Origin: Candidatus Bathyarchaeia archaeon
Lineage (GTDB): Archaea > Thermoproteota > Bathyarchaeia > Bathyarchaeales > Bathycorpusculaceae
Reading direction: 5' to 3'
Assembly (NCBI GenBank): GCA_049512075.1
Contig: JBEKXL010000004.1
Span: 32,001-96,000, forward strand
Length of the DNA: 64,000 nucleotides
In this document: in pieces, positions 1-64,000 of the stretch
Layout: each line of letters opens with the position of its first letter
How positions within the stretch are numbered: the stretch's first letter is position 1
Position numbers and translations under genes: made by a program
The notes under the pieces: generated by a model
The model's input: the letters and a program-made list of their open reading frames with translations, nothing else
What the model was told of the DNA's origin: nothing
Databases searched by the model: none

Positions 1-575
1 ATCATCCCCATGGCTACGACGTGGCGGTTTTGGCTTATCGGTTCAGGAACGGCTATGTGGTACGGGAAAAGGAATTGCAGGGCCTGGTATTCCCTTTCTG
101 CCGCAAGCCTAGACTGATAAAGCCAACTTGCACTGCGTTGTGTCGAATAGCTTCTTCTTCTGATGATTTGGCGAAAGCTGATTCTGCCTAAGCGATGAAA
201 TTTCACTGCTATGCGCTCGCCATGGGGGTTTAGCGCGTCGTAAACGTCAGCTTCCTTGCCCACGCCCAGCGATTTGCCGAAAGCCTCAAGCACGTTGGCT
301 TTGACCAAACCGTTTATCGCGAGGCAATCATAACCAGCGTAGTTAAGAGTGTAGCCTGTGTAGGCCCCCCGCATTCGGTAGATTAGCCCTAGTCTGCTGA
401 GGCGGTTTATCCGAAAGTCCGTGTCCCGTGCCAAGTCCAGCTTGGTGAATCTCGCTATTTGTTCTTTGGGAACGAATTCATGCTCGCTCATGGCCGTTTC
501 TATAGCTTGGAGGACTCTGAAGTCCTCGTTCTTCAATTCGCGAAACACGCTGACTGCAACATCGGCTGACGACAT
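1..575 (-). CDS. rio2: RIO2-type Ser/Thr protein kinase (5' part, runs off window edge)
   Basis: Manual translation from ATG at 575: MSSADVAVSVFRELKNEDFRVLQAIETAMSEHEFVP...GYTLNYAGYDCLA...LGVGKEADVY...AVKFHRLGRISFR...SRLAAEREY...NRHVVAM, i.e. Rio2 N-terminal wHTH plus kinase motifs. Not in ORF track because it is open at the edge. Confidence 0.9.
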   Translation of the reverse strand, partial: MSSADVAVSVFRELKNEDFRVLQAIETAMSEHEFVPKEQIARFTKLDLARDTDFRINRLSRLGLIYRMRGAYTGYTLNYAGYDCLAINGLVKANVLEAFGKSLGVGKEADVYDALNPHGERIAVKFHRLGRISFRQIIRRRSYSTQRSASWLYQSRLAAEREYQALQFLFPYHIAVPEPISQNRHVVAMGM

Positions 576-642
576 ACATTCTACAGATAGCGCACTTCAT
601 ATTAAAAGCCAGAACGCTGTTACCCGCGTGCAGTTCCTTTTT

Positions 643-1647
643 TTACGTGATTCTCAGCTTTTCCACTTCTTCCTTGCTCAGTCTGACCACCTTCGTCGCC
701 TTGTTTAAGCTGTTCTTTCCAAATCTTACTAAAACTTCAGAGCTTTTTTCGTCCGAATAGTAGGCTGTTAGGCTTGCTGCTTTCTCGATAGCTTCTTTCG
801 TTTTTGTTCCCTGAAGAATCGTGATTGGGCTGCCGCAGTTCGGAACTTCAAAGTAGTAGTCGCTCGGCGATTTCATTTGGACAAGAGCCTTGTTTTCAGA
901 TTCGTTTCTGCCTACGATTATCTTGTTGTCCGTGAATCGGAAATGTCTGCCCAGTTTCAGCAGGGCTATGTCCTTCAGAGTGACTCGTTTCTTGTACTTG
1001 AATAGATCTCTCACCTTGTCTGCATATTCCTTGTAGGTGAGCAAGCAACCTCCTGCAGGGCAAGGGTAATCTGCTATACTGAACACTTTGGCGAGTTCAA
1101 TCTGCTTCTTTCTCGACCTACCATGAACATCCAAGAGCTTCTGGCGGTCTACGAGTCCTCTTTTTTCAATGGACGTTTCTGGAAGCAGTCTCGCTGACAA
1201 AGGCCTCAACACCCTGTTTTTCAGCCCTGCTTCCTCTTCTATCATTTTCAAGGCCTTGAAGTGTTGGCTCATCGGTCTCTCGTCCAGCACTTCGCCCGTG
1301 AAGATGAACGAGGCTCCAGTTTCTCGTGCGTATTTTTTTGCTTTTTTTAGCATGAAGATTCTACAATCGATGCAGGGATTCATGTTCTTTCCGTAACCAT
1401 GTCTCGGTTTTCTAACCACTCTCAGGTAGTCCTCGCCTACACTGACGACTTTCAAGGGTATGCGAAATCTCTCTGCCACTGCTGAAGCTCCACATCCACC
1501 TTTACCGCAAAGGCAGAAGGGAGACACGAAGTTTATTGCCTCAACGCTTATGCCTTGCTCAAGAAGTAGCTTCACCGCTAACGTGCTGTCCAAACCACCT
1601 GACAAAAGTGCAAGAGCTATACCTTTTTTCATTTCAATGCTTAACAA
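643..1647 (-). CDS. ThiI/MnmA-like PP-loop tRNA thiolation enzyme with C-terminal NFACT-R/DUF814-like domain
   Basis: SGGLDS PP-loop, NPCIDCR, TGEVL..RPMSQ, CPAGGCLLT, GRHFR...IVGRN. Confidence 0.75.
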   Translation of the reverse strand: MLSIEMKKGIALALLSGGLDSTLAVKLLLEQGISVEAINFVSPFCLCGKGGCGASAVAERFRIPLKVVSVGEDYLRVVRKPRHGYGKNMNPCIDCRIFMLKKAKKYARETGASFIFTGEVLDERPMSQHFKALKMIEEEAGLKNRVLRPLSARLLPETSIEKRGLVDRQKLLDVHGRSRKKQIELAKVFSIADYPCPAGGCLLTYKEYADKVRDLFKYKKRVTLKDIALLKLGRHFRFTDNKIIVGRNESENKALVQMKSPSDYYFEVPNCGSPITILQGTKTKEAIEKAASLTAYYSDEKSSEVLVRFGKNSLNKATKVVRLSKEEVEKLRIT

Positions 1648-1737
1648 TTTCAGGCCTTTATTTAAACACCTACGGCAGGTAGAGTCATTCGGCGCGCGCG
1701 CTAACTCTGCCTACAGTCCCTGACTCATACATTGAAA

Positions 1738-1868
1738 ATTACTTCTGACATTACAAACAAAAGGGCTGAGTCCACTCTGAACGGTAGTTCAGCCTGTTTT
1801 TCTTCATGGTTTGTAATAATACAGATTACATCTGACATTACAAGTGAAAAAAGGAAGCGACTTTGAAG
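1738..1868 (+). repeat. Dispersed ~130-bp intergenic repeat, copy 1 (inverted relative to 10124-10253)
   Basis: TCTGACATTACAAACAAAAGGGCTGAGTC.ACTCTGAA..TAG...TTTTTCTTCATGGTTTGTAA..AT...ATTACATCTGACA.TACAA.TGAAA...GCGAC.TTGAAG shared with the reverse complement of 10124-10253. Confidence 0.85.
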
Positions 1869-1980
1869 AGCTATGATTCAAAAGGTGTTTCAGCATACTT
1901 GAACTAGCAGCGCGCGCGAGTAAAATCGAGTGCCGCTTGCAAGAGGATTTTCTGCAAGCTAATCGGACAAGATATTGTTT

Positions 1981-2901
1981 CTAAGGGATATGAATCTCCG
2001 TTGCTGTGGCCATTATCAAATAGAAACCTGCCAAACCCTTCCATGTCCCCCATTTCTCGGCGATTTTGCGTGCTTCTTCACTTGAAATTTTCCTATTTCC
2101 GCAATAATAGTGTGAGATTACTCTTCTGAGCCCCAGGTCATCTGCGGGGAACGCTTCCAGCCTCTGCATTCCTCTGACCATAGTCAGCTCGGCTGTCCAA
2201 ATGCCGATGCCCCTTATCCTATCAAGCTCTGCGATGATATCCTTTGCATCTTCGTAATCTTTGAGCTTCTCGAGGCTTAGTTTCCCATCAATTATCATCT
2301 TAGAGACGTCTTTGATGTACTCTGCTTTTTTCTGACTCAACCCACAACTGCGGAGTGTGTGAACGCTTGCAGAAGCGAGCTCTCGCGGGGTCGGAAAAGC
2401 GTGATAGGCTTCTTTGTCCAAGCTGAGCACTTCACCGAAGGATTTGATCAGTCTCTCCTCCATCATATTTGCTATGCTTAGGGAGATCTGCTGTTCAACG
2501 ATCGAGTCGATTAATGCCTCAAAAACTGTTGGGGTTGTCGGGCTTTTCAGGCCTCTCAGTCTGTGAGTCAAATCTGCCATTACGCTGTCCTCTTTAACTT
2601 GCTCGTAGAAGGGTTTGAGATCAAAGTCGAGGTTGAAAAGGGTGCGGATGACTTCTTCAGCCTTCTCTCTGTCACTGTTGGATATTTTTTGATTAGATTC
2701 CAGTTTGATTGGAAGTCTCGGCTGTTCAACCGTTCCCGTAGTTGTAATGCACGCGAGTAGGAGCTTGTCGTTAACTCTTATTACTTGCCAGAACTTTCCG
2801 TTTTCGTATTTTCGAATATGTGAGTCTCCGTCTGAAAAAATCATGGCACTCAGTCTGAAGTCGAAGGGCGGAAGTGGGTTGACTGTTGCGGTTGTGAACA
2901 A
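1981..2901 (-). CDS. alkA: DNA-3-methyladenine glycosylase II (AlkA, HhH-GPD family)
   Basis: FEALIDSIVEQQIS, FPTP, GLSQKKAEYI, HhH IRGIGIWTAE, FPADDLGLRR. Confidence 0.9.
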   Translation of the reverse strand: MFTTATVNPLPPFDFRLSAMIFSDGDSHIRKYENGKFWQVIRVNDKLLLACITTTGTVEQPRLPIKLESNQKISNSDREKAEEVIRTLFNLDFDLKPFYEQVKEDSVMADLTHRLRGLKSPTTPTVFEALIDSIVEQQISLSIANMMEERLIKSFGEVLSLDKEAYHAFPTPRELASASVHTLRSCGLSQKKAEYIKDVSKMIIDGKLSLEKLKDYEDAKDIIAELDRIRGIGIWTAELTMVRGMQRLEAFPADDLGLRRVISHYYCGNRKISSEEARKIAEKWGTWKGLAGFYLIMATATEIHIP

Positions 2902-3138
2902 ATCTTTCCCCTTTTCCGTTCTTTGACTCTTTATACGGTGAGGCTAAAAACGCTTTTCATCGTTGTAACAAGAATGTCCGTGCGAAACTGTGCTTTGCCT
3001 ATTTGAAGGCTATGGTGGCGCTCTAAAGGGCAGCTGCAAAATGAGAATTGAAAGGGAGGCTTCCAAGGGCATGCGCTCTTACATAGAGGATTTTTAAATG
3101 CGAAGGCATGCATAGAGAACGGTGAAGGAGTTGTAACT

Positions 3139-3813
3139 GTGCGAATTGTGCTGAGAGTAGGTGGTTCGGTTGTGGCCTCGCCAGTCAATCCTGAACTGAT
3201 TGGCGAATATGCAGACATGATGAAGGCTATGAGAACGCAAGGTCATCAGGTTGTGGTCGTGGTTGGTGGCGGCGCCTTAGCAAGAGAATTCATAGGTGTT
3301 GCGAGAAGCTTGGGGCTCAGCCAGAAGGATCAAGATGGAATTGCAATATCAGTTTCGAGGATTTTCGCTCAGTTGCTCCTGAAGAGGATTGGGAATTCGG
3401 GTTGCGAGGATGTCTCGCTAAGCGTCGAAGAAGCAGTCCGCTGCACGAGCAAGGGTAAGGTTGCGGTCATGGGCGGTTTGAAGCCGGGAATGACGACGGA
3501 TGCCGTAGCGGCCATGGTAGCTGAAGCGTTGAAAGCAGATTTGCTCGTGAAAGCCACTGATCAGGAAGGCATTTTCGACAAAGACCCTAAAAAACATACA
3601 GACGCGGTGAAGCTTGACCACCTGAGATTTGAGGACTTGACTCGTGTTTGCGTGGAAGATAGGCACAAAGCCGGTATCCATCAAGTCATAGATCCTGAAG
3701 GCATCAAAATCCTGCAGCGCACGAGGGTAAAAGTTGTCGTCGTAAACGGGTTCAATCCCAAAAATGTGCTAACAGCGGTTGAGGGCAAACGTGTCGGAAC
3801 GTTAGTGGACTGA
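3139..3813 (+). CDS. pyrH: Archaeal UMP kinase
   Basis: GGSV, VVVGGGALAR, GGLKPGMTTDAVAA, DGIF.KDPKK-like motif. Confidence 0.9.
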   Translation: MRIVLRVGGSVVASPVNPELIGEYADMMKAMRTQGHQVVVVVGGGALAREFIGVARSLGLSQKDQDGIAISVSRIFAQLLLKRIGNSGCEDVSLSVEEAVRCTSKGKVAVMGGLKPGMTTDAVAAMVAEALKADLLVKATDQEGIFDKDPKKHTDAVKLDHLRFEDLTRVCVEDRHKAGIHQVIDPEGIKILQRTRVKVVVVNGFNPKNVLTAVEGKRVGTLVD

Positions 3814-3893
3814 ACTTGATTTTTTTCGGTTTTGATGTTCTGGAGCATAAATGACGCGGTCGAAATCAACGGGTCAACGCAACAACACTTCCG

Positions 3894-4389
3894 GTGGTAA
3901 ATGAGACTTACACTGGCCATGTTGCTGGTGTTCTCAAAGAAATAGGAGGCTTCGGCGTCGGCGCCGTCGTAATCTGTTCTGGCAACATCTTGCTTGAAAA
4001 AAGAAAGAACGAGCCGGGAAAGGGAAAATGGAGTATCTCCGGCGGCATTGTAGAGTTGGGTGAGGAGGCAGAGCAGACGGCGGTAAGGGAAGTTAGGGAA
4101 GAAACAAACCTCACAGTCGAGAAGCCAGAACTCATAGACGTCGTGGACAACGTGGAACTGGACGAAAATGGAAAGGTCAAGTACCCATTTTGTTATAATC
4201 GACTATCTTGTGCGACTCAAAGGTGGAAGGCTCAAGGCTTCGAGTGATGCTGCGGAACTAAGATGGGTCAGACTGGACAATGTGGAAAACTATGCTCTGA
4301 CTAGGACTTTTCGGGAATTTTTTACTAAAAACTACGAAAGACTAAAGAATTTTGATTCGTGCAAGCGCCAATCAAACCACAAGAACTAG
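3894..4389 (+). pseudogene. NUDIX hydrolase split by a +1 frameshift (possible sequencing error)
   Basis: Nudix box GGIVELGEEAEQTAVREVREETNL in 3894-4247; C-terminus HFVIIDYLV...ASSDAAELRWV in another frame (4168-4389); removing one C from TACCCAT (~4183) gives KVKYHFVIIDY. Confidence 0.8.
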
Positions 4390-4459
4390 GCCGGCTGCAT
4401 TCATGCCTCCGGATGGCACGCGAGTTCCAGAGTGTTGGCAGGTGTTTCCCTTTGTTCGT

Positions 4460-5926
4460 TTATTGATTGGTGGCGGATGTGAAGAAGAGTCTTGTTTCTC
4501 CCATTGTTTTCACGTCCAGAGCCTTGACTCTTGCGACTATTGGAAAGTCCCTCACAGCTCTCCCGAGTGCTAGGCAGTAGTGAGGTGGAAGGTCTCGGGC
4601 GATGGACCTTACTGTCTCAGCGTCCACGCGGGCGGCTCGGGAAACTACGTCCAGATCGTGTTCGTTTGTGAAGTTGAAGAGGAAAATGTTGTCGGCTTGG
4701 CGGTAGATGTTCTCGCGTATGGTGTCGGGCTGGTTGGTTATGAACGTGGTGAAGATTCCGAAGTGACGCATGCGCGTTACGATGTCGTCCCAGTAGGTTT
4801 CACGAAGGTAGAGGTGTGCTTCTTCGGCGAAGAGGAATACAGCCTTGAGTTTCGAGCTGCTCAAAGATTCAACGAGTTTTCCTAGAACGTATTCAACCAC
4901 TATCTGTCGATCAATAGATGAGGTATTTCGGAGGTTCATTATTATGGCGCCGCCGTGGTCTCTGGTCTTAAGCAGGTACTCTTCGAGTGATGTGGCTTCG
5001 GCGATATTGTCCGTGAAAATTCCTGAGTTGACTAGAGCATGGTAGCGTGAGAACAGTGCGTCTCGGACGTGTTGGTTGCAGTTCCAGCTTCGGATTGTTT
5101 CGCCCAACTCATGGAGTGTAAGGTTGTCCCTCTCTTTGAGCGCTATCCATATCCCTCTGAACTCGCGGGCGGACGTTCCTGGCAAGTGAAGTGCGTGTAT
5201 GAGAATCCCGAGCATCACGTGGAGGTTCAACTCTTTGAGGGCCAGTTTGAAGTTTTGGGAAGGCGTCAGGACGTGAATCTTGTCGTAGTTTGCGTTTCTC
5301 TTTCCGTCGCCTGTTAATCCGAGGCTCAGATATTCGCCGTTGAGGTCGAAGACCACTATCGTTGCTTTGTATCCGACCAGGTTTACCATTAGAAGCTTCG
5401 ACAAGTGGGACTTGCCTGTTTCCTTCTTTCCAGTTATTATGTTCAATCTTCCGTCAAGCGACGTGGCGTCAATCGTTAGCAGCGATGAGTCTTTTGTTCC
5501 ACCTATCACTATTGGGAGTTTGCCGTCAATCTTGGCGAGTTTCAGCAGAGTTGGAAGTGGAAGCTTTTTTATCGTCGACTGGGAACGTGAGGGAAGCCAT
5601 GAGCTGCTCGGGTTTAAACCGTCATTCTCGGCTGTTGCACGGATTTTGCAGATGAGTAAACTGGCGTCCTGAATATACGAGATATGTGGGGCAATCTCCA
5701 AGGGGTCAACGTCTTCACCTTTGATTAATTCTTCCCCGTCTGGGAGGCTTCGAAGCAGTTCTTCAAGCACGCCGGGAATGCTGGCAAACTGCACGTCGAT
5801 GACCTGCACGATGAGTGCTCTTCCAGCATCGGCATCCTCGACGAGCAGATAGTCGCCCTTCTCAACTGTCTCACCGGGGAAGCTTAAAATCTGAAGGACG
5901 TTGCCTTCTTTCCTGTAGAGTTTCAT
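4460..5926 (-). CDS. herA: HerA/FtsK-superfamily ATPase (DUF87), HerA helicase-like
   Basis: N-terminal HAS-barrel-like region, Walker A GKKETGKS, VFDLNGEY, Walker B FAEEAH, Arg finger RMRHFG, ITNQP. Confidence 0.85.
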   Translation of the reverse strand: MKLYRKEGNVLQILSFPGETVEKGDYLLVEDADAGRALIVQVIDVQFASIPGVLEELLRSLPDGEELIKGEDVDPLEIAPHISYIQDASLLICKIRATAENDGLNPSSSWLPSRSQSTIKKLPLPTLLKLAKIDGKLPIVIGGTKDSSLLTIDATSLDGRLNIITGKKETGKSHLSKLLMVNLVGYKATIVVFDLNGEYLSLGLTGDGKRNANYDKIHVLTPSQNFKLALKELNLHVMLGILIHALHLPGTSAREFRGIWIALKERDNLTLHELGETIRSWNCNQHVRDALFSRYHALVNSGIFTDNIAEATSLEEYLLKTRDHGGAIIMNLRNTSSIDRQIVVEYVLGKLVESLSSSKLKAVFLFAEEAHLYLRETYWDDIVTRMRHFGIFTTFITNQPDTIRENIYRQADNIFLFNFTNEHDLDVVSRAARVDAETVRSIARDLPPHYCLALGRAVRDFPIVARVKALDVKTMGETRLFFTSATNQ

Positions 5927-7008
5927 GAGTAGCCTTCTCCCTTGCCGAACAATCCAAACAGAAGCCTATGCATGTCTGGCCTGTTGATGATTTGAAGCCC
6001 AAATCTCCTCGTGACGAAATGCTGCATCGCTAGCACTTCATTGGCCGTGAACGTGCACAAAATGTGAGCCAGACGCAGAGTTTCGGGATAGCTTTCCGCA
6101 AACAGGTCGTTTCCTAGGAGTTTTTCAACGGCCTCGATCCGCGGCTCAGGCGGAACTTCTTTATCTATGTCCAGTCTGAAAGCAAGGTTCCCCTTGGTCA
6201 ACCTGGCCACATAAACGTCGCCGAGCAGGACCATTGGGGGCTTGAGCCTCAAGCCTTCTGTCTCAAGCAGAAAGGGAGGCTTATGCTCCGGCAGCAGGTC
6301 TGTTATGCGGTGTCCGTTCACCCTCAGGTTCGTCATTTTCGAAAAGGCTAGAACGACGTTGTCTCCCTTTCTTGCCGTGTCAAGTATTTCTCTCATGCGA
6401 TGCGTTGGAGTTTCAGCGGTTCCCGCTGTTAGTGAACCGTCGAAGAGTATTAGTCCGTTGTTCATGGTTTTCGCGGCCATCGTTTGAAGCCAACGTTCGA
6501 GGAGGCTCGCTATCCGTGTGGGCATCTGGAGAATGCTTGGTGCGCCTTGGTGGCTGTGCTCGTGTAGGGAATTGAAGTACGTTCTTTCCAGCGTTTCGTA
6601 GACTTGTTTCTTGTTTTCCTCGGTGACGTGGAATATGAATGGCCCGAATCGCATGTACCTGTAGCGTCTGTTTTGCTTCCAAACGTTTGCACCCCTGACG
6701 GCTATCACGATGCCCGTGCTTGTTTCGCCAATCTTTATGGTCGACGTGTCCACGGCCGCGACGATTTTTTCCTTGCGGGATGGATTTAGAGGCAATGGTT
6801 CAAGCTTAAGCCTTAGTGTTTCGTTGTGCATGTCTGCGCTGTTGAATTGTTGAACGCTTTGTTGATTTAGTTGAAATGCATGGTCGTGTGCGTGTTTGAG
6901 TGAGTGCAGGCTTAATTCGATGAACTGATGGGGTAATGTTGTGTCCATGGTGGATTGTGGAAAGTTATATTTTGGTGTTGTTGCAATAGGGTATTGTTCA
7001 ATCACCAA
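5923..7008 (-). CDS. nurA: NurA-family 5'-3' nuclease
   Basis: AAVDTS, LFDGSL, AFSK, YPETLRLAH motifs; 4-bp ATGA overlap with herA. Confidence 0.8.
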   Translation of the reverse strand: MVIEQYPIATTPKYNFPQSTMDTTLPHQFIELSLHSLKHAHDHAFQLNQQSVQQFNSADMHNETLRLKLEPLPLNPSRKEKIVAAVDTSTIKIGETSTGIVIAVRGANVWKQNRRYRYMRFGPFIFHVTEENKKQVYETLERTYFNSLHEHSHQGAPSILQMPTRIASLLERWLQTMAAKTMNNGLILFDGSLTAGTAETPTHRMREILDTARKGDNVVLAFSKMTNLRVNGHRITDLLPEHKPPFLLETEGLRLKPPMVLLGDVYVARLTKGNLAFRLDIDKEVPPEPRIEAVEKLLGNDLFAESYPETLRLAHILCTFTANEVLAMQHFVTRRFGLQIINRPDMHRLLFGLFGKGEGYS

Positions 7009-7098
7009 GATTCACCAATAGCCAATTGTTTAGGGAAGGTATATTTAAGTGTTGCGCATGAACAAGATGCGCAATACAATAAACAACAAGGTGAGAGG

Positions 7099-7500
7099 TT
7101 GGTAGACAAAGAAACAAAGCCGCCGATACGAGTAAAAATGAAGATAGGAGAAGTCGAATTCGAAATCGAATGCCAAGAAGACCAGCTGCAGTCGACGGTG
7201 GACAAAATCCTTTCAACAGTAACCGACAAACTAAAAGAAACATCATTGATGACGGAAAGGGCCGCACAGCCGCGTAGGGCAGAAACCTGCAAGGGCATAA
7301 TACAGAAGCTATGGGAGGAAGGCTGGTTCTCCACTGCAAAAGGCCTCAGCGAAGTCCATAGCGAACTGGCAAGACGTGGGTTCCACTACGACCGCACTGC
7401 CGTCGCCCATGCTCTCATAGACCTAGTCAAAGACGGAATACTGACAAGAGAAGGAAAACCACGCAGGTATCAATACGCCCAGAAAAGGCCGCCTCCATAA
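7099..7500 (+). CDS. Hypothetical protein, N-terminal beta-hairpin/helix + C-terminal winged helix
   Basis: Likely TTG start at 7099 after GGTGAGAGG; IRVKMKIGEVEFEIE; C-terminal EVHSELARRG..YDRTAVAHALIDLVKDGILTREG wHTH pattern. Confidence 0.7.
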   Translation: MVDKETKPPIRVKMKIGEVEFEIECQEDQLQSTVDKILSTVTDKLKETSLMTERAAQPRRAETCKGIIQKLWEEGWFSTAKGLSEVHSELARRGFHYDRTAVAHALIDLVKDGILTREGKPRRYQYAQKRPPP

Positions 7501-7595
7501 CCTGCTTCATCCATCAAGTTTTCCCAACATGTCAGGCGAGGCTAGTTTCTGTCGCCTGTTCAGCATCCTGAAAGCAGATTGGAAACACGAAAGGC

Positions 7596-8168
7596 TTAGT
7601 AGTCCATTTTCACCCTGATTCTTGGAATAGTATCCTTCTGCATCTGCATAAGACCGAAGGTTGTGATCCTGTATTTTTCGTCGGGAGTCTTCGCGGCTGT
7701 CTGGTTCTTGACCAGTTCTCCCAGCCGGGTGCTTGCAATCTTTGCGTCTTTGCCGAGCTTGCCCTGCAGTTCCTCTTTCGAAAGCGCGTCTGTTTCAGCA
7801 TTGCCCAGCTGATGGGCAAGGTAACCTGCCAGAAGTAGCAGGCTTAAGGTCTCGTTGTCTGTCAGCTTATTCCTCGGAACAAGCAGGCATGGCCCTTCCT
7901 TCGCAAAAGTGATGATGCCTTCAGAGTCTTTGGCCAGCTTCTGCAGGTCAACGTTCAGCATCAGCTTCTGTGCAACCTCAAAAGACGGCAAGAACTCGTT
8001 GAAAAACCTGTTTAAACTCAACCAAACCGATTCAACGTTTCCAGAAAACTTCTTCTCAACACCCCTATACCTGACCTCCACGGTCAACTCGTCCTTATCT
8101 TCGCCTCTGCGACTCTGAGGAGGCTCGCTTGCGGAGGCGGCGCAGTCTTTACCCAACTTCCATTCCAC
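7596..8168 (-). CDS. Hypothetical protein with C-terminal winged helix
   Basis: LTVEVRYRGVEKKFSG; C-terminal LSKEELQGKLG...STRLGELVK...YRITTFG wHTH pattern. Confidence 0.7.
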   Translation of the reverse strand: MEWKLGKDCAASASEPPQSRRGEDKDELTVEVRYRGVEKKFSGNVESVWLSLNRFFNEFLPSFEVAQKLMLNVDLQKLAKDSEGIITFAKEGPCLLVPRNKLTDNETLSLLLLAGYLAHQLGNAETDALSKEELQGKLGKDAKIASTRLGELVKNQTAAKTPDEKYRITTFGLMQMQKDTIPRIRVKMDY

Positions 8169-8274
8169 CCTGCCAGCTCTGATTGTTGGCGATGGTTAAA
8201 AAGCGTTGTCAAACGCCGTGACGAGGCGATTCAAATCAAGAAAGCATGAACCACGATGCGTTTGCCGAGGCTTT

Positions 8275-8748
8275 TCATTGGCCTATTTTGCTTTTGAGCT
8301 TGTTTAGAACGTCGTCTTCTACCCATCTCTCGCCCTGCATGGTGAGCTTGAACTCGGGTCTGTTCGGGTCCGGCTTGAACACTTGGCCTCTCTTGGTCAT
8401 CTCGTTTAAGCGTGCGGGGACCATGCATTTTATTCCGCTTGATTCTAGAAGCTTCGTTATCTGCGCTGCTGTTCTCTTCTTCCCCTCTGAGGCGTACAGC
8501 GTCAAACCTATTGCTTCATAGTGAGTCAGGTTTTCGCGGGCTATGATGACGGGACCTTCGGTCGTGGACTCAACGATGCCTTTGAGTTGAACGCCTGAGG
8601 GCATCAAACGGTTCTGGACGAAACCTCCAACCTTTTCCACGAAACCTTCGGGGAAAGCCTCAAGAATCTTCAGTATTTCTTGCGGGTTTTCAGCCTCGAC
8701 AACGATTTCGCCGAAGGGCGTCTTAACTCGTACTTCAACCTTGCTCAT
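8275..8748 (-). CDS. Hypothetical protein with C-terminal winged helix (similar to 7596-8168)
   Basis: VEVRVKTPFGEIVVE; GIVESTTEGPVII..ENLTHYEAIGLTL matches GIITFAKEGPCLL..NKLTDNETLSLLL of the neighbour; ARLNEMTKRG...FKLTMQG. Confidence 0.75.
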   Translation of the reverse strand: MSKVEVRVKTPFGEIVVEAENPQEILKILEAFPEGFVEKVGGFVQNRLMPSGVQLKGIVESTTEGPVIIARENLTHYEAIGLTLYASEGKKRTAAQITKLLESSGIKCMVPARLNEMTKRGQVFKPDPNRPEFKLTMQGERWVEDDVLNKLKSKIGQ

Positions 8749-9138
8749 TTGCGCCTCTCCTCAAGCCGAAAGCTTCCTTCTCAGCCAGAAACTCAACAAA
8801 TGGCGACATCTCCCACATTAACCCCTCTTTTTCTTTTCCTATTCATTCCAATGATGGTAATAACGTTTTTGTCCTAACAGGCGTTTTGCGCGTGCCCTTT
8901 TTTTGTTTCGTTCAATGCTCAGGCAAGTATGAGCTTTTTTCTAAGTTCCTGAACTTGATGTCCCTGGACTAAGAGTGCTCCGTGTTGCAAGTGTGACTTC
9001 TGTAACCAGCGCACACCTTCAACGCTATCCATCAATTCAGCAACAAGCACAGAGAAACAGGAGTGGAAACGTCCCAAGCGTCCTAAGCGTCCAGCGTAGT
9101 CCCCTCAGAGCCCGTGACCCGCGCGGGCGAAATGAATG

Positions 9139-9282
9139 CTAGTAAGATTGGCGCGCACTGACTAACTGCCGGAAGCATCGTTCGCATAGGTCCTGTCCAG
9201 ATATTTGAATGATCTCAGAGTCTGAAAGCATCTTTCCGCACCTGTCACAAGCTATTTCCCTCGGAATTGGCGTGCTTCCCAT
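9139..9282 (-). CDS. 47-aa zinc-finger microprotein (CxxC-x17-CxxC)
   Basis: Manual translation MGSTPIPREIACDRCGKMLSDSEIIQISGQDLCERCFRQLVSARQSY; GAGGA just upstream; below ORF-track cutoff. Confidence 0.6.
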   Translation of the reverse strand: MGSTPIPREIACDRCGKMLSDSEIIQISGQDLCERCFRQLVSARQSY

Positions 9283-9411
9283 GTTCCTCACAATTCGGAT
9301 AGGGCCTTTCTAGCGCTTAAACAACATTCCGAGGCCGTCAATATATCAAAGTGCGTTCGTCAGCTGGCGCACGCTCGCGCGCTATCTTAGGAAGACGAAA
9401 CGATGGGAGTG

Positions 9412-9903
9412 CTAACGTTTCGATTGGAAAACTTCGGTTTCAGCCAGAATGTAAACGTAGCCAGAATCGGTGTTCCACCGCCTAATTTTCTCCTTCTTAA
9501 CCAGATCAAGCAGAACTCCTGCGAGCGTCCGCCCGGGATACTCCAGGCCGTTGGCCTTCAAAGCGTCCCTCAACTCCTCAACCGTGCGTGGACGCCACTT
9601 TCCCCAATCAGTCTCGAGAAGCCTCAGGATGGCCTCGTCGCAGGTTTCCGCGGCTGAAATCCTGGGGTATTTTTCGGAGGCGGTCTTCTCGTCCTTTGGT
9701 GCCTCCGTCTTCACTGTGAGTGTTGCGAACTTTTTGGGTCTCACAGCGTCGAAAGCCTTTTGGACATTGCTGATTAGGCTGGATAAATCCTCGATGGTCT
9801 TTAGAACTTCGTCGCGGGTGCCTCCGACCTCAATTTCGCACTCGCCCAGCTTCACCCGAAAAACGAAACTGCTGCCCACTGCTTTCCCCTTCTTCGCCCT
9901 CAA
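9412..9903 (-). CDS. Hypothetical protein, N-terminal beta-hairpin/helix + C-terminal winged helix (similar to 7099-7500)
   Basis: FRVKLGECEIEV; AETCDEAILRLLETDW vs AETCKGIIQKLWEEGW; LAGVLLDLVKKEKIRR. Confidence 0.75.
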   Translation of the reverse strand: MRAKKGKAVGSSFVFRVKLGECEIEVGGTRDEVLKTIEDLSSLISNVQKAFDAVRPKKFATLTVKTEAPKDEKTASEKYPRISAAETCDEAILRLLETDWGKWRPRTVEELRDALKANGLEYPGRTLAGVLLDLVKKEKIRRWNTDSGYVYILAETEVFQSKR

Positions 9904-9964
9904 ATCAATCCCGCATATAGCATGGGGCTAACCGCTTTTAGCATTTACGTATATCGGTGTTTTT

Positions 9965-10120
9965 TCACTGTATTCCGAGAGTTTCTTCAGCGCGCGCGAC
10001 GATTCCGCGTTGTACATCAAAGGCGACGACAGAAAAACCAGCATCAGCAAACAGGGTAGCGGCGCGCTCTACTGCAACTCTCAGAATTTTCTCGACTAAG
10101 ATCTCAAGCCAGCCATACAT
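9965..10120 (-). pseudogene. Fragment resembling the N-terminus of a nucleotide-sugar (UDP-Glc/GDP-Man/WecC family) dehydrogenase
   Basis: KILRVAV-ERA-ATLFADAGFSVVAFDVQRGIV-ARA; resembles Rossmann beta1-alphaA-beta2 with the GxGxxG loop missing. Confidence 0.4.
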
Positions 10121-10123
10121 GCC

Positions 10124-10253
10124 CTTCAAGGTCGCCCCCCTTTCATTTGTACTGTCAGATGTAATGTTGCATTGTTACAAACCATGAAGAAAAACACACT
10201 GGGCTATCCTTCAGAGTCGACTCAGCCCTTTTGTTTGTAATGTCAGATGTAAT
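10124..10253 (-). repeat. Dispersed ~130-bp intergenic repeat, copy 2
   Basis: Reverse complement aligns with 1738-1868, including both internal ATTACATCTGACA(T/G)TACAA units. Confidence 0.85.
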
Positions 10254-10350
10254 GTGTATTGTAATAGACCAGGGATTGCAGGTAGTTGCCCGTGGCACAA
10301 AGACAGAATGGCTAGGTCTGGCAGGCCTACTACGCCGTTGCCGTCTGCGT

Positions 10351-11070
10351 TCAGGTTTCATTTGCTTTCGCCTGCGCGCTAGCGTGTTGCCAAATTCGGG
10401 GAATTGAAATGAACTTGTTCGATCGCGCTTGGGCTTGGACAGACACACATGATCTGGTATGTAAAAGTTTCATGAGAACGCAACCATGCTTGGACGGTGA
10501 GCAGAAATTGACACAAACAATTCGATTTAGCAACGCCCTAGCGCGCGCTGATGTTTGTTGTTCCTTTGTCACTCCATTTAGTACGAAGGCAAACATGAAC
10601 AAGGCAAGTGAAGGAAAAATCAAGTAGTAGCCTTGTTGATATTCTCCAAGACCTCCAAGTACTATTTGTCCTGCATAAATCATCAAACCCAGAACTCCGA
10701 GACACAGCAAAACTGGAACAAATGATAGAATTCTTCTATTGAAGAAGACAAAGCCTACGCCAAAGACCAGCGTCAAAACCTGAATTATGAACATCGATAC
10801 TAATGCCCAAGACATCGGTTGGAATTCTGCCAAACCAGTAGTTCCCCAGTAATTAGAGAACCAATACTGCCTTGGTCCCTGTTGCAAGTTACCGTAGAAG
10901 TCACGTCTATATGACCAATAATAATTCGACATTCCGCCCAATACTGACATGTAGAGAAAAAAGGGAGAAATGACAGAAAACAAAAACACTAAGCACCCAA
11001 TTACCACCAGAGCCTTCTTAAGAATATCCAAGACCGATAACTTTGTAGACACACTCTTGAGTTTAAACAA
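10351..11070 (-). CDS. Hypothetical membrane protein (~4 TM helices); C-terminal ~65 aa probably junk read-through
   Basis: Four hydrophobic segments; sequence loses protein-like character after TKEQQT, next to the GC motif at 10539. Confidence 0.6.
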   Translation of the reverse strand: MFKLKSVSTKLSVLDILKKALVVIGCLVFLFSVISPFFLYMSVLGGMSNYYWSYRRDFYGNLQQGPRQYWFSNYWGTTGLAEFQPMSWALVSMFIIQVLTLVFGVGFVFFNRRILSFVPVLLCLGVLGLMIYAGQIVLGGLGEYQQGYYLIFPSLALFMFAFVLNGVTKEQQTSARARALLNRIVCVNFCSPSKHGCVLMKLLHTRSCVSVQAQARSNKFISIPRIWQHASAQAKANET

Positions 11071-11192
11071 GCACTGTCACATAGAATATGAGCACAAAGC
11101 CTTAAAAGTTCAGCGCCCGCTAATTCAGGGACAAGCCAGCGCGCGACCTGACTTTGTGTCATCTGTTGATATTGTGAGAGTATTTTACTAAT

Positions 11193-11673
11193 TCAATTGC
11201 GTAGCCGATTTGACCTTTCTCTTTCAACGATAACGCGGGTTGGAGCAATCAGCACAGATTTCTTTATTCGATCCGCTATCTTTGTGACCCCTCTTACAGG
11301 GCTGATATTCTCCATTACTCGTTCTAGCTCGATAGTTGCATGGCTCACAGCATCCCTTGGATTTCTCATTCGCCGCACCTAAAACCTCTTCGAATTTCCT
11401 CGCGCGCTCAGACACTTGGAACTCTCTATCGCCTCTGTTCTTTTCTGTTTTATCTTGCTCAGCTTTCTTTTGGATTTTTCTATCGCTTTTGTCCTTCTCT
11501 TTTCTACCCTTCTCAGCTTTATCTTGGAGTTTTTTATCGCTCCTAGCCTTCTCTTTTTTATCTTTCTCAGCTTTGTCTTGAAGTTTCTTGTCACCCTTGT
11601 CCTTTTCTTTTCTAACGTTCTCAGCTCTACCTCTTTCAGCCTTTTCAGCGCGTTCAATCTCTTTTCTGCTCAT
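11193..11673 (-). CDS. Charged 18-aa-repeat protein, probably frameshifted near 11378
   Basis: ORF 11224-11673 is K/E/D/R-rich; a more protein-like tail RRMRNPRDAVSHATIELERVMENI continues in ORF 11193-11378. Confidence 0.5.
11416..11610 (-). repeat. ~3.6 x 54-bp imperfect coding tandem repeat
   Basis: KEKDKGDKKLQDKAEKDK / KEKARSDKKLQDKAEKGR / KEKDKSDRKIQKKAEQDK / TEKNRGDREFQ. Confidence 0.8.
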
Positions 11674-11905
11674 TCAATTCCCTAATTCTCTACTTGCAGA
11701 AGAGGATTTAAACTCGTCGTTATCTGTCAATTTCCAAATCAAAAATGGCCTGTCAATTTTAGGAGCACTCGACGGCACGCGTTATTGAAGACCAGTATTC
11801 TCTCTTGCCATCAACTCGGGTTTGGGATAAAACTCTGCCCCAAACCAACCATGTGTTGCAGCGCGTGCTAGTCGCTACATTGGGCAGCGTGGGAAAAACC
11901 AGGAT

Positions 11906-12171
11906 CTAGTAACAAATCATCTTGTCATAGGTTTCCAGAAACTTCTGTCCAGCTTCTGTTCTACAATACTTCACTCTTCCCGTTATTGCGTCTGTCTGGA
12001 TAAGATCGCTTGACTTCATGAAACTCAAGTGATACCCTGACTTTTGAAGCTCATATTACACTTGGATAGGATATTTGTAACGCCTGTTGGTTCCAGCAAC
12101 TCTCTCAGAATTTCCGCTACTATGTCAAATGTGTAACGGTTTCTTCCAAGCAACCTTCTTATTTTTAACAT
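11906..12171 (-). pseudogene. Frameshifted archaeal winged-helix regulator (HTH_45-like)
   Basis: MLKIRRLLGRNRYTFDIVAEILRELLEPTGVTNILSKCNMSFK, then after a shift GYHLSFMKSSDLIQ...KYCRTEAGQKFLETYDKM; same pattern as intact 62602-62958. Confidence 0.6.
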
Positions 12172-12548
12172 GTTTGTAACCTCTGAGGCAAAACAAGCCA
12201 TTTCTAAGCAAAAGCGAAATATTGCAATAACCTATCGGCGTGCCTTTCCTCATATATACATCGCAAGTTTACCTTACAAGGATGAGCTGCCCAAGATCGC
12301 TTCTCTACCTTCTCTTCTGTTTCTTTCCCCCACGAGCTCTTCTCGTTTGATGACCCTTCGCTTTGTCACGGCGAGCGCTCTCGATGACTTTTCTACGGGA
12401 ATTCTGTCCTCCACCCATGTCTTGTCACCTCACCCTTCAATCGTCAATAGTACCTTTTCTCAAATAAACCTGTTGGCAATAGTCCATCCACATTTTTATG
12501 TTTAATCAAGCCATAAAAGGGCAGACTTATAAAGGTATAACGGTAGAC

Positions 12549-12732
12549 ATGACCGACATGCCGAAGAAGAAGACCAGCCTAAACATAGAGGAAGACACTT
12601 GGAAACAATGGTCTGCTCTTTGTCATTCAAAAGCACGGATCAAGCCGGAGAGTAAGCGAAGAAACGGCCAGAGCTGTCAAAGAATACATGAAAAAGCATG
12701 GAGATGAAAGAATAGATGACAAAGGAGACTGA
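12549..12732 (+). pseudogene. Ribbon-helix-helix protein with +1 frameshift
   Basis: KKTSLNIEEDTWKQW, then (removing 1 nt at ~12612) LLFVIQKHGSSRRVSEETARAVKEYMKKH. Confidence 0.6.
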
Positions 12733-12964
12733 TCAAACCGCAAACTCGCACAAACTAGTTAATGTGACCTTCGACGAAGACCAGATGAAGATTATCCGGT
12801 CATTGAAAGGCTTTGGAACAGAAGACGCAGAAATAGTCAGATCAATCGTGATAGCCTACCTAAGCGAACACAACTATATCAAGCAAGCGTCCATAGATCG
12901 CGATCGCTCAATCGAGGAATCAGATAGAAAGTACAAACTTGCTCGCGCAGGCGGCAACTTCTGA
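12716..12964 (+). CDS. CopG/RHH-like small DNA-binding protein
   Basis: VNVTFDEDQMKIIRSLKGFGTEDAEIVRSIVIAYLSEH. Confidence 0.6.
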   Translation: MTKETDQTANSHKLVNVTFDEDQMKIIRSLKGFGTEDAEIVRSIVIAYLSEHNYIKQASIDRDRSIEESDRKYKLARAGGNF

Positions 12965-13182
12965 ATCGACCTATTGCAAAACTCAAGGCTACAACGCATT
13001 AAAGATAAACTTCAGAAAAGATCGCAGAAAAGCACACGCTCTAGTCTCATCTATTTCAAGGTTTCTTTTCTCATCGAATCTTGAAGTGCTCGGCCTATTC
13101 CTATGCTGGAGTAAAGCAACAAGAGCAGGTTATAGAAAAAGAGAGATGAGATTTGTTTGACTAGGCACTCTGCGGATGATAA

Positions 13183-13524
13183 CTATCGTTGACTTTGCCC
13201 GTGCGCCATCTTTGCTTGAGCTTTCCAGAGAGCCCCCAGGATTTCCTTGCCTTTCTCGTAGGGCACTATTTCATGTACGCTCGAAGTGTAGTAGGGCAAG
13301 AACATGCTTATGTTTCTAAAGGTAGTTTCTGAATCTTTTTCGCCAATTGCGTACCCTGATGTTCCGTCCAGAAAGAAGCCGAACTCTTTGATTTCGCCCT
13401 TCTTCAGGAGGCTGTCTATACCGTCCCAAATTCCTTCTCTCAATTTTGAAAGCTCAGCGGGTTCCTTGGGCCATGATGCTAACGGGTTCTGATGCCACAA
13501 TATCAAGAATCTGGTCAAAAACAC
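13183..13524 (-). CDS. Hypothetical protein (small alpha/beta fold)
   Basis: Protein-like composition (KKGEIKEFGFFLDGTSGYAIGE); GGGG/AT-rich promoter-like region upstream. Confidence 0.6.
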   Translation of the reverse strand: MFLTRFLILWHQNPLASWPKEPAELSKLREGIWDGIDSLLKKGEIKEFGFFLDGTSGYAIGEKDSETTFRNISMFLPYYTSSVHEIVPYEKGKEILGALWKAQAKMAHGQSQR

Positions 13525-13880
13525 CCCTACTATTCCTTGCTATAACTAGTATTTATAATAAGCAGGGACAATGCGCGCGCGTCTGGTGACACTCTATGCA
13601 CATAACATCTAGCGTGCGCTCTTTCTTTTGCTGTTCGCGGAAATAAGATCGCATGTCTCCAGATGACGACTTAAGCCGCTTAAACGCGTAAACCGATACC
13701 CGTATAAGGGTGTATGCACATTATATCATATAAGGATAAGCTAAAAGGATGGATGTACAATGATAACCGAAACAAGAGCAATACTTTGGCATATGGCAAT
13801 TTGCTTATTGGAAGAACCTCTGACACGTGCGAATCGTGACTAACAAATTGAAGCAATACAAAAACAGGTTGGTAATTGAA

Positions 13881-14024
13881 ATGGGGCGAATTTGCGTGGA
13901 GCTCCCAGATGAACTGGAGAAGAAGCTCAGGTTCAAAGCAATCGAGAGATTTGGCGGCAAGAAAGGCGACCTATCTAAGGCTGTCGAAGAATCTGTAAGA
14001 ACATGGGTTGCCCAAGACAAATAG
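13881..14024 (+). CDS. RHH (CopG-like) protein
   Basis: MGRICVELPDELEKKLRFKAIERFGGKKGDLSKAVEESVRTWV; ATG at 13881. Confidence 0.75.
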   Translation: MGRICVELPDELEKKLRFKAIERFGGKKGDLSKAVEESVRTWVAQDK

Positions 14025-14249
14025 ACGCACGAACAAGCCATGCATTATGATTGGCCTTTCAACAAAAGCTCCACGGTTCGAGTTTGTCTTCACCCCCACC
14101 ACCCAGCAATTTTCTTGGGAGAAAGGGCTGTTCCGGCTCGGCGAAAGACTCTTTTTCGGCTTTCTTTCGCTTCAAGCACAGTTATATGCTGCTCTTTATT
14201 CCACTACTCGCGCGTTTTGGGTTTTGGGCAAAACTTTAGCCGCACACAC

Positions 14250-14483
14250 TTACTCGTCTTGAGTTTCAAGTTCCGAGACTATGTCTTCTGCAGTCTTTTT
14301 GTTAGCAAGCCAGTCAAAGAACAGTTGCCAAGACCTCTCACGTTCGCCGTTCATAATTGATTCCAAAAGCTTCTGAAAGAACAAAAATGTTACGTCTTCT
14401 GGCAGTTTCATAAGTTTTTCATGCGCTGCGTTTTCCAAGTCCTCGAAGAATTTCACTTGAGCCTCCTTAGTCTCCTTTTCCAT
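14250..14483 (-). CDS. Hypothetical protein
   Basis: Acidic helical ORF with GAGGGGA upstream. Confidence 0.5.
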   Translation of the reverse strand: MEKETKEAQVKFFEDLENAAHEKLMKLPEDVTFLFFQKLLESIMNGERERSWQLFFDWLANKKTAEDIVSELETQDE

Positions 14484-14674
14484 TTCATCCCCTCTTCTTA
14501 ACCAGCATTTGGCGGACGCTCGAAGTGCTGCATGAAGATTCTTCCATAAAGTACTTAGTTAGACCCTGGTTACTCTTTTGAGTTTGGATTTGGGTAAAAC
14601 TTTCCACCAAACCAACGATTTCTGAATATTATTTACCGAGATAGTCTTATTAGAGGCGGGCGGCAGAGCTATCC

Positions 14675-14836
14675 TTGGGGAAGACTATCTTGGGGATTGA
14701 CCCTTTGGTCTTGGTAGTCATTGTTCTGGTAATCGGCATAGTTCTGGCGGTATTAGCCTTTGTTTTTTATCGGAGGAGTTTTGCCAGACGGGAAGCTACC
14801 CACTCGCCTTCACGACCCCCGCCAAGGCCTCAATAG
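14675..14836 (+). CDS. Possible single-TM microprotein or C-terminal remnant
   Basis: LGKTILGIDPLVLVVIVLVIGIVLAVLAFVFYRRSFARRE...PPPRPQ: TM helix followed by basic residues. Confidence 0.4.
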   Translation: MGKTILGIDPLVLVVIVLVIGIVLAVLAFVFYRRSFARREATHSPSRPPPRPQ

Positions 14837-14903
14837 GCAGCGTCGTTGGTTGGACAAAGCTTTACCCCGGAAGAGTTCCTGAAAAAACTAGCTGAACTGG
14901 AGG

Positions 14904-15131
14904 ATGGCAATGACGTCAAGAGGATACATAGATTTCAACTGCGATTACTGGTGCGCGTTCTGCGGGCGCAAAGTTCCTAAAGGACAGGAAAAACATGACA
15001 GCCTAGGCCGTCCGATAGACTGGAAATGCGGGCACCTGCTCCGCTACAAAGTAAGAAACAAAAATCAGGGAAAAGACAAAACTTTACCCCCAACCAAACC
15101 AAAATTGGGGACTTCACAAAAACTTTTTTGA
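14904..15131 (+). CDS. Small zinc-ribbon protein
   Basis: YWCAFCG...WKCGH; GGAGG RBS upstream. Confidence 0.5.
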   Translation: MAMTSRGYIDFNCDYWCAFCGRKVPKGQEKHDSLGRPIDWKCGHLLRYKVRNKNQGKDKTLPPTKPKLGTSQKLF

Positions 15132-15453
15132 CCACGCTTTTTGTGACAATCTGAATTTTTGTAAATGAAACTTACCGTAAGAATACTAGCGTGCGCTGGG
15201 CATCCAACCTTTGACGCTGACCGTTGAGAATGTCAAAGCAGAGTTGAGCAATCTGAAGAGAATAGTCAGGAGAATTGAAGAAAAAAGATGGCTCCCGCTG
15301 TTATGTGCAACATGTGAAAAACCGTTGTCGCTAGAATTCAAGCTATGCCCAAAGCATACAGGTAAACACGCTATTCTCAACTTCAGTCAGCCCAAAAGAA
15401 GTGCCTTGAACAGAAAGCGCGCCTGTGTTGCCATCTTCTTAAGCACCTCCCTT

Positions 15454-17361
15454 TCACTTTTTGCAGGCGTGTTCCAGTCTCTTCTTGACGAGTTCACTCA
15501 CTGATGCCGCGTTGGCTTTGCCTCGAACTTCTTTCATGACCATGCCTATCAGTGGTCCGAAGGCGTTTGCTCTCCGCTCTTGAATCATGCTTCTGTTTCG
15601 TTCTATTAAAGAGTCGACGACCTTTTCAAGTTCTTCGCTGGAAAGCATCTTCAGGCCAATCTTGTTGATTGCGTCTTTCACGGTGCTGTTTTCATGTTGT
15701 GAAAGCCAGCTGACGATTCCAGGGACAGCCTCTTTTGTCAATCTTCCCGAACCCACGGCTCTGAAGACTTCTCTTATTTGATTGTCAGAGACCTTTTCAA
15801 CGCGGACACCGTCACGTTTCAGTGCTTTCGCCGTTTCTGTCATGAAAGCGGCCACGGTCGTCGGCGAAACGTTACTCTCTTTAACGGTGGTTTCGAACAA
15901 TTCACCGTACTCGGAATCAAGAATTTGCTTGGCCAATTTCTGATTCAGATTATACGTTTTGGTCAGCCGCTCAAGTTTCTGTTCTGGAAGTTCTGGCAGC
16001 CTGAGGCTAACGCTTTTCACGTAGTCTTCGGCTATCTGTATGGGCGGGATGTCAGTTTCGGGATACATTCGTGCTGCTCCCGGGCGGGGCCTCATGTACC
16101 TCGTCGTTCCGTCAGCGTTTGGCGCACGAGTCTCCGCCGGCACGCCGTTCAAAGCTTCTCGTGCTCTTTCCACAACGGCCTTTAACGCGTCTCTAGCGTT
16201 TTCAGCCTTGTCGGCAACGAACACCACGGCGTCCTCATCCTCTGCTTTGACCGTTTTCCTCAGTTCTTCAACTTCTTCTGCCGTTATGTCGTACGCTGGC
16301 ATTTCATCTGTATGGAATATGCCGCCGACTCTTCCCCAGAATCTGGCTTTGTCAGCCATTTCTGTTCCGAGGCGGAACCCTGGCATCAGCTCCCGCTTCA
16401 AGAAACCTCTGAATTTTGTCAGTTTAACCGCTAGGACTTGTTGGTTGGCATCTAGGGCTTTACGGATAACCTTGCACTTTGTCTGCTTGAACACGCGGCT
16501 GATGTCGAAGAATTCTTCTTTCAGATTCTCCTGTTTCACCGCTGTTTTGTTCAGTTCTACAGCTATTCCTATGAGGTTTATTTGTCGCTGAACTTCGTAC
16601 TCCACGACCAGAGGGACAAGGTCAAGCTCTTGGAGCCCCTTGATCTCCATGAGCGCACCGTTAGGAATCGATATGTTTATGTCCTGGCGTATAGTGCCCA
16701 AACCTCGAATCACTTTTCCAGTAGCCCTCAAGATTCTTCCGATGGCAAGAGCAACTTCCTCTGCTTCCTTCGGCGACTTTATGACAGGCGCGGTCGCAAT
16801 CTCTATCAGCGGTATGCCCAACCGATCGATGCGATAACGGGTTAGATTCCCTCCTTCCTCGCTGGTCTTTCTCGCCGCGTCCTCTTCCAAGCCGGCGTGT
16901 TGAATCGGAACGGTTTTTTCTCCCACTTTTATTTCGCCGTCTAAGGCTATTACACAGGTTCTTTGGAAGCCCGTCGTGTTGGATCCGTCTATCACCGTCT
17001 TGCGCATCACGTGAATCTCGTCAACAGGTTTGGCCTTCATCATCAGAGCCACGGTCAGAACTGTTTCGACGGCTTCGGGATTCAGCGGGTGAGGCGGCTC
17101 CTCGTCCATTTCAACAAGGCATGAGGTTGCCCTGTTGGCTTCGTAGAGGATTTTCACTCCTTTCTGAAACTCAAAATAAGCCGCGGGATCAACTTGGCCG
17201 AGCTCGCTTTGAGTGGGTCTGAGTCCGCGGAGAAAAGTTATCTCTGGCTCTTCCTTGAAGAGTTCCGGCCTGCAACTGCAGAACAACTTCGCAGAAGTAT
17301 CAAGTTGCTGGTGGATTTCCAGCCCGACTTTCAACCCGACCTTCTCATAGTCTATTTCCAT
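15454..17361 (-). CDS. gatE: Glutamyl-tRNA(Gln) amidotransferase subunit E
   Basis: GLEIHQQL, MRKTVIDGSNTTGFQRT, LEEDAARK, RGLGTIRQD, RPRPGAARMYPETD. Confidence 0.97.
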   Translation of the reverse strand: MEIDYEKVGLKVGLEIHQQLDTSAKLFCSCRPELFKEEPEITFLRGLRPTQSELGQVDPAAYFEFQKGVKILYEANRATSCLVEMDEEPPHPLNPEAVETVLTVALMMKAKPVDEIHVMRKTVIDGSNTTGFQRTCVIALDGEIKVGEKTVPIQHAGLEEDAARKTSEEGGNLTRYRIDRLGIPLIEIATAPVIKSPKEAEEVALAIGRILRATGKVIRGLGTIRQDINISIPNGALMEIKGLQELDLVPLVVEYEVQRQINLIGIAVELNKTAVKQENLKEEFFDISRVFKQTKCKVIRKALDANQQVLAVKLTKFRGFLKRELMPGFRLGTEMADKARFWGRVGGIFHTDEMPAYDITAEEVEELRKTVKAEDEDAVVFVADKAENARDALKAVVERAREALNGVPAETRAPNADGTTRYMRPRPGAARMYPETDIPPIQIAEDYVKSVSLRLPELPEQKLERLTKTYNLNQKLAKQILDSEYGELFETTVKESNVSPTTVAAFMTETAKALKRDGVRVEKVSDNQIREVFRAVGSGRLTKEAVPGIVSWLSQHENSTVKDAINKIGLKMLSSEELEKVVDSLIERNRSMIQERRANAFGPLIGMVMKEVRGKANAASVSELVKKRLEHACKK

Positions 17362-17389
17362 TCAATCACCCCTTCCAATCCACGCTGGG

Positions 17390-18712
17390 TCATTCTGGAA
17401 CGGTCCGCGCTGAGATTTCTCCCGCAACATTGGTCTTCAGAAGTCTCTTTGCGCCGTCCACATCTTTTGTCTGACCTAAGACCCACATGAGCTTAACAAG
17501 AGCTGTCTCGGGAAGCATGTCCTCTAACGGGATCACACCCTGAGCCTGCAGGTCGCGGCCTGCGTCATAAACGTTCATGTTCACCCTCCCCCAGATGCAC
17601 TGAGATGTCATTGCTACAACAACATCTCTTGCGACGGCTTTTCGTACAGCTCCGAAACTCTTCATGCTGATGTGGCCGAGACCTGTTCCTTCGAGGATTA
17701 TTCCCCTGTAATCTTGGTCCACAAGCCAATCTATCACAGCCGGGTTCATGCCTGGATAGAATTTGACCAGGGCAACTTTGTCGTTGAATTCAGGCTTTAA
17801 CGCAGGTCTCCCTGAGTCGCTGCGTTTCTTGTAGTCCTGTGTCAGCATGGTCAGTTCTCGGTTCTTCATTCTCGCTATTGGAGTTGCGTTCACGGATTTG
17901 AAGGCGTCCCTTCTGCTCGTGTGGCATTTGCGGACTTTCGTGCCTCTGTGAAACACTATAGAGTCGTCTGAGGTTGTTTCGTGCATGGCAACTGTCACTT
18001 CTGCGAAGGGTGCTCTTGCTGCTGCTGAAACGGCGCCTATGAGGTTTGTGGCCGCATCCGAGCTCGGCCTGTCTGCTGAGCGCTGTGAACCCACGATTAC
18101 GACTGGAAAGGGAAGATTTTGCAGAGCGAAGCTGAGGGCTGCCGCCGTGTAGCCCATCGTGTCTGTTCCATGAGCTATGACAACCCCGTTCACGCCCTCA
18201 GCAGCCTGGTCGGCTATAGCCTTCGCGAGTTCTCCCCATTGCTGCGGGGTTATGTTCTCGCTGAAGAGACTGAAAAGAATCTGGGCGTTGATTCGCGCAA
18301 TTTCTGCTAGTTCGGGCACGACGCTGTATAGGTCGCCAGCTGTCAATGCGGGTCGCACACCACCTGTTCTATAATCCACTCGGCTCGCTATGGTTCCCCC
18401 CGTGCTTAATATGGTGACCCTTGGCAGTTGCGGGTTCTGTTCAGGTTGAGGTGGAGCTGCAAACGTGGGCTTCGTTCCTTTCCCGACTCTCTCTATCGCA
18501 GTGTCGGATGTTATTTCTATACCGATGTTGTAGCCGTTTTTCAACTTCACGACGATATGAGTTTCGTCGCCGTATTCCGACCGTGGAATCAGGATTCCTT
18601 CGTAGACCTCCTTTTTTCTGGTTACGCGTATCATGTCACCCACATCTGCCCCGACTTTTCTTATGCTAGCCAAGGCTTCTCCCTTGTAGCCTGAAAACTC
18701 CTTCTCACTCAT
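17390..18712 (-). CDS. gatD: Glutamyl-tRNA(Gln) amidotransferase subunit D
   Basis: STGGTIASRVDYRTG, HGTDTM, SQRSADRPSSD, HTSRRDAF; start reassigned to MSEKEFSGY (ATG 18712). Confidence 0.95.
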   Translation of the reverse strand: MSEKEFSGYKGEALASIRKVGADVGDMIRVTRKKEVYEGILIPRSEYGDETHIVVKLKNGYNIGIEITSDTAIERVGKGTKPTFAAPPQPEQNPQLPRVTILSTGGTIASRVDYRTGGVRPALTAGDLYSVVPELAEIARINAQILFSLFSENITPQQWGELAKAIADQAAEGVNGVVIAHGTDTMGYTAAALSFALQNLPFPVVIVGSQRSADRPSSDAATNLIGAVSAAARAPFAEVTVAMHETTSDDSIVFHRGTKVRKCHTSRRDAFKSVNATPIARMKNRELTMLTQDYKKRSDSGRPALKPEFNDKVALVKFYPGMNPAVIDWLVDQDYRGIILEGTGLGHISMKSFGAVRKAVARDVVVAMTSQCIWGRVNMNVYDAGRDLQAQGVIPLEDMLPETALVKLMWVLGQTKDVDGAKRLLKTNVAGEISARTVPE

Positions 18713-20307
18713 TCTTGATTCTCCAAAGTCTTTGACATATAAACTCCATCGCGCTCGTAACCAAGCCGCTTGTAGTACTGTTTTGTGCCGAGCGCACTTA
18801 TAACTAAAATCTTTCTTAAACCATAATCCTCTCTCGTTATTCTTTCCGCCGTGGCCAGCAGGATTTTGCCGAAACCCTTGTGCTGCCACGCTTGGTCAAA
18901 ATGTTTGCCGACAGGAACTAGGGATCCGTACACGTGGAGTTCCCGGACTATGGAACACGGCTTCGCTTTTACCTCCTTTCTGTGGGCCTTTTCCGAAGGG
19001 ATCCTCAGCCTCAGATAGCCTATCAAAACGTCATTCTTCGAGTCCTCTGCTGAGATGAAGATTTCCTCGCCTTCAGAAGCGTTATATTCTGCAGTCAGGA
19101 TGTCGACTTCCTTTGGCTCGGGCCTCACGCCCCCTTCTGTTCGGTGCCCTACTTCCCTGCAACGTACGCATTTGCACTTCTTGCCTTTCTCAGCCATTTT
19201 CTGTTGTACCAGTTGTCGCAGATTGCTTCTGTTCACGCCCGCAACGATTAGTGGGGCAGGGATGTCGCGTTGGACGCGCATAATACGCATCCATCTTGGA
19301 ACGTTCTCTTTGATTTCTGCGATAAGATCAGCTGCCTCCTCGTTCGTATACGGTCTGAATTCCTTTTCCATATACCATTTGTGGGCTCTTGTGTTCTTCA
19401 AGACCAAGCACGGATAGATCTTCATCATGTCGGGCCTGAAACGGCGGTCTGCGAATATCTTCTTGAATGCCTGCAAGTCTTTTTTTCTGTTCGAGCCGGG
19501 AAGCCCAGGCATCATGTGGTAGACTATCTTCAGTCCTGCATCTTTCATTATTCGTGTAGATTCAACAACGTCTCGAACCGTGTGTGTTCTGCCGACCAAG
19601 CGGTAGATCTTGTCGCTTGGGTTTTGGACGCCCATTTCCACGCGGGTTACGCCCATGTTCAACATATGGTCTACGTGGGTCTCCTTGGCCCAGTCTGGCC
19701 GTGTTTCCACCGTTATGCCGACGTTGCGGATCCTGCTCTCTTCCGCGTTCTCTTCGGCCTCTTCAAGACTGCCTGATTCTTTTCCCGTTATTGCGTCGAG
19801 GCAACGTTGTACAAACCAGGTTTGATAATCCGGGGGCGTGGCGGGGAAAGTTCCGCCCATTATTATGAGTTCTATCTTGTCAACGTTGTGTCCTATGGCT
19901 TGCAATTGTTCGATGCGGGATTTGACTTGTAGGAATGGGTTGAATTCGTTCTGCAGTCCGCGCATGGCCGCAGGTTCGAAACCAGTATAGCTTTGTGGGA
20001 CACCCATAGCAGGTCCTCCGGGACAGTACGCGCAGGGTTCGGCTTGTGGACAAGGATACGGCTTCGTCATTGCAGCTACCACTGTGACCCCGGAGATTGT
20101 ACGTGTGGGCTTCCTTCTCAAGAGCGGCAATAGTCTGCGTTTCTCTTCGGCCTTAAGCAAGCGTATTATCTCGGAATTTGAGGGCACTTTCTGCAGGTGA
20201 TGTTTGAGGGCAGCCTGTTTTTTTAGATAGCCCAAATCGTGATGGCTAGGAGAGGGGCTACCCATCAGAATTTCAATGATTTCTCTCAGGGGCTTATCTG
20301 AATTCAC
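18709..20307 (-). CDS. elp3: Elp3 tRNA uridine(34) acetyltransferase (radical SAM + KAT)
   Basis: RTISGVTVVA, CAYCPGG, ETRPDW, RVQRDIP, RELHVYG, WQHKGFG. Confidence 0.95.
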   Translation of the reverse strand: MNSDKPLREIIEILMGSPSPSHHDLGYLKKQAALKHHLQKVPSNSEIIRLLKAEEKRRLLPLLRRKPTRTISGVTVVAAMTKPYPCPQAEPCAYCPGGPAMGVPQSYTGFEPAAMRGLQNEFNPFLQVKSRIEQLQAIGHNVDKIELIIMGGTFPATPPDYQTWFVQRCLDAITGKESGSLEEAEENAEESRIRNVGITVETRPDWAKETHVDHMLNMGVTRVEMGVQNPSDKIYRLVGRTHTVRDVVESTRIMKDAGLKIVYHMMPGLPGSNRKKDLQAFKKIFADRRFRPDMMKIYPCLVLKNTRAHKWYMEKEFRPYTNEEAADLIAEIKENVPRWMRIMRVQRDIPAPLIVAGVNRSNLRQLVQQKMAEKGKKCKCVRCREVGHRTEGGVRPEPKEVDILTAEYNASEGEEIFISAEDSKNDVLIGYLRLRIPSEKAHRKEVKAKPCSIVRELHVYGSLVPVGKHFDQAWQHKGFGKILLATAERITREDYGLRKILVISALGTKQYYKRLGYERDGVYMSKTLENQE

Positions 20308-20445
20308 GTTGAAGCAACCACAGCTAACTAGTGCAAAGCGTGCAAATAAACCACGCTGGGAACCAAGTTTCTCAGGGTCACTTCATTTCAAAAGCGAAAA
20401 AACGAAAGATGCAGAGAAGTCATGTTGAACTGGAGGGATCTTCAT

Positions 20446-21048
20446 TTATCTTGAAGCTTGAGCTACTCTCTCAATTTCGTGTCTTTTTGCGACCGCGAAG
20501 CTCTTCATGTCGTTGTTGCCTGCCAATATTAGTTCTTCGGCGAGGCATTCTTCTATGGAGCGCGGGTTGTTTACTGCCGCTTGTCTTGCTCCATCCGCGA
20601 GGTGTCGTAAAGCCAGATCCACTCTTCTTTGAGGTGCGACGTCCACGGACAGGTGGTAGGCGATGCCGCCCATGCTGATGCGCGTCGTGTCTTCGCAGGG
20701 TGCGGAGTTCTCGACGGCTTTGACCAACACTTCTATCGGGTTTTTGCCTGTGCGCAGGTTGACAATCTGAAACGCGTGGTGCACCATGTTCATTACTTTG
20801 GCTTTTTTTCCAGCGTTCTTGCCAGGACGCATGAGATTGTTTGCAAGTCTTTCGACGATGTTTATGCTTGCCTTGCGGAAGCGCTTGTGCTCATGTCTTC
20901 CCATGCTGTGGGGAATAACAACGGGCTTCAGTGAAACATATCTTTGCAAGCCTAAGTCTTTGACTTCGATGCCCTTGAAACTCCATTCTCCGAAAAGTTT
21001 TACTTCTTTCTCCTGTTTTTCTTCCTGCTTCTGACTCAAAACTCTCAC
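20446..21048 (-). CDS. rps7: 30S ribosomal protein uS7
   Basis: [37 protein letters not shown]. Confidence 0.97.
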
Positions 21049-21485
21049 CGGGCCGGCTTCTGTTTCCTTCCGTACACGAGTTCGTTCAAAGACACGCCGT
21101 TGACTGTTATGACCTTCCAGCGCACTCCTGGGATGTCGCCCATGCTTCTTCCGCGTGAGCCGCCTATTCCTTCGACCAGGACTTCATCGTGTTCATCCAC
21201 GACGTTCAATGCACCGTCTCCGGGCAAAAATGCAGTGATTAATCTCCCATTCTTTATGAGCTGCGTTCTGACACATTTCCTAATGGCACTATTGGGCTGT
21301 TTACTTTCTACGCCGACCTTTTCAAGAACAATGCCGCGTGCCATGGGAGACCCTTGAAGCGGGTCCGCCTTGACGTCCAGTCTCAAGATTCTGCGGTTGT
21401 AATACATGCTGCTCCAGCGGAACTTCTTGCGTTTCTTAACAAGCGCTCTCGCAGCGAATTCGCCTCTTGGAGACTTGGAACCCAT
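21045..21485 (-). CDS. rps12: 30S ribosomal protein uS12
   Basis: [23 protein letters not shown]. Confidence 0.98.
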
Positions 21486-22273
21486 GGACCAATTTTCCTC
21501 TCGCTACGTCTAATCGCAATCCTAATATTTAAACTGAGCTACGAAGGTTGGAAAGGTCTCCCACATCATCCCGTCCTTTTTCTCCATTCGGTCCTTGAAT
21601 GGCTCACGCTGTTTCCATTCGTACGCGTTGACTTTCAACTATCATTCGAGGGTCCTCTGCAGGTCTCGGACTGAGCATGGTCCAGAAAGGTTGAACGTGT
21701 GGTCTTCAGCCTTGTTTACACCATTCTGAACCAGTTATTTTCTTGAAAATGCTCTGCAACATCCTGTCTGTGTGTGAATCAGGGTCATAACCGTAAACTT
21801 CAAAGTTCTCCTTTACGAGCTCCGCGATCTGGGCGAGTTCTTCATCAGTGAATTCCACCTTGGATTTCATGCTTTCATCATCCACCCCCTAATTCGAGTG
21901 CCAACCATAATCCCCTTTAAGAGAATGATTGCAGTCAGTTGGACATTTAGCGGGTGTGCATATAAATGTGATTCTATCTTCAAGCTTTCTTGTGTTGGCT
22001 TTTTTTGTCTCAGGTCCGCGTCCCGTGAAAGCTTGGATGATATATATAAAGTGCGCCTAGGCGTCCTACGTGGACATACTAATTAAGTCTGGAAAGGGCT
22101 TCAAGAAAGAGAAATGGACTGCTGACATCAGAAACAGATCCCAGGCTGCGTCATAGAGGTACGAGCATAGCTTGATGCATGGGGCGAGCAACGTAGCGTA
22201 CTCAACGACGCTGAAACGATTATAAGCAGTTGGCAACAAAGACAGAGCTACAGCTTCCTTTGAGGTTTGCAGT

Positions 22274-23032
22274 GTGATCGAGACTGAATATTGGAAGAAG
22301 TATATCGCAGAACTGATTGGCACGTTTATTCTAGTCTTCGTGGGTTGTGGAACTAGAGTTATCGCCGGCGGCTACATAGGCATTGAGGGAGTATCACTGG
22401 CTTTCGGTCTCTCTGTTCTAGCGTTGATGTACGCCATAGGAGGTCTTTCTGGATGCCACATAAACCCAGCAGTGTCCATTTCAATGTTGGCCGCAGGCAA
22501 AATGAAGCTCAAAGATGCAGTATTCTACGTAGTTATGCAGTGCTTGGGCGCAGTAGTCGGAGCTGCACTGCTCTACGGGATAGTCACTGGCAACGCAGCC
22601 TACAATCTGGCGTCTAATGGCTTGGGCCAGAATGGATACGGCGCGACGATAGGCGGGTTCTCAGTGGCGTCCTGTTTTGCGGCTGAGGTCGTGTTGACCT
22701 TTGTTTTCTTGCTAGTCTTCTTCGGTTCCACAAGCGAAAAGGCGCCGAAAGGTTTTGCAGGCGTCGCTGTGGGCTTTACTTTTGTCATGATATATCTTGT
22801 AAGTATGCAAATAACAGGCGGATCGGCTAATCCAGCAAGAAGCCTAGGCCCTGCAGTAATTCTTGCAGTGTTTGGCGGTGGTGCTGGAGTGGACGCTTGG
22901 AGCCAGCTCTGGCTATTCTGGGCAGCACCCATACTCGGTGCGCTCATAGCCGCAGGTGCCTGGCGGCTTCTGGGGCAAGAGCGAAGCATCTTGGCCTGCG
23001 AACCCGCTTCAGACGCGGGGCGCGTTGATTAG
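22274..23032 (+). CDS. Aquaporin (MIP family, AqpZ-like)
   Basis: SGCHINPAVS and SANPARS NPA motifs; six TM segments. Confidence 0.93.
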   Translation: MIETEYWKKYIAELIGTFILVFVGCGTRVIAGGYIGIEGVSLAFGLSVLALMYAIGGLSGCHINPAVSISMLAAGKMKLKDAVFYVVMQCLGAVVGAALLYGIVTGNAAYNLASNGLGQNGYGATIGGFSVASCFAAEVVLTFVFLLVFFGSTSEKAPKGFAGVAVGFTFVMIYLVSMQITGGSANPARSLGPAVILAVFGGGAGVDAWSQLWLFWAAPILGALIAAGAWRLLGQERSILACEPASDAGRVD

Positions 23033-23105
23033 TGTAAGCGCACTATTGAACGCTAGAAAAGAAGCTTTGACGAGTATGTGGACCTAGTGCCTGGGATGAG
23101 GTTGC

Positions 23106-23855
23106 ATGAGTCGAAGAATAGTCAACGCATATCATTTGGAACTCATTTCCGAGGTCAAGGCACATGCCAACCAATTGTCACAATCTCATAAAGAAAGACT
23201 TGAACGCTACATTGGAACAGACAAGACCTGCTACGTGATCGGGGCCGATACGCAGAGGGCAATCATCAAGGAATGGATTAGGAAACATCCGAGCCTCACT
23301 GAAGCTGAATACATCGAATTGCTGAACTCTTTATGTCAGGGGAAATCTGTCAACGAGATTTCTATCGCGGGCGAGTTGCTCGATTCGTTGCCAAAGCTGA
23401 GGAAAACTGTCGAGCCAAGATATCTTGACGTGTGGCTGAACAATGCGCACGGTTGGGCTGAAGTTGACTCCCTATGTCAGTCAAAATTCCCTGCATCTGA
23501 GGTCTTGGCCAACTGGAAAGAATGGGAAGGTCTCCTGACCAAACTGGCCTCGAACGATAATGTCAACAAGAAACGTGCTAGTCTAGTTCTGCTCACGAAA
23601 CCAGTCAGAGACTCAGAGGACACAAGATTGGAAAATTTGGCTTTCATGAACATCAACAAACTGAAGAATCATCGAGACATATTGATCACAAAAGCTATTT
23701 CATGGCTGCTGAGAGATCTGATCAAACACAACAGACAGAGAGTGGAATCCTACCTGAAAGAAAACGAAGACACGCTCCCGAAAATCGTTTCCAGAGAAAC
23801 CAAGACAAAACTGCTTACTGGAAGGAAAACGCCTCGTCGTACCAAACGTGGTTGA
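23106..23855 (+). CDS. DNA alkylation repair protein (AlkD-like HEAT repeat)
   Basis: WAEVDSLC, KRASLV, ITKAISWLLR. Confidence 0.85.
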   Translation: MSRRIVNAYHLELISEVKAHANQLSQSHKERLERYIGTDKTCYVIGADTQRAIIKEWIRKHPSLTEAEYIELLNSLCQGKSVNEISIAGELLDSLPKLRKTVEPRYLDVWLNNAHGWAEVDSLCQSKFPASEVLANWKEWEGLLTKLASNDNVNKKRASLVLLTKPVRDSEDTRLENLAFMNINKLKNHRDILITKAISWLLRDLIKHNRQRVESYLKENEDTLPKIVSRETKTKLLTGRKTPRRTKRG

Positions 23856-24020
23856 GGCTTTGTTTGCCCACGTTGCTTTTGGTCTCCAATCGACTAGCGT
23901 GATGGCCGATTATCGTTCTGCCACGCGAACCATCTGCGCTGAAGGTATAGGTATTTGAGAGACGTTTGTTAATCCATCTTCACATACAGCCAATTTTCAT
24001 GCACCAAGAGTGATGATGAA

Positions 24021-24878
24021 TTGAACGAAATGAAAGACAAGGTCTGCATTGTTACAGGCAGCAACTCTGGGATTGGAAAGGAAACAGCTCTGGCTTTGGC
24101 AAAAATGGGCGCATGGGTCATTATGGTCGTACGTAACCCAGAACGGGGAGAAAAAGCGAGATTCGAAATACTCAGCCAGAGCGGAAGCAATACAGTTGAT
24201 CTGATGGTATGCGACGTGTCATCAATGGGTTCAATACGGCATTTCGCAGAGTCATTCAGGCAAAAGTACGACAGACTGGACGTGCTCATAAACAATGCCG
24301 GAGCTGTCTTCAATAAGCAGGAGATCACCGTGGAGGGTTTTGAGCGAACACTGGCTGTGGATTATCTTGGACCATTTTTCCTCACACATCAACTCATGGA
24401 TTTGTTGAAATCGAGTGCTCCATCCAGAGTAATCAACGTGACTTCTGGGCTTCACAGATCAGGTAAAATAAGTTTCGACGATTTGCAGAGTGAAAAGAGT
24501 TTTAACGGAATGAAGGTGTATGCTAACGCGAAATTGATGGTGTTAATGTTCACTTATGAACTTGCCAGACGGCTTGAGGGTACAGGACTCACGGTAAACG
24601 CGCTTGAACCAGGCTTTGTGGCTACCAATCTTGGAAGAAGCAGCGGAAGTCTCCGTTCGGCTATACTCTTCAAGATGGTCCGTCCGATGCAAATTAACGC
24701 GAAGAAGGGAGCTGAAACTTCCGTGTACTTGGCATCTTCAGACGAAGTTAAAGGCGTAACGGGCAAATGCTTCGCAAAAATGCATGAAACCACCACCGCC
24801 CCCATATCACACGATCAGCAACTGCAGAAGCAATTATGGGACAAGACAGTGGAACTGATTGGCTTGGCCCCAGACTAA
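24021..24878 (+). CDS. SDR oxidoreductase (retinol dehydrogenase-like)
   Basis: TGSNSGIG, NNAG, YANAK. Confidence 0.9.
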   Translation: MNEMKDKVCIVTGSNSGIGKETALALAKMGAWVIMVVRNPERGEKARFEILSQSGSNTVDLMVCDVSSMGSIRHFAESFRQKYDRLDVLINNAGAVFNKQEITVEGFERTLAVDYLGPFFLTHQLMDLLKSSAPSRVINVTSGLHRSGKISFDDLQSEKSFNGMKVYANAKLMVLMFTYELARRLEGTGLTVNALEPGFVATNLGRSSGSLRSAILFKMVRPMQINAKKGAETSVYLASSDEVKGVTGKCFAKMHETTTAPISHDQQLQKQLWDKTVELIGLAPD

Positions 24879-25056
24879 TTCGTGCACTGTTTAAGGTGCT
24901 CTTTGCGGCCAAAACGATATACGTGCTGCGCGAGCTAGACTCTTGAAAGCAGGAACCAAGCTTACGCATGATTTGGCGCCGGCGAAGTTCCAGCTGCAGA
25001 CTATCAAAGGTTTTAAGGAACAGGTGACATTCACAGAACAAGGAAGGTCAGATAGA

Positions 25057-26286
25057 TTGAGGTACAGAGATTTCGTTGATTTGAAATACGAACCGAACGA
25101 AACAGACCTTATTTGCAGTTTTCGCGTTGAGCCGGCTGGCATTGATATTGAGGAAGCGGCAGGAGGCGTTGCTGCGGAGAGCTCAGTAGGGACGTGGACA
25201 GAGCTCTCAACAGTGAAACCTTACGTACTCAAACTCGCGGCTCACGTTTTCAGCATAGAAGGCAACGATGTCAAAATAGCATATCCACTGCAACTCTTCG
25301 AGCCAGGAAGCATGCCCAATATACTGAGCAGTGTCGCGGGGAACGTTTTCGGGTTGAGGGCCTTGAAAAACCTAAGACTTAACGATATCCTTTTTCCGCG
25401 GAAGCTCATCCGAAGCTTCGAAGGCCCGAAATACGGTGTTGAAGGAATACGGAAGCTGATGAAAGTTTATGATAGGCCGCTCGTGGGCACGATAATCAAG
25501 CCTAAGCTTGGGCTCAAAACGGTGGATCATGCGAAGGTTGCTTATGATGCTTGGGTGGGAGGTTGTGACATAGTCAAAGATGATGAGAATCTCGGCAGTC
25601 AGAAGTTCAATCCTTTTGAAGATCGCCTAATGAAGACCTTGGAGAGCAGAGATCGTGCTGAAGGAGAAACTGGGGAAAAGAAGGTCTACATGGTCAACAT
25701 CACGGCTGAAACGGATGAAATGTTGAGAAGAGCAGAGGCCGTTGTGAATCACGGGGGAGAATACGTGATGATAGACATTCTAACCTGCGGTTTCGCTGCT
25801 CTGCAAACGCTTCGAGATAGATGCTTCAATCTTATGATTCATGCCCACAGGGCCGGCCACGCGGCGTTCACCAAGGATCCCAAGCATGGAATTGCAATGC
25901 GCGTAGTGGCTAAAGTCGCAAGAATGGTGGGTGTGGATCAGCTTCACGTGGGGACTGTTGTTGGGAAAATGTTTGAAACTGCGGAAGAAGTGGCAGAGAA
26001 TAGGGACGCGTTGACGATGGAAATGGGCGGACTGAAACCTGTGTTGCCTGTCGCCTCAGGAGGGCTGCACCCAGGACTTGTTCCCGCACTTGTCAAGTTC
26101 TTCGGAAAGGATCTTGTGATCCAGGCTGGAGGGGGTATCCACGGCCATCCCAACGGAACGACTGCGGGAGCCATGGCCATGCGACAAGCGGTTGATGCAG
26201 CAATGCGCGGTGTGTCACTGGACACGTACGCTATGAAACACAAGGAATTGGAAGCAGCCCTGGAAACATGGGGACACACCGCCTAG
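25057..26286 (+). CDS. rbcL: Form III RuBisCO
   Basis: AAESSVGTW, KPKLGL, GGCDIVKDDE, HAHRAGH, GTVVGKM, SGGLH, GGGIHGHP; start likely TTG 25057. Confidence 0.95.
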   Translation: MRYRDFVDLKYEPNETDLICSFRVEPAGIDIEEAAGGVAAESSVGTWTELSTVKPYVLKLAAHVFSIEGNDVKIAYPLQLFEPGSMPNILSSVAGNVFGLRALKNLRLNDILFPRKLIRSFEGPKYGVEGIRKLMKVYDRPLVGTIIKPKLGLKTVDHAKVAYDAWVGGCDIVKDDENLGSQKFNPFEDRLMKTLESRDRAEGETGEKKVYMVNITAETDEMLRRAEAVVNHGGEYVMIDILTCGFAALQTLRDRCFNLMIHAHRAGHAAFTKDPKHGIAMRVVAKVARMVGVDQLHVGTVVGKMFETAEEVAENRDALTMEMGGLKPVLPVASGGLHPGLVPALVKFFGKDLVIQAGGGIHGHPNGTTAGAMAMRQAVDAAMRGVSLDTYAMKHKELEAALETWGHTA

Positions 26287-26293
26287 TGCCTCT

Positions 26294-27223
26294 TCACTTG
26301 AAAACCCATGGATATTTCCTGTGCATTACCTCTGTTATCGAGTGCGGCGATATTATTCCCTCTTCGCATATTATGCCGTGAATGAAGTCTCTCCGCGTCA
26401 CGTCAAAGGCCGGGTTCCTAACGGTCAGGTCCTTCGGTGCGTCCTTCCAAATCTCACGTGGGTCTCTTTCCTCTATCTTCTCGTAGTCTCCGTACATTGT
26501 TGCTGGGTCGAATTTCAAGAGTTCTGAAACCACGTAGAACGGGGTCCTCGCCTCTTGAGCCACGAGCGCGACCATGCTTGTTCCAATCTTGTTTATCACG
26601 TTTCCTTCAGAAGTTATCGCGTCCGCTCCGACGACTACCATGTCAACCTGGTTCATGAAGAACCTTGTGGCTGAATCAACGATGAACGTTGTTTTAACGC
26701 TTAGGTCTAACATTTCTTTTGCCGTGATCTTTCCTTGAAAGACAGGTCTGGTTTCGGTGCAGATGACTTCGAAGACTTTCCCATCATGCCTAGCTTTCTT
26801 CAGGAGGTGAGTGACCGTGGAAGAGTGGCAGTGGGTCAATATCGTGGAGTTGTTCCTGATCCTTCGGGCTCCCATTTCAGCAATTCTTTCCTTCGAGTTT
26901 TCGAGATCTTTCAGAAACTGTTGCGAGGCCATCGAGACTGTCTCGCTTAGCTTTTTGACGCTTTTCTCGGTGCTCTTTTCTACTTGATTTATGATTAATC
27001 TGATAGCGTTCCTCATCAGCGGTTCAGTCTCTCTTGAAGCGAAAAGAGTTTCCTTGGCCTTCAGGAGTTCTTTCAGGAATTCCCTTTTGGTTTTGGCTCT
27101 TGTCTGGTTTGCCTCCGTCTGTGTCGCAGTTATCGCAGCTATGGCGACGTTCCTTGCTCCTTGGACTTCAAGCTTTCTTATTTTTTCAGCCGCAATCCAT
27201 ACTGGGTCCTGCAATGCTTTCAC
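26294..27223 (-). CDS. Ribose-1,5-bisphosphate isomerase (eIF-2B family)
   Basis: VQGA, THCHSS, ETRP, GADAI, NKIGT, NPAFDVT; adjacent to form III RuBisCO. Confidence 0.85.
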   Translation of the reverse strand: MKALQDPVWIAAEKIRKLEVQGARNVAIAAITATQTEANQTRAKTKREFLKELLKAKETLFASRETEPLMRNAIRLIINQVEKSTEKSVKKLSETVSMASQQFLKDLENSKERIAEMGARRIRNNSTILTHCHSSTVTHLLKKARHDGKVFEVICTETRPVFQGKITAKEMLDLSVKTTFIVDSATRFFMNQVDMVVVGADAITSEGNVINKIGTSMVALVAQEARTPFYVVSELLKFDPATMYGDYEKIEERDPREIWKDAPKDLTVRNPAFDVTRRDFIHGIICEEGIISPHSITEVMHRKYPWVFK

Positions 27224-27380
27224 CTAAACAAATCACAATCTTATTTGTGAACACACTATAAACTTTCGGTGACAGTCTCTTTCGCTCGCGACAAGGTCCA
27301 GCTCTTGTCGGCTCTCGTGAACAGAAAAACATAACTCCCTTTGTGAAACTATTGTAAAGGGACTTCAGGGTGGTTGTGAC

Positions 27381-28631
27381 TTGAGAATCGGCTTCTTCGT
27401 GTGGGAGTATCCGCCTAGGCTCGTTGGCGGTCTAGGGACATATGCTCAGTACATAACGCGTGAGTACGTTCAGCTTGGACACGACGTCTCAGTCTTCACG
27501 CTTAATTCGGGTGACTTGAAGACAACTGAGATTCTGGAGGGCGTGGACGTCCAACGGCCGTTGATTGCGGATGCAAGTAATGTTTTTCCGATGTTCGTGG
27601 TGGACGATTTGAAAAGGTGGGGGACTAACATACGGTTTTTCAACGACATATTCATCTACAACATTCTGAGCTCGACGAAGTTCTTGAACGAGCTTGTGAG
27701 GAAGAAGGGCTATCACTTCGATGTGGTGTGCGTTCACGACTGGCTGAGCTGTATTTCAGGGTTGATAACGAAGAATGAGACCAAGATACCTGTGGTTTTC
27801 CACGTTCACAGTACTGAGTGGGGCAGGAGCGGGGGACATGGCTCCGAGGTTGTCTCGCATCTTGAAGAGGCAGCGGCTCAGAATGCGGACAGAATAATAA
27901 CGGTAAGTAATGCGATGCAGGACGATTTGACAAGACATGGCTGGCCTCAGTCAAAGATAAGTGTAGTGTGGAATGGCGTGGACCCTGACCAGTATGATCC
28001 GAAGGAGTGCAGAAATGAAGATGTGCAGCAGTTCAGGCAAGAGTGCGGAATCCCGGCGGACTGGAACATGGTTCTTTTTCTTGGAAGGCTGACGTGGGTG
28101 AAAAGCGTCAAGAACCTCGTTCAAGCAATGCCCATGGTTTTCGAGGAGTTTCCAAAGACGAAACTGGTGATTCTGGGCAAGGGTGAAGAGCAGAGTGACA
28201 TCATCGAAACGTCGAACAGGCTTGGAATAAGAGACAACGTCGTTTACCGTTTTGACTTCGTCCCAGAGGATGAGAGGATATTGTACTATGCCGCGTCAGA
28301 CGTGTGTGTATTCCCCTCAGTCTACGAACCCTTCGGCATAGTAAGCTTGGAAGCAATGTCCCTGGCAAAACCCGTTGTCGTCGGCGCTCGAGGAGTGGTC
28401 GGCTTCCGCGAGCAAGTCATTAACTCAGGCCCATATCAAAACGGAGTCCACGTTAACGGGGAGGACCCCGCGGACATAGCATGGGGAATCAAAGAAGTGC
28501 TTAGAGACCCAAAAAGGGCAAGGCTCTGGGGCCAAAACGGCCGAAAACGGGTTCTGAACTATTTCACATGGAAAAAAGTTGCTGAACAGACGTTAGAAGT
28601 ATATGGCGCACTTGCTCAAAAAGGAAGCTAG
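27381..28631 (+). CDS. GT4 glycosyltransferase (glycogen synthase-like)
   Basis: WEYPPRLVGGLG, HDW, HSTEWGR, EPFGIVSLEAM. Confidence 0.88.
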   Translation: MRIGFFVWEYPPRLVGGLGTYAQYITREYVQLGHDVSVFTLNSGDLKTTEILEGVDVQRPLIADASNVFPMFVVDDLKRWGTNIRFFNDIFIYNILSSTKFLNELVRKKGYHFDVVCVHDWLSCISGLITKNETKIPVVFHVHSTEWGRSGGHGSEVVSHLEEAAAQNADRIITVSNAMQDDLTRHGWPQSKISVVWNGVDPDQYDPKECRNEDVQQFRQECGIPADWNMVLFLGRLTWVKSVKNLVQAMPMVFEEFPKTKLVILGKGEEQSDIIETSNRLGIRDNVVYRFDFVPEDERILYYAASDVCVFPSVYEPFGIVSLEAMSLAKPVVVGARGVVGFREQVINSGPYQNGVHVNGEDPADIAWGIKEVLRDPKRARLWGQNGRKRVLNYFTWKKVAEQTLEVYGALAQKGS

Positions 28632-28666
28632 ACCCAAAGACTGCTATCTTACTAACGCGCTGCTCT

Positions 28667-29269
28667 TCACCTGGAAAACCTATCGTTCTTCCAGACGTCT
28701 GCCGAGTCGCTGTATCCTCTTTTTTCCCAGAAGCCAGCTTCTTTTTTCACGGTGAATCTTATCCGCGTCACCCACAAAGCGCTCTTGTACCCATACTTGC
28801 CAGGAACAACAAGCCGCAGAGGGAAACCATAGCCTTCTTCCAGGGGCTTTCCGTCAAGTCCATACGCCAAAAGTACGTCGTCACCTGAAAGCTCCGGCAG
28901 AGAAAGCGAGGTTGGGTAACCGTCTGCACATTCAAACGTGACAAACCTTGCGCTTTCTTTAGGCCCGACCAGACTGGCTATATCTCCGAAACGAATGCCC
29001 TCCCACTTGCAGTTGAGAACACTCCATCCTTCAACGCAGTGAAAATCACTAACAGACTGGACTCTGGGAAGTTGGGCAATTTCATTCCAACTGAGCTTCA
29101 ACGGTTTTTCAACTTCACCATCTATAGTCAGAGTATATGTTTTCAAGTCGATTTTGGGGTTGGACCGTGTAATGCCGGGGTGATCTATTCCCCATCTTAG
29201 AAGCCTCTTGATTGGGGCTTGACCCGGCGGCAGACTGTCAAGGTGATTTCCTTTTTCGTCTGAAGTCAT
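28667..29269 (-). CDS. Molybdopterin-dependent oxidoreductase (sulfite oxidase family)
   Basis: DFHCVEGWS, GFPLRLVVPGKYGYKS, GFWEKRGY. Confidence 0.88.
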   Translation of the reverse strand: MTSDEKGNHLDSLPPGQAPIKRLLRWGIDHPGITRSNPKIDLKTYTLTIDGEVEKPLKLSWNEIAQLPRVQSVSDFHCVEGWSVLNCKWEGIRFGDIASLVGPKESARFVTFECADGYPTSLSLPELSGDDVLLAYGLDGKPLEEGYGFPLRLVVPGKYGYKSALWVTRIRFTVKKEAGFWEKRGYSDSADVWKNDRFSR

Positions 29270-29338
29270 GCTTGTTCAACAGGAAATGGGTTTACATTGA
29301 AAATAAAGGTTGCTGGAATCTCCGATAAAACAGTGGAG

Positions 29339-30448
29339 TCAGCCTTTGCTCTCTTTAATGAAACTCGTGAGTTGCCTTTGATTCTTCTGTTCCTTGGCAA
29401 AGTTTGAGATTTTGACCCCTATTCTGCGTGCCTCAGACCCTGTTTGATCTAAGAACTTCTCGAGCAGTTCCTTCACAGTTCCTTTCAAAGCTTCAAGGCT
29501 GTCTATGGGGTTTTCGAGGGTTTTTGATCTCGTGTGGATGCTCATGTCTGTTGTGATTACAATTATCCCGACAGTCTTGTACTCAAGCCTGTCCTTTGCG
29601 ATTGTGGCGTGTATTTCATTGCATAGTTGATCCGTTTTTTCCAGTATGAAGCTAAGCACACGAGAGTCATGTTTTAAGGTTGAGATTCTGCTGATTGACG
29701 TGGCCTCGCCTCTCTCTTGAACCGGTTCGTCGTCCATTCCTAGGGAGGCATTGTGGAAATACGTCGCCAGAGTCTTGCCGAAAACGGCGATTAGCTTCTG
29801 CATGTCATAGTTTGACAGGTCAAAGATTGTGTTAATCCCTAGCGCTTGCATTCTCTCTCTAGTTTTCGTTCCGACACCTATGAGTCGGCTCACGGGCAGC
29901 GGTGCTAGAAAGACTATGACCTGTTCGGGCGTGACGACGGTTAGGCCGTCGGGTTTTTTCGTGTCGGCCGCAATTTTTGCGACGAGTTTGTTAGGTGCCA
30001 CGCCGATTGAACACGCGAGTTTCTGTTGGCGTAGTACTTCGCTCTTAACGCTTTCAGCAAGCTTTCGGCCCTCTTCGAAACTTCCATTTGCTCTTTGGGT
30101 CACGTCAAGATAGGCTTCGTCTATCCCAACCTGTTCAAAACGGTCTGCGAAGCCTTTCAGGGTGTCCATCACTTTCCCGGAGATTTCCTCGTAAAAAGCA
30201 TAGTCCACAGGCAGGAAAAGTGCATTGGCACTCTCCAGTTTTTTCTTGGCCAGGAAAATGGGCATTCCTGATTTCACGCTGTACTCCCTGGCGATATAGT
30301 TCGCCGTACTTACAGCTCCGCTGTCTTCTGTTCGTCCGGAATAGACGCACACTACAACAGGCCTGCCTTTTATAGAGGGATTCCTGAGCTCCTCGCACTG
30401 GGCAAAGAAATAGTCCAAGTCCACAAGCATAACTACCCTTGACTGCAA
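29339..30448 (-). CDS. dinB: DNA polymerase IV (Y-family)
   Basis: VDLDYFFAQ, STANY.AR, GIDEAYLD, KLVAKIA...KPDG, GVGTKT. Confidence 0.95.
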   Translation of the reverse strand: MQSRVVMLVDLDYFFAQCEELRNPSIKGRPVVVCVYSGRTEDSGAVSTANYIAREYSVKSGMPIFLAKKKLESANALFLPVDYAFYEEISGKVMDTLKGFADRFEQVGIDEAYLDVTQRANGSFEEGRKLAESVKSEVLRQQKLACSIGVAPNKLVAKIAADTKKPDGLTVVTPEQVIVFLAPLPVSRLIGVGTKTRERMQALGINTIFDLSNYDMQKLIAVFGKTLATYFHNASLGMDDEPVQERGEATSISRISTLKHDSRVLSFILEKTDQLCNEIHATIAKDRLEYKTVGIIVITTDMSIHTRSKTLENPIDSLEALKGTVKELLEKFLDQTGSEARRIGVKISNFAKEQKNQRQLTSFIKESKG

Positions 30449-30785
30449 TGGCTGCCCCCTAATTGAAAATTCTTGCTGGACATTTACGTCTTCTGATGTG
30501 CCAACTCAGCGCACACACTTGACAGATGGCTTTCTGTGCGAGAAAGCCACAATGGGTTACCGTTTATTAGCCTCTAAGAACCACCTTTCTTTTCAATTCA
30601 TGGACACGGACTTACCCGTAAATCCTCTGTTTGCAGCGCACGCGCATTTGCGTTTTCAGTCAGCCACTCGGTATCGCTGAGCAGCAAACATCGAAACTTC
30701 AGGTCCAATATTTGTCCATCCGAGGTTGAAATAGTGCTTTAACGAAAGATAACTCTTTTCGCGCGCGCCTAAATCCGCGTGCCAA

Positions 30786-31202
30786 TCACGGTGTCGTTAC
30801 CTGTAGTGCTAGTTTCTCTCCGTTGCGATTATAGACTGCAACGTTTTTTTCATCGGTAAATGGGAAGCCTACGATCATGAGTATGGGTCCGAAAAAGTGG
30901 TTCAGATCGGCGTGGGAGGGTGTCAGATTGCCGGAAGGATGAGAATGTGCTGTTCCGACGATTGAGAAATCCATTGGTAACATGTGAAGCCGAATGTTGG
31001 CAAAGCCTCGCCCGTAGTTCGCAAGCGGAGGAACAAGGAGTTCCGTTATCGCGATGATGTCTTTCTTCTTCTCGCCTCTGAGCATTAGAATGGTTTCCTT
31101 GGGATAGAGGCTCTTGGCGCCCTCGAAAATCGTTTGTAGCAACTCCTGACTGATAGAGATGGCGCTGTATTTTGGCACAAACCCTTTGAAGCCTTCCCGC
31201 AC
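30786..31202 (-). CDS. JAMM/MPN+ metalloprotease
   Basis: YPKE...GTAHSHPSGNLTPSHADL. Confidence 0.88.
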   Translation of the reverse strand: MREGFKGFVPKYSAISISQELLQTIFEGAKSLYPKETILMLRGEKKKDIIAITELLVPPLANYGRGFANIRLHMLPMDFSIVGTAHSHPSGNLTPSHADLNHFFGPILMIVGFPFTDEKNVAVYNRNGEKLALQVTTP

Positions 31203-31418
31203 TTAAGTGCCTTTCGAAGCGTGCGCATCAAGACAATATCACATAATCCTTTTGTTTTTTGTGCGTTCCCTTGTTCTTCAGCTCTTGAAAGATTGCTCCA
31301 AAAATCGAATTAGAGGCGGGGTTGCATTATTGATTCTGCGACATTGCAAGACGGTCATCTCGGTCAAAAGCAATGCCAAACAGTAAAATAGTCAAAATCT
31401 CTGTCTAAGAACTGGAAG

Positions 31419-32114
31419 TTGAGGGAGAGAAGACTGAGAAGGATAAGAATAGCGTCTTTTGATCTGGATGGGACTCTTACGGACATTTCATTCGTGGATT
31501 CCGTGTGGTTAGAGGGAATTCCTCGTTTGTATGCCCTTAAGTACGGTCTTGCGTTTGAAGATGCTAAAAGTTTCGTGACGCGCGAATACGGCAAGGTTGG
31601 CAGGGAGAGGCTTGAGTGGTATGATTTGAGTTATTGGATTGGTAAACTCGGTTTGGATGTTTCTCCTGGAGAGATTTTGAGTTCTTTTCAACATAGAATA
31701 GGGGTTTTCCCTGAAGTGACTGAAGTCTTGGAGGAGTTTAGGAACGTGGGATTAAGGCTGATAATAGTGACGAATGCTCGCAGAGAATTCGCTGATTTGG
31801 AGCTTGAAAAGACAAAGATTGGGCGTTATTTTGAGCGGGTTTTTTCTGCAACCTCCGATTTTGGACTTATCAAGAAAACGCCTAACCTTTACAAAAAAGT
31901 ATGCAGCATCTGCGAGGTTTCCCCCCAAGAAATGATTCATGTGGGCGATGATCAGTGTTTCGATTTTGAGGTCCCAAACAAAATTGGAATAGAGGCCTTC
32001 TACCTCGACAGAACTGGCAAACATTCAGGGCAGTCCGTAATTCACAGTTTAATGGAGCTAGGTCAAAAGCTAACAACTCGGACTGGACAAAACGGGCACA
32101 AGAAGAGTCCATAA
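31419..32114 (+). CDS. HAD-superfamily hydrolase
   Basis: FDLDGTL, VTNA, HVGDD. Confidence 0.9.
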   Translation: MRERRLRRIRIASFDLDGTLTDISFVDSVWLEGIPRLYALKYGLAFEDAKSFVTREYGKVGRERLEWYDLSYWIGKLGLDVSPGEILSSFQHRIGVFPEVTEVLEEFRNVGLRLIIVTNARREFADLELEKTKIGRYFERVFSATSDFGLIKKTPNLYKKVCSICEVSPQEMIHVGDDQCFDFEVPNKIGIEAFYLDRTGKHSGQSVIHSLMELGQKLTTRTGQNGHKKSP

Positions 32115-32149
32115 CACGATAATGCATGCTGGAATCAAAACACAATTAA

Positions 32150-32980
32150 GTGCAATCTCATTTTTCCTCTCTGGACGGTCAATTCACATTGAATACTTGG
32201 CGATTGTTGAGACTCGAAACACACAACGCATTCATGAACATGGCTATCGACGAAGCCATCCTGAATGCCAGAATTGAAGGCCATATCACGGATACCCTGA
32301 GATTCTTCCGTTGGAAACCCTCCGCAGTTTCAATCGGGAAATTTCAAAAGGTCCAAAACGAGGTGCAACTGGAAAACTGCAAGCAACGAGGCATCGACGT
32401 TGTGAGGCGGATCACGGGAGGAGGCACCGTATATCATGACGCCGAGGATGAGATCACCTACAGCGTAGTCGCGAGTAAAGAGAACTTGAAAGCAGACGAC
32501 ATAGCCGACGTCTATGAAAGAATCTACACTGGTCTAACCGAAGCGCTGGGTATCTTGGGCGTGACTGCAGACTTCAATGAAGGCAGTGCGAAGGCATGTC
32601 CAAACCTGACGGTCAAAGGCAGAAAAATCTCTGGAAGCGCTCAGTGTCACAAGCGCGGAGTCGTCTTGCAGCATGGAACAATCCTTGCCAACGTCAACCT
32701 GGAAAAAATGTTCACATACCTGCGTGTTCCCTGGGCCGAAAGCCGCATGCAGGTTGTAAGCGTCGCAAGACGCAAACATACCTCGCTGTACGACGAACTT
32801 GGAAAAAATGTTTCACCGGCGGAATTGATTCATGCCCTAAGAGAAGGCTTTGAGCAAGCCTTGGACATAAGAATCGTTAGCGGTGAACTGACACCTCGTG
32901 AACGTGAGCTTGCAGAAAGACTTTGCGAACAAAAATACGCTACCGCAGATTGGAATCTCCACTGTGGAAGCAGCAACTGA
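32150..32980 (+). CDS. Lipoate/octanoate-protein ligase (LplA/LipM family)
   Basis: NMAIDEA, RRITGGGTVYHD, KISGSAQ, LQHGT. Confidence 0.9.
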   Translation: MQSHFSSLDGQFTLNTWRLLRLETHNAFMNMAIDEAILNARIEGHITDTLRFFRWKPSAVSIGKFQKVQNEVQLENCKQRGIDVVRRITGGGTVYHDAEDEITYSVVASKENLKADDIADVYERIYTGLTEALGILGVTADFNEGSAKACPNLTVKGRKISGSAQCHKRGVVLQHGTILANVNLEKMFTYLRVPWAESRMQVVSVARRKHTSLYDELGKNVSPAELIHALREGFEQALDIRIVSGELTPRERELAERLCEQKYATADWNLHCGSSN

Positions 32981-33061
32981 CGGCCAACATTCACAACGTC
33001 TTCTCAACGAATCAGCCTTCTAGATAGAAGAAACCAAGGAAAATACAGTTGTCTGTGAGGC

Positions 33062-33613
33062 TCAGTTTCCGCATCTGACACCTAGAGTCTTTGCCAACCG
33101 CTTGAAGGCAGCGTCGCTCATCCACTCAGTTTTGAGGTACTGGCAAATCCTCTCGTCCTTCAATCCCAGTTTTCTTGCTTCTTCAACCGCATAATTGTAA
33201 GCTTCAACTTCAGTGGGTCTTTCCGTGTAACCGTAGTGGCTGTCAAACAGCTCTTTTCCTTCCATCAACTGCTTCACATGAACAAGCTCATGAACCACAT
33301 CGAGGTAAACGTCTATCCTGTCACCCTTGTTTAGGTACTTGGAGTTAACCATGAGATGCCCGTTTGAGGCATTCACCCCCATGTAGCCTCCTGCCCACAT
33401 GAACTGAACCTCAAGATTTCGAAGCACTTCCTCGGTTCTTTCGCCGAAGAGCCTTCTCACAGTCTCGACCTTCTCGAAGCCTTTGAAGTAATCCGGAAAT
33501 GGGTGCGCCGATCCTCTAAAGAGTAAGATCCTGTCAATGCGCACTGCTCGAGCCAGACGCAGCATTCTAAACATCAGGCGCTCACGCCAATCCATGTTTG
33601 CCATGCTCCTCAC
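33062..33613 (-). CDS. Hypothetical protein with HExxH zincin-like motif
   Basis: VVHELVHVKQ...PTEVEAY. Confidence 0.65.
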   Translation of the reverse strand: MRSMANMDWRERLMFRMLRLARAVRIDRILLFRGSAHPFPDYFKGFEKVETVRRLFGERTEEVLRNLEVQFMWAGGYMGVNASNGHLMVNSKYLNKGDRIDVYLDVVHELVHVKQLMEGKELFDSHYGYTERPTEVEAYNYAVEEARKLGLKDERICQYLKTEWMSDAAFKRLAKTLGVRCGN

Positions 33614-33656
33614 GTTCCCTCAGCAGCCATGCTTCTTTGTTCATGGATGAATCGAT

Positions 33657-33680
33657 TTAGTGTTTCTCAATTCTCCATTT
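33657..33680 (-). other. att site with displaced original cysS 3' end (core TCTCCATTT at 33672-33680)
   Basis: Minus strand reads AAA TGG AGA ATT GAG AAA CAC TAA = KWRIEKH*, continuing cysS ...QGVKWR; 9-bp core identical to 44613-44621. Confidence 0.8.
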
Positions 33681-33799
33681 ACTAGGCTTGTAAGCCACGT
33701 TTGAATGTTGGAAAGTGTATGAGAATAACGGTGTTTCATGCACAACCCTTTCAAAATTCCTTTAGTTGTTGTTGTTTGAGGTAAATAATAATATAAACC

Positions 33800-34927
33800 C
33801 TATCCTCTCGTTTCCTGATTTGTCACTTGCGGGTCCGTCTTAAGCTCACGGATGCCATGCCCCACAGTGGTTTCAGCATACTTGCCATGTGCCCGTTTGC
33901 ATGGAGCACAGAAGCCGCTCCTCTGAACTGACAGGTTGTGCCTGTCAACATGCAGCAGCGGAGTTCTGCTTGAACGGTGAAACCTGCTTGCAAGTTGCAC
34001 GTAACCCATGCCTTCCTCAACGTACGCTAAAATCATCGAAACATGCTCCGCATCACCGACGGTTTTGAAGCGCCCCCTATCAACGGACTCCGTCAACATT
34101 TCGCTATACTCGATTCGGAAGCCTAAGTTTCGCAGTATGTCCTCATTGGCTGTTTTGTGCCATGGAATCTCCTTAAAGACTCCGTAGCCTATTGCTCCTC
34201 GGCGTGACAGTACAACGAACCTTTGCGGCTGCATGTCTCGCAGCATGTTGGCAGAAACAAACTTGTACATCCACCGCAAATCTTTGCCTAAACCTGGCGC
34301 TCCCTGGGACTTCAAAAACGTGAAGTCCGCAACGGTTCGCACATCAACATCAACGCTTGAGAATCGCAGACTGTCCAAGCCCATCGAAACACCCAAATGA
34401 CGACTCTCGCGAAGCAGATATGCAACTTGACTTTTTGCCTCCAACTGATTTTCGGAGACCCTCAACCTCGAATAGAACAAGTTTGCCGCTTCCCTCGCGA
34501 CACAATAGATCAGTTTTGAATAGTGCAGTCTTCTGTACATAACGTCAAGTGTGTGAGCGCCTGCCGAAAACTCTTGAGCTATGTTCGCGAACATCGGACT
34601 TGCAGAGATAATCATGTTGTACGTGTTAAGATCATGCAATGTCAACGAGTCTGCAACTCGCGTTTCATAGGAACAGCTAACATCCACGTTTTCGCCTTTG
34701 AGCAACAGAATTTTTGCGTCTGTTGCAGCGGGACTTCTCAACCATGCCAAGCCCTCGCCGTCCCTGCTGCCGAAGAGGTCTAGGATGGAGTGGCCGCGTT
34801 CGATGAAGGATTCTCCGATGCTTTCAAGCAAACTGCTTTTTCCAGACCCTCTCGTACCCAACACAAAGAAAACTGACGGTGCATCATAATTAATAACGTC
34901 TTTACCCCTGCACCATCGCACAATCAC
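33800..34927 (-). CDS. P-loop ATPase (FtsK/HerA/packaging-ATPase-like) with C-terminal HTH-like region and CxxC
   Basis: GTRGSGKS, REAANLF Walker B-like, RESRHLG Arg-finger-like, CAPC. Confidence 0.7.
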   Translation of the reverse strand: MIVRWCRGKDVINYDAPSVFFVLGTRGSGKSSLLESIGESFIERGHSILDLFGSRDGEGLAWLRSPAATDAKILLLKGENVDVSCSYETRVADSLTLHDLNTYNMIISASPMFANIAQEFSAGAHTLDVMYRRLHYSKLIYCVAREAANLFYSRLRVSENQLEAKSQVAYLLRESRHLGVSMGLDSLRFSSVDVDVRTVADFTFLKSQGAPGLGKDLRWMYKFVSANMLRDMQPQRFVVLSRRGAIGYGVFKEIPWHKTANEDILRNLGFRIEYSEMLTESVDRGRFKTVGDAEHVSMILAYVEEGMGYVQLASRFHRSSRTPLLHVDRHNLSVQRSGFCAPCKRAHGKYAETTVGHGIRELKTDPQVTNQETRG

Positions 34928-35364
34928 TTTTCAGAACCGCCTTTTTCGTCTTCGTCTTTCTGTTGTTGTTCCAAATCTTTGAAGTTTCCTGCACCAACTG
35001 GCTCCCAGAACCGCTCTAAATATCCATGTGCCCACAAACTATCTTTGTAGAGGCTAAGCAGCCTTCGCGTTTCGCCGTACAGAAATTTTCTGCAGATCGC
35101 GTTAAACTTATCGTTTGAGACGCCTATGCCGTTAATCGGGCTGTAGGTTTGACGCTTGATTCTGACGATGGTTTGCTGTGCTCTGTCAAAGTCTGCTTTA
35201 CATTCGTGCACGACTTCTGGCGGCGCTACACTATTCAAAGTTTTAATGCACTCCCACGCGCCGACGCTGTTTCCATTGTTCATTTGGCTCACGACATCAT
35301 GCAGAGCTGCCACTAACAAGCTTTGATATGGCGGCTGGTAATTTCGCCGCTCAGGTTCACTCAT
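34924..35364 (-). CDS. Hypothetical element protein
   Basis: Overlaps the ATPase start by 4 bp; GAGGTGA upstream. Confidence 0.65.
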   Translation of the reverse strand: MSEPERRNYQPPYQSLLVAALHDVVSQMNNGNSVGAWECIKTLNSVAPPEVVHECKADFDRAQQTIVRIKRQTYSPINGIGVSNDKFNAICRKFLYGETRRLLSLYKDSLWAHGYLERFWEPVGAGNFKDLEQQQKDEDEKGGSEK

Positions 35365-35406
35365 TCTGACGATTCACCTCTTCCTTTTTGTTTTTCAATC
35401 ACACAC

Positions 35407-35592
35407 TCACTTTCTATTTCTTTTTCTCGGCACAGTCGGATTTTGATGGTAAGACTTATGCTCGGTCGCGTTTGCGAGTTCGCGCTCAAAATGCCGTCGG
35501 ATTATTGGATGTGCCTGAACCGTGTCCTGTGCTGCTTTAACTCGTTTCGCTGTGTAGCTTTCGACTGTTTCTTTCCTCACCAAATTTATCAC
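35407..35592 (-). CDS. Small basic hypothetical protein
   Basis: In a tightly packed co-directional gene string. Confidence 0.45.
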   Translation of the reverse strand: MINLVRKETVESYTAKRVKAAQDTVQAHPIIRRHFERELANATEHKSYHQNPTVPRKRNRK

Positions 35593-35598
35593 CCCCCT

Positions 35599-35787
35599 CT
35601 AAATCGTGTAAGCTTTGCTACCGTCACGCTCTCCAAGTTGTTTCTTAATCTGTTCTCGCTGCCTTTCCAGTTCCAAGCGAAGCTTTGTCTCACACAAGTC
35701 AAGCTTCATAGATTCTAAAGCCAAACGGTCAAACCTGTCTGTCATCCTTCTGTTTTTGCGTCTATGTTTCAGCCAAGCATTGAACAT
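35599..35787 (-). CDS. Small coiled-coil hypothetical protein
   Basis: GGAGGA upstream; KLRLELERQREQIKKQL. Confidence 0.55.
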   Translation of the reverse strand: MFNAWLKHRRKNRRMTDRFDRLALESMKLDLCETKLRLELERQREQIKKQLGERDGSKAYTI

Positions 35788-36096
35788 CTATCTCTTCCTC
35801 CGCTTAGAAGCTGGTTTGCCAGCGAACACTGTGCCCAAATTGTCAACTCGGTGGCTGACCTTCTGTGTGCGTTGGGTGAAAGTTGGCCTCGGTTTAGGAC
35901 GCGCTGCACGTGGCAAAGGTGTATGATGGATTGGTTCGCTTGAGGGTGAGTAAACAATGATTTTCTGCCTTGGCAGATAATTGACCCTATGTTGCGGTTG
36001 CTTCGGTTGCTCTTGCGTCGTCTCTTGTGAAGTGTCGCTCTCGGAAGATTTCCAAACCTTGCCATTGCGTTTCTTTCTCCATGCTGAACCCGACAT
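35788..36096 (-). CDS. Small basic hypothetical protein
   Basis: Abuts neighbouring genes; R/K/P-rich. Confidence 0.5.
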   Translation of the reverse strand: MSGSAWRKKRNGKVWKSSESDTSQETTQEQPKQPQHRVNYLPRQKIIVYSPSSEPIHHTPLPRAARPKPRPTFTQRTQKVSHRVDNLGTVFAGKPASKRRKR

Positions 36097-36098
36097 GC

Positions 36099-36245
36099 CT
36101 AATCAACCTCTTCAACGGTCACTTCATAATCTCGCAACTTCGCTTTAGCGTGGATTTCAGCCGCAAGCCTCTGGCACTCCAACAAGACACGCCGTCGCGC
36201 CCTCTCTTCGACGCTGATAGGCTCAACCACATCAGACCCACTCAT
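36099..36245 (-). CDS. 48-aa hypothetical protein
   Basis: MSGSDVVEPISVEERARRRVLLECQRLAAEIHAKAKLRDYEVTVEEVD; ATGA overlap with the upstream gene fills the gap exactly. Confidence 0.5.
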   Translation of the reverse strand: MSGSDVVEPISVEERARRRVLLECQRLAAEIHAKAKLRDYEVTVEEVD

Positions 36246-36604
36246 TCTTCATTTTCCTCTGAATCAGCAGAATCAATGAAGGCAAATTCCTCGAAGCATT
36301 TGGTATGCGCATAGGCTCTCCTCATTCCCCGGACGCGTCCGTGTTGGCGTTTCGATTCTTGATAGGATAAAGGTCGGTATCGATGCCCTTTGTCCTCTGA
36401 AACCCATAACCGTTTCGAAACTTTAGGCTCATTCGGCTGGATAATTCTGTGACAATAGCGGCATACTTTTGGTGGACTTGTGCGTGTGTGCTTTTTGGGT
36501 TTCTCTTTACTACTCGTTACCGTGTTACTGAGTTTACCGAGTTCCTCCAGAGCGCAGGCATCTTTTTGAGTGTTTTCTCCATGCTTTTCTTCCATTGTGT
36601 CCAT
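36242..36604 (-). CDS. Zinc-finger protein (CxxC...HxxC)
   Basis: VCRYCHR...AHTKCF. Confidence 0.6.
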   Translation of the reverse strand: MDTMEEKHGENTQKDACALEELGKLSNTVTSSKEKPKKHTRTSPPKVCRYCHRIIQPNEPKVSKRLWVSEDKGHRYRPLSYQESKRQHGRVRGMRRAYAHTKCFEEFAFIDSADSEENEE

Positions 36605-36616
36605 GCTTTTCCCCCC

Positions 36617-38735
36617 CTACGCTCCTTCGGAACTTAGTAAACTTGGTAACTTGGTAACGAGTTCGTAACCGTACTTCTTTGCTACCCGCCGAAGCTTTTC
36701 TAAAGGAAAAAGGTAGCTTTTGGTTGACGCCCAGTGGCCTTCAGAATCCTTTTCTCTTATGACCTTTGTTTCACCGCTAAGTATCTCTCTGAGCCTATAG
36801 CCCACCCTGTTCTTTGTGATTATTCCAAAGTCGCCAGTATCCATCTCGTTGGGTTTGTTCTCGTTCACTCGACCATTCAACTCGTAACCTAGCTCCTGCC
36901 ATATAGTTCTGAAGGGCAAAGACTCGATGACAAACTTAGCTTCATTGTGGAGGTCTACGACGACCTTAACGATTTTTCCCTCTAACGTGTCCTGCCTGCC
37001 GCTCAACCTAGCTTTGCTCTGCTCATCCACAAACTTGAACAGGTTATCATAGAATGGCAGGCCAACTGTAATTTGTAGAAGAGGCTTCCAGAGTTCCTTG
37101 AGCCTCCCTTTTACGGCAAGTTCAACAGCAGGCAGCTCTAAGCCTCGGGTTTCCATCCGCCATTTCAGAAGCATGTTTCTAAGGGTCTGCATCCGCGCTT
37201 TGTCTTCCTTCGTTAAATCAGCCCATTCTTTTCGCGGGGACCCTTCAACCATTGCGATGAAGAGGAATCTCTCGTTAAATCCCTTCACTTGGGGTATCTG
37301 CTCGCTGGCGCATGATTTGAAACAGAAGGTTCGATAATACTTGATTATCCTGTCGAAACTTGTTATCAGGGTTCTAGGAACCACTGCTCCCGCCTTGTAT
37401 CCGGCTTTGTAAATCTTGATTTTGTCCGTGTCTTTGTGGATGCCTTGCACTTCGTCTTCAAGTATGCAGCCCTGCCCATCAGAATCTTCTAGGTATCCGT
37501 AGAGGTCAGCGGAGGGGATTGTCACGCCGTACATTGGGCGGTAGGACAGGTTCTTTAAGACGTTGAGGACGGTGGATTTTCCGCTTTCATTGTCACCGTA
37601 CAAGAAGAGATAGGGGACTGTAGTAAGCTTCTCTTGTTGATAGGTCAACATGACACATGCGGTTAGAACGTCCTTCCAAATTGGCTCTACATCAACCCAG
37701 GTTTCAAACTCGTCGCGGATCTGTGCGGCTAATTCTTTTTGGCTGGGTGTCTGTCCGATGATGTATCCGTAAGGCTCGTATGGGACATTCTGCATTTCCT
37801 TTGGAGCAAAGGTTTCCTCGCATATGTCTACAGTTTCGATTAGACTGAAGTCTCCGCCATTCAACTTTAGAAAGAAGGGTCTTCCATCATTGTAGACAGC
37901 TTCGAAGCACCCTTCTGCTAGTATGCCCGAGTCCTTCAGTTTCCGCCGTGTTTTCTTCTCGACTGGCTCGGCTATGTTGTCAGTCTTGCTTTTTCTTGCG
38001 AGAGCGTTTTCTACCATGCGTTTTAAGTCGGCCTCATTCATGGGAGGATCGTTTAGTTTGTTCCATTCTTGCATGGCATGAAAGGCTGTTGCCGCATCGA
38101 ATGTTTGAACTCCAACTAGATAGTTAGCGAATTTTATGCCTTGCGCGTGTCTTGTGCCCTGCGGAACTCCTTTTCGCATTTGCTCAAAAGTAATGGGCTG
38201 TTTAGGATCACTGCCTAAGTAGGGTTCAAAAAGCTTCATAAAATCGTCATACCGCATTTTTGCGAAGGGACGGTCTTGGGTGATCGTGTAAGTTCCTATT
38301 TTAGGCTCACTGGTCCTCAAGTCTCTGTAGTGAATTTCTGTTCCTGGAGCTACCAAGTAATAGTTTTGCGCTCGAATTTCTCCGCACCCTTCATCTTCGC
38401 CCTTCAAGTGCAAAGTTTTGTTTTGAACCTGTCCGCCTTCGACAACAACATAGAAATGAGTTAGTCCGCGGCGGGGGCTGCGAACCTCAAACGTGGGGGG
38501 GGAGAATCTGTCTTAGTATTGTGTCCATGCTCACTTTATCCGCGTCAACGAGAACTAACCCGTCTCTGCCGCATATTCCCCAGCAAGGCCAACCCTTCAT
38601 TTCTTGCGGCGTGTACAGTCTGTTTTGCCATTCAGATTCAAACGCTGCTTTTTCATCATTAAGTTTCAAGAATCTTCGTGTGTCGAATCCGGCTTCTTGG
38701 AGTCGTTGGATTAATGTCTGTTGCTCAGCATTCAA
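36617..38735 (-). CDS. Prim-Pol primase/polymerase-PriCT-helicase replication protein, split by +1 in a C8 tract
   Basis: 38487-38735 has WGICG..LVLVDAD; with C7 it continues LPPTFEVRSPRRGLTHFY...GEIRAQNYYLVAPG (AEP motifs), PriCT-like GTRH..WNKLNDPPM, Walker A GDNESGKS, ILEDE. Confidence 0.8.
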
Positions 38736-38753
38736 AAGGAAGAAGCCCCCAGG

Positions 38754-39056
38754 CTACTTTGGGATTGTAAAGTGTGACGCTCGACCTGCGCTCACGTAAC
38801 TCCCGTTGTATTCACGGACAATCTTAGAGAGTTCTGCAAATGTTGACGGTTGTAAGAAAGCGCGGGGGCGAATTTCCCAGTTGGTTATCATGTCGGAAAC
38901 CGTAACAAGCTCAGACAGGTTTTCAGGGAAAACAGGAGGTTTGATGTTGCTTGGAATCTTTGCCGGTTCACCGACTTTTTGAACATGTAATTTTCCCTCA
39001 TAGAACTTTTGTCCAATCTTCACAAGTATCTCGATTTCTTGAGCCTGTTCGCTCAT
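38754..39056 (-). CDS. Hypothetical element protein
   Basis: Clean ORF with GGTGA upstream, in the replication operon. Confidence 0.6.
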   Translation of the reverse strand: MSEQAQEIEILVKIGQKFYEGKLHVQKVGEPAKIPSNIKPPVFPENLSELVTVSDMITNWEIRPRAFLQPSTFAELSKIVREYNGSYVSAGRASHFTIPK

Positions 39057-39157
39057 GCTAATTCACCACGAAGGACTTTTCGGGCCTCTGAAAGTTGTTC
39101 CTGCAAACTCGCAAGCAACTCTCTGACCTTGGCAAGCTTTTCCGCGTCGCTAGACAT

Positions 39158-39343
39158 TTACGTTATCACCTTGACGCCTAATGCTTTCTTGTCGTCAGCC
39201 GACAGGTATGATAGGCTGGCAAGCTCTTTTCGGACGGCCCGTCTGACAAAATCGCTTAGATCTTCGCCTCTGGACTTTGAAACTTTTTTTAGTAAGTCCT
39301 TGTCTTCTACGCTGATTCGTACACCAATTATGCAGTTGCTCAT
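39158..39343 (-). CDS. RHH/CopG regulator
   Basis: IGVRISVEDKDLLKKVSKSRGEDLSDFVRRAVRKEL. Confidence 0.8.
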   Translation of the reverse strand: MSNCIIGVRISVEDKDLLKKVSKSRGEDLSDFVRRAVRKELASLSYLSADDKKALGVKVIT

Positions 39344-39404
39344 AGTTTGACACTGTCAAACTTTAAATAGATAAGTCTAGTAGCTTACTAAGTAAGGTGA
39401 AAAA

Positions 39405-40202
39405 GTGAAACCCGGCGAATACAAAATCGTAGCACACCTAATGAATGAATATCCAAAAGGCTTAACATTCACAGAACTGAAGGAGAAAACAGGCCTTTCA
39501 GCTCCATCACTCAACGAGTACCGGGTGAGCCTACTCAAAGACGGAATGATTCTGTACAATCCAGCAACGAGACAGTATTCAGTCGCAGCTGCGTATCATC
39601 CAACAGAAAAAGTGTCCACTCACCTAAAACGCAACTTGTCCTATTTGCTCAGTGACATGCCATTTGAAGGCAGTAGAATCGCAATGGTTAAGGATGTTGA
39701 ACTGCGAAAGAGGATCTTCATTAGTTTCCTGTCTTACCATTTGAGCAATGTTTCTGTGTTGGTTCTCGCTGCTATAAGTGATGCGTTGGATCAAACGCTT
39801 GGGCAAAACAAGAAGGCAAAGTATGTAGTTGAAGAAAAGCTTGAATCAGGAAAAAAGGACAAAACGAAGGAGGTGAAAGCATTCTTCAACTATTGGGAAG
39901 GCGAATTAAGTCAGTTCCATTCTGTAATGAATGATAGGATGCAAAACTGGATAATTCCATATATTCAAATGATGGCGTTAGCCGATTTTGGCAATGCAGA
40001 CTTGGGTATGAAACGGATAATTGAGGAATTGACGAAGCGGTTCAGTCCTGAAGCAGAAGAAACCACTCTTTGGTTCCGCGAACTCGAGGCACTGGACCAT
40101 GAGTTCGCAAGTAAGAATCCTGAATTTGCGGAGTTAAAAAGGCAGGCAGATGACCTTAGGAGAGAACGAGCATACGCGCATGAAAATGAAAAGAAGGAAT
40201 AG
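39405..40202 (+). CDS. N-terminal wHTH regulator, divergent from the RHH gene
   Basis: GLTFTELKEKTGLSAPSLNEYRVSLLKDGMI. Confidence 0.75.
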   Translation: MKPGEYKIVAHLMNEYPKGLTFTELKEKTGLSAPSLNEYRVSLLKDGMILYNPATRQYSVAAAYHPTEKVSTHLKRNLSYLLSDMPFEGSRIAMVKDVELRKRIFISFLSYHLSNVSVLVLAAISDALDQTLGQNKKAKYVVEEKLESGKKDKTKEVKAFFNYWEGELSQFHSVMNDRMQNWIIPYIQMMALADFGNADLGMKRIIEELTKRFSPEAEETTLWFRELEALDHEFASKNPEFAELKRQADDLRRERAYAHENEKKE

Positions 40203-40204
40203 GC

Positions 40205-40720
40205 ATGGTGTCCAAAGACGCAACGTATCGTAAGCTCTACGCCACGTGGATCAAAAAGTGGACGATGGAGTGTGCTGTGAAAGGCCTCTCAAAATCAAAG
40301 GCGAAAGAAGAGATAGACTTTCAGCTATCAAAAGAGACTCTGCGACTTGGCGCTAGTGCGCGCGCTAAATATACGATAAAGGAGACTCTGCGACTTCAAG
40401 GAGTTACAATTTACGGTTTAGAGGAAACTTACTATTGTGAGCGTTTTTTGTGCCATGAAAGGACAAACATTATGGCCTGCATGGACCGAGAACCACCTAA
40501 TGTTGGACGTATGGTTTGTCCTAAGCATTTGGAAGAGCTGAAAAGAGAGTACGTTGCCCAGAATAAACCAACGTTAGAGGAACGTGAGAATTTGCAGTCA
40601 ATGAAGAAATTAGAAGAGTCCGAAGCCAGATGGTGGTTTGAAGAAGAGGTCACTAAGAAGCTCTCATCGAAGCCTACTAATCACGGAAAGGGGCGGCGGA
40701 AAACACGCAGAAATTCCTAA
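40205..40720 (+). CDS. Hypothetical Cys/His-containing protein with internal duplication
   Basis: CERFLC...CPKH; KETLRL occurs twice, 16 aa apart. Confidence 0.55.
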   Translation: MVSKDATYRKLYATWIKKWTMECAVKGLSKSKAKEEIDFQLSKETLRLGASARAKYTIKETLRLQGVTIYGLEETYYCERFLCHERTNIMACMDREPPNVGRMVCPKHLEELKREYVAQNKPTLEERENLQSMKKLEESEARWWFEEEVTKKLSSKPTNHGKGRRKTRRNS

Positions 40721-40854
40721 GAGTGCCCTTGAGCCACGCGCTCACCCTGTTCGGACTGCGAACAAATTAAAATCGTTTACTAACCAATTATTAACCCCAC
40801 AGTTAAATTTATAAGCTCACAACACACAATAAGCTAACAAGGAGAAAAGAGAAA

Positions 40855-41133
40855 ATGAATTTGTACCTAACACTAGACGAAGAAGGAACAAAGCGCTTCC
40901 AAGCGGTCAAGAAACACACTGGCATGAAGGCCAACAAGAATGTTATGGCTTACTTAATCTACAAGGAATACAGGAGAACACAAACTGGTCACAGGTTGTT
41001 TTTGGGAAGCGAAAGCTACGCTATGGTGGAGAAGGCTGCTGAGGCTAAGGGTGAAAGCATCGAGGAGTTTGTTGAAAACCTTATCGAAAGTGAGATCAAG
41101 AAGGCTGAGGAAGGCGAGAAGCATGAAAACTGA
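40855..41133 (+). CDS. Tandem RHH-like protein
   Basis: NLYLTLDEEGTKRF...; RLFLGSESYAMVEKAAEAKGESIEEFVENLI; TTTATAA promoter-like at ~40808. Confidence 0.65.
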   Translation: MNLYLTLDEEGTKRFQAVKKHTGMKANKNVMAYLIYKEYRRTQTGHRLFLGSESYAMVEKAAEAKGESIEEFVENLIESEIKKAEEGEKHEN

Positions 41134-41410
41134 AAAGATAGAAACTGTTGACAGAACCATAACCGTCAAGTTGCCCAGGAGATTAGATGAGTACCTTCAA
41201 GGCTTGGCTAGGGCGCTTAACCGAACTGTCGAAAATATGCTCTTGGAAGATCTCTATGCCAAGCTGGAGTGTTTTTTCCAAGGTGGTTTCGCTGAGGACT
41301 GGACACTGGAGATATTAGACGGAAGTGAAGGGAAGAATCTGGAACAAGAAGTCACGGAAGTCGCAAACGTTGTATTGAATCAATCGGTTGAGAGGACCGC
41401 AATCCTCTAA
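41123..41410 (+). CDS. RHH-like protein
   Basis: ITVKLPRRLDEYLQGLARALNRTVENML; ATG 41123 overlaps the upstream gene. Confidence 0.6.
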   Translation: MKTEKIETVDRTITVKLPRRLDEYLQGLARALNRTVENMLLEDLYAKLECFFQGGFAEDWTLEILDGSEGKNLEQEVTEVANVVLNQSVERTAIL

Positions 41411-41424
41411 CTCTCTCTTTTTTT
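41411..41424 (+). terminator. Pyrimidine/oligo-T archaeal terminator
   Basis: CTCTCTCTTTTTTT directly after the stop. Confidence 0.5.
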
Positions 41425-41447
41425 GTGAATTTATGAAGGCTTAGGCC

Positions 41448-41594
41448 ATGACTGAAACAGAACTTAACGCGGATGATCGTGAGCTGGTTCGTCAAGAACT
41501 TTATTGGATAGCCTGTTATCTACGAAAGAACTATCATGCGCTCACACCTTGGATAAGAAAGCAACTGCACGAAATGATTAGCGTTTCGGTCTAG
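41448..41594 (+). CDS. 48-aa hypothetical protein
   Basis: MTETELNADDRELVRQELYWIACYLRKNYHALTPWIRKQLHEMISVSV; stop codon overlaps a GC motif. Confidence 0.4.
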   Translation: MTETELNADDRELVRQELYWIACYLRKNYHALTPWIRKQLHEMISVSV

Positions 41595-41985
41595 TGCGCG
41601 CTCTATCTATCTGTGATGTGACAAAGTTTCAGAGATTCTGCGAAAGCATCCTGACCTAGTAAACCTTGAAGCATATAAGAAAACCATGCATGAAGCGATA
41701 GATGAATTTTAGGAGATAATTGTTATGGTTGAACATAGCGCGCACTCTGTTTATCATCTAGTTAAAAGCCCTGCGAGTCATTTTATATATGGAAAGGATT
41801 AAATATTGTTTCTATATTCACAACTTATTTAAGCCAAATCAGAACAAGCAAAACCAATAACGAGAAAGATGTGCAATTATGCACGTAGTGAATAGAGAAA
41901 ACCTCTATGCATACATAAATAAGGTACTGGACACTCAACATCAATGGTAAGGTTGGGTATTTTGTTTGTTGAAGGGTGATGAAAA

Positions 41986-42231
41986 ATGACTGAATTATTG
42001 TCTCTTAAAGAAGCACCTATAACCTTCAAAATGAAGTTGATTCAAGAGCTAGGATATGAATCCGATGGAACGTATGTTTTGAACAAAGACGGGACAAGAT
42101 GCCTAGATAGATACACGCAAGAACCTATACAACTAGATAACATGGTAATTCTTCCTGGAAGCGCAATAATACTTGATGACAATGAGTTGAGTATCCTCTG
42201 TTATTTAGAGGAATTTGGAGATGTCCTCTAA
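41986..42231 (+). CDS. Hypothetical cargo protein (AT-rich)
   Basis: GGGTGA RBS; acidic 81 aa; overlaps the next gene. Confidence 0.65.
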   Translation: MTELLSLKEAPITFKMKLIQELGYESDGTYVLNKDGTRCLDRYTQEPIQLDNMVILPGSAIILDDNELSILCYLEEFGDVL

Positions 42232-42913
42232 AGACCCTCTAAAGAGTGCTGTTGAGGGCGCGGTCAAAGGTGCTCTTGAATATCTTGATGACAAGATAAC
42301 TGGTTACATTACAAAACTTAGTAATAGAGAACTTGCTTTCATTGGAGAAGCTCAAACAATAAAGACTGCGAAAGACTCGAAAAATGCGTCAGAATACAAG
42401 TTTTTCAAACAATACATTGACAACCCTAATTACCGTGTTCAGTTTCTATTAGGGTTAACATTGAGAAAATTTGAGAAAGATAACAAACGCCTCACCCGTT
42501 TGAGAGACAAAATACTACGCAAATATGGTGAGAAAGGACTCCATGTTGCTCAGTTCGTTCAGAATGGGCTTGTTAACAATTACTTTGGAAATGTCCTTGA
42601 GACTTCGACGATTAACCCGGAAGATTTGACGATTGAAATCGAGAAGTTATTCGATAACATAGAGAACATAGTTAACTACATTGAACAATTTGACAATGTG
42701 GACAAAAAGGTCAAAGAGATAGCGACCAAGATAAACGCTTTCTCGCCAAAAACATACATTATCTGCAGTTCAAAATTTGCGATGGAACAAGGGCAGAAAG
42801 TTCTAAAGGGAGTGCAGAAAGAAATCCAAAACTATGAGGTTGAGCTATACAAGACAGACATTAAAGAAGTTTACTTTTTGAGGAGAACCCCGCCTAAGAC
42901 ATCTAGTCATTAG
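42215..42913 (+). CDS. Hypothetical cargo protein (AT-rich)
   Basis: 232-aa clean ORF with visibly AT-rich codon usage. Confidence 0.7.
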   Translation: MEMSSKDPLKSAVEGAVKGALEYLDDKITGYITKLSNRELAFIGEAQTIKTAKDSKNASEYKFFKQYIDNPNYRVQFLLGLTLRKFEKDNKRLTRLRDKILRKYGEKGLHVAQFVQNGLVNNYFGNVLETSTINPEDLTIEIEKLFDNIENIVNYIEQFDNVDKKVKEIATKINAFSPKTYIICSSKFAMEQGQKVLKGVQKEIQNYEVELYKTDIKEVYFLRRTPPKTSSH

Positions 42914-43046
42914 AAAACGAGGAAGTTAGCGCGAGTTAGTGCAAGAGCCATGGATGTGAGGCACTGCTTCTTAGCAGAAAAGCCTAGCCTAAACCACTCA
43001 AACTATGCCACTCGTGCTGGTGGTCGGTGTGATCTACACACTGGCT

Positions 43047-43319
43047 CTATCCAACCCACTCGCGTTTTCCAGCTTGGTTGAGTCTAGTATAGGTTTTAGG
43101 TGTCTGGTCTAGCATCTTTGAAATGGTGTTTGCGGTTCTCAGCATACGCCGACTTGCCCTATCTAAGAACCTGCTTGATCCAGGCAGTCGAACACAGTCA
43201 ATCATTCCACTGGCCTGTTCAAACAAGACGCGGTAAGCGTTCAAGACTGCACGTTCAAAAACCCTTTCAAACTTGGGCTTTTTTCTGCTTCTCATTCTGT
43301 TCACCACTTTCCTGTTCAA
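43047..43319 (-). CDS. Small basic hypothetical protein downstream of the integrase
   Basis: Overlaps the integrase stop. Confidence 0.45.
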   Translation of the reverse strand: MNRKVVNRMRSRKKPKFERVFERAVLNAYRVLFEQASGMIDCVRLPGSSRFLDRASRRMLRTANTISKMLDQTPKTYTRLNQAGKREWVG

Positions 43320-44533
43320 TCTACCGTCTTCCGTATTTCCTGAACTGTCCTTTCAATGTCTCCGAGTTTCCTTTCAACCGCCTGCATCCTACCCTTTAGG
43401 TCCATGTTCTCAGTCACAAGCGAGTTAACCAAAACCTGAAGCTGCTTGTTCTGCTGTTCCATTTCGCCTTTGAGCTTCTCTCTGAGTTCTTCAACGTCAA
43501 CCTTGGGCGTACTAATCGAAACAAGCTTCTCTCTGGCTAGATACATCTGTTTCAAAGATTCGAATTGCACGGACTTGTAGGCTTCGTTTAAGGCTCCTAC
43601 TTCATGGCCTAGCCAGAAGTCAACCACGCTGTCCGGAACGCCTGAGTTAGCCATTATTGAACCGAAGGATTCACGCAGAGCATGTGGTCCCAATGGGTTG
43701 TGGCTGTTTCCGTTGTTCGTTTTGTCTATGAATCCGCTTTTCAAAGTCACTTCCCTGAGCATGTCCTGCACGTTGGCGGTTCTAATGCCTTCTCTTCCTC
43801 GGTCTTGAAGGAACAATGGGTCGTTAGGCGTGAGCTGTATGTCTCTTGATTTCAAGTCCGCCAAGTAAGCTCGCAATGCTTCTGTTGCGTCTTTGCCTAT
43901 GAATGTGTAGAATGGAACGCCTGTCTTAGGCCTCTGAAGGTCAAGCTTCAATGGGTGTTCATTCTTTGCTAATCCTTGAGCCACGTCTTTGTATCTCAGA
44001 CTGCACAAGGTCGAAACGTCTAATCCACCTTGGAAGTGTACGAGAATGATGGCTCTGTCTCTTGGTGTTCTAGCATGGTCAACCAAAACTTTGACTTGCT
44101 CCGCCCCAACAATCATCCGCTTGTTTTCTGTTCTTGGCCTTGGAAGTCTCTGTCTTCCCCTCATGTTGACTGTTAACTCATAGGTCTGATAGAAACTTCG
44201 TATAGCTGAAACGAACAGGTGAGCTAGGTTATCTGATAATCCTTTGCCAACAATCCGATGTTCGCCTTGGCCTCTCGACTTCTTTTCATAATCCTTCTTG
44301 AGCCATCCGTAGAAGCCTAGTATCCTAGTCAAGAGAACGTCCTGCTTCTGTCTAGGGTCGTGCTTTGAATCTTCTATGGCTTCGTCAATAAGCTGCGAAG
44401 GCGTTAGGCCAGTGTATAAGGTGTAGGCTCTGAATGCTGTCTTGTAGTTGGCCTTTGTTCCCGGCTTACTTATCGTTCCCAGCCAACGTTTCAAAACTGG
44501 GTCTTCCCAACTGACTGTATCCGCTTTCACCAT
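43316..44533 (-). CDS. int: Tyrosine recombinase/integrase with C-terminal coiled coil
   Basis: SAM-like N-domain, RDRAII, RPKT, HALR, LGH, EAY. The first catalytic Arg position reads GGLDVS rather than GxR, as in a group of archaeal integrases. Confidence 0.88.
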   Translation of the reverse strand: MVKADTVSWEDPVLKRWLGTISKPGTKANYKTAFRAYTLYTGLTPSQLIDEAIEDSKHDPRQKQDVLLTRILGFYGWLKKDYEKKSRGQGEHRIVGKGLSDNLAHLFVSAIRSFYQTYELTVNMRGRQRLPRPRTENKRMIVGAEQVKVLVDHARTPRDRAIILVHFQGGLDVSTLCSLRYKDVAQGLAKNEHPLKLDLQRPKTGVPFYTFIGKDATEALRAYLADLKSRDIQLTPNDPLFLQDRGREGIRTANVQDMLREVTLKSGFIDKTNNGNSHNPLGPHALRESFGSIMANSGVPDSVVDFWLGHEVGALNEAYKSVQFESLKQMYLAREKLVSISTPKVDVEELREKLKGEMEQQNKQLQVLVNSLVTENMDLKGRMQAVERKLGDIERTVQEIRKTVD

Positions 44534-44591
44534 ACATCACATCCGCCTTTCGTATGTGTAAATAACTAAAGGCAGAAGTCATATATAAAAC

Positions 44592-46022
44592 TTAGCTTGT
44601 AGGCTTACTAAATCTCCATTTGACGCCTTGAGAAGTGTCCTCAATCAATATGCCCATGGCCTTGAGCCGTTGCCTAATCTCATCAGCCGTCTTCCAATCT
44701 TTCGCCCTTCTTGCTTCTTCCCTTTTCAGAATAAGCTCCTCAGCCTCTCTTGGCAACTTTTCTTCCTTTTTGATTTCACCTATGACGCCCAAAACCTTGT
44801 CAAACTCGAGCATTGTGTCGTAAACTTCCTTTGCTTCCTCTCTGCTCAGCATGTTTCCATCAATAAGATTGTTGACGTCTCTGATGAAATCAAAGAGTGC
44901 AGCCAAGGCCACGCTTATGTTTAAGTCATCGTCCATGGCTTCCTCAAAACCATTTTGCACCCGGACAGTCAGCTGTTTGAGCTGGTCCCCGCTGCCCTTG
45001 CCGTCAGCGTCCAGCAGGCGGTGTACGAAGTTTGTCAGTCGGTCTAGAGTGTTCCTTGCAGCTTCCAGACCTTCGAAGGTGAAGTTGACCTGCTGCCTGT
45101 AATGCGTTGCGAGGAGGAGATATCGTATGGCCTTCGGGTCATAACCCTTGGCTGTTAAATCCCGTACAGTATAGTAGTTGCCCAGGCTCTTCGCCATTCT
45201 TCTGCCTTCTATGAGCAAGTGCTCGTTGTGAAGCCAGTAGTTTACGAATTTCTTGCCTGTGGCAGCTTCGCTTTGGGCAATCTCGTTTTCGTGATGTGGG
45301 AAGAGGTTGTCCGCACCGCCGCAGTGAATATCCAGTGTTTCACCGAGGTATTTCATTGACATGGCTGAGCATTCAATGTGCCATCCGGGTCTTCCCTTTC
45401 CAAACGGCGTCTCCCAGAAGACATCTCCATCCTCTTCGCTCCACGCCTTCCATAAGGCGAAATCTTGCGCCTGCTCCTTGGCGTACTCGTCAACCTTCAC
45501 TCTTGCGCCGAGCTTTAGGTTTTCGACCTTGATGTTTGCAAGCTTCCCATAGTCCTTGAACTTTGAAATGTCATAGTATATCGAACCGTCTTCACCCTTG
45601 TACGCGTAGCCTTTCTCCATCAACTTCGTGATCAGAGCCACCATCTCTGGCACATGCTCGGTCGCCTTCGGATAAAACTCTGCCTTTTCAATGTTCAACG
45701 TCGCAACATCCTCAAAGAAAGCCCTCGTGTAACGTTCTGTGTATTCCTTGAGCGGCACTCCATTCTTCCTGGAAGCCTTAATCGCCTTGTCATCGACATC
45801 CGTCAGGTTCATGACCTGAGTGACCTTGAAACCGCGATACTCAAGCCACCTCCTCAGCAGATCTTCGAAAATGAACGCTCGATAGTTCCCTATGTGTCCA
45901 TAATCGTAAACAGTAAGCCCACACGTGTACATCTTGACCTTTCCTTTTTCGAGGGGAATGAACTTTCCCTTCTCACGTGCCAGACTATTGAAAAACCGAA
46001 TATTGCCGGGTCGAGATTCCAT
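44592..46022 (-). CDS. cysS: Cysteine--tRNA ligase (C-terminus FSKPTS supplied by the element)
   Basis: CGLTVYD..HIGN, DFALWK, GRPGWHIECS, FPHHENE, MAKSLGN. Confidence 0.97.
   Translation of the reverse strand: MESRPGNIRFFNSLAREKGKFIPLEKGKVKMYTCGLTVYDYGHIGNYRAFIFEDLLRRWLEYRGFKVTQVMNLTDVDDKAIKASRKNGVPLKEYTERYTRAFFEDVATLNIEKAEFYPKATEHVPEMVALITKLMEKGYAYKGEDGSIYYDISKFKDYGKLANIKVENLKLGARVKVDEYAKEQAQDFALWKAWSEEDGDVFWETPFGKGRPGWHIECSAMSMKYLGETLDIHCGGADNLFPHHENEIAQSEAATGKKFVNYWLHNEHLLIEGRRMAKSLGNYYTVRDLTAKGYDPKAIRYLLLATHYRQQVNFTFEGLEAARNTLDRLTNFVHRLLDADGKGSGDQLKQLTVRVQNGFEEAMDDDLNISVALAALFDFIRDVNNLIDGNMLSREEAKEVYDTMLEFDKVLGVIGEIKKEEKLPREAEELILKREEARRAKDWKTADEIRQRLKAMGILIEDTSQGVKWRFSKPTS
44613..44621. 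other. att core inside cysS (TCTCCATTT)
   Basis: Identical to 33672-33680; encodes KWR of cysS. Confidence 0.8.
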
Positions 46023-46246
46023 GAACTTCCCAAGAAACTAACAATCAAACATACTTAAGCATTTTACGCCAGAGCCTCAGACTTCCGCCCTTGCTAATCA
46101 AAGCGATAGCACCCATTGTGACAGTCTGAAACAAGCAGCAGCCTACTGAAGACTCGCCCACGCACACCAGTTCACATGCACAGGTACAATGATATACTCC
46201 AACGCCAATAGGACGAGGTAGCTAGCCAAGCTTCTTAGCGCGCGCA

Positions 46247-46513
46247 CAATATCACAAACTGAACAAGGGTAGAGGCAGAATGAGCGGACAGGTGAGAATC
46301 CGAATAAGATATGAGATGTACATAGGCAAATGGTTTGACTACTTAATGGTCTCAAGACAAGAGATGGAACAGATTCTACTAGAGACAGGATGGAAGATTA
46401 GGGAATTTCTGAACTCTGGAGGCCCACACTACACAGCGATCATCACGAAGATTCGCACGCCCTTATGGTGTTTAGCACTATTCCGAATAGTTTTTCAAGG
46501 GTTATATGCTTAG
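46247..46513 (+). pseudogene. C-terminal remnant of a class I SAM-dependent methyltransferase
   Basis: QYHKLNKGRGRMSGQVRIRIRY....WFDYLMVS..EM..IL..TGW is a recognisable C-terminal motif; no SAM-binding N-terminus upstream. Confidence 0.6.
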
Positions 46514-46537
46514 AAGCAGTAGTATCCTGTCAAAGGT

Positions 46538-47008
46538 GTGCTGCGGTTGTTCAGTAAAATACTAGTTCCATTAGACGGGTCTGAACATTCTTTGAAGGCG
46601 TTGGAAGAGGCAGCTCAGATAGCGAAGAAATTCTCTGGAAATATAACGTTGATACACGTGTACTCCGTGCAGCCTATCATGATGCCAGAGCCATCTACCG
46701 TAGGTTCGCTAAGCATTCCAATCATAACAGGCGCTGAGGTTTCCACAATGATTGAAGCGGCTAAGAAGCTGGGAAACAGGATTCTGGAAGACGGCGAACA
46801 AAGGATCAAGACCTCGGGGCTTCAAGTCGAAAAGATGCTCGTGGAAGGGCACGCCGTTGAAGAAATCGTGAGGGTGGCGAATCAAGGCAGTTTTGATCTA
46901 ATCGTGATAGGTGCTAGAGGTGTAAGCCACATGAGAGAGATGCTTCTGGGAAGCGTAACTGATGGAGTGATGCATCATGTGCGCTGTCCGGTACTAGTGA
47001 TGAAATAG
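46538..47008 (+). CDS. Universal stress protein
   Basis: ILVPLDGS, DLIVIGARG, LGSVT, CPVLV. Confidence 0.93.
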   Translation: MLRLFSKILVPLDGSEHSLKALEEAAQIAKKFSGNITLIHVYSVQPIMMPEPSTVGSLSIPIITGAEVSTMIEAAKKLGNRILEDGEQRIKTSGLQVEKMLVEGHAVEEIVRVANQGSFDLIVIGARGVSHMREMLLGSVTDGVMHHVRCPVLVMK

Positions 47009-47242
47009 CAGTATTTCCCAAGGACTGTTGGATCTCTCTAACTTGGCCTTTCTGATGAAGGCACAGTGAAAGCAGGCTGCACTTTTTCCACGTTGAACCG
47101 ACGCGTCAAACCCTACCGTGCACGTTGGCATCTAATCTTAATGGGCCCACCTGTCAACGTGCCAAGTCTAATATCCTTCTGGAAAACCTTTTAACGCAAC
47201 AGAGGGCAAACTATTCCTCTACTTCAAGAAGGGGGGAATGTT

Positions 47243-48109
47243 TTGACCGAAATCAAGAAAGTTGCAGTCTTAGGCGCGGGCCTGATGGGGCATGGCATTG
47301 CTCAGGTAGCCGCTCAAACGGGCAAGTACGAGGTGAACCTCAGGGACATCGAACAGCGGTTCATCGACGGAGGTATGGGCATGATTCGGGAGAGTCTTCA
47401 ACGATTTGTCAAAAAAGGAATGCTCACCGAGTTAGACGTGAACGCCATACTCGCAAGGATTCATCCCATGTTGGACTTGGAACAAGCTGTTTGTGACGCT
47501 GACCTGATAATCGAGGCCGTGCCTGAAAACGTTGAGCTAAAAAAGACAATGTCCCGTGAAGTGGACAGTTGCGCTCCGGCCCACGCCATAATCGCCTCCA
47601 ACACGTCCTCTGTAAGCATAACAGAAATAGCCTCATCCACAAAACGACCGGAAAAAGTGTGCGGAATGCACTTCTTCAACCCTCCGCAACTCATGAAACT
47701 CATAGAAGTCATCAGAGGGGCAAAAACCTCAGACGAGACTATCCAAACAGTCCTAGACGTTGCACACAGGATGGAAAAGGAAACCGTTCTCGTCAAGAAA
47801 GACTGTCCTGGGTTCATAGTGAACCGCATACTCATCCCCGCACTCAACGAAGCCGTGGCGATTTATTGGGAAGGCATCGCAGACAGGGACGACATAGACA
47901 AAGCCATAAAGCTCGGACTGAACTGGCCAATGGGCCCACTCATGCTGCTCGACTACATAGGCTCAGACACCACACTGGCCATAGCCGAAGTCCTCACGCG
48001 AGAACTCGATCCCAAGTTCCATCCAACCAACGGACTTAAACAAATGGCAAGAGCCCAACTCCTCGGCAGAAAAACCGGCAAAGGCTTCTACGACTGGACA
48101 CAAAAATAG
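47243..48109 (+). CDS. hbd: 3-hydroxyacyl(butyryl)-CoA dehydrogenase
   Basis: GAGLMGHG, SNTSS, GMHFFNPP, PGFIVNR, PMGP, GRKTGKGFY. Confidence 0.92.
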   Translation: MTEIKKVAVLGAGLMGHGIAQVAAQTGKYEVNLRDIEQRFIDGGMGMIRESLQRFVKKGMLTELDVNAILARIHPMLDLEQAVCDADLIIEAVPENVELKKTMSREVDSCAPAHAIIASNTSSVSITEIASSTKRPEKVCGMHFFNPPQLMKLIEVIRGAKTSDETIQTVLDVAHRMEKETVLVKKDCPGFIVNRILIPALNEAVAIYWEGIADRDDIDKAIKLGLNWPMGPLMLLDYIGSDTTLAIAEVLTRELDPKFHPTNGLKQMARAQLLGRKTGKGFYDWTQK

Positions 48110-48126
48110 AGGAAGGCAAGGCCACG

Positions 48127-48909
48127 ATGGACTTCAAGTACATAATCTACGAAAAAAGCGAAGGAATCGCCACAATCACCCTGAACCGCCCTGAAGCACT
48201 GAACGCCTTCAGCAAAGAAGTCGTGGAGGAAATCCTGCAGGCACTCGAAGACGTCAAAAACGATGAAAACGTTCGCGTCGTGGTGCTGACAGGAGCCGGC
48301 GAAAAAGCGTTCTCAGCAGGCGCCGACATAAAAGCCATGGCAGGAATGACAGCCCTCAAAGCCCGAGAACTCTCTCTTATGGGAGAAAAACTCTGTCTCG
48401 CCCTCGAAAACCTGGAAAAACCGGTTATCGCGGCCTTGAACGGTTACGCCTTGGGCGGAGGCTTGGAAGTCGCCATGTCATGCGACCTCCGCGTCGCTTC
48501 AGAAAACGCCCGCATGGGACAAACAGAAATCAACATAGGCCTAATCCCCGGATGGGGCGGAACCCAGAGACTCACACGCTTGATTGGCCGGGCAAAGGCG
48601 AAAGAACTCGTCTTCACAGGCAGAATGATTGACGCAAAGACAGCAGAACAACTCGGCATAATAAACATGGTAGCCCCCGCCGACAAGTTCAAGGAAACAG
48701 TCAGACAGTTTGCTCTGGAACTCGCGTCCAAGGCTCCAGTAGCGGTCAGAGTCGCCAAAGCCCTAATCAACAAAGGCGCAGACATAGGTTTGGACTCGGC
48801 ACTGGCGCTAGAACGGGAAGGCTTCGGCGTTGTCGCATCCACAGAAGACCTGAAAGAAGGCGTCTCAGCCTTCACCGAAAAGAGAAAACCGGTCTTTAAA
48901 GGCAAGTAG
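48127..48909 (+). CDS. crt: Enoyl-CoA hydratase (crotonase)
   Basis: AFSAGADI, ALGGGLE, GQTEINIGLIPGWGGTQRL. Confidence 0.92.
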   Translation: MDFKYIIYEKSEGIATITLNRPEALNAFSKEVVEEILQALEDVKNDENVRVVVLTGAGEKAFSAGADIKAMAGMTALKARELSLMGEKLCLALENLEKPVIAALNGYALGGGLEVAMSCDLRVASENARMGQTEINIGLIPGWGGTQRLTRLIGRAKAKELVFTGRMIDAKTAEQLGIINMVAPADKFKETVRQFALELASKAPVAVRVAKALINKGADIGLDSALALEREGFGVVASTEDLKEGVSAFTEKRKPVFKGK

Positions 48910-49112
48910 CAGTCTTCAACAATCTCCTGAAGCCCTACTTCGCGCGCGAGGGGCATCACTTGGCTGTTGCTAATAGTGTGGAAGAAGAAGAGTCCCGTAG
49001 AAGCTGGATTTGAGTCGTTTGTGGTTACAGAATGTTGTCCTGTATCTTTCAGAAAAGGAAAACGGCGCACAAACCCTGCGTGTGTCAATACCCGAAGACC
49101 AAGACGTGCGTG

Positions 49113-49663
49113 CTATTCTACTAGCAGGAAAGCGTATCTGTTCATAGTTTGCGAATAGTCACGCAAAACCTCGATAGGGTAGCCGAGCTGTCTGACCGTT
49201 GAAAAAACGTCAACGGCCATTGCTTCGGAAGGTGGACGCGCGGACCGTTTGTTCTTACATCTGACCCTTTCTTTTTTTCCCCCCCCCCGCAGTTCTTGCA
49301 CAGGCTACAGGAATCCATGAAGAGCAGGAACGTCTTTGGATTACCCGCCAAGAATACCTCCCGCTCCAATCCGAGAAGCCTCTCATTGACGCCTCTTGCC
49401 CATTCGTGCCGTTCCTCTGGCTCTTCAACCTTCTTTTCAAAATGAAAGACAACACCCTCGCTATACTCGCCAAAGAAACTTCTGCATTCATCAACGGGCG
49501 GGGTATTTGGAGGGCAGCAGGCGATTTTTCCATATTCTATGCAGCCGAACATGCATTTCATTCTTACCCATTGAGAGACCACAATGCTCTTCGGGTCAAT
49601 CCATCTGAAATCTTTGAGCTGGTACTTGAGGAACAGTTCTTCTAGTTGCCTTCGTTTTCTCAT
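49113..49663 (-). pseudogene. DUF2284 metal-binding protein, frameshifted in a G10/A7 homopolymer region
   Basis: WVRMKCMFGC..YG...CPP, CSLCKNC, then ARP.SEAMAVDVFSTVR in another frame. Confidence 0.75.
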
Positions 49664-49903
49664 CTAGATCAGCCTCGAAATTCAGACGCACGATTATGCT
49701 TGCGGTGTTCAAATAACTTTGCGCTCCCGTGTGTAGATGGGAAGAATGTGAGGTCAAGTAGGACTGTGTTACCTAACGCCTTTGACCTATTCTATGAAAC
49801 CCGCAACCGTTTCGAATTTTCAAGATGGGTTCCTCGGGTTTTCCTCAAAAGTGATATATGCAGGTGCATCGAAAGGCCTGTTTCAACTGTCATCCATTGA
49901 CAA

Positions 49904-50578
49904 ATGAAGAGTATGAGTGGGATGATGAAGTTCATAATCTTCGGTCCGCCAGGTTCAGGCAAAGGCACCTACGCTTCTCGCCTGCAAACGAAGCTGGGTG
50001 TGGAGGTAATCGCTACGGGAGACCTGCTGCGTGAGATAATGAAGGAAGACACGCCGCTGGGCAGAAAGGTGAAGGGATTTGTGGAGAAAGGCCTGCTAGG
50101 GCCAAGTGAAGTTGTGACAGAAGTTCTGATGCAGCGCTTAGCAAGATCCACGGGCAAGAAGGGCTTCATCCTGGACGGCTATCCACGGACGATTGACCAG
50201 GCCAAAGCTCTAGAAAAACTCGCCAAAATAGACGGTGTCATCCTGTTAACCGTGCCCGAAAAGATAATAGTCGAACGGCTCTCCAGCCGAAGAATATGCA
50301 AGAACTGCGGAGAAGTGTACAACATACGCTTCCTAAAACCCAAAGTGGAAGGAGTGTGCGATAAGTGCGGCGGACAACTCTACCAACGTTCCGACGACAA
50401 ACCAGAAGTCATAAAAGACCGCATAGCCGTCTACGAGAAACAGACCGAACCCGTCCTGAAATACTACAAAGAGAAAAAAACTCCATTCATCGAGTTCAAA
50501 TGCGACAGCCTCGACATGCCACCAGAATTGGCCGTTGAAAACATCCTGAAACAACTCAAACATTTAAAACTGGCCTAG
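49904..50578 (+). CDS. adk: Adenylate kinase (bacterial type, Zn-lid)
   Basis: GPPGSGKGT, LDGYPR, CKNC...CDKC, RSDD. Confidence 0.93.
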   Translation: MKSMSGMMKFIIFGPPGSGKGTYASRLQTKLGVEVIATGDLLREIMKEDTPLGRKVKGFVEKGLLGPSEVVTEVLMQRLARSTGKKGFILDGYPRTIDQAKALEKLAKIDGVILLTVPEKIIVERLSSRRICKNCGEVYNIRFLKPKVEGVCDKCGGQLYQRSDDKPEVIKDRIAVYEKQTEPVLKYYKEKKTPFIEFKCDSLDMPPELAVENILKQLKHLKLA

Positions 50579-50775
50579 AAGCCGCAACATAAATCAAACA
50601 GAAAAATCAGTCAATCATGAACTTAAGCACCAAAAATCACACATCAGACGTTCACACAATGGCTCAAACCCAACAAGAAACCTACTGGCCCATGGCAGCT
50701 TCGAGCTTCCCGCAGACCAACCTTAACAGTGTCCTAGAACGTGTCGACTGCTGCCTCTTGAAAAAAGGAAGAAGC

Positions 50776-52218
50776 TTAGGCATTGCCTATCTCTTTCTTG
50801 AACGCTTCCTTCAGGTTCAGTCCCCAGTCGTCCAGGGCCTTCAGTTTTCCGAGGAAGAACCTGAGAACGGGCGGTTCGGAGACGAACCTCAGTCCTTTCA
50901 CCAGGTCCCTGTGCTTGTACAGCCACTTTATCCTGTCAATCGCGTATTCGATGTGAGACACGGTGTAGACTCTTCTGGGCAGGGCTATCCTCGTCAGTTC
51001 AATGTCTGCGAAAACCTCTTTTCCCTCTTTGTCTCTGTCCATTGATATCGTGCCTCTTTCCATGCTTCTTATTCCAGAAGCTATGTAAAGCGCCGTTGCG
51101 AGCGCGCCCGCAGGATACTGGGACTGTGGGATGCTCGGGAGGAACCTCATTGCGTCAAGGTGGCAGGCCAATCCACCTGGCGGGGTGACGACGGGGATGC
51201 CTGCTTTGACGAGCTTGTTGACGAAGTATTTGATTTGCTCAACTGAGCAGCCTGCAACGTCCGGGTCGACCATTTCTCTCATTCCGACGGACATGGCGCC
51301 GATTTCTCTCATCGACATGCCGCCGTAAGTGAAGAAGCCTTCGTACACGGGCAGCCACGGTTGTATCAGCTCGAACAGCTTCAGGTTGTTGGTCGCTATG
51401 CAGCCGCCTCTGACGCACGTGTTCTTTCTTCCACTCATGTAGTAGATGTCCGCCATGCTGCACATCTCCTTCACTATTTCCGCGACCGTCTTGTTCTCGT
51501 ACCCTTTCTCCCGTTGTCTTATGAAATACGCATTTTCGGAAATCAGGCTTCCGTCTATGACGAGAAGAAGACCGTTCTCGGTGCAGATTTGCCTTATCTC
51601 CTTCAGGTTCTTCATAGAGAAGGGTTGTCCGCCGATGAGGTTGGTCGTGGCTTCCATCCGCACGAAGCCTATTTTGTCTTTTCCGTATTTCTTGATAACA
51701 TTCTTCAGCTTGTTCGGGTCCATGTTGCCCTTGAACTGGTTCGTGCTCTCAGTCTTTAACGCCTCATCATAATAAATCTCTAGAACCTGCATGCCCTGGA
51801 GTTCAATGTGGGCCTTAGTCGTGGTGAAATGATAGTTAGTGGGGACTACTCCGCCGGGTTTGGCGAAGATCTTCGCTAGAAGGTGTTCAGCCGCTCTGCC
51901 CTGGTGGGTGTTCATGACGTGCTTGTAGCCTAACACGTCTTCCACTGCCTTCGCGAACTCGTAGAAGGTCATGCTTCCTGCGTAAGCGTCGTCCGTCTTC
52001 ATCATGCCTGCGAACTGGTTGTCGCTCATAGCGTTGACGCCGCTGTCGGTGAGCATGTCTAGGAATATGTCTTTCGTCTTGAGCAGGAACGTGTTGTAGC
52101 CCGCTTCTTCTATGGCCTTGAGCCGTTCGTCAACCGGGACCAGCTGGATTTTCTGTACCATTCTTGCCTTGTGCATCTCTATCGGGATTTCTTCACCTGT
52201 GGATAGTTTTATGGACAT
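50776..52218 (-). CDS. Beta-eliminating lyase, tyrosine phenol-lyase-like
   Basis: DMLTDSG, HQGRAAE, MSGRK (PLP Lys), YEGFFTYGG, MERG, PRRVYT, LRFF. Confidence 0.85.
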   Translation of the reverse strand: MSIKLSTGEEIPIEMHKARMVQKIQLVPVDERLKAIEEAGYNTFLLKTKDIFLDMLTDSGVNAMSDNQFAGMMKTDDAYAGSMTFYEFAKAVEDVLGYKHVMNTHQGRAAEHLLAKIFAKPGGVVPTNYHFTTTKAHIELQGMQVLEIYYDEALKTESTNQFKGNMDPNKLKNVIKKYGKDKIGFVRMEATTNLIGGQPFSMKNLKEIRQICTENGLLLVIDGSLISENAYFIRQREKGYENKTVAEIVKEMCSMADIYYMSGRKNTCVRGGCIATNNLKLFELIQPWLPVYEGFFTYGGMSMREIGAMSVGMREMVDPDVAGCSVEQIKYFVNKLVKAGIPVVTPPGGLACHLDAMRFLPSIPQSQYPAGALATALYIASGIRSMERGTISMDRDKEGKEVFADIELTRIALPRRVYTVSHIEYAIDRIKWLYKHRDLVKGLRFVSEPPVLRFFLGKLKALDDWGLNLKEAFKKEIGNA

Positions 52219-52371
52219 AACTCAAACCTCGTGAGTTTGGTCATATCTTGCACACGTTTTATAATGCTTTCGGTCTCCCTTTTTTCATCGGTCTTTGCGT
52301 CTTTCCCACCAAAACCTATATGTGAAACCCGAAGACTGTCACAATCTTCAATCAACTTGGAGAGAAACTCT

Positions 52372-54249
52372 TTGCCTGACCGGAAAGTTTTGTTGCAGGA
52401 CGCGCCGGGAAAACGGGTGCTCCTGCTCGGCAACGAAGCCATCGCGCGGGGAATTCTAGAAGCCGGAGTGAGTGTGGTAACCACTTATCCAGGCACACCC
52501 GCGTCTGAAATAGGCGACTCCATTTCAGAAATCGCTTCTCAAGTCGGGTTGTACATGGAGTACTCGGTCAACGAGATGGTCGCCGTTGAAGTTGCAGCTG
52601 GCGCTGCAAACTGTGGAGTGAGAGCCCTCACGGCCATGAAGCATGTTGGACTCAACGTGGCCGCCGACTTAGTCATGACGCTAGCCTACACGGGCGTAAG
52701 AGGAGGCTACGTAATCGTCACAGCGGACGATCCAGAATGCTACAGCTCCCAGAACGAGCAGGACAACCGCTTCTACGCTCTGCTCGCAAACCTGCCCTGC
52801 TTGGAGCCCTCAGATGCTCAGGAAGCGAAGGAAATGACAGTTTACGCCGTCGATATCTCGGAGAAGCTTGAGCTGCCCGTGCTCCTGAGAACCACAACCC
52901 GCGTGAGCCACACACGCGGACCCGTCGTGTACGGGGAATTAAGGAAACCAAACTTGAAAGGCGATTTCGTGAGAGACGTGAAACGCTTGGTCATGGTGCC
53001 CGCCAACTCCAGACCCAAGCATGAAGTTCTACTGAAGCAGGCGGCAAAAGCCATGGAAATCAGCGAAGAATCACCCTTCAACAAGGTCACGCGAAGGGGC
53101 GCGGAAATGGGCATGATCTCGTCAAGCTCAGCCTATAACTGCGCGGTCGAAGCGGCGAGTCTGCTCGGCTTGGATGCGGGCGTTCTCAAGCTCGGCATGA
53201 CCCATCCGCTTCCAGAAAAGATGATTGCAGAGTTCTTGAAGAGTTACGACCGAGTAGTTGTTGTGGAGGAGCTTGAACCCTACTTGGAGATGCAGATCAA
53301 AGCAATAGCCAAAGACTACGCCCCCGACACGGTCATATGCGGAAAGATGAACGGGCAATATTTCCCAAGGGAAGGAGAGCTCACAACTCGCCTTGTTGCA
53401 ACAGGCCTTTCCGAGATAACCGCCAAAAAACTTCCCATAGATTTCCGGAAGATTGAGGAGAAGTACGGCGGGGTGGTCAAGGATTTGCCGTCGAGGCCTC
53501 CAATCCTCTGCGCTGGTTGCCCACACAGGGCGTCCTTCTACGTCATAAAGAAGGTTGGAGGGGAGATGGCGGTGTATCCGGATGATATAGGCTGTTACGC
53601 GTTGGGAATCGCTCCGCCGTTGGGCGTGGGTGATATCATGATTTGCATGGGGGCAAGCGTAGGCACTGCCCAGGGAATAAGCAGGGTGACGGGCAGAGAC
53701 ACCGTGGCCACGATTGGAGACTCGACGTTTTTCCACGCCGGGATTCCTGGGCTGGTGAACGCCGTTTACAATAATAGCAGGATAGTCGTGGTTGTGTTGG
53801 ACAATCTTGCCACGGCCATGACTGGGCATCAGCCGCACCCTGGAACGGGCCTGACTGGCATGCAGAATCCGGCCGAGAGGATTCTCATCGAAAAAGTCGC
53901 GGAAGGATGCGGCGTCAAGTACGTCAGAGTCGTGGACCCCTTTAGGACGAAGGAGGCCGCGACGACGTTGAAGGGAGCATTGCAGCAGCCAGGGCCTTCG
54001 GTCGTGGTTTTCCGCGCTCCGTGTACATTGATGGACGCGAGAGAAAAGAGGCGCAGGGGCATGGCACCCGCGCCCTCCAGAATCACCGAAAAGTGCACAA
54101 ACTGCATGGCCTGCATCAAACTGTTGGGCTGTCCGGCCATAGTGGTTGAAGAAGGAAAGGTGAGAATCGATGAGAACTCTTGCACCGCGTGCGGGCTCTG
54201 TATTTCTGTCTGCCCTTACGGCGCGATAGAGGGGAGTTGTGCAGAATGA
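52372..54249 (+). CDS. iorA: Indolepyruvate:ferredoxin oxidoreductase alpha
   Basis: LGNEAIARG, YPGTP, MKHVGLNVAAD, CAGCPHR, GDSTFFH, C-terminal 2x[4Fe-4S]; start TTG 52372. Confidence 0.95.
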   Translation: MPDRKVLLQDAPGKRVLLLGNEAIARGILEAGVSVVTTYPGTPASEIGDSISEIASQVGLYMEYSVNEMVAVEVAAGAANCGVRALTAMKHVGLNVAADLVMTLAYTGVRGGYVIVTADDPECYSSQNEQDNRFYALLANLPCLEPSDAQEAKEMTVYAVDISEKLELPVLLRTTTRVSHTRGPVVYGELRKPNLKGDFVRDVKRLVMVPANSRPKHEVLLKQAAKAMEISEESPFNKVTRRGAEMGMISSSSAYNCAVEAASLLGLDAGVLKLGMTHPLPEKMIAEFLKSYDRVVVVEELEPYLEMQIKAIAKDYAPDTVICGKMNGQYFPREGELTTRLVATGLSEITAKKLPIDFRKIEEKYGGVVKDLPSRPPILCAGCPHRASFYVIKKVGGEMAVYPDDIGCYALGIAPPLGVGDIMICMGASVGTAQGISRVTGRDTVATIGDSTFFHAGIPGLVNAVYNNSRIVVVVLDNLATAMTGHQPHPGTGLTGMQNPAERILIEKVAEGCGVKYVRVVDPFRTKEAATTLKGALQQPGPSVVVFRAPCTLMDAREKRRRGMAPAPSRITEKCTNCMACIKLLGCPAIVVEEGKVRIDENSCTACGLCISVCPYGAIEGSCAE

Positions 54250-54854
54250 AGGAGTTCAACATCGTTCTGGCCGGTGTAGGTGGACAGGGCACGTTGTTAG
54301 CCGCCGAGGTCATAGGCTCTGCTGCTGTCAGGGACGGTTTGAATGTTCGGGTGAGCGAAATCCACGGTATGGCTCAACGTGGCGGGTCCGTGGTTTCAAA
54401 CGTGAGGATAGGTGAAGGTGTTCTCGCGTCTACTGTGTTGGAAGGCCAAGCAGACGTTCTCCTAGGATTTGAGCCTCTGGAAACAGTGCGGAACTTGAAG
54501 AGTGCATCAGAAAAAACGCTCGTCATAATGAACACTCAGCGAATCCCTCCCACCGAGCTTGCCGCCAAGAACACGGAGTATCCGAGCGTTGAGGAGGTCT
54601 TGGCGAAGATTCGTCTGTTCACGGGCGAGGTGATCGTCATTGAAGCGGGTGAGCTGGCCAAGAAAGCTGGGAGCAGGTTGACGCAGAACAGTGTGTTGTT
54701 GGGGGCTTTGGCTGCGGCTAAAGATTTTCCAGTGAATGCTCAGAGTGTGGTTGAGGTTTTGCGGGAGCTCGTTCCAAAAAAGTACGTGGAAATGAACGTT
54801 AAGGCGTTCGAGCTTGGCCGTGACAGTGTGAGAAAGGAGCAGAAGCGATTCTAG
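54246..54854 (+). CDS. iorB: Indolepyruvate:ferredoxin oxidoreductase beta
   Basis: GVGGQG, EIHGMAQRGGSV; ATGA overlap with iorA. Confidence 0.95.
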   Translation: MKEFNIVLAGVGGQGTLLAAEVIGSAAVRDGLNVRVSEIHGMAQRGGSVVSNVRIGEGVLASTVLEGQADVLLGFEPLETVRNLKSASEKTLVIMNTQRIPPTELAAKNTEYPSVEEVLAKIRLFTGEVIVIEAGELAKKAGSRLTQNSVLLGALAAAKDFPVNAQSVVEVLRELVPKKYVEMNVKAFELGRDSVRKEQKRF

Positions 54855-55216
54855 CTATCCTTGGTTTTTGAGTGTGTCTGGTCTGTCTTCTCGTTGTCTA
54901 GGATGGCTTTGAGTATGCCTTGGAAGAGTTTCATGTCGGAGACGTTTACGACTGGTATCTGGAAGCTTTTGACGATTTCGTAGAGTTTTTCGTATTTTGG
55001 GAACTTTGCGTAGCAGACTTGGCTTATGGGAAACTCTTTGTTCTTCAGCTCGTGCTCGAAGGATTTTTCGTACACTTCTAGGCACAGCAGGTAGCCGTTT
55101 ATCCAGTAGAGTCTGCTGACGCTGTAGGTTGCGGCGCACCAGGCGATGTTTTCGACTGAGCGGTTGTCTAGGCCTAGAATGTTGACTTTGTTAGTTGGCG
55201 TGACTTGGACGTCCAT
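54851..55216 (-). CDS. Conserved-looking archaeal hypothetical protein
   Basis: Co-directional just after xpf; LYWINGYLLC. Confidence 0.65.
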   Translation of the reverse strand: MDVQVTPTNKVNILGLDNRSVENIAWCAATYSVSRLYWINGYLLCLEVYEKSFEHELKNKEFPISQVCYAKFPKYEKLYEIVKSFQIPVVNVSDMKLFQGILKAILDNEKTDQTHSKTKDS

Positions 55217-55222
55217 GTTTGT

Positions 55223-55933
55223 TCACTCTGTGAAGGGTGTATTGAGGACGTCTTTAACTTTGCTGCTTATTTTGGGTCCGAGTCCATGGACGGTTTCGGA
55301 CCAGTCGTCCACGTTTATTAGGGCGTTCAACGGTGTCTGATAGGATTTGAGTATGGCTAATGCCTTTTCTCTTCCGACGTTGGGTAGGCTGGCGATGAGG
55401 TATATCTGCGCGTCGGCTGTTGTGTCGACTCTCTTGAAGGGGTGGACTGTGGGAGCTCTTTTTTCGATTATCTGTTCTTGGCGTGCGGCTACGTAGAGAA
55501 AGTCGACCGTTTCCTTGTATGATGTGGTGTTTATTATTGCAACTCCGTTTTTTGCGAGGCTGAACAGTGCTCCCCAGACCGATGCTGGTTGGATTCGGCT
55601 GTACTTGTAGATTATGGGCAGATATCCTTCTAGGAGGATGAGTGATTTTGGGTAGACTTCCTTCAGTTTGAACAGTTGCTCAAAGAGGAAGCGTCGGGTG
55701 AGCGTGTAAACGAAGTCGTGGACGGTTTTTCTTTCAACGGCGCACTGATCAGATAAAATGTAATCCCCTTTTTCTAGGGTTTCTGTTCTGATGTTGGCAC
55801 CGCGTTCTGCGAGTCCTTTGACGATTTTTGCCGCCGTGTTGGCCTCGCGGCTGTCCACGATAATCGTTGGTTGCTCACGTTCACTTTCCTTTTTTTCTTT
55901 GAGGTAAGGAAGCAAGGTTTCGGTTCCGGACAT
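55223..55933 (-). CDS. xpf: Short-form XPF/ERCC4 structure-specific endonuclease
   Basis: VDSRE, GDY, VERKT, HhH LPNVG / VHGLG; start likely ATG 55933. Confidence 0.88.
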   Translation of the reverse strand: MSGTETLLPYLKEKKESEREQPTIIVDSREANTAAKIVKGLAERGANIRTETLEKGDYILSDQCAVERKTVHDFVYTLTRRFLFEQLFKLKEVYPKSLILLEGYLPIIYKYSRIQPASVWGALFSLAKNGVAIINTTSYKETVDFLYVAARQEQIIEKRAPTVHPFKRVDTTADAQIYLIASLPNVGREKALAILKSYQTPLNALINVDDWSETVHGLGPKISSKVKDVLNTPFTE

Positions 55934-56133
55934 CTTGTCCACTCCAGTAGCGTATCTTTCACTCTGGCACTTATCCTTATTTGCATTTGCGGAAACGTCG
56001 AAAGAATCAGCGTTCCGAAGATGCAACGCCCTTGGTCTGTGCTGCGCAGTCTTACAACGTTGGAGTTATGTTAAGTCTTATATTATTGACTGTTAGAATA
56101 GGAGTGTGCCTCGCTTGTTGGAACGTGTGTTTG

Positions 56134-57459
56134 ATGAGAAAGACAATATTCAAGAAGCTTGAGGCTCAGGGACTGATTGCGAATTACAATCATCTGAGAA
56201 GGAACTTGCCTCCGAAGCTTCCTGAGAAAGTTTTCATCTGGGACGAAACCCTGAGGGAAGGAGTTCAGGCTCCCGCTGTTTTTCTGACGTACGTTGAAAA
56301 AGTCAAACTCGCCAAGATGATGGACGAGACAGGCGTGAGCCTAATAACCGTGGGTTTTCCTGCACTCTCAGAGGAAGAAAAAAGCACCGTTAAAAAAATC
56401 GCCAACGAAGGCTTTCAGCAAGCAAGCCTCGCCGCTTCAGCGCGCATCCTCAAAAGCGACATAGACCTTTGCCTAGAATGCGGCATACGAGAGATTCCAG
56501 TATTCACGCCCTTCAACGGACTCAACCTACAACACAGACTGAAAATGACCAAAGAAGAAGTACTGAAAAGAACAGTCGAGTGCATTGAGTACGCGAAAAA
56601 ACATGGCGTGAAGGTGGATTTTGTCCTCGAAGATGCTTCAAGGACACCTTTGCCCGAGATTTTGCAGATTTTCGAGGCGGCAGTGAAAGCTGGGGCGGAC
56701 CGACTGGTGGTCGCAGACACTGTGGGTTTCTTGAGGCCACTGTCGATGCGTTATCTCATTTCTCACGTTAGAGACGGTTTATCAGAGCTGCTTAAGAAGG
56801 ATGTTCCTCTCTCAGTTCACTGTCACAATGATTTCGGCCTGGCGACGGCGAACAGTCTAGCTGCTGTTGAAGAAGGCGTAGCCTACGTGCACACGTGCGT
56901 TGCCGGGTACGGTGAAAGGGCAGGATGCACACCCCTGGAAGAAGTGTGCACCGCTCTAGAACTGCTCTACGACGTGGACACCGGCGTAGACTTGGACAAA
57001 CTCTACAGGCTTTCGCAGCTGGCTGAGAAAGCTTTTGCCTTGCCCATCCAGTTTCACAAGCCGCTCATAGGAGAGAACGCCTTTTCATACGAAGAAGACG
57101 AAAACGTTAAGGACGTGCTTTCAGATCCACTCACAATTGTACCGTTTCCGCCGGAAATCATCGGAAGAGAAACCCTGTTTTACCTCGGCAGGCGCGCAGG
57201 CAAGAACATGGTTGCGAACCGTTTGGCACAGGCAGGAATCAAGGCCACCCCCATGCAGATAGAAGAAATCGTTAGAAGGATCAGGGGAGCACATGAAAGC
57301 TTGGACAAAGGCGAGGCCCAGATGACCTTCTACCAAATAAAGAAACTGCTGAAGGACCTCAGGAAAGGCTTGACAGAAGAAGAATTCTGGAAAATAGTTG
57401 AGCAAGTCACAAGGCAGAAGCCCAAGCTTCCCCAGGAAGAGAAAACTGCAAATTCTTGA
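56134..57459 (+). CDS. DRE-TIM (homocitrate/isopropylmalate/citramalate synthase family) protein, divergent
   Basis: DETLREGVQ, EDASR, ADTVG, HCHNDFGLA, GERAG; no LeuA regulatory domain. Confidence 0.8.
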   Translation: MRKTIFKKLEAQGLIANYNHLRRNLPPKLPEKVFIWDETLREGVQAPAVFLTYVEKVKLAKMMDETGVSLITVGFPALSEEEKSTVKKIANEGFQQASLAASARILKSDIDLCLECGIREIPVFTPFNGLNLQHRLKMTKEEVLKRTVECIEYAKKHGVKVDFVLEDASRTPLPEILQIFEAAVKAGADRLVVADTVGFLRPLSMRYLISHVRDGLSELLKKDVPLSVHCHNDFGLATANSLAAVEEGVAYVHTCVAGYGERAGCTPLEEVCTALELLYDVDTGVDLDKLYRLSQLAEKAFALPIQFHKPLIGENAFSYEEDENVKDVLSDPLTIVPFPPEIIGRETLFYLGRRAGKNMVANRLAQAGIKATPMQIEEIVRRIRGAHESLDKGEAQMTFYQIKKLLKDLRKGLTEEEFWKIVEQVTRQKPKLPQEEKTANS

Positions 57460-57547
57460 AGTGTTCAGCGCGCACTCAGCCTGACCCCGGAGCTTCACCC
57501 AGCACGCCGACAATAGTTTACGGAGTTCGCAAGAACCAATCTTATAT

Positions 57548-58750
57548 ATGTGCTTCCTTTTAAGAATCGAGCGGGTGAGCTTTTTGGATTTGGAACTGAC
57601 TGCTGAGCAGAAAATGGTAGTTAAAGCAGCTTCCGAAGTGGCGAAGGATTTCGATCCAGAATACTGGAGGAATAAAGACAAGAATCACGAGTTTCCTGAA
57701 GATTTCTGGAAGGCCCTGGTTGACGCCGGTTTTGTGGGTATCCTTATACCTGAAAAATACGGCGGAGGTGGCATGGGAATGTTTGAGATGATTTTGGCGA
57801 TGGAGACTTTGACCTCTGAAAGCTGCGGGTTAGCAGGAGAATGGTTTTTGTGTTTAACCTCTGTTTTCGGAGGTTTGTCCATATTGAAACATGGAAATGA
57901 GCTTCAGAAAGACAATTATCTGCCCAGAATTTCCAAAGGCATGGAGTTCTGTTTGGGTTTGACTGAACCAGACGCGGGAAGCAACACTCTGAACATCCAA
58001 ACAGCAGCAGTGGAAACTGGAGACGAATACGTGATAAACGGAAGAAAGACCCTCATTTCAGGAGCAGACAGGGCAAAAGGAATGCTGCTCGTAACAAGAA
58101 CAACTCCGTTGGAAAAGGCGGCGAAAAGAACCCTAGGGTTAAGTCTGTTCCTCGTGGATCTGCCCAACCAAGCAGTGGAAGTAACTCCGATAGAGAAACA
58201 CGGAATCAACTACTCAAATACCTGTGACGTCTACATCACGGATCTCCGAGTCCCTCGGGAAAACCTGTTGGGTGAGAAGGACAAGGGCTGGTACCTAGTA
58301 CTGGACACTCTGAACCCTGAAAGAATGTCCTTCTCAGCAGCCGCTGCAGGGCTAGGGCTGTTGGCGATCAAAAAGGCAGTTGAACACGCGAAGCAGAGGA
58401 AGGTTTTCGGGGCTCCAATCGGCTCTTACCAGGCACTGCAGTTTCCGCTTGCAGAAGCAAAGGCCAAGATTGAGGCTGCTAGGTTGCTCAATTACAAGGC
58501 CGCGTGGCTTTACGACCGAGGACAGCCCTGTGGCGCCGAGGCGAACATGGCCAAGGTTGTCGCAGTAGAAGCAGGCATCCAAGCCGTATACCATGCCATG
58601 CAGACTTTCGGCGGCTACGGCTATGCAGTGGACTATGACGTGGAGCGTTGGTGGAGAGAAGTGAATCTAACTAGACTGGCACCAGTAACACATGAAATGG
58701 CTCTGTCATTCATAGGTGAACATGTTCTGGGCCTACCAAAATCCTACTAA
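57548..58750 (+). CDS. Acyl-CoA dehydrogenase
   Basis: LTEPDAGS, INGRK, RKVFGAPIGSYQALQFPLA, GGYGY. Confidence 0.92.
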   Translation: MCFLLRIERVSFLDLELTAEQKMVVKAASEVAKDFDPEYWRNKDKNHEFPEDFWKALVDAGFVGILIPEKYGGGGMGMFEMILAMETLTSESCGLAGEWFLCLTSVFGGLSILKHGNELQKDNYLPRISKGMEFCLGLTEPDAGSNTLNIQTAAVETGDEYVINGRKTLISGADRAKGMLLVTRTTPLEKAAKRTLGLSLFLVDLPNQAVEVTPIEKHGINYSNTCDVYITDLRVPRENLLGEKDKGWYLVLDTLNPERMSFSAAAAGLGLLAIKKAVEHAKQRKVFGAPIGSYQALQFPLAEAKAKIEAARLLNYKAAWLYDRGQPCGAEANMAKVVAVEAGIQAVYHAMQTFGGYGYAVDYDVERWWREVNLTRLAPVTHEMALSFIGEHVLGLPKSY

Positions 58751-58843
58751 ATCTCCGAATATTCCCATCTCGGCATCCAGTGTTCAACACTATTAGTAAT
58801 GGCTACACACACATGACAGTCATGCGTTAGCCTTTGGTGCACG

Positions 58844-59635
58844 CTATTTGGTTCTCGGTATGTAGATTCCGTTGGGGTCTATCGCTCTCAGAAGCGCCAG
58901 TTCCTCACAGGTGGGCAGTTCGGTTGTCGGCACGTCTCTCGGTACTACCAGGTCAAACTCTGTGTTTTCTAGCACTTGTTGAACTGAAACGCGGGGATGA
59001 ACCGTGGTCAGTCTGATGTGTTTTGTTCTGGGTTCAAAGTCCATTTGGCAAAGGTTGGTTACTACAAGTGTTGGACCGCCGCCGAGCAACCCCGCTTTTT
59101 GCCTGGCTTCAGGTCCGTCCAAGAACCCGGGGCTTGTCAGGTAGTCGAGCTTTTTGACCATTTTCCTTTTCTCATGAGTCATTATAACCACCGTGCGTCG
59201 GGCTGATGACATTATGTCGTTTCCTCCTCCGCTTCCAGGCAGTCTCACGGTTGGTTTTTCGAAGCTTCCAATGTAGGTCGTGTTCAGGTTTCCGTACATA
59301 TCGATTTGCGCCGCTCCGACAAAGCCTACATCCACGTGTCCACCTTGAAGCATGAGCCCTAGGGTTTCGATTAGACCGATGGCCGCGGAAGCGCGGTGGC
59401 CCAGCCTAGAGTCAGCTATTGACAGGGCGACGTCTCTGGCGTTTGAATCTATGAAACCTGCTTCAAAAACGATTTTTGCTCCCGGCGCATGCGTTCTCTT
59501 GGCCAGCAAGGCTGCAATCATGGGCAAGCCTGTGCCGACGAAGACAACCTCGCAGTTCTTTATCGCTCTTGACCCGCACACGGCCATGAGCTCAAGTGTG
59601 GAAAATTCGTCGATGTCTGCAAGTTTGTTAGTCAT
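58844..59635 (-). CDS. Family I CoA-transferase beta subunit (glutaconate CoA-transferase-like)
   Basis: VFVGTGLP, FEAG, AQID.YGNLN, GSGGGND. Confidence 0.88.
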   Translation of the reverse strand: MTNKLADIDEFSTLELMAVCGSRAIKNCEVVFVGTGLPMIAALLAKRTHAPGAKIVFEAGFIDSNARDVALSIADSRLGHRASAAIGLIETLGLMLQGGHVDVGFVGAAQIDMYGNLNTTYIGSFEKPTVRLPGSGGGNDIMSSARRTVVIMTHEKRKMVKKLDYLTSPGFLDGPEARQKAGLLGGGPTLVVTNLCQMDFEPRTKHIRLTTVHPRVSVQQVLENTEFDLVVPRDVPTTELPTCEELALLRAIDPNGIYIPRTK

Positions 59636-59650
59636 TTTCGTTCTTTCCCC

Positions 59651-60646
59651 TCAGTAGGCAAACGGTTTCTTGGCTCTGAACTTCATGAGTCGTTCGATGC
59701 CTATTTTGGTAAGGAACTCTATATGGTCCTTCGGGCCCGTTATGTATTCGTTGCAGTATTTTTGCCACCCTTCCTCGGTTTTGCACTGGTCATAGTACAT
59801 GCGTACGTGTTCAATGTCGTAATCGTAATAGTTGTAAACCATCATCGGAAACGAACCCCATGGACACTCAACGACATGGGTCACATAAATGTTGGGTATC
59901 ACTGTTTGGTCTGGCTGAGACCTAATGAACTCCGTGTCAACAATTTCTTCAGCCAAAACTATTACTTTCTTGCCGGCCCTGGCGCCTTCCACATCCTCGC
60001 CTTTGATGCCGTCAATCTGAACGTTTCCCTCTCTGTCCACCCGTGAGGCATGCACGATGCTGAAGTCTGGGCGGACAGATGGAACGAGTACTACCCTTTC
60101 TCCGCTGAATGGGCAGTCCATGACCTCTGCCTTCTTAGTTCTGAACCTCTTTTTTGCAAGAACATCTGTGCCGAGCATGCTTTTCAAGGGCATGAATGGC
60201 ACACCGAGCGCGCCACCCATGAATCGCAAGGCCATAGCCAGGTTTGAATAGTCCTCGATCTCTATTGCCCCTTCACGGATTCTGCGTTGAATATTGGGTA
60301 CCAACCCTATGCCTTCAATTGCAAAAAACGCCAGTTCAAGGCGCGACACAACCTTTGCCCCGCACAGGATATCCATGTCCATTTCCGAACCGCATGTGTA
60401 AATGGTCAAACCACGCTTGTTCTGCCTTACAAGCTCATGTGCGAAAGCCATGGGGGGACGTTGAAAACCAAAGCCTCCCCAGAAAAGATGTGCCCCATCT
60501 GGAACGAGCTTCACAGCTTCCTTAAGCGTTATTCTCTTGTCTTCTACGGGCGCCTCAACCAAACTCTTCACCAGCAATCTAGCAATGCATAGATGCGCAT
60601 CCCCCACATAGATTTTTCGACTTAAACGCTGCAAAACTCCGTGCAT
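59651..60646 (-). CDS. Family I CoA-transferase alpha subunit (glutaconate CoA-transferase-like)
   Basis: GALGVPFMP..SMLGTD, CPFSGE, D..GN; true start probably ~30 codons in. Confidence 0.88.
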   Translation of the reverse strand: MHGVLQRLSRKIYVGDAHLCIARLLVKSLVEAPVEDKRITLKEAVKLVPDGAHLFWGGFGFQRPPMAFAHELVRQNKRGLTIYTCGSEMDMDILCGAKVVSRLELAFFAIEGIGLVPNIQRRIREGAIEIEDYSNLAMALRFMGGALGVPFMPLKSMLGTDVLAKKRFRTKKAEVMDCPFSGERVVLVPSVRPDFSIVHASRVDREGNVQIDGIKGEDVEGARAGKKVIVLAEEIVDTEFIRSQPDQTVIPNIYVTHVVECPWGSFPMMVYNYYDYDIEHVRMYYDQCKTEEGWQKYCNEYITGPKDHIEFLTKIGIERLMKFRAKKPFAY

Positions 60647-60770
60647 GTGAAGTTCTTTGGAAGAGAGAGTTCTCCATGGCGTTCATGAAGCATATTCAGA
60701 GATACGTTTCAATGTGTTCTCTGCGCCCTTCTCAGCAGCCTTTTTGGTTATCCGAGTAAGCGCGCTATTT

Positions 60771-61835
60771 TCATTCTAGGCTTAGTTGCTTTTTTGCTGT
60801 CGAAAGTTCTGTAGGCGTTAGTTCTCTTGGGAAGTTGTAGATTGGGCCGCTGGGTTTCTCGTTGTAGAACGGACGATTACAGTCGGGGCATCCAGAAGTG
60901 AGAAAAGGCTCACCTTTTCGGATAATCACTGTCAGTCTCTTCTTGCTAATTCTGAAATCGGTGACAAGGCCATTCTCATCAAAACTCATGTCCTCGTACC
61001 GCACGATTCTGTGCAAGATCAGGTGCCTTGCAGTTTGAATTCGCCTGTATTTCGCAATTTGCGGCTGTGCTTGGTTTCTCAAGGCTGTTCCCGGTATCGG
61101 TGTGAAAGCAAACAGCGCTGGGAATATAGCCATGTCCACACATTTCTGAATTGTTCTAACCATTTCTTCGTCGGTCTCGCCCAATCCGACAATCAAATGC
61201 GTGCTGACCCTGCCTTCTCCGAAAACTTCCTTCGCCTGATTCAGAAGTTGCCACTGCTTTTTCCAGCTGTAAGGGCCTGCCGCACCGACTCCCTTCGTCC
61301 TGTCAAAAGCCTCTCTTGTGGCTCCATCCAAGGGTATCCCAATCCTTTCGGCACCTGCATTTGCCAATTGACGTATGTTTTCGATGTTGAGAGGCTGGCA
61401 CGAGACTGAAATCGGCACTTTCGCAGAATGACTCACTGCTCGTACTATAACGTGCAACTCGGTAAAGACTTGTGGATAGTTTAGAGCTTGGATGCAAACA
61501 CGTTTGATCTTGCTATTCCCCGCGGCATCGACGATTCCTTTGAGCACTTCTTGGGTTCGATAAGCTGGCCACGAAACTCTGGAAAGCATGTCTGCTCGTG
61601 TGTTGCTTCCACGGGCCTGCGGGCAGAACCCACAGTTTGCAGTGCACTTTTTTTGGCGGTACGTCATCAGGTAGGCTGTTGTCGGCGCGGCATCCAGCTT
61701 TGCGTCTGCCAATCCCAAGACAACAGCAGAACCGAGAGAAACACGAATCTGTTCAGGCAAGTTTTCACACAAGCTGATGACCCCCATCACACGTCTCCCC
61801 GCAGACACTGAACCCTGAGTATCGCTCTTACGCAA
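60771..61835 (-). CDS. lipS2: Radical SAM protein, LipS2-type lipoyl synthase subunit
   Basis: CTANCGFC plus C-terminal TSGCPDCNRP signature. Confidence 0.8.
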   Translation of the reverse strand: MRKSDTQGSVSAGRRVMGVISLCENLPEQIRVSLGSAVVLGLADAKLDAAPTTAYLMTYRQKKCTANCGFCPQARGSNTRADMLSRVSWPAYRTQEVLKGIVDAAGNSKIKRVCIQALNYPQVFTELHVIVRAVSHSAKVPISVSCQPLNIENIRQLANAGAERIGIPLDGATREAFDRTKGVGAAGPYSWKKQWQLLNQAKEVFGEGRVSTHLIVGLGETDEEMVRTIQKCVDMAIFPALFAFTPIPGTALRNQAQPQIAKYRRIQTARHLILHRIVRYEDMSFDENGLVTDFRISKKRLTVIIRKGEPFLTSGCPDCNRPFYNEKPSGPIYNFPRELTPTELSTAKKQLSLE

Positions 61836-61953
61836 TGCGTGAAGTGTTGCACCACGTTAAAAAGCTTGTCACATCAAACAGAAATCTGAACTACACTTAA
61901 ATAAGCCGAGGCCTCCGAGCTAGGTGTAATCCTTCGAAGGAGTTCAGCGCAAA

Positions 61954-62430
61954 ATGTCCGTGAAAGAGATGACTTGCGAAGAAATTGATCAGTTTCTCAC
62001 GTGCACAAGAATAGGCCGACTCGGCATGGTTCTTGAAGACGGCCCATACGTAGTTCCGGTAGGATTTGCCTACGCTGAGGGGAAGGTGTTCTTTCACACA
62101 TGCTGCAAGGGCTTGAAGATGGAAAGCCTCAGGAAGAATACTAATGTCTGCTTCGAAGTGGACGAGGCTCTCTCGGATGCAACAATGTCCAAGAGCGTAA
62201 TAATCTTCGGTACAGCGGAAATCATCGAGGACGAACAGAGAATGATACCATACCTACAGAAGCTCATCGACAAATACAGGGTTCCACTCAACTTCGACGA
62301 GTACATGCGCAAACCGGGAAGAAACCGAGAAAGTGAGCTCAAGGCCGCAAGGATTTGCCTCATCACACCCACGAAGATCACAGGCAGAAAACTACTTCCC
62401 ACAGAAGGACTTCATCCCACTTCGACATGA
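61954..62430 (+). CDS. Pyridoxamine 5'-phosphate oxidase-like FMN-binding protein
   Basis: GRLG....PYVVP, FHT...GLK, VCFEVD, SVIIFG, ITGRK. Confidence 0.85.
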   Translation: MSVKEMTCEEIDQFLTCTRIGRLGMVLEDGPYVVPVGFAYAEGKVFFHTCCKGLKMESLRKNTNVCFEVDEALSDATMSKSVIIFGTAEIIEDEQRMIPYLQKLIDKYRVPLNFDEYMRKPGRNRESELKAARICLITPTKITGRKLLPTEGLHPTST

Positions 62431-62601
62431 CCCAACCTTTCGTATTGGTCCAACAATATGCAAGCAATTTCTAGGCGATTCACAGGGGTCTCGATCCCAC
62501 TTAACTCGGAAAACAAGGTCACCTGCGTACGTGTTCTCGACTAAGGATTCAGAATTCACAAACAATTTATCCGTAGCAAGACAAAGCCACACGCAAGGTG
62601 C

Positions 62602-62958
62602 ATGTACATGCGCAGGTCAAAGCTTGAAACATATGAGGCAATACTGGGAGCCCTGGCAAAGAAACCAATGAAAATCGACAGGCTCGCATACAAGGTTGGC
62701 CTGGACTGCACTGGTCTAAGGAGAAACCTGGATTTTCTGATTGAAAACGGACTGGTTGAAGAAATATTCCTCCCAAAAGGAACATCCTACGCCGCAACAG
62801 AGAGAGGAATATCCGTTTTCAAGACTCTTGACTTCCAGAAATACTTCAAGAAGATACAAGACACTCTCATAGCTATAGACAAAGCCATGAGAATAGTGCC
62901 GGAAGTGTCAAAGCGTACGGAAAAGTCAGAAAAAGAACTGTCTGACGAAAAGTATTAA
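62602..62958 (+). CDS. Archaeal winged-helix regulator (HTH_45-like)
   Basis: RRSKLETYEAIL, LAYKVGL, LDFLIENGLVEE, YAATERG. Confidence 0.8.
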   Translation: MYMRRSKLETYEAILGALAKKPMKIDRLAYKVGLDCTGLRRNLDFLIENGLVEEIFLPKGTSYAATERGISVFKTLDFQKYFKKIQDTLIAIDKAMRIVPEVSKRTEKSEKELSDEKY

Positions 62959-62989
62959 ACAGTTGACCGTGCCTTCCTGACGGAGAACG

Positions 62990-63979
62990 ATGAAGCAGAT
63001 TTCCCCCGAAGCCATCTGGAACATGAATGAGAAGGAACTTTCAGCCTTTCTTGAGAAGAACCTACTGCGTTCCAGAACAAAGGAAATCCGCTTCTACGCC
63101 CCGAGTTTCATGTACTACAAGACGAGTTATTATCGCTCTTCACCGACAATTTTTCCAACAATCTCAGTAACTGGTAAGAGCTGTGCGCTCAACTGTAAAC
63201 ACTGCGGCGGCCTGGTTCTGGAAACGATGCACCCAGTTAAGTCATCTGAAGAATTGTTTGAACTGTGCGTCCAGCTGAAGAAAAAAGGCGCCCTAGGATG
63301 CTTGATAAGCGGTGGATGCCTGCCCAACGGGTCAGTGCCAGTTGGAAAATTCATCGACAGCATAGCCAGAGTCAAACGGGAGCTAGGCTTGACAATTCTG
63401 GTGCACACAGGCATAATCGACGAGACTACTGCCAAGGCGCTGGCGGAGGCCAAGGTGGATTCAGCCCTGGTAGACATTATCGGTTCCAACGACACCATCA
63501 AGGAAATATGCAAGCTGAACGTCACAGTCGACGATTATTCTCGTTCATTGAAAGCCCTGCAGGAATCGGGCCTCTCATTTGTTCCGCACGTCATCGTCGG
63601 GCTTCATTATGGAAGACTCGAAGGCGAATTGCAGGCTCTGCAGATGATACGAAATTACAGGCCTTCAGCCTTAGTCGTGATCGCGTTCATGCCCATACGT
63701 AAAACAGAAATGGAAAAAATCGACCCACCAAAACCTGCGGAGATAGCCAAGGTGATAGCAGCTACGAGACTGATATTTCCTGAGACTCCGTTGGTTCTAG
63801 GTTGTATGCGTCCTAAGGGCAGGCATAGGGTCGAAACGGACACCATGGCTATTAAGGCAGGCGTCGATGCCATAGCCTTTCCATCAGAGGAGGCAGTCAG
63901 GTTCGCTGAACAACATGGGAGGACAGTGGCCTTCTCATCTCTTTGCTGCTCACAGATATACGTGGACTTAACAAGCTGA
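62990..63979 (+). CDS. lipS1: Radical SAM protein, LipS1-type lipoyl synthase subunit
   Basis: CALNCKHC plus GCMR and C-terminal CC signatures. Confidence 0.8.
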   Translation: MKQISPEAIWNMNEKELSAFLEKNLLRSRTKEIRFYAPSFMYYKTSYYRSSPTIFPTISVTGKSCALNCKHCGGLVLETMHPVKSSEELFELCVQLKKKGALGCLISGGCLPNGSVPVGKFIDSIARVKRELGLTILVHTGIIDETTAKALAEAKVDSALVDIIGSNDTIKEICKLNVTVDDYSRSLKALQESGLSFVPHVIVGLHYGRLEGELQALQMIRNYRPSALVVIAFMPIRKTEMEKIDPPKPAEIAKVIAATRLIFPETPLVLGCMRPKGRHRVETDTMAIKAGVDAIAFPSEEAVRFAEQHGRTVAFSSLCCSQIYVDLTS

Positions 63980-64000
63980 TCTACTTCTGAATGGCCACGA

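What the first reader, a model, noticed from the sequence alone, without database searches (positions are those of the whole stretch)
1692..60767. Recurrent palindromic (GC)n motif (~TAGCGCGCGCTA) marking non-coding and junction sites: possible undescribed recombination or end-joining scar
Seen: perfect alternating-GC runs of >=8 bp at ~1692, 1910, 9990, 10541, 13573, 30760, 40358, 46238 and 48941. Shorter or variant copies, often with TA/AG flanks, occur at ~9151, 9376, 10062, 10373, 11138, 11400, 11860, 13610, 14208, 15187, 15416, 30635, 41592, 41736, 42927, 57467 and 60759. By eye, none of the >=8-bp runs lies in a conserved housekeeping gene, although such genes cover most of the window. 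The motif separates units in the 9950-15450 patch, brackets both copies of the 130-bp repeat and the AT-rich cargo pair, and sits at apparent truncation, deletion and duplication points (separate findings). Inference: it is either a sequence left or added at DNA junctions (self-complementary microhomology, untemplated addition) or a target site for cassette-like gene gain and loss. A chromatin-protein binding or Z-DNA-prone site is the alternative.
Basis: partly seen in the sequence, partly recalled or inferred. Interest (0 to 1): 0.85.

Follow-up and report, generated by a model that had tools for sequence, protein, structure and literature searches.

The report
Junction-marking GC palindrome in Bathyarchaeia
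An uncultured archaeon carries hundreds of copies of a tiny self-complementary GCGCGCGC motif, almost all between genes and often exactly where DNA was lost, gained or reshuffled, which suggests an undescribed way of breaking and rejoining DNA.

Summary
The window lies in a 2.73-Mb Bathyarchaeia MAG. There, GCGCGCGC is the commonest 8-mer. It occurs 562 times in non-coding DNA against 6.4 expected from dinucleotide content. Alternating-GC runs peak at 8-10 nt (575 runs) and almost stop at 11. Of these runs, 501 lie in the 22% of the genome that is non-coding. The consensus is TTA-(GC)4-5-TAA.

The sites are not conserved. Against a 94%-identical congener, 26 of 75 aligned sites are unchanged, versus 52% of control 9-mers. 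Homology ends within 5 bp of a site at 76 of 550 block ends (9 expected). The motif caps repeats and recombinase gene fragments truncated at variable points. It also flanks filler DNA and gene-sized segments, and appears or vanishes as a 10-12-bp unit.

Independent metagenome assemblies hold the same joints, so it is not an artefact. The motif is patchy across 251 family members.

Best reading (about 40%): it is a self-complementary joint sequence that is made at, and re-used by, DNA break-and-join events. No enzyme was identified. C5-methylase, reverse transcriptase, Y1/TnpB/IS110 transposases, Ku and PrimPol do not track it. No description was found in print.

The parts
1692..1701 (.). (GC)5 run. 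It is the left boundary of a 208-bp fragment of repeat family X, in the spacer between genes 643-1647 and 1981-2901.
   Evidence: Homology with G002 ends inside this run. In run X5's strain, homology stops at 1692.
1702..1909 (.). Internal fragment of repeat family X (positions 223-444 of the 587-bp reference stretch), bracketed by two motif copies.
   Evidence: Other copies of the family are cut at other positions, each with a GC run at the cut.
1910..1918 (.). (GC)4G run, the right boundary of the family-X fragment.
   Evidence: It is identical in G002. The X5 contig resumes at 1912.
9990..9998 (.). (GC)4G run at the start of the variable patch 9950-15450.
   Evidence: It is changed in G002 and bridged by an X5 contig.
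10062..10067 (.). GCGCGC hexamer, one boundary of an inverted family-X copy (10068-10373).
   Evidence: (C4:42350-42127).
10374..10379 (.). GCGCGC hexamer, the other boundary of the inverted family-X copy.
10541..10548 (.). TA-(GC)4-T run inside the variable patch.
   Evidence: It is unaligned in G002.
11139..11145 (.). GCGCGCG run. It is the right edge of a strain-level replacement.
   Evidence: an X8 contig joins 10397 to 11139 with 299 other letters between.
11401..11407 (.). CGCGCGC run.
   Evidence: It lies in ORF call 11224-11673, which has no Pfam hit.
13573..13581 (.). (GC)4G run just past the end of ORF 13183-13524.
   Evidence: It is bridged by a 29-kb X5 contig that has 6 differences over 10978-20000.
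30760..30768 (.). C(GC)4 run between genes 29339-30448 and 30786-31202 (JAB-domain protein).
   Evidence: It is identical in G002.
40358..40365 (.). (GC)4 run followed by TAAATA. It lies in a weak ORF call, 40205-40720.
   Evidence: weak HTH hit at residues 106-146 only. It is unaligned in G002.
41596..41601 (.). GCGCGC hexamer in the AT-rich 40.2-42.9 kb stretch.
   Evidence: GC 0.43 there.
41738..41743 (.). GCGCGC hexamer in the same AT-rich stretch.
46238..46245 (.). TA-(GC)4-A run upstream of the cysteinyl-tRNA synthetase gene (44592-46022, minus strand). The spacer here is about 320 bp longer than in locus L006.
48941..48948 (.). (CG)4 run about 30 bp past gene 48127-48909. It sits at the edge of a roughly 0.9-kb spacer that holds a DUF2284 gene. 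That spacer is 119 bp in L006 and 46 bp in L005.
60760..60765 (.). TAA-GCGCGC-TA hexamer between genes 59651-60646 and 60771-61835.

Best explanation
The motif is a lineage-specific, short, self-complementary element with core (GC)4-5 and consensus TTA-GCGCGCGC-TAA. It marks DNA joints.

Proposed mechanism (inferred): when double-stranded ends are joined in these archaea, the joint tends to carry one copy of the GC palindrome. A (GC)n tail or half-site can pair with any other such tail, so unrelated ends become joinable. Existing copies are then preferred places for the next break or exchange. This applies to deletion, capture of filler DNA, and gain or loss of gene-sized segments.

The expected result is what is seen: mosaic spacers in which fragments of repeats, gene remnants and whole genes are separated by the motif. 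Two-base slippage then shifts copies between 8 and 10 nt. Point mutation decays them into the excess of 5-7-nt runs. Copies are rare in genes because a joint or an insertion of 8 or 10 bases there is usually lethal to the gene.

Shown: abundance, intergenic restriction, rapid turnover, coincidence with homology breaks and truncation points, presence/absence as a unit, and patchy distribution across lineages.

Inferred: that the copy is made at the time of joining, and that self-annealing is the reason for the sequence. The enzyme or enzymes are unknown.
For: 1. Abundance and shape.
- GCGCGCGC is the commonest 8-mer in the genome (646).
- It occurs 562 times in non-coding DNA against 6.4 expected.
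- Run lengths peak at 8-10 nt and are cut off at 11. The same shape is seen in G002.
- In five other genera, 12-mer windows number 0-15 against 369-587 8-mer windows.

2. Location. 501 of the 575 runs of 8-10 nt lie in the 22% of the genome that is non-coding. All spacer types carry them, including convergent ones that hold no promoter (0.89 per kb). Divergent spacers carry the fewest (0.68 per kb).

3. No conservation. 26 of 75 aligned sites are identical in G002, against 52% (sd 3.2) of random aligned non-coding 9-mers and 45.7% (676 of 1478) of GC-rich controls.

4. Breakpoints. 76 of 550 G000/G002 block ends lie within 5 bp of a site, against a mean of 9.2 for random non-coding positions. 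Ends of self-BLAST repeat matches pile up on the motif: 248 of 3991 left ends and 236 of 3991 right ends lie within 5 bp.

5. Derived truncations. Copies of repeat family X are cut at variable positions (179, 184, 193, 223, 225, 229, 235; 368-437). Each cut has a GC run that the full-length copy lacks at that position. In addition, 6 of 8 truncated tyrosine-recombinase fragments have a run at the truncation point.

6. Indel classes, from 170 collinear G000/G002 events. Expected numbers are my arithmetic from the 0.058 chance.
- Only the shorter allele has the run at the joint: 43 events (about 17 expected).
- The longer allele has runs at both ends: 15 events (under 1 expected).
- A run in the shorter allele plus a run at one end of the longer allele: 27 events (about 2 expected).
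- Example: at C2:212105, G000 has motif-40 bp-motif where G002 has 959 bp holding a 311-aa HTH gene and no boundary motif.

7. Unit indels. 4 of the 7 internal alignment gaps of 10-12 bp are the motif itself, in otherwise collinear sequence.

8. Strain level. In other studies' assemblies, homology stops at 1692 and resumes at 1912 (X5), and a replacement ends at 11139 (X8).

9. Structure. The intramolecular hairpin of the 14-mer is weak (-1.7 kcal/mol, no better than shuffles). Pairing between two copies is therefore the more plausible use of the self-complementarity. This last step is inference.
Against: - No event could be polarised with an outgroup. The 84%-identical congeners do not align across the spacers. 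'Made at the joint' therefore rests on paralogue truncations and on class counts.
- The one in-gene case is weak. At C1:94034 there is an in-frame 306-bp difference, but it involves only a 7-nt run and lies in a tandem-domain gene.
- 66 of 170 events have no run at any joint, and class D (19 events) is at chance.
- 15 events look like plain insertion into, or deletion between, existing copies. A recombinase or simple repeat-mediated deletion explains those as well.
- No polymerase, ligase or nuclease that tracks the motif was found. Ku is present in G000 but also in a motif-poor genome (G196), and it was not found in a motif-rich one (G107).
- A mechanism that yields exactly 8-10 nt with an A...T flank is not known from any described end-joining system.
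- The gene caller is home-made, and only 1.53 of about 2.33 Mb of G002 was compared.
Confidence: 0.4

Rival explanations
1. The motif is the core or target site of an unidentified site-specific recombinase, transposase or phage integrase, as dRS3 is in Neisseria. Segments bounded by two copies are inserted, excised and exchanged. New copies arise only with inserted segments.
For: - Inserts are flanked by a duplicated motif where the other genome has a single copy: C26:22707, C33:10344 and C2:217600. Classes A and B together hold 15 events against under 1 expected.
- Five full-length 262-270-bp copies of family X sit at five loci, each bounded by the motif at both ends.
- A palindromic site whose information decays outward (TTA|GCGC) fits a dimeric protein.
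- Variation inside genera is patchy (g50: 104 vs 3-21; g64: 108 vs 0-12), which fits a gained or lost mobile enzyme.
- G000 has 14-15 tyrosine-recombinase genes and fragments, and G021 has 29.
Against: - In 43 events only the shorter allele has the motif, and the longer allele lacks it at both ends.
- The motif caps truncations at positions where the parent sequence has no similar site.
- It appears as a bare 10-12-bp unit.
- Only 5 of 364 inter-motif segments have a full-length partner.
- A conserved length of 10-14 bp is short for known tyrosine-recombinase sites (recalled knowledge).
- Y1_Tnp, TnpB and IS110 were not found in the motif-rich G004 and G021.
- Recombinase copy number overlaps between rich and poor genomes.
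Confidence: 0.25
2. The motif is a GC-dinucleotide microsatellite that grows by hairpin- or Z-DNA-assisted slippage up to a tolerated ceiling. Being structure-prone, it is fragile and causes nearby breaks, deletions and rearrangements. It is the cause of junctions, not their product.
For: - Two-base length differences between G000 and G002 occur at about 11 of the 17 gapped sites.
- 2-bp steps would be frameshifts in genes, which fits the intergenic restriction.
- Alternating CG is the classic Z-DNA former, and Z-DNA-forming repeats provoke breaks and large deletions in other systems (PMC6957503 and PMC13079400, abstracts in the listing).
- Class C events (27) show a shared motif with different sequence on one side.
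Against: - Other dinucleotide runs, including self-complementary (AT)n, show no bump.
- The flank preference (A at -1 in 70% of 8-mers against 33% of 4-mers; TA 5.3-fold over background) is not expected from slippage.
- Bare 10-12-bp appearances at sites with no GC seed (C33:12334, C30:22580, C4:16405) cannot come from slippage.
- Fragments bounded by the motif on both sides (window 1692/1910), and the motif-40 bp-motif that replaces 959 bp, are hard to obtain by fragility alone.
- The patchiness inside genera would need a repeated change of mutational regime.
Confidence: 0.15
3. The motif is a functional cis-element bound by an abundant dimeric DNA-binding or chromatin protein, for example a domain boundary, a terminator aid or an insulator. 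It is kept between genes by selection.
For: - The site is palindromic, has about 575 copies and is almost only between genes.
- It lies somewhat nearer gene ends than gene starts in tandem spacers (median 134 vs 218 bp).
- The genome has many chromatin and transcription paralogues: 7 Alba and 8 TBP.
Against: - Sites are no better conserved than control sequence, and if anything less (35% vs 46-52% identical).
- Only 75 of 575 sites lie fully inside blocks aligned with G002, although 27.9% of non-coding bases are aligned.
- The motif is near absent from many genera of the same family with the same housekeeping genes.
- Its distances to genes are broad, with no fixed spacing.
- Copies cluster in junk-rich patches with gene fragments.
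Confidence: 0.08
4. The motif is a HIP1-like highly iterated palindrome, created and maintained by a methylation-directed short-patch repair system.
For: It is a hyper-abundant GC-rich octamer palindrome with lineage-specific replacement patterns, as described for HIP1 and alternate HIPs (PMC4390886, abstract and passages).
Against: - No C5-methyltransferase scored above cut-off in any of the five g1 genomes or in G021.
- N4/N6 methylases are found in 38 of 41 genomes, so they carry no signal.
- There is no excess of CpG transitions (ts/tv 1.67 at CpG vs 2.08 elsewhere; rate about 1.3-fold).
- HIP1 is common inside genes, whereas this motif is 25-30-fold depleted there.
- Repair-driven conversion does not explain unit indels or breakpoints.
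- GCGCGC does not occur in the text of the HIP survey (0 occurrences).
Confidence: 0.03
5. The motif is an assembly, adapter or chimera artefact.
For: None was found. The idea was raised because the motif sits at joints.
Against: - Contigs from four other runs (four studies) reproduce the motif-bearing joints. X2 and X3 bridge 1692 with 0 differences. X5 spans 10978-20000 with 6 differences.
- 20 runs from 17 studies hold the stretch.
- The same pattern occurs in all five genomes of the genus and in many other MAGs, and is absent from their relatives.
Confidence: 0.01

Closest known systems
Neisseria dRS3 repeats and neisserial intergenic mosaic elements (NIMEs)
   Same: Both are a short repeat with inverted-repeat symmetry, present in hundreds of copies (dRS3 about 650-725 per 2.2 Mb). 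Both are intergenic and bound 30-160-bp segments in arrays of 200-2700 bp. Both are tied to gene insertion or deletion and to rearrangement (PMC3898611, passages read). Here there are about 575 copies per 2.7 Mb, fillers of 0-300 bp, and arrays such as window 9950-15450.
   Different: dRS3 is 20 bp long (ATTCCC-N8-GGGAAT) and has a known user, the integrase of the Nf1 prophage. Here the conserved part is 8-14 bp of pure alternating GC with a length ceiling. No matching integrase was found. The segments between copies are mostly unique rather than families (5 of 364). The host is an archaeon.
HIP1 (GCGATCGC) and alternate highly iterated palindromes of cyanobacteria
   Same: Both are GC-rich octamer palindromes, the top 8-mer of their genome, tens- to hundreds-fold over expectation, and lineage-specific (PMC4390886; abstract of PMC5861425 in the listing).
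   Different: HIP1 is frequent in genes and is linked to orphan C5/GATC methylases. This motif is 25-30-fold depleted in genes, has no C5 methylase partner, turns over fast and marks indel boundaries.
Mobile palindromic GC clusters of yeast and other mitochondrial genomes
   Same: Both are GC-rich palindromes scattered in non-coding DNA, with rapid turnover and presence/absence between close strains. Both are suspected to be mobile, with an unknown amplification mechanism and links to length mutations (PMC4478555: abstract, introduction and section 17 read; PMC7218506: passages).
   Different: GC clusters are 30-60 nt structured elements (for example GC42) with a putative AG target duplication, and they live in organelles. 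Here the unit is 8-10 nt, too short for a stable hairpin, in a cellular chromosome, and it sits at truncation points.
REP/REPIN elements with RAYT transposases (recalled; no paper read here)
   Same: Both are extragenic palindromic repeats present in hundreds of copies.
   Different: REPs are 20-40-nt imperfect palindromes served by a Y1 (HUH) transposase gene. Y1_Tnp genes occur in G000 but were not found in the motif-rich G004 and G021.
Interstitial telomeric repeats inserted at repaired chromosome breaks in vertebrates (recalled; no call)
   Same: It is a works-like analogy only: a constant short sequence left at a repaired double-strand break.
   Different: Those repeats are templated by telomerase RNA. 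No reverse transcriptase was found in any of 41 genomes here.
Z-DNA-forming (CG)n tracts
   Same: The sequence is alternating CG, and it is associated with deletions and breaks (abstracts in the listing). A tree-of-life Z-DNA survey reports only about 1.7-fold enrichment in Archaea. It has no occurrence of the word Bathyarchae (passages).
   Different: General Z-DNA enrichment is mild and tracks GC content. Here a 47.5%-GC genome has an 88-fold excess of one octamer, with a fixed length window and flank preference.

Membership tests
Highly iterated palindromes (HIP1 type) | Octamer palindrome far above Markov expectation; the top 8-mer of the genome | tested here: met
Highly iterated palindromes (HIP1 type) | A cognate orphan cytosine-5 methyltransferase is present when the palindrome is frequent | tested here: not met
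   no PF00145 match over cut-off in G000-G004 or G021. G002 has only a 19.4-bit match against a 22-bit cut-off.
Highly iterated palindromes (HIP1 type) | Frequent within genes as well as between them | tested here: not met
   66 coding against 501 non-coding runs of 8-10 nt.
NIME/dRS3-like intergenic mosaic arrays | Short inverted-repeat element in hundreds of copies, bounding short segments in intergenic arrays | tested here: met
NIME/dRS3-like intergenic mosaic arrays | The segments between the short repeats belong to repeat families (RS elements) | tested here: inconclusive
   194 of 581 sites have a similar flank elsewhere, but only 5 of 364 inter-motif segments have a full-length partner.
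NIME/dRS3-like intergenic mosaic arrays | The short repeat is the integration site of a known phage or transposase | tested here: not met
   IS110-type, Y1 and TnpB families do not track the motif. Recombinase copy number overlaps between rich and poor genomes.
REP/REPIN-RAYT | 20-40-nt imperfect palindrome plus a RAYT (Y1 transposase) gene in every carrier genome | tested here: not met
   The core is 8-10 nt. Y1_Tnp was not found in G004 or G021.
Integron attC / gene cassettes | 55-140-bp imperfect palindromic sites, one per promoterless ORF, in one array next to an integron integrase | tested here: not met
   The site is 8-14 bp. Copies are dispersed over all contigs. Fillers are 0-300 bp and mostly non-coding. 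The 62 genes bracketed by copies were not shown to exceed chance.
CRISPR array | Repeats of 23-50 bp at regular spacing with uniform spacers | tested here: not met
   The repeat is 8-10 bp. Spacing ranges from 0 to thousands of bp with no period.
MITE | Conserved internal sequence with terminal inverted repeats and target-site duplication, in many full-length copies | tested here: not met
   The logo is flat beyond +/-3 nt. There is one 5-copy family only.
Ordinary dinucleotide microsatellite | Monotonic length distribution; similar behaviour of other dinucleotides | tested here: not met
   bump at 8-10 nt, cut at 11 nt. (AT), (AC) and (AG) runs decay geometrically.
Z-DNA-forming tract | Adopts left-handed DNA in vivo | not testable with these tools
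   Only the sequence criterion (alternating CG of 8 nt or more) is met.

The most novel reading that the evidence does not exclude
These Bathyarchaeia have a dedicated break-joining route that gives each DNA end a self-complementary (GC)4-5 linker. The linker may be templated by the hundreds of existing copies or made by an unknown polymerase. Any two ends can then anneal and be ligated. Every repaired or recombined joint is thereby tagged, the tags are re-used as the next break or exchange points, and the tag spreads like a selfish element.
Probability: 0.2. Interest if true: 0.92.

Novelty: new variant of a known kind. Interest (0 to 1): 0.72.

Why it matters
Bathyarchaeia are among the most abundant uncultured archaea in sediments and peat, and how their genomes change is largely unknown.
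- This motif is a readable mark of where DNA was joined. It can be used at once to map gene gain, loss and decay in these MAGs.
- Its sharp length window, flank preference, fast turnover and patchy spread point to a specific molecular agent that nobody has described.
- If the motif is made at joints, that would be a new kind of end joining or a new minimal selfish element.
- If it is a recombinase target, it would be an archaeal counterpart of the Neisseria mosaic-element system.
- Either way, phylogenetic profiling can now be used to look for the enzyme, because motif-rich and motif-poor genomes exist within single genera.

Tried and rejected
Candidate drivers that did not track the motif:
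- Methylation-driven origin. No C5 methylase was found in the genus. N4/N6 methylases are everywhere, in 38 of 41 genomes. There is no CpG-transition excess.
- RNA-templated addition. RVT_1 was found in 0 of 41 genomes.
- Transposase drivers. Y1_Tnp, TnpB and IS110 were present in G000 but not found in G004 or G021. The IS6 copies are old, at 65-73% identity.
- Ku and PrimPol.
- An unannotated 10-copy protein family.
- Tyrosine-recombinase copy number.

Searches and tests that gave nothing useful:
- Single genes bracketed by motif copies: 62 were found. By a rough estimate of my own, not computed, that is about what independent spacer occupancy would give, so I make no cassette claim.
- Viral scan for TTAGCGCGCGCTAA: 35 stretches. 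Among the 11 stretches whose GC I computed, those with 5-8 GCGCGCGC copies are 65-68% GC. Two that I looked at show long overlapping ORFs. This is composition, not relatives.
- Rfam on the window: 0 families.
- Outgroup polarisation of unit indels failed. G001, G003 and G004 do not align across the sites.
- No RNA holder was listed for the window, so nothing can be said on expression.
- Hairpin fold of the 14- and 16-mers is no better than shuffles.
- CRISPR, integron, MITE and microsatellite readings failed their defining features (see Membership tests).

Not in print: searches of 'GCGCGCGC'+'archaea' and 'Bathyarchaeia'+'palindromic'+'intergenic'+'repeat' found nothing on this motif. Supplementary files were not consulted.

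Correction to my notes: an earlier count said '8 gaps of 10-12 bp'. The output lists 7, and the report uses 4 of 7.

Full report
**What is there.** Twelve of the 17 shorter copies are runs of 6-7 nt, and the other five are degenerate copies. The window is contig C4:32001-96000 of a 2.73-Mb, 86-contig genome with 47.5% G+C. It is an archaeon (GatD/GatE, ELP3, form-III RuBisCO, HerA-like ATPase). Its closest public relatives are Bathyarchaeia MAGs.

**Genome-wide shape.**
- GCGCGCGC is the most frequent of all 8-mers (646). The next three are its one-base shifts.
- Alternating-GC run lengths fall from 4 nt (8834) to 7 nt (195). They then rise to 284, 186 and 105 at 8, 9 and 10 nt, and collapse to 3, 2 and 1 at 11-13 nt.
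- (AT), (AC), (GT), (AG) and (CT) runs decay smoothly.
- The core is GCGCGCGC rather than CGCGCGCG (250 against 34 exact 8-mers). It is preceded by A in 67-69% of cases and followed by T in 67-74%. The logo is flat beyond about 3 nt, so the motif is not the tip of a longer repeat.
- Pooled half-sites read TTA|GCGC. TA precedes the core in 188 of 680 half-sites (27.6%, against 5.2% background).
- The A preference rises with run length, from 0.33 at 4 nt to 0.70 at 8-10 nt. This is as expected if the shorter runs include decayed copies.

**Where it lies.** I used a home-made codon-usage gene caller (2606 calls, 78% coding).
- Of the runs of 8-10 nt, 66 are coding, 501 are non-coding and 8 straddle a gene edge. 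That is a 22-30-fold higher density outside genes. Runs of 4 nt show a ratio of 0.94.
- In non-coding DNA the octamer is seen 562 times, against 6.4, 25 and 111 expected under Markov orders 1, 2 and 3.
- All spacer types carry it: tandem 0.91-0.95 per kb, convergent 0.89 per kb and divergent 0.68 per kb. Distances to genes are broad.
- Sites are clustered: 115 neighbour gaps under 300 bp, against about 26 for a uniform spread.

**It is not conserved.** A congener, G002, is 94-96% identical in DNA. I fetched 1.53 Mb of it and aligned 1.02 Mb in 283 blocks.
- G002 shows the same length bump.
- Only 75 of the 575 G000 sites lie fully inside blocks, and 31 more straddle a block end. For comparison, 27.9% of non-coding bases are aligned.
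- Of the 75 sites inside blocks, 26 (35%) are unchanged. The figure is 52% (sd 3.2) for random aligned non-coding 9-mers, and 45.7% for GC-rich non-alternating 9-mers.
- The changes are point substitutions, 2-bp length steps and whole-unit differences.
- There is no CpG-transition signature.

**It marks joints.**
- *Block ends.* Of 550 block ends not at contig ends, 76 lie within 5 bp of a site. Random non-coding positions give a mean of 9.2 and a maximum of 17 in 200 draws. Frequent control 8-mers unrelated to the motif give 0-4. Two controls that overlap the motif's flank give 11 and 14.
- *Repeats within the genome.* Ends of repeat matches pile up on the motif.
- *Repeat family X.* Its copies are cut at many different internal positions. 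Each cut carries a GC run that the full-length copy does not have at that position. The window's 1692/1910 pair brackets one such fragment, and 10062/10374 brackets another.
- *Gene fragments.* Six of eight truncated tyrosine-recombinase fragments, mostly 5'-truncated, begin or end at a run, four of them within about 20 bp.
- *Indel and replacement events.* Among 170 collinear events between G000 and G002, 104 have a run of 6 nt or more at a joint. The counts per class follow, with expected numbers from my arithmetic on the 0.058 chance measured, assuming independence:

| Pattern | Events | Expected |
|---|---|---|
| Only the shorter allele has the run | 43 | about 17 |
| Run in the shorter allele and at one end of the longer allele | 27 | about 2 |
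| Longer allele has runs at both ends | 15 | under 1 |
| Longer allele only, at one end | 19 | about 17 |
| No run at any joint | 66 | - |

- *Examples.*
  - A 110-bp insert lies between duplicated copies where G002 has one copy (C26:22707).
  - The bare motif sits where G002 has 146 bp (C3:154940).
  - Different fillers lie between the same flanks, each with a motif at one joint (C20:23498).
  - Motif-40 bp-motif sits where G002 has 959 bp encoding a 311-aa HTH protein (C2:212105).
- *Unit indels.* Four of the seven internal alignment gaps of 10-12 bp are the motif itself in otherwise collinear sequence.

**Not an artefact.** Twenty runs from 17 studies hold the first 10 kb of the window. Contigs of four runs from four studies other than the possible source were laid on 1-20000.
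- X2 and X3 bridge the 1692 run with no difference.
- An X5 contig of 29 kb spans 10978-20000 with 6 differences.
- In the X5 strain, homology stops at 1692 and resumes at 1912.
- An X8 contig replaces 10397-11139, ending at the run at 11139.

**Distribution.**
- AGCGCGCGCT counts are 115, 87, 29, 69 and 98 in the five genomes of the genus. Its reversed control gives 2-6.
- Across 251 genomes of the family the motif is patchy. It is high in about ten genera and near zero in others.
- It is sharply different inside some genera: g50 104 against 3-21, g64 108 and 44 against 0-12, g11 53 against 0-16.
- The length ceiling holds in five other rich genomes.

**Mechanism.** The data need two things. 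One is a source of new copies, because copies decay fast yet are 88-fold over-represented. The other is a link to joints.

I favour a break-and-join process (about 40%) in which the joint carries the self-complementary GC unit and existing units are re-used. The reasons are as follows:
- The shorter allele alone carries the motif far more often than chance.
- Derived truncations of paralogues are capped by it.
- A filler can carry it at both of its joints.
- It appears as a bare unit.
- The intramolecular hairpin is weak, so pairing between two ends is the more plausible use of the palindrome. This last point is inference.

The rivals are these:
- A recombinase or transposase target, as dRS3 is in Neisseria (about 25%), explains the 15 events with runs at both ends of the longer allele and the 5-copy cassette. 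It does not explain the 43 events in which only the shorter allele has the motif.
- A structure-prone GC microsatellite that causes breaks (about 15%) explains the 2-bp steps and the shared-motif breakpoints. It does not explain the flanks, the seedless appearances, or why only GC runs behave this way.
- A conserved binding site (about 8%) conflicts with the turnover.
- A HIP-like methylation route (about 3%) lacks its methylase.

No enzyme family that I tested tracks the motif.

**Limits.**
- No event could be polarised by an outgroup.
- The gene caller is crude.
- Only two-thirds of G002 was compared.
- BLAST block ends may be drawn to a hypervariable site, although only 1 of 171 events had near-equal gap sizes.
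- Class expectations assume all joints lie in average non-coding DNA.

**Known relatives and novelty.**
- In architecture, the nearest known thing is the Neisseria dRS3/NIME system.
- In statistics, it is HIP1.
- In behaviour, it is the mobile GC clusters of mitochondria.
- The motif fails defining features of each of these, and of REP/RAYT, integrons, CRISPR, MITEs and plain microsatellites.
- Two full-text searches found no description of it.

I file it as a new variant of the known kind 'short interspersed palindromic repeats tied to genome rearrangement'. There is a real chance that the mechanism is new.

Noticed in passing
window 1702-1909 and 10068-10373; about 40 copies genome-wide (e.g. 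G000 C13:8741-9010): Repeat family X is 130-290 bp long. It has two direct copies of an ACATCTGACATTACAA-like word around a hairpin-like centre, and often ends in a poly-G tract. It is insertion-polymorphic between G000 and G002 without the motif (C2:37279, 310 bp; C13:29233, 99 bp). There is no Rfam match in the window.
   Followed up: partly
G000 C16:6054-6590 (outside the window; locus L196): A Ku homologue (PF02735, 140.7 bits) is present, which is unusual for an archaeon. It was also found in two g64 genomes but not in two g50 genomes. Its neighbours were fetched but not examined.
   Followed up: partly
G000 C4:113369-117158 (outside the window; locus L195): An 871-aa ORF with a Prim-Pol domain lies about 2 kb from a full-length tyrosine recombinase. 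This looks like an integrated plasmid or virus-like element.
   Followed up: no
G000 genome-wide: Paralogue families are unusually large for a 2.7-Mb archaeon: 8 TBP, 7 Alba, 10 AsnC/MarR-type HTH, 14 tyrosine recombinase genes or fragments, and a 10-member family with no Pfam or NCBIfam hit.
   Followed up: partly
window 49142-49663 (minus strand): A DUF2284 metal-binding protein gene is present here but absent from the orthologous spacer of loci L005 and L006. It contains a G10-A7 homopolymer stretch.
   Followed up: no
G000 C1:336200-338300: This is a junk-rich patch with recombinase C-terminal fragments and tRNA 3'-half-like pieces (GGGTTCAAATCCC...) between motif copies. It looks like the remains of integrated elements.
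   Followed up: no
G000 C1:93838-97017: A 1059-aa secreted tandem-domain protein has one 102-aa repeat unit more than its G002 orthologue (in-frame 306-bp difference).
   Followed up: partly
window 36617-38413 (minus strand): A 598-aa ORF with strong coding score (82) has no Pfam hit in two scans.
   Followed up: no

Follow-up and report, generated by a model that had tools for sequence, protein, structure and literature searches.

The window analysed here, a stretch of 64,000 nucleotides from a Candidatus Bathyarchaeia archaeon, contains a gene pair for a HerA-like ring ATPase and a NurA-like nuclease, together with four small genes, A to D (Table 1). All six open reading frames were found where a sequence-only reading of this DNA had placed them, and the N-terminal strings and shared motifs quoted in it for the small proteins are present in the translations. 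The nurA stop and the herA start overlap by 4 nt (5923-5926). Because the first ~25 residues of B are not conserved, the start of this gene is possibly further in. The neighborhood has a housekeeping character, with gatE, nudix and pyrH.

Table 1. Coordinates of the nurA-herA locus and associated features in the window
Feature	Position	Strand	Description
NUDIX gene	3894..4389	+	Pfam NUDIX; syntenic neighbor convergent with herA; here two overlapping frames
herA-like ring ATPase	4460..5926	-	488 aa; Pfam DUF87/HerA central domain, 4d2i match
nurA-like nuclease	5923..7008	-	361 aa; Pfam NurA, hhalign to C7 NurA
TATA box TTAAATATA (minus-strand reading)	7040..7048	-	~32 nt upstream of nurA start
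Inverted repeat TTGCGCAT-N7-ATGCGCAA	7052..7074	.	Lies between the divergent promoters; putative operator for protein A
TATA-like ACAATAAAC	7076..7084	+	15 nt 5' of the gene A TTG start; putative assignment
Gene A	7099..7500	+	133 aa; β-hairpin + winged helix-turn-helix (wHTH), D-like paralog; divergent from nurA
Gene B	7596..8168	-	Up to 190 aa; C paralog
Gene C	8275..8748	-	157 aa; β-hairpin, helical N-domain, PadR/MarR-like wHTH, C-terminal helix
Gene D	9412..9903	-	163 aa; β-hairpin, long helix, disordered linker, wHTH
gatE	15454..17361	-	Syntenic anchor; lies upstream of the small genes

The central domain of HerA (Pfam PF01935, DUF87) spans residues 170-349 and scores 42.4 bits against a gathering score of 23.2. 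The closest solved chain is that of Sulfolobus HerA (4d2i, E 7e-4). The Walker A (GKKETGKS) and Walker B (FLFAEEAH) motifs, assigned by reading an alignment of 33 orthologs, are at least 85% conserved, and the N-terminus has a conserved strand-like pattern in the ortholog alignment. The protein scores so far below the cut-offs of the NCBIfam repair-HerA equivalogs NF040819 (16.1 vs 970 bits) and NF040937 (14.6 vs 800 bits) that it represents a divergent clade outside these two families. The match of NurA to its Pfam family (PF09376) is marginal, 22.5 bits vs 21, and covers the N-terminal half only (profile positions 2-120 of 254); the C-terminal 140 columns align with the NurA encoded on contig C7 of the same genome (hhalign 93%). 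The aspartates of AVDTS and FDG and the histidine of YPxxLRLAH are conserved in the alignment of NurA orthologs and are candidate catalytic residues of an RNase H-like site. Both enzymes look intact, in agreement with the earlier description of a coupled pair with recognizable motifs. Orthologs of this HerA are present in 88 of 151 genomes of the class and in 70 of 201 genomes of the phylum. Orthologs from the same family share 79-84% sequence identity with it, those from the order 60-73%, those from the class ~46-61% (one outlier has 36%) and those from other classes 33-49%, and this drop with taxonomic distance points to vertical inheritance. A second, deeply divergent HerA clade aligns to the window-type clade with an hhalign value of 98.4%.

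The four small proteins are related to each other. BLASTP gives E values of 3e-8 for A and D, 1e-3 for B and C, and 0.044 for A and C. Comparison of the family profiles with hhalign relates C to B (probability 99.1, E 5e-19) and D to A (96.8, E 3e-10), whereas D and C are more distant (83.6, E 8e-6) and D and B score just 57.8 (E 1e-4). On these comparisons A, B, C and D are true paralogs, with kinship beyond chance and two closer pairs, A/D and B/C, the same pairs that had been recognized from shared motifs. The AlphaFold2 model of C (pLDDT 87.3) consists of a β-hairpin (residues 4-19), helices, a wHTH (76-135) and a C-terminal helix; that of D (pLDDT 69.6) has a hairpin (13-28), a helix (30-53), a disordered linker and a wHTH (88-153). 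The shared hairpin-plus-wHTH architecture proposed for the family is thus borne out in both models. Residues 69-157 of C match winged-helix folds with Z scores of 9-11, and residues 88-153 of D match them in Foldseek with E values from 2e-3 to 5e-2 and TM scores on the target of 0.5-0.8. A winged-helix fold is predicted for A and B too, through their homology to C and D. In the fold searches with C and D the matches were confined to the C-terminal winged helix, the best Foldseek E value being 2e-3, and the N-terminal β-hairpin/helix domain of C, barely covered by these searches, had no match. None of the four reaches the cut-off of a Pfam family (the best match is A to Penicillinase_R, 19.7 vs 22.6 bits; B, C and D have none) or of an NCBIfam family, where the sole weak match is that of C, 13 vs 200 bits. 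A literature search found no published description of the small family.

These proteins are strongly conserved. A is 81-96% identical in 17 Bathyarchaeia loci, and C 67-97%, compared to 60-96% for gatE in Bathyarchaeia loci. C is present in 109 of the 151 class genomes, and D has 1062 homologs at E<=1e-3.

Gene A and nurA are transcribed divergently, and the spacer that separates them carries a conserved inverted repeat with a TATA box on either side. The conservation of a TGNGCAA box that adjoins a TATA box extends to other classes of the phylum. The 14-nt motif comprising the box plus the TATA box (7040..7048 in the window) was written after inspection of the divergent A/nurA spacers, so that its counts are partly circular: it is present in 28 of 32 such spacers, and of its 32 matches across loci totaling 1.64 Mb, 28 fall inside the spacer. 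It occurs once in the window, at the A/nurA spacer, with no window enrichment. The sequence-only reading had also named the cluster, speculatively, as candidate machinery behind a GC junction motif; the sole DNA element found tied to the cluster is the spacer repeat, and it is local. The recognition helix of A, YD.TAVAH.LLDLV, is nearly invariant across classes, which suggests that A is probably a local regulator.

The synteny of the small genes with nurA-herA, which the sequence-only reading had proposed as a check, extends far beyond this genome. Small-family genes lie just upstream of the herA clade in 16 of 18 HerA-centered Bathyarchaeia loci, where the typical order is C-B-B-(D)-nurA-herA and the open reading frames overlap or nearly abut. 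They are beside nurA-herA in 17 of 18 HerA-centered loci from other classes of the phylum. In genomes lacking the window-type HerA, the second divergent NurA-HerA clade is found beside D-C in 15 of 20 loci. The B stop overlaps the start of the nurA reading frame, or is at most 8 nt away from it, in five loci (L087, L109, L112, L116 and L121), and D is followed directly by C in 65 of 67. The small proteins are not strictly tied to the pair, as single-protein queries of 151 genomes detected C but no window-type HerA in 43 and this HerA but no C in 22, and 5 of the 20 'C-only' loci have no NurA-HerA within 7 kb. Searches for fusions of the small family with NurA or HerA found none.

The window was said to hold no mre11 or rad50, and this is correct: tblastn with both Mre11-Rad50 pairs of this genome gave no match in it at E<=1e-3. 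The genome carries a vertically inherited mre11-rad50 on contig C11 (C11:57689-60987). The identity of the C11-type Mre11 tracks taxonomy, with 72-79% in the family and 56-67% in the order, one case of 38% apart, and the protein is detected in 47 of 151 genomes at E<=1e-100. Orthologs of the window pair lie next to this inherited mre11-rad50 in related genomes. In L145 and L146 the genes form one co-directional cluster, gatE-C-B-D-nurA-herA-mre11-rad50, and in L144 the arrangement is gatE-C-B...A<>nurA-herA-nudix-mre11-rad50, with nudix between herA and mre11. This location directly upstream of the inherited mre11-rad50 identifies the window pair, by synteny, as the lineage's own canonical pair; in this genome, mre11-rad50 has been relocated to C11. 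By coordinates, herA and a C11-type mre11 are at most 3 kb apart on the same strand in 11 genomes, and orthologs of the window pair are linked to mre11 also in L086 and L091. L134 has the same mre11 proximity, but with the other HerA clade. Overall, mre11 is found downstream of herA in 8 of 69 loci, two of the eight being only weak Mre11 matches (E 2e-17 and 3e-18), to which L144-L146 add three; most fetched loci have no mre11 after herA. The link to Mre11-Rad50 therefore rests on three families.

A separate locus of the canonical type, which the earlier reading had suggested looking for, exists on contig C7 as a compact nurA-herA-mre11-rad50 set. Among 150 other genomes of the class, ~11 have a clear ortholog of its HerA, with identities that do not follow taxonomy: 71% in another family and 45% in the only same-family genome with an ortholog. 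On the genomes searched, the C7 set is a sporadic, patchily distributed copy. A third pair is encoded on contig C17; its HerA scores 134 bits against the 'Type III coevolved' HerA model and resembles the HerA linked to CRISPR type III systems.

The explanation we favor, and hold to be rather probable on comparative grounds, is that the window contains a vertically inherited NurA-HerA end-resection pair accompanied by four paralogs of a small family that travels with it across the phylum. NurA and HerA would be the usual nuclease and translocase, processing broken DNA ends with the lineage's own Mre11-Rad50, which is encoded on C11 here and directly downstream of herA in related families. We infer the binding events and biochemical roles of the small proteins as follows. 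A dimer of A would bind the inverted repeat between the divergent TATA boxes, controlling its own gene and nurA-herA. B, C and D, which in most lineages are in one tight operon with nurA-herA, could either add to the regulation or be stoichiometric partners of the nuclease-motor in DNA recognition or loading, and may assemble via their N-terminal hairpin domains. In either case the four small DNA-binding proteins probably control NurA-HerA or guide the pair to DNA. A bolder version, offered tentatively, is that B, C and D, joined in other lineages by A or a second B, go beyond local repression and form a hetero-oligomeric DNA-recognition complex, the subunits being stoichiometric, hitherto unrecognized components of the Mre11-Rad50-HerA-NurA resection machine of Bathyarchaeia and of classes related to them. 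By analogy with Chi and RecBCD, such a complex might recognize ends or read a sequence that gates resection.

It is unlikely that the pair is instead a second nuclease-translocase, working without Mre11-Rad50 on another task such as alternative repair or chromosome resolution and segregation, with the four winged-helix proteins as its own DNA-targeting complex. Such a machine would account for the lack of mre11/rad50 in the window and 3' of herA in most loci, for the complete Mre11-Rad50-linked set elsewhere in the genome and for the distance of this HerA from the curated repair models; Pyrobaculum, moreover, is reported to have at least three nurA-herA pairs, one of them lacking an assigned role (PMC3396285). 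It does not agree, however, with the tight clustering of the orthologs with the inherited mre11-rad50 in three families. The C7-type set is absent from most class genomes searched, and in those without it the main NurA-HerA pair detected belongs to the window clade or its sister. The earlier view of a stand-alone, dedicated machine for alternative repair or defence finds no support in this synteny or in the housekeeping context.

A reading of A-D as ordinary transcription factors that happen to lie near nurA-herA, with neither a physical nor a dedicated functional tie to the enzymes beyond local regulation by A, appears more doubtful still. Their C-terminal domains are indeed generic MarR/PadR-like winged helices, D-C(-B) is retained in genomes where the window-type HerA is lacking, in single representatives B-type modules form fusions with a protein kinase and with DUF488, and 11 of 76 loci have a palindrome, CGAnATATnTCG, 60-160 nt upstream of D, which autoregulated factors would be expected to show. 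Nevertheless, the linkage recurs in different classes of the phylum and involves two deeply divergent NurA-HerA clades, the small open reading frames overlap or abut nurA in many lineages, and each paralog line is separate and strongly conserved, as sets of local repressors usually are not. A HerA-based anti-virus or anti-plasmid system, like Sir2-HerA or DUF4297-HerA, is very improbable. The window HerA has weak PADLOC matches to mad8 (9e-12) and to HerA models, and gives 38.2 bits with NCBIfam HerA_antiphage, whose cut-off is 800, but the canonical HerA of C7 gives the same weak PADLOC matches. NurA and the four small proteins have no PADLOC match at E < 0.03, and no partner model was matched. 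The defence-like HerA of this genome is a different gene, that on C17. The locus is single-copy and syntenic across the phylum, and its housekeeping neighbors, together with an identity that falls with taxonomic distance, argue against a defence island.

Archaeal double-strand-break processing is known from a few thermophiles, such as Sulfolobus and Pyrococcus, and to our knowledge neither a dedicated DNA-binding partner of HerA-NurA nor a local regulator has been described in them. Here, a large and mostly uncultured part of a phylum keeps two to four hairpin and winged-helix paralogs beside nurA-herA, and an operator box in front of these genes is conserved between classes. Should the small proteins regulate the operon, they would provide a handle on a DNA-damage response in archaea; should they be subunits, the resection machine contains components so far unrecognized. 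An easy annotation error is also corrected: in this genome the compact operon, which looks canonical, is the sporadic copy, and the pair that looks like an 'orphan' is the one inherited.

In Sulfolobus and Pyrococcus, the HerA-NurA end-resection complex is encoded with mre11-rad50. The locus described here has the same adjacent, overlapping nurA and herA, the NurA domain and the HerA central domain with Walker A and B motifs, and in related families the orthologs of the pair are followed by mre11-rad50. It differs in the very divergent sequence of HerA (14.6-16.1 bits vs cut-offs of 800-970), in the order nurA-herA-mre11-rad50 of Bathyarchaeia, preceded by two to four winged-helix genes, and in the position of mre11-rad50 on another contig in this genome. 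A literature search on the studied HerA-NurA systems found no partner proteins of the winged-helix kind described. Pyrobaculum has three nurA-herA pairs, one for recombination, a CRISPR-linked nurA-csm6-herA and the unassigned PAE2154/2155, as given in the part of the source consulted (PMC3396285). The present genome likewise has three, namely that of the window, that of C7 with mre11-rad50 and that of C17 with its Type III-like HerA, whereas winged-helix neighbors are unmentioned for the Pyrobaculum pairs in the same part of that source. The C-terminal 80-90 residues of C superpose on PadR/MarR winged-helix binders, AspA of pNOB8 and Sso10a with Z scores of 9-11 and an rmsd of 2-3 Å, and a long terminal helix is common to C, PadR, AspA and Sso10a. 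Unlike the PadR/MarR binders, A-D have no Pfam match at cut-off and constitute four separately conserved lines tied to a nuclease-motor operon; the hairpin/helix N-domain had no match in fold searches that barely covered it.

The six genes of the nurA-herA locus picked out in the sequence-only reading are real and were well described there, and all six open reading frames were located (see the table). That reading also took the four small proteins A, B, C and D to be related, each with a β-hairpin and a winged helix, and BLASTP, hhalign and the AF2 models of C and D agree on this point. BLASTP pairs A with D (3e-8) and B with C (1e-3). Comparison by hhalign, with 12-46 orthologs in each alignment, relates C to B at 99.1%, D to A at 96.8%, D to C at 83.6% and D to B at 57.8%. 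In the models of C and D (pLDDT 87.3 and 69.6, respectively), an N-terminal β-hairpin leads into helices and the C-terminal part is a winged helix; the C-terminal end of C is a long helix. By these alignments and models, the four proteins are one family.

Coordinates of the features at the nurA-herA locus (window positions) and of related features on other contigs (C) and fetched loci (L)
Feature	Position	Strand	Remarks
herA-like	4460-5926	-	Pfam HerA central domain, 42.4 bits (cut-off 23.2)
nurA-like	5923-7008	-	Pfam NurA, 22.5 bits (cut-off 21), N-terminal half only
A	7099-7500	+	small-family gene
B	7596-8168	-	small-family gene
C	8275-8748	-	small-family gene
D	9412-9903	-	small-family gene
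Split NUDIX gene	3894-4389		frames 3894-4247 and 4168-4389
Second imperfect inverted repeat	6992-7020		across nurA start
Candidate operator	7052-7074		nurA/A spacer
ORF with two CxxC pairs	9139-9282	-	47 codons
Lys/Glu/Asp-rich ORF	11224-11673	-	149 aa
nurA-herA-mre11-rad50	C7:5294-11241 (L014)		compact operon, second NurA-HerA pair
NurA-HerA pair	C17:29453-33188 (L015:5454-9189)		third pair
mre11-rad50	C11:57689-60987		second Mre11-Rad50 pair of the genome
D-like paralog	C22:35073-35546 (L122:9074-9547)		
Palindrome CGAnATATnTCG upstream of D	L019, L021, L028, L030, L035, L038, L039, L042, L051, L053, L055		

None of the four has a family-level match in Pfam, NCBIfam or PADLOC. The ESM Atlas clusters that score at least 0.9 with C are all annotated 'hypothetical protein', and Bathyarchaeota is the commonest taxon among the top three. 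The fold search matched the winged helix only (MarR, PadR, AspA and F93-like chains, Z 9-11); the N-terminal domain gave no fold match, though it was barely probed, every match listed spanning residues 56-157 only. A full-text literature search found no paper on the small-protein family or its tie to NurA-HerA. The accessory winged-helix family beside NurA-HerA is undescribed. The genome carries a fifth, D-like paralog (HMM E 1.7e-20), which overlaps a downstream 299-aa ORF without a Pfam match and adjoins no NurA-HerA.

The association of the small genes with nurA-herA is conserved in related genomes. C lies directly after D in 65 of 67 D-centred loci, abutting or overlapping it in 63 of those, and B comes next in 63. 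In 17 of the 67, nurA-herA with A divergent from nurA (A<>nurA-herA) follows 20 nt to 3.7 kb past B. HerA-centred loci of distant Bathyarchaeia have the order C-B-B-(D)-nurA-herA or B-D-A<>nurA-herA in 16 of 18 cases, with ORFs that overlap or abut; a small-family gene was not found in the other two (L100 and L101). Among HerA-centred loci of other classes, 17 of 18 have C-B-nurA-herA or B-(B)-A<>nurA-herA. Since D and C are neighbours in nearly all of the related loci, the 660-nt stretch that separates them in the window is an insertion. It contains an ORF of 47 codons whose two CxxC pairs resemble a zinc ribbon.

Single-protein queries of the class sample found both HerA and C in 66 genomes, HerA only in 22, C only in 43 and neither in 20. 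Twelve of 20 loci from the 'C only' genomes contain D-C, next to it five opposite-strand winged-helix genes (81-105 aa) and after these a NurA-HerA of another clade, and three have the usual operon with the other NurA-HerA clade; the remaining five have no NurA-HerA within 7 kb. The two HerA clades, that of the window and the other, are mutually related (hhalign 98.4%). The small family is found beside both and therefore accompanies two deeply divergent NurA-HerA clades, with exceptions. In loci L103, L123-L133 and L142, which lack the window-type HerA, five small winged-helix genes face the divergent-clade NurA-HerA.

The spacer between nurA and A contains two opposed TATA boxes flanking TTGCGCAT-N7-ATGCGCAA and is nearly invariant across 17 Bathyarchaeia loci. 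Other classes also have a TGNGCAA box, directly adjoining the TATA box on the nurA side. In loci totalling 1.64 Mb the 14-nt box plus TATA pattern has 32 matches, 28 of them inside the A/nurA spacer; of the 32 loci in which A and nurA diverge, 28 carry it there, a count that is partly circular because the pattern was drawn from the same spacer sequences. The strict 14-nt motif is absent at nurA from loci without A. The recognition helix of A, YD.TAVAH.LLDLV, is nearly invariant between classes. We infer that the conserved operator upstream of nurA is a candidate site of A, which is predicted to regulate both promoters, on the nurA side and on its own. Within the window the operator box has 12 matches at one mismatch or fewer versus 17.6 expected, and so is not enriched; it was not found upstream of D. 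Another palindrome, CGAnATATnTCG, precedes D by 60-160 nt in 11 of 76 loci, which accounts for 11 of its 16 matches in 0.96 Mb; the window has no copy of it. Across the nurA start lies a second imperfect inverted repeat. Rfam gave nothing above the gathering score within window positions 4000-16000.

B, C and D may be regulators or physical partners. A complex prediction for D, B, A and C, with C scored, gave 0.00 against a mark of 0.32; run without controls, it is uninformative either way. A profile search of 1.84 billion protein representatives gave 586 matches at E<=1e-3. A few long forms among the best 150 of these include a protein kinase (P0123) or DUF488 (P0223), two (P0166 and P0172) each have ~200 unassigned N-terminal residues, and none is a fusion of NurA or HerA to the small-family module. 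P0123 combines a Ser/Thr protein kinase domain with two B-type modules and P0223 a B-type module with DUF488; each is a single cluster representative. A search for larger members of the B and D families found none at E<=1e-3, which is weak evidence.

Bathyarchaeia are placed in Thermoproteota by GTDB. All 67 genome loci with D relatives come from Bathyarchaeia or Bathyarchaeota MAGs. The window-type HerA has an ortholog in 88 of 151 class genomes sampled, with identities of 79-84% in the family, 60-73% in the order and about 46-61% in the class (one outlier, 36%). In the phylum, 70 of 201 sampled genomes have an ortholog and several large families have none, while in other classes whole families hold one at 33-49% identity. 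Housekeeping genes (gatE, NUDIX and pyrH) are neighbours of the locus. Because identity drops with taxonomic distance and the neighbours are housekeeping genes, the locus is vertically inherited with losses and is not a mobile island. The NUDIX gene beside herA is split into two overlapping frames, reflecting a frameshift, a pseudogene or an assembly error. A 149-aa ORF elsewhere in the window has repeated Lys/Glu/Asp-rich units (…KKLQDKAEK…KEKDK…) and Cys residues near its C-terminus.

A defence role, one of the options that the sequence-only reading had put forward, is rejected on the genomic context and the PADLOC results. That reading had also asked whether a separate canonical locus exists. 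The genome has three NurA-HerA pairs, and the C7 operon does have the order nurA-herA-mre11-rad50, but this copy is sporadic. Of the 150 other class genomes, only about 11 have a clear ortholog of its HerA, and the identity of these orthologs is out of step with taxonomy, 71% in another family and 45% in the sole same-family holder; the operon looks laterally acquired. The C11-type Mre11 is present in 47 of 151 genomes at E<=1e-100 and its identity tracks taxonomy. By coordinates, a C11-type mre11 follows the window-type herA on one strand, less than 3 kb downstream, in 11 genomes, and fetched loci confirm this. Two relatives (L145 and L146) have the order gatE-C-B-D-nurA-herA-mre11-rad50, and a third (L144), which belongs to the same taxonomic order as the window, has gatE-C-B...A<>nurA-herA-NUDIX-mre11-rad50. 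The window shares the gatE...herA-NUDIX frame with L144, minus the final two genes. Against such linkage, most fetched loci lack mre11 after herA, and the linkage was seen in three families. Because the frame is kept and relatives carry mre11-rad50 there, synteny indicates that the lineage's own NurA-HerA, the one linked to Mre11-Rad50, is the window pair, from which mre11-rad50 has been relocated, and that the compact C7 set is an additional copy with a patchy distribution. The C17 HerA scores 134 bits on the PADLOC 'Type III coevolved' HerA model, and this pair may serve as an accessory of CRISPR type III. It is unusually large (NurA-like protein 630 aa, HerA 623 aa), and its HerA also matches Pfam Zot.

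The closest solved chain to the window HerA is Sulfolobus HerA (4d2i), and the Walker A and Walker B motifs of the window HerA are kept across 33 orthologs. The C-terminal half of the window NurA aligns with the C7 NurA of the genome (hhalign, 93%). The window HerA scores far below both the curated repair-HerA and antiphage-HerA models. At least three nurA-herA pairs are reported in Pyrobaculum, of which one is linked to CRISPR, one serves recombination and one is unassigned (PMC3396285). The NurA-HerA machine with Mre11-Rad50 is a known one, and the window locus has a divergent form of it that is vertically inherited.

Follow-up and report, generated by a model that had tools for sequence, protein, structure and literature searches.

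The question raised by this locus is whether a mobile element has inserted itself into the 3' end of the gene for cysteinyl-tRNA synthetase (cysS, encoding CysRS) and exchanged the end of that gene for its own sequence and, if so, by which mechanism and what kind of element it is. The whole stretch of DNA analysed, 64,000 nucleotides long, is referred to as the window, and the features concerned are collected in Table 1. The 9-mer TCTCCATTT, whose duplication was the starting point of the original prediction, is found twice by direct reading of the sequence, and both of the predicted CysRS ends are read on the minus strand: 44592-44640 gives ...QGVKWRFSKPTS followed by a stop, the KWR-FSKPTS end of cysS, and 33657-33680 translates to KWR-IEKH and a stop at the far end. 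The repeat by itself is at chance level, with 10 exact repeats of 9-11 nt found when the 167 nt upstream of the integrase are compared with a 15-kb stretch; it is significant because the alignments of relatives break exactly there.

These alignments were made by blastn between the window and three loci of the same genus (L002, L003 and L004). For L003 and L004 they extend from 44613 upward and from 33680 downward and overlap by exactly 9 bases, while for L002 (93% nucleotide identity) they reach 44610 and 33680, an overlap of 12 bases. All three genomes carry the empty site, with CysRS ending in KWRIEKH or IEKR, and the displaced cysS end in the window is the same as the empty-site end of L002, the stop codon excepted. 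As predicted, cysS directly adjoins the homologue of the HExxH gene in the same-genus genomes compared (4/4), and an FSKPTS-like CysRS end, sought in relatives as evidence against an insertion, occurs in 0 of 18. The insertion is real and its borders are exact. The element is present as a single copy in its own genome and, as a whole, is not found in the 4 other genomes of the genus; neither its attP nor its attB is found in the contigs (contigs, not reads) that were examined.

Table 1. Coordinates of the element, its attachment sites and the neighbouring host genes in the window.
Feature	Position	Strand	Remarks
Host HExxH-motif gene	33062..33613	-	Original downstream neighbour of cysS; adjoins cysS in L002-L005
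Displaced native cysS 3' end	33657..33680	-	KWRIEKH and stop; separated from the gene by 10.9 kb
attR copy of the 9-bp core	33672..33680		Basis: sequence, repeat scan, breakpoints of relatives
Integrated element body	33681..44612		10,941 bp with one core copy counted; basis: breakpoints against three empty-site relatives
ATPase-side attP arm	33681..33717		Up to the core, near-identical to that of a related element (alignment)
FtsK/HerA-superfamily P-loop ATPase	33800..34927	-	Last gene before attR; hallmark gene of the element family
146-aa ORF	34924..35364	-	Helical, without a family; 4-nt overlap with the start of the ATPase gene
Replicase in two frames	36617..38735	-	82-aa ORF 38487-38735 and 598-aa ORF 36617-38413
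C8 homopolymer	38495..38502	-	Replicase frame shifts by one base here
Opposite-strand small ORFs	39405..42913	+	265, 171, 92, 119, 81 and 232 aa
Tyrosine integrase (int)	43316..44533	-	405 aa, intact; C-terminal coiled-coil-like extension
TATA-box-like TTTTATATA	44582..44590	-	48 nt upstream of int ATG
Element-derived end of cysS	44592-44612	-	Last 6 codons and stop, FSKPTS
Integrase-side attP arm	44595..44612		Between core and predicted int promoter; basis: dyad analysis, positional equivalent in L123
attL copy of the 9-bp core	44613..44621		TCTCCATTT on +, AAATGGAGA in the cysS sense; encodes K-W-R of CysRS
cysS	44592..46022	-	476 aa, complete; Pfam tRNA-synt_1e, DALR_2, CysS_C

The best explanation, which we hold with high confidence, is that a circular element of about 10.9 kb entered cysS by conservative site-specific recombination catalysed by its own tyrosine integrase. 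Its attP would have been flanked by the end of the ATPase gene on one side and the predicted integrase promoter on the other; attB would be the 9-bp AAATGGAGA, whose K-W-R codons close the last conserved CysRS domain; and strand exchange inside the common 9 bp would leave one copy of the core at each junction. The predicted tyrosine-recombinase integration at the 3' end of cysS with C-terminal replacement is supported by the empty sites, the intact integrase and the attP dyad described below. We infer that the element passes through a circular intermediate and is active at present.

The integrase matches PF00589 in Pfam (53.9 bits against a cutoff of 27.1, E 2.5e-14) and the phrog_1 integrase of PHROGs (E 1.8e-15). 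In the alignment with 5 relatives R158, K203, H284, R287, H310 and Y319 are invariant, and these we take, by motif position, to be the catalytic R, K, HxxR, H and Y residues. It is related to archaeal XerA, NF040815, at 81.3 bits, below the equivalog cutoff of 220, and is not assigned to it. The gene starts about 80 bp inside the cysS-side junction, and the core precedes its start codon by about 80 bp; with the core outside int and the 405-aa ORF uninterrupted, an SSV-type 'suicidal' integrase is ruled out because the gene is not split on integration. As related integrases adjoin cysS at 0 of 31 loci examined, the survey that had been proposed yielded no further case, and targeting of cysS is not a property of the whole integrase clade.

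When attP was rebuilt in a script by joining the inner arms at their coordinates, a 19-nt dyad was obtained in which 14/19 positions are complementary around a 4-nt spacer. The same search reached a score of 14 in 17 of 20,000 random joins of window sequence, and the imperfect palindrome proposed for attP is borne out. The quasi-palindrome proposed for attB is not, as its 10/19 equals the random median. The 4-nt spacer proposed for both sites is no more than the middle of the attP dyad; what attP and attB have in common is the 9-bp core.

Two related loci bear on how these sites work. In the first (L123), an element whose integrase is 76% identical has a 10-nt direct repeat at the equivalent places; its ATPase-side arm is nearly identical to that of the window element, the identity running up to the core and then stopping, and both its core and its target differ. 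In the second (L128), one contig carries on one strand the 3' end of the ATPase gene, 277 nt and then int, an order that in sequence is the junction expected of a circular form. The best dyad there is again 14/19 with a 4-nt spacer, at the predicted place; it is weak on its own because 17 of 300 shuffles reach the same score when the whole 280-nt spacer is scanned. The integrase probably recognises dyad-symmetric arms, and the core would need only to match the target.

On the host side, the CysRS domains are complete after integration: the tRNA-synt_1e match spans 3-300 of 301 profile positions, DALR_2 is present, and residues 422-470 cover positions 3-51 of 51 of CysS_C, which ends exactly at KWR (Pfam). 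The attP arm on the cysS side gives six new codons and a TAA stop, so that CysRS is still full-length, and the four native codons with their stop are left stranded beside the former downstream gene. The tails after KWR differ in sequence and in length among the CysRS of relatives (18 examined), and since the region beyond KWR is so poorly conserved, the swap is probably neutral, judging by this variability alone. A tolerated tail swap would let the element use an essential, stable gene as a landing site.

By its gene content the element falls most readily among the cryptic integrated elements: it has an integrase, a prim-pol replicase and an FtsK/HerA ATPase, and neither a capsid gene nor a conjugation set can be recognised. 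It agrees with the operational definition of that class (PMC6563490), being a multigene island that bears an integrase, has delimited att sites and shows no hallmark set of a virus, a conjugative element or a casposon. The replicase is laid out as a Prim-Pol (AEP) domain, a weak PriCT-1 and a P-loop (GDNESGKST) domain. Neither of its two ORFs alone has a family in Pfam; once the break at the C8 run is read through, PF09250 is matched (E 2.3e-6, 28.6 bits against a cutoff of 22.8) over residues 42-132, across the frameshift, and only in this read-through form is the N-terminal AEP/Prim-Pol domain of a pRN1 ORF904-like protein present. Tested for an SF3 helicase, the C-terminal part shows a Walker A motif and weak AAA matches only (E 0.03-0.17), and sequence searches found no relative of solved structure. 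With this frameshift in its assembled replicase gene, the element may be degenerating and no longer mobile.

The ATPase, of 375 aa and with 615 homologues, has a helical, HTH-like C-terminal part as well as a conserved H..H..C..C motif, of which H330, C340 and C343 are invariant in the alignment. Its AF2 model (pLDDT 82) gives the STIV/STIV2 B204 packaging NTPase as top Foldseek match (E 1.2e-9, TMt 0.65, TMq 0.38), with TcpA, HerA, EccC and VirB4 close behind, and in the atlas it has DUF87/HerA-like neighbours. As B204 is the best structural match, the element could be a provirus whose ATPase packages the genome, the capsid being encoded by one of the ORFs without a family or provided by a helper virus (which would make the element a satellite). 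A weak PHROG terminase match (E 0.004), atlas neighbour clusters that are mostly labelled viral, and a size and layout like those of small archaeal proviruses point the same way. However, the TMq to B204 is low and conjugation and HerA ATPases score nearly as high, and the ATPase profile has no match in the viral contig collection. No recognisable capsid gene is found in the element by Pfam, PHROGs, NCBIfam or the model of the 146-aa ORF, and the remaining ORFs are blank in those three databases; the ORF coupled to the ATPase is helical, its atlas model having only weak helical-bundle neighbours and no jelly roll. Searches of Pfam, PHROGs, NCBIfam and PADLOC assign none of the small ORFs of the opposite-strand block to a family; the one match, a borderline one, is to Homeodomain in the 171-aa ORF. 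Across 6 related loci the ATPase lacks a conserved partner gene, because nothing beyond the ATPase, the integrase and, weakly, the replicase is common to them; family searches, the helical neighbouring ORF and these loci offer no candidate for a double-jelly-roll major capsid protein near the ATPase. A provirus is therefore regarded as unlikely.

A 9-bp direct repeat with imperfect inverted termini is also the anatomy of a transposon, in which case a transposase or casposase would have created the repeat by duplicating its target site, and the arms would be terminal inverted repeats. This is highly improbable: no transposase or Cas1 is found in any ORF searched (Pfam, PHROGs, NCBIfam), an intact tyrosine integrase lies at the junction, the dyad centre is offset within the core and the inverted arms are therefore not symmetric at the element ends, and in L128 the ATPase end and int are joined natively, as for a circle. 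That the assembly falsely joined a free plasmid to the chromosome, as might be suspected of a metagenome-assembled genome of 86 contigs, is next to impossible, since one X1 contig (depth 87) covers both the attL and attR junctions, contigs from two other runs and studies each cross one of them with 0 differences (X6 record 18 at attR, X7 record 30 at attL), and recombination, unlike misjoining, would leave the displaced KWRIEKH remnant and the 9-nt overlap.

Integration by the element's own integrase is an event of a kind already known: in both Thaumarchaeota and bacteria, elements are documented that enter an essential gene at its last, dispensable codons and replace its tail. For Thaumarchaeota, protein genes are described that were entered at the 3' end and given a new stop (PMC6563490), and NitEve-E2 (Krupovic et al. 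2019, PMC6563490) is, like the window element, a tyrosine-integrase element of a related archaeal lineage which hits the last codons of a protein gene, replaces the stop with its own sequence and was checked against the empty site of a sister species. Thaumarchaeal att sites can, like the 9-bp core here, be very short, down to 8 bp, with 13 bp in the worked example, whereas 29-69 bp is given there as typical of crenarchaeal att sites. Most of these thaumarchaeal elements are classed as 'cryptic integrated elements', some with primpol-helicase replicases; unlike them, the window element has a host of another class, a target outside the 14 given in that account, and an FtsK/HerA-HTH ATPase hallmark, which its description of cryptic elements, so far as consulted here, does not include. 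The view that an aminoacyl-tRNA synthetase target with C-terminal replacement is unusual was overstated, as streptococcal ICEs are described whose tyrosine integrase uses the last 13-17 bp of lysS, the gene staying functional (Ambroset et al. 2016, PMC4701971); they differ in being bacterial, large and conjugative, with type IV secretion modules, and in using another synthetase. The SSV, pTN3 and pT26-2 integrases are described as acting by conservative recombination and regenerating the target gene from element sequence, as here, and closely related archaeal integrases as switching targets (Badel et al. 2021, PMC8371274). Those types target tRNA genes and the window element a protein gene; the 64-kb window has no tRNA gene. 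Archaeal proviruses with double-jelly-roll capsids are noted to combine an integrase with an ATPase (PMC6563490), and B204 of STIV and STIV2 (A32-like) appears from the model to share the ATPase core fold; in contrast, B204 has about 200 aa and lacks the extra C-terminal HTH/zinc part, and such proviruses have a double-jelly-roll capsid gene, of which none was detected in the window element.

The locus offers a cleanly delimited element with exact attL and attR, an attB known from relatives and an attP that can be reconstructed. Its host probably belongs to a peat Bathyarchaeia lineage, and to our knowledge Bathyarchaeia have no cultured genetics and few described mobile elements; the 9-bp core, the defined arms and the intact integrase make up a compact candidate integration system for this uncultured archaeal class. 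The element may, though this is tentative, be the first element with known borders in a widespread family of Bathyarchaeia mobile elements, as yet undescribed, with a terminal FtsK/HerA-HTH-zinc ATPase and attP between the ATPase and integrase genes, in which the landing site is changed by swapping the 9-10-bp core alone while the integrase-binding arms are kept, and in which the ATPase could serve as the packaging motor of a virus group whose capsid goes unrecognised or else, like actinomycete TraB, as a DNA transfer system made of one protein. Core swapping would let such a family land in essential gene ends such as that of cysS. Actinomycete integrative and conjugative elements of the pSAM2 type, of about 10 kb, likewise combine int, a replicase and a single FtsK-like translocase with a DNA-recognition domain; they are bacterial and target tRNA genes, and the likeness is an analogy only. 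The sister element L123, in which the arm is kept while core and target are changed, is a natural experiment on the retargeting of a tyrosine integrase.

Two minor observations concern the remaining sequence. The motif TTTTATATA, the predicted int promoter, recurs at the equivalent place upstream of the int genes of relatives. Within the block of opposite-strand small ORFs the GC content drops to 37-39% over one stretch, from 47-49% in its surroundings, and parts of the block are common to other loci in the genus.

Comparison with relatives carries the case for an insertion in cysS, the gene for cysteinyl-tRNA synthetase (CysRS). The 9-bp repeat at its two ends was rejected as stand-alone evidence, as a repeat search between the 167 nt upstream of the element's integrase gene (int) and a 15-kb stretch of the window returned ten exact repeats of 9-11 nt, all equal to it or longer and attributable to chance; the 9-mer is thus unremarkable alone, and the insertion claim rests on the relatives. 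A CysRS gene is present in 28 of the 31 genomes searched, and in each of the four other members of the genus the gene immediately after it is homologous to the host HExxH gene (33062..33613). CysRS in these four ends in KWR followed by IEKH, IEKR, DEKHQTGSRQIGKA and IEKR, and more broadly the tail past KW[RK] is freely variable in length and sequence (e.g. KKK, IERKTS, LENKA, IRHLQKHRT, RIKK); an FSKPTS-like end was seen in none of the 18 relatives whose C-termini were compared. When the same-genus cysS loci were aligned to the window by blastn, the two matches of L003 and of L004 reach 44613 upward and 33680 downward and share exactly 9 bases of the relative, and those of L002, which is 93% identical, reach 44610 and 33680 and share 12 bases. 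As these breakpoints fall at the repeat, the window holds a 10,941-bp insertion (one core copy counted) relative to the ancestral arrangement.

The original prediction of an element integrated in the 3' end of cysS, with the C-terminal tail replaced, is therefore borne out by the empty sites in L002-L004, and the two features of relatives on which it was staked, the CysRS ends and the adjacency of cysS to the HExxH-gene homologue, agree with it; the interpretation is correct and the finding real. The crossover falls inside AAATGGAGA, the codons for K-W-R. The CysS_C profile (Pfam) stops at the R of this motif, with residues 422-470 corresponding to profile positions 3-51 of 51, so the exchange takes away only an unconserved tail.

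Features of the integrated element and its target gene
Feature	Coordinates	Strand	Description
attR core	33672-33680	+	TCTCCATTT
attL core	44613-44621	+	TCTCCATTT
cysS	44592..46022	-	476 aa, complete; Pfam tRNA-synt_1e, DALR_2, CysS_C; C-terminus ...QGVKWRFSKPTS, then stop
Displaced native cysS end	33657-33680	-	translation KWRIEKH, then stop
Integrase	43316..44533	-	405-aa tyrosine integrase; PF00589 E 2.5e-14; PHROG integrase match
Replicase	38495-38502 (C8 run)	-	one-base shift at the run splits the gene into 82-aa and 598-aa ORFs
146-aa protein			predicted helical
ATPase	33800..34927	-	375-aa P-loop ATPase, last gene of the element

An assembly artefact at the junctions can be dismissed. 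The source genome G000 (86 contigs, 2.7 Mb; the window is C4:32001-96000) holds the element in single copy, and parts of it occur as Logan contigs in nine runs, all peat or wetland metagenomes, of which X1, X5, X6 and X7 were compared with the window. One contig of X1, possibly the source run, covers 32001-45452 at depth 87 and crosses both junctions, record 18 of X6 covers 33548-34649 across attR, and record 30 of X7 covers 44537-44752 across attL; all three bridge the junctions with zero differences from the window. Neither an attP nor an attB joint was found at the junctions in the contigs of these four runs, which cannot reveal rare forms and are thus silent on excision. The whole element was not found in the four other genomes of the genus, replicase pieces and low-GC cargo pieces are present in same-genus genomes at other loci, and the element DNA gave no match in the plasmid collection. 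On the same contig, outside the window, two stretches of 47-82 nt within G000:C4:110773-112226 (L102, L103) are 74-83% identical to element ORF regions and may point to a second, unrelated mobile element. Contigs C11, C9, C10 and C24 of the source genome carry four further genes for tyrosine recombinases, which are only distant relatives at 23-37% identity (L032-L035).

The best-supported mechanism is a conservative, site-specific reaction in which the element's own tyrosine integrase recombined attP with a 9-bp attB in cysS; the attP arm supplies six codons and a stop, by which the essential gene is kept whole. When the inner arms of the window are joined by coordinates, a 14/19 dyad with a 4-nt centre results, a score reached by 17 of 20,000 random joins, and the imperfect palindrome proposed for attP is thus supported. 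The same proposal for attB did not hold, as its 10/19 equals the random median; attB, attL and attR all score 9-10, at that median. In most relatives int is preceded by a conserved leader and a TATA-like TTTTATATA, the latter presumably being the int promoter.

The gene order from the cysS side is integrase, small ORFs on the opposite strand, replicase, short basic and zinc-ribbon ORFs, the 146-aa protein and the ATPase. In the assembly the replicase carries a frameshift, but the integrase, the ATPase and the two cores are intact. The integrase is XerA-like but far under the equivalog cutoff, and five relatives show no variation at its residues R158, K203, H284, R287, H310 and Y319. The small opposite-strand ORFs gave no usable family in Pfam, PHROGs, NCBIfam or PADLOC, and their block includes a low-GC stretch at 41500-43000, the lowest in the element (37-39% vs 47-49% nearby), which holds ORFs of 81 and 232 aa. 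DNA similar to this stretch (66-70% identity) recurs at other loci in two genomes, G001 and G002, so it looks like exchangeable cargo. Reading the replicase through the break gives a Pfam Prim-Pol match of 28.6 bits (cutoff 22.8) that spans it, and beyond this lie PriCT-1, matched weakly, and a P-loop; the C8 run may stem from an error in sequencing or assembly or from decay of the gene, or may serve as a slippery site. Capsid, terminase, conjugation-pilus and transposase genes were not recognised in the element.

The ATPase belongs to the FtsK/HerA superfamily. At E ≤ 0.001 its homologues number 615, most of them sharing about 50% identity and lacking a name, the few named ones being from Bathyarchaeia. 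Its AlphaFold model (pLDDT 82) is closest in structure to the STIV/STIV2 B204 genome-packaging NTPase (E 1.2e-9, TMt 0.65), followed by the conjugation coupling protein TcpA, HerA, EccC and VirB4, and its atlas neighbours are DUF87/HerA-like. The C-terminal 80 residues are helical in the model, and H330, C340 and C343 are invariant. PADLOC gave a weak mad8 match over the P-loop and nothing further usable; a PDB sequence search with replicase and ATPase returned no match, and the ATPase profile found no relative among viral contigs.

Of the by-products, the most interesting is a widespread and apparently undescribed family of Bathyarchaeia elements, seen in outline, in which an attP arm is conserved and the cores vary. 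A sample of 401 genomes of the class contained the ATPase in 12, and six related loci have in common the integrase, the ATPase and, weakly, the replicase, and nothing else. In loci that have both genes, int and the ATPase occupy opposite ends, e.g. L085, L086, L123 and L125. In L123, whose integrase and ATPase are 76% and 52% identical to those of the window, a 10-nt direct repeat (9914-9923 and 19158-19167) occupies places equivalent to the window cores; its ATPase-side arm is near-identical to the window's over about 33 nt up to the core, where similarity ends, and core and host flanks differ. This element is intergenic, with a 228-aa gene on one side and a thiolase-like gene on the other. 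The 9.4-kb metagenomic contig L125 contains an entire related element with the 9-nt repeat CATAGTTTT at 119-127 and 9277-9285, the int-side copy about 25 nt past the stop codon of a host gene. The family appears to retarget via a changed overlap core, with at least one arm kept. L128, a 1.9-kb contig, carries on one strand the ATPase 3' end, 277 nt and the integrase gene, the arrangement expected for a circle or a tandem. The best dyad of L128 again scores 14/19 around 4 nt and sits immediately 5' of the TATA-like box of int; as 17 of 300 shuffles of the whole spacer reach this score, it is supportive by position only. In L090 (G066:C26) an ORF at 11133-14162, in ATPase orientation, holds the family ATPase inside a 1009-aa frame as a fused form.

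The original prediction called for a survey of related integrases for cysS targeting: none of 31 loci (L036-L066) has a CysRS match beside the integrase, within flanks of ±1.5 kb, more for two loci and less at contig ends. The integrase relatives examined occupy different loci, and no tRNA gene was found in the 15 loci scanned or in the window. For L067, L068 and L069 (integrases 52-62% identical) exact-repeat searches for att sites were uninformative, and the upstream regions have no shared arm by eye; nor could a site be defined at the DHHA1 gene beside the L069 integrase, as its homologues are only 54-64% identical and have ends that diverge too far. In G284, the genome of L067, synteny with two same-genus genomes is lost at least 84 nt downstream of the stop codon of an Hdr-like gene, at a distance of about 1.25 kb from int, and the other element border was not found within 17 kb.

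The insertion in cysS follows a known principle and not a new one. Passages of Krupovic et al. (PMC6563490) describe att sites down to 8 bp and a worked example, checked against the empty site in a sister species, in which element sequence replaces the stop codon; the situation described there is the same. Further protein-gene targets appear in part of a review of archaeal tyrosine recombinases (PMC8371274), and an excerpt of PMC4701971 places streptococcal ICEs, in bacteria, in the last 13-17 bp of lysS. No literature report was found of cysS as an attachment site, although supplementary target lists may hold more, and no relevant literature was found on tRNA synthetase genes as integration targets in archaea. 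Among the tailed, filamentous and spindle viruses of Bathyarchaeia in the available portion of PMC10848311, no element of this type is described.

Two minor observations concern other loci. In L067 (G284:C1), two stretches of about 75 nt (16045-16125 and 17101-17178) mark the 3' end of a NosD-like secreted-protein gene and the DNA shortly before it; they turn up again at dozens of sites throughout the 25 genomes of the genus and may be shared signal/sorting-sequence modules or a small repeat element. In L030 (G026:C9), a degenerate copy of the last ~65 cysS codons at 1560-1690, ending KWRIKKR and a stop, with two in-frame stops, is flanked by genes for a thiolase-like protein and an acyl-CoA dehydrogenase. 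The copy shares 70% identity with the cysS end of its own genome, and no integrase was found within 1.5 kb; an old event at cysS may have left it as a scar.
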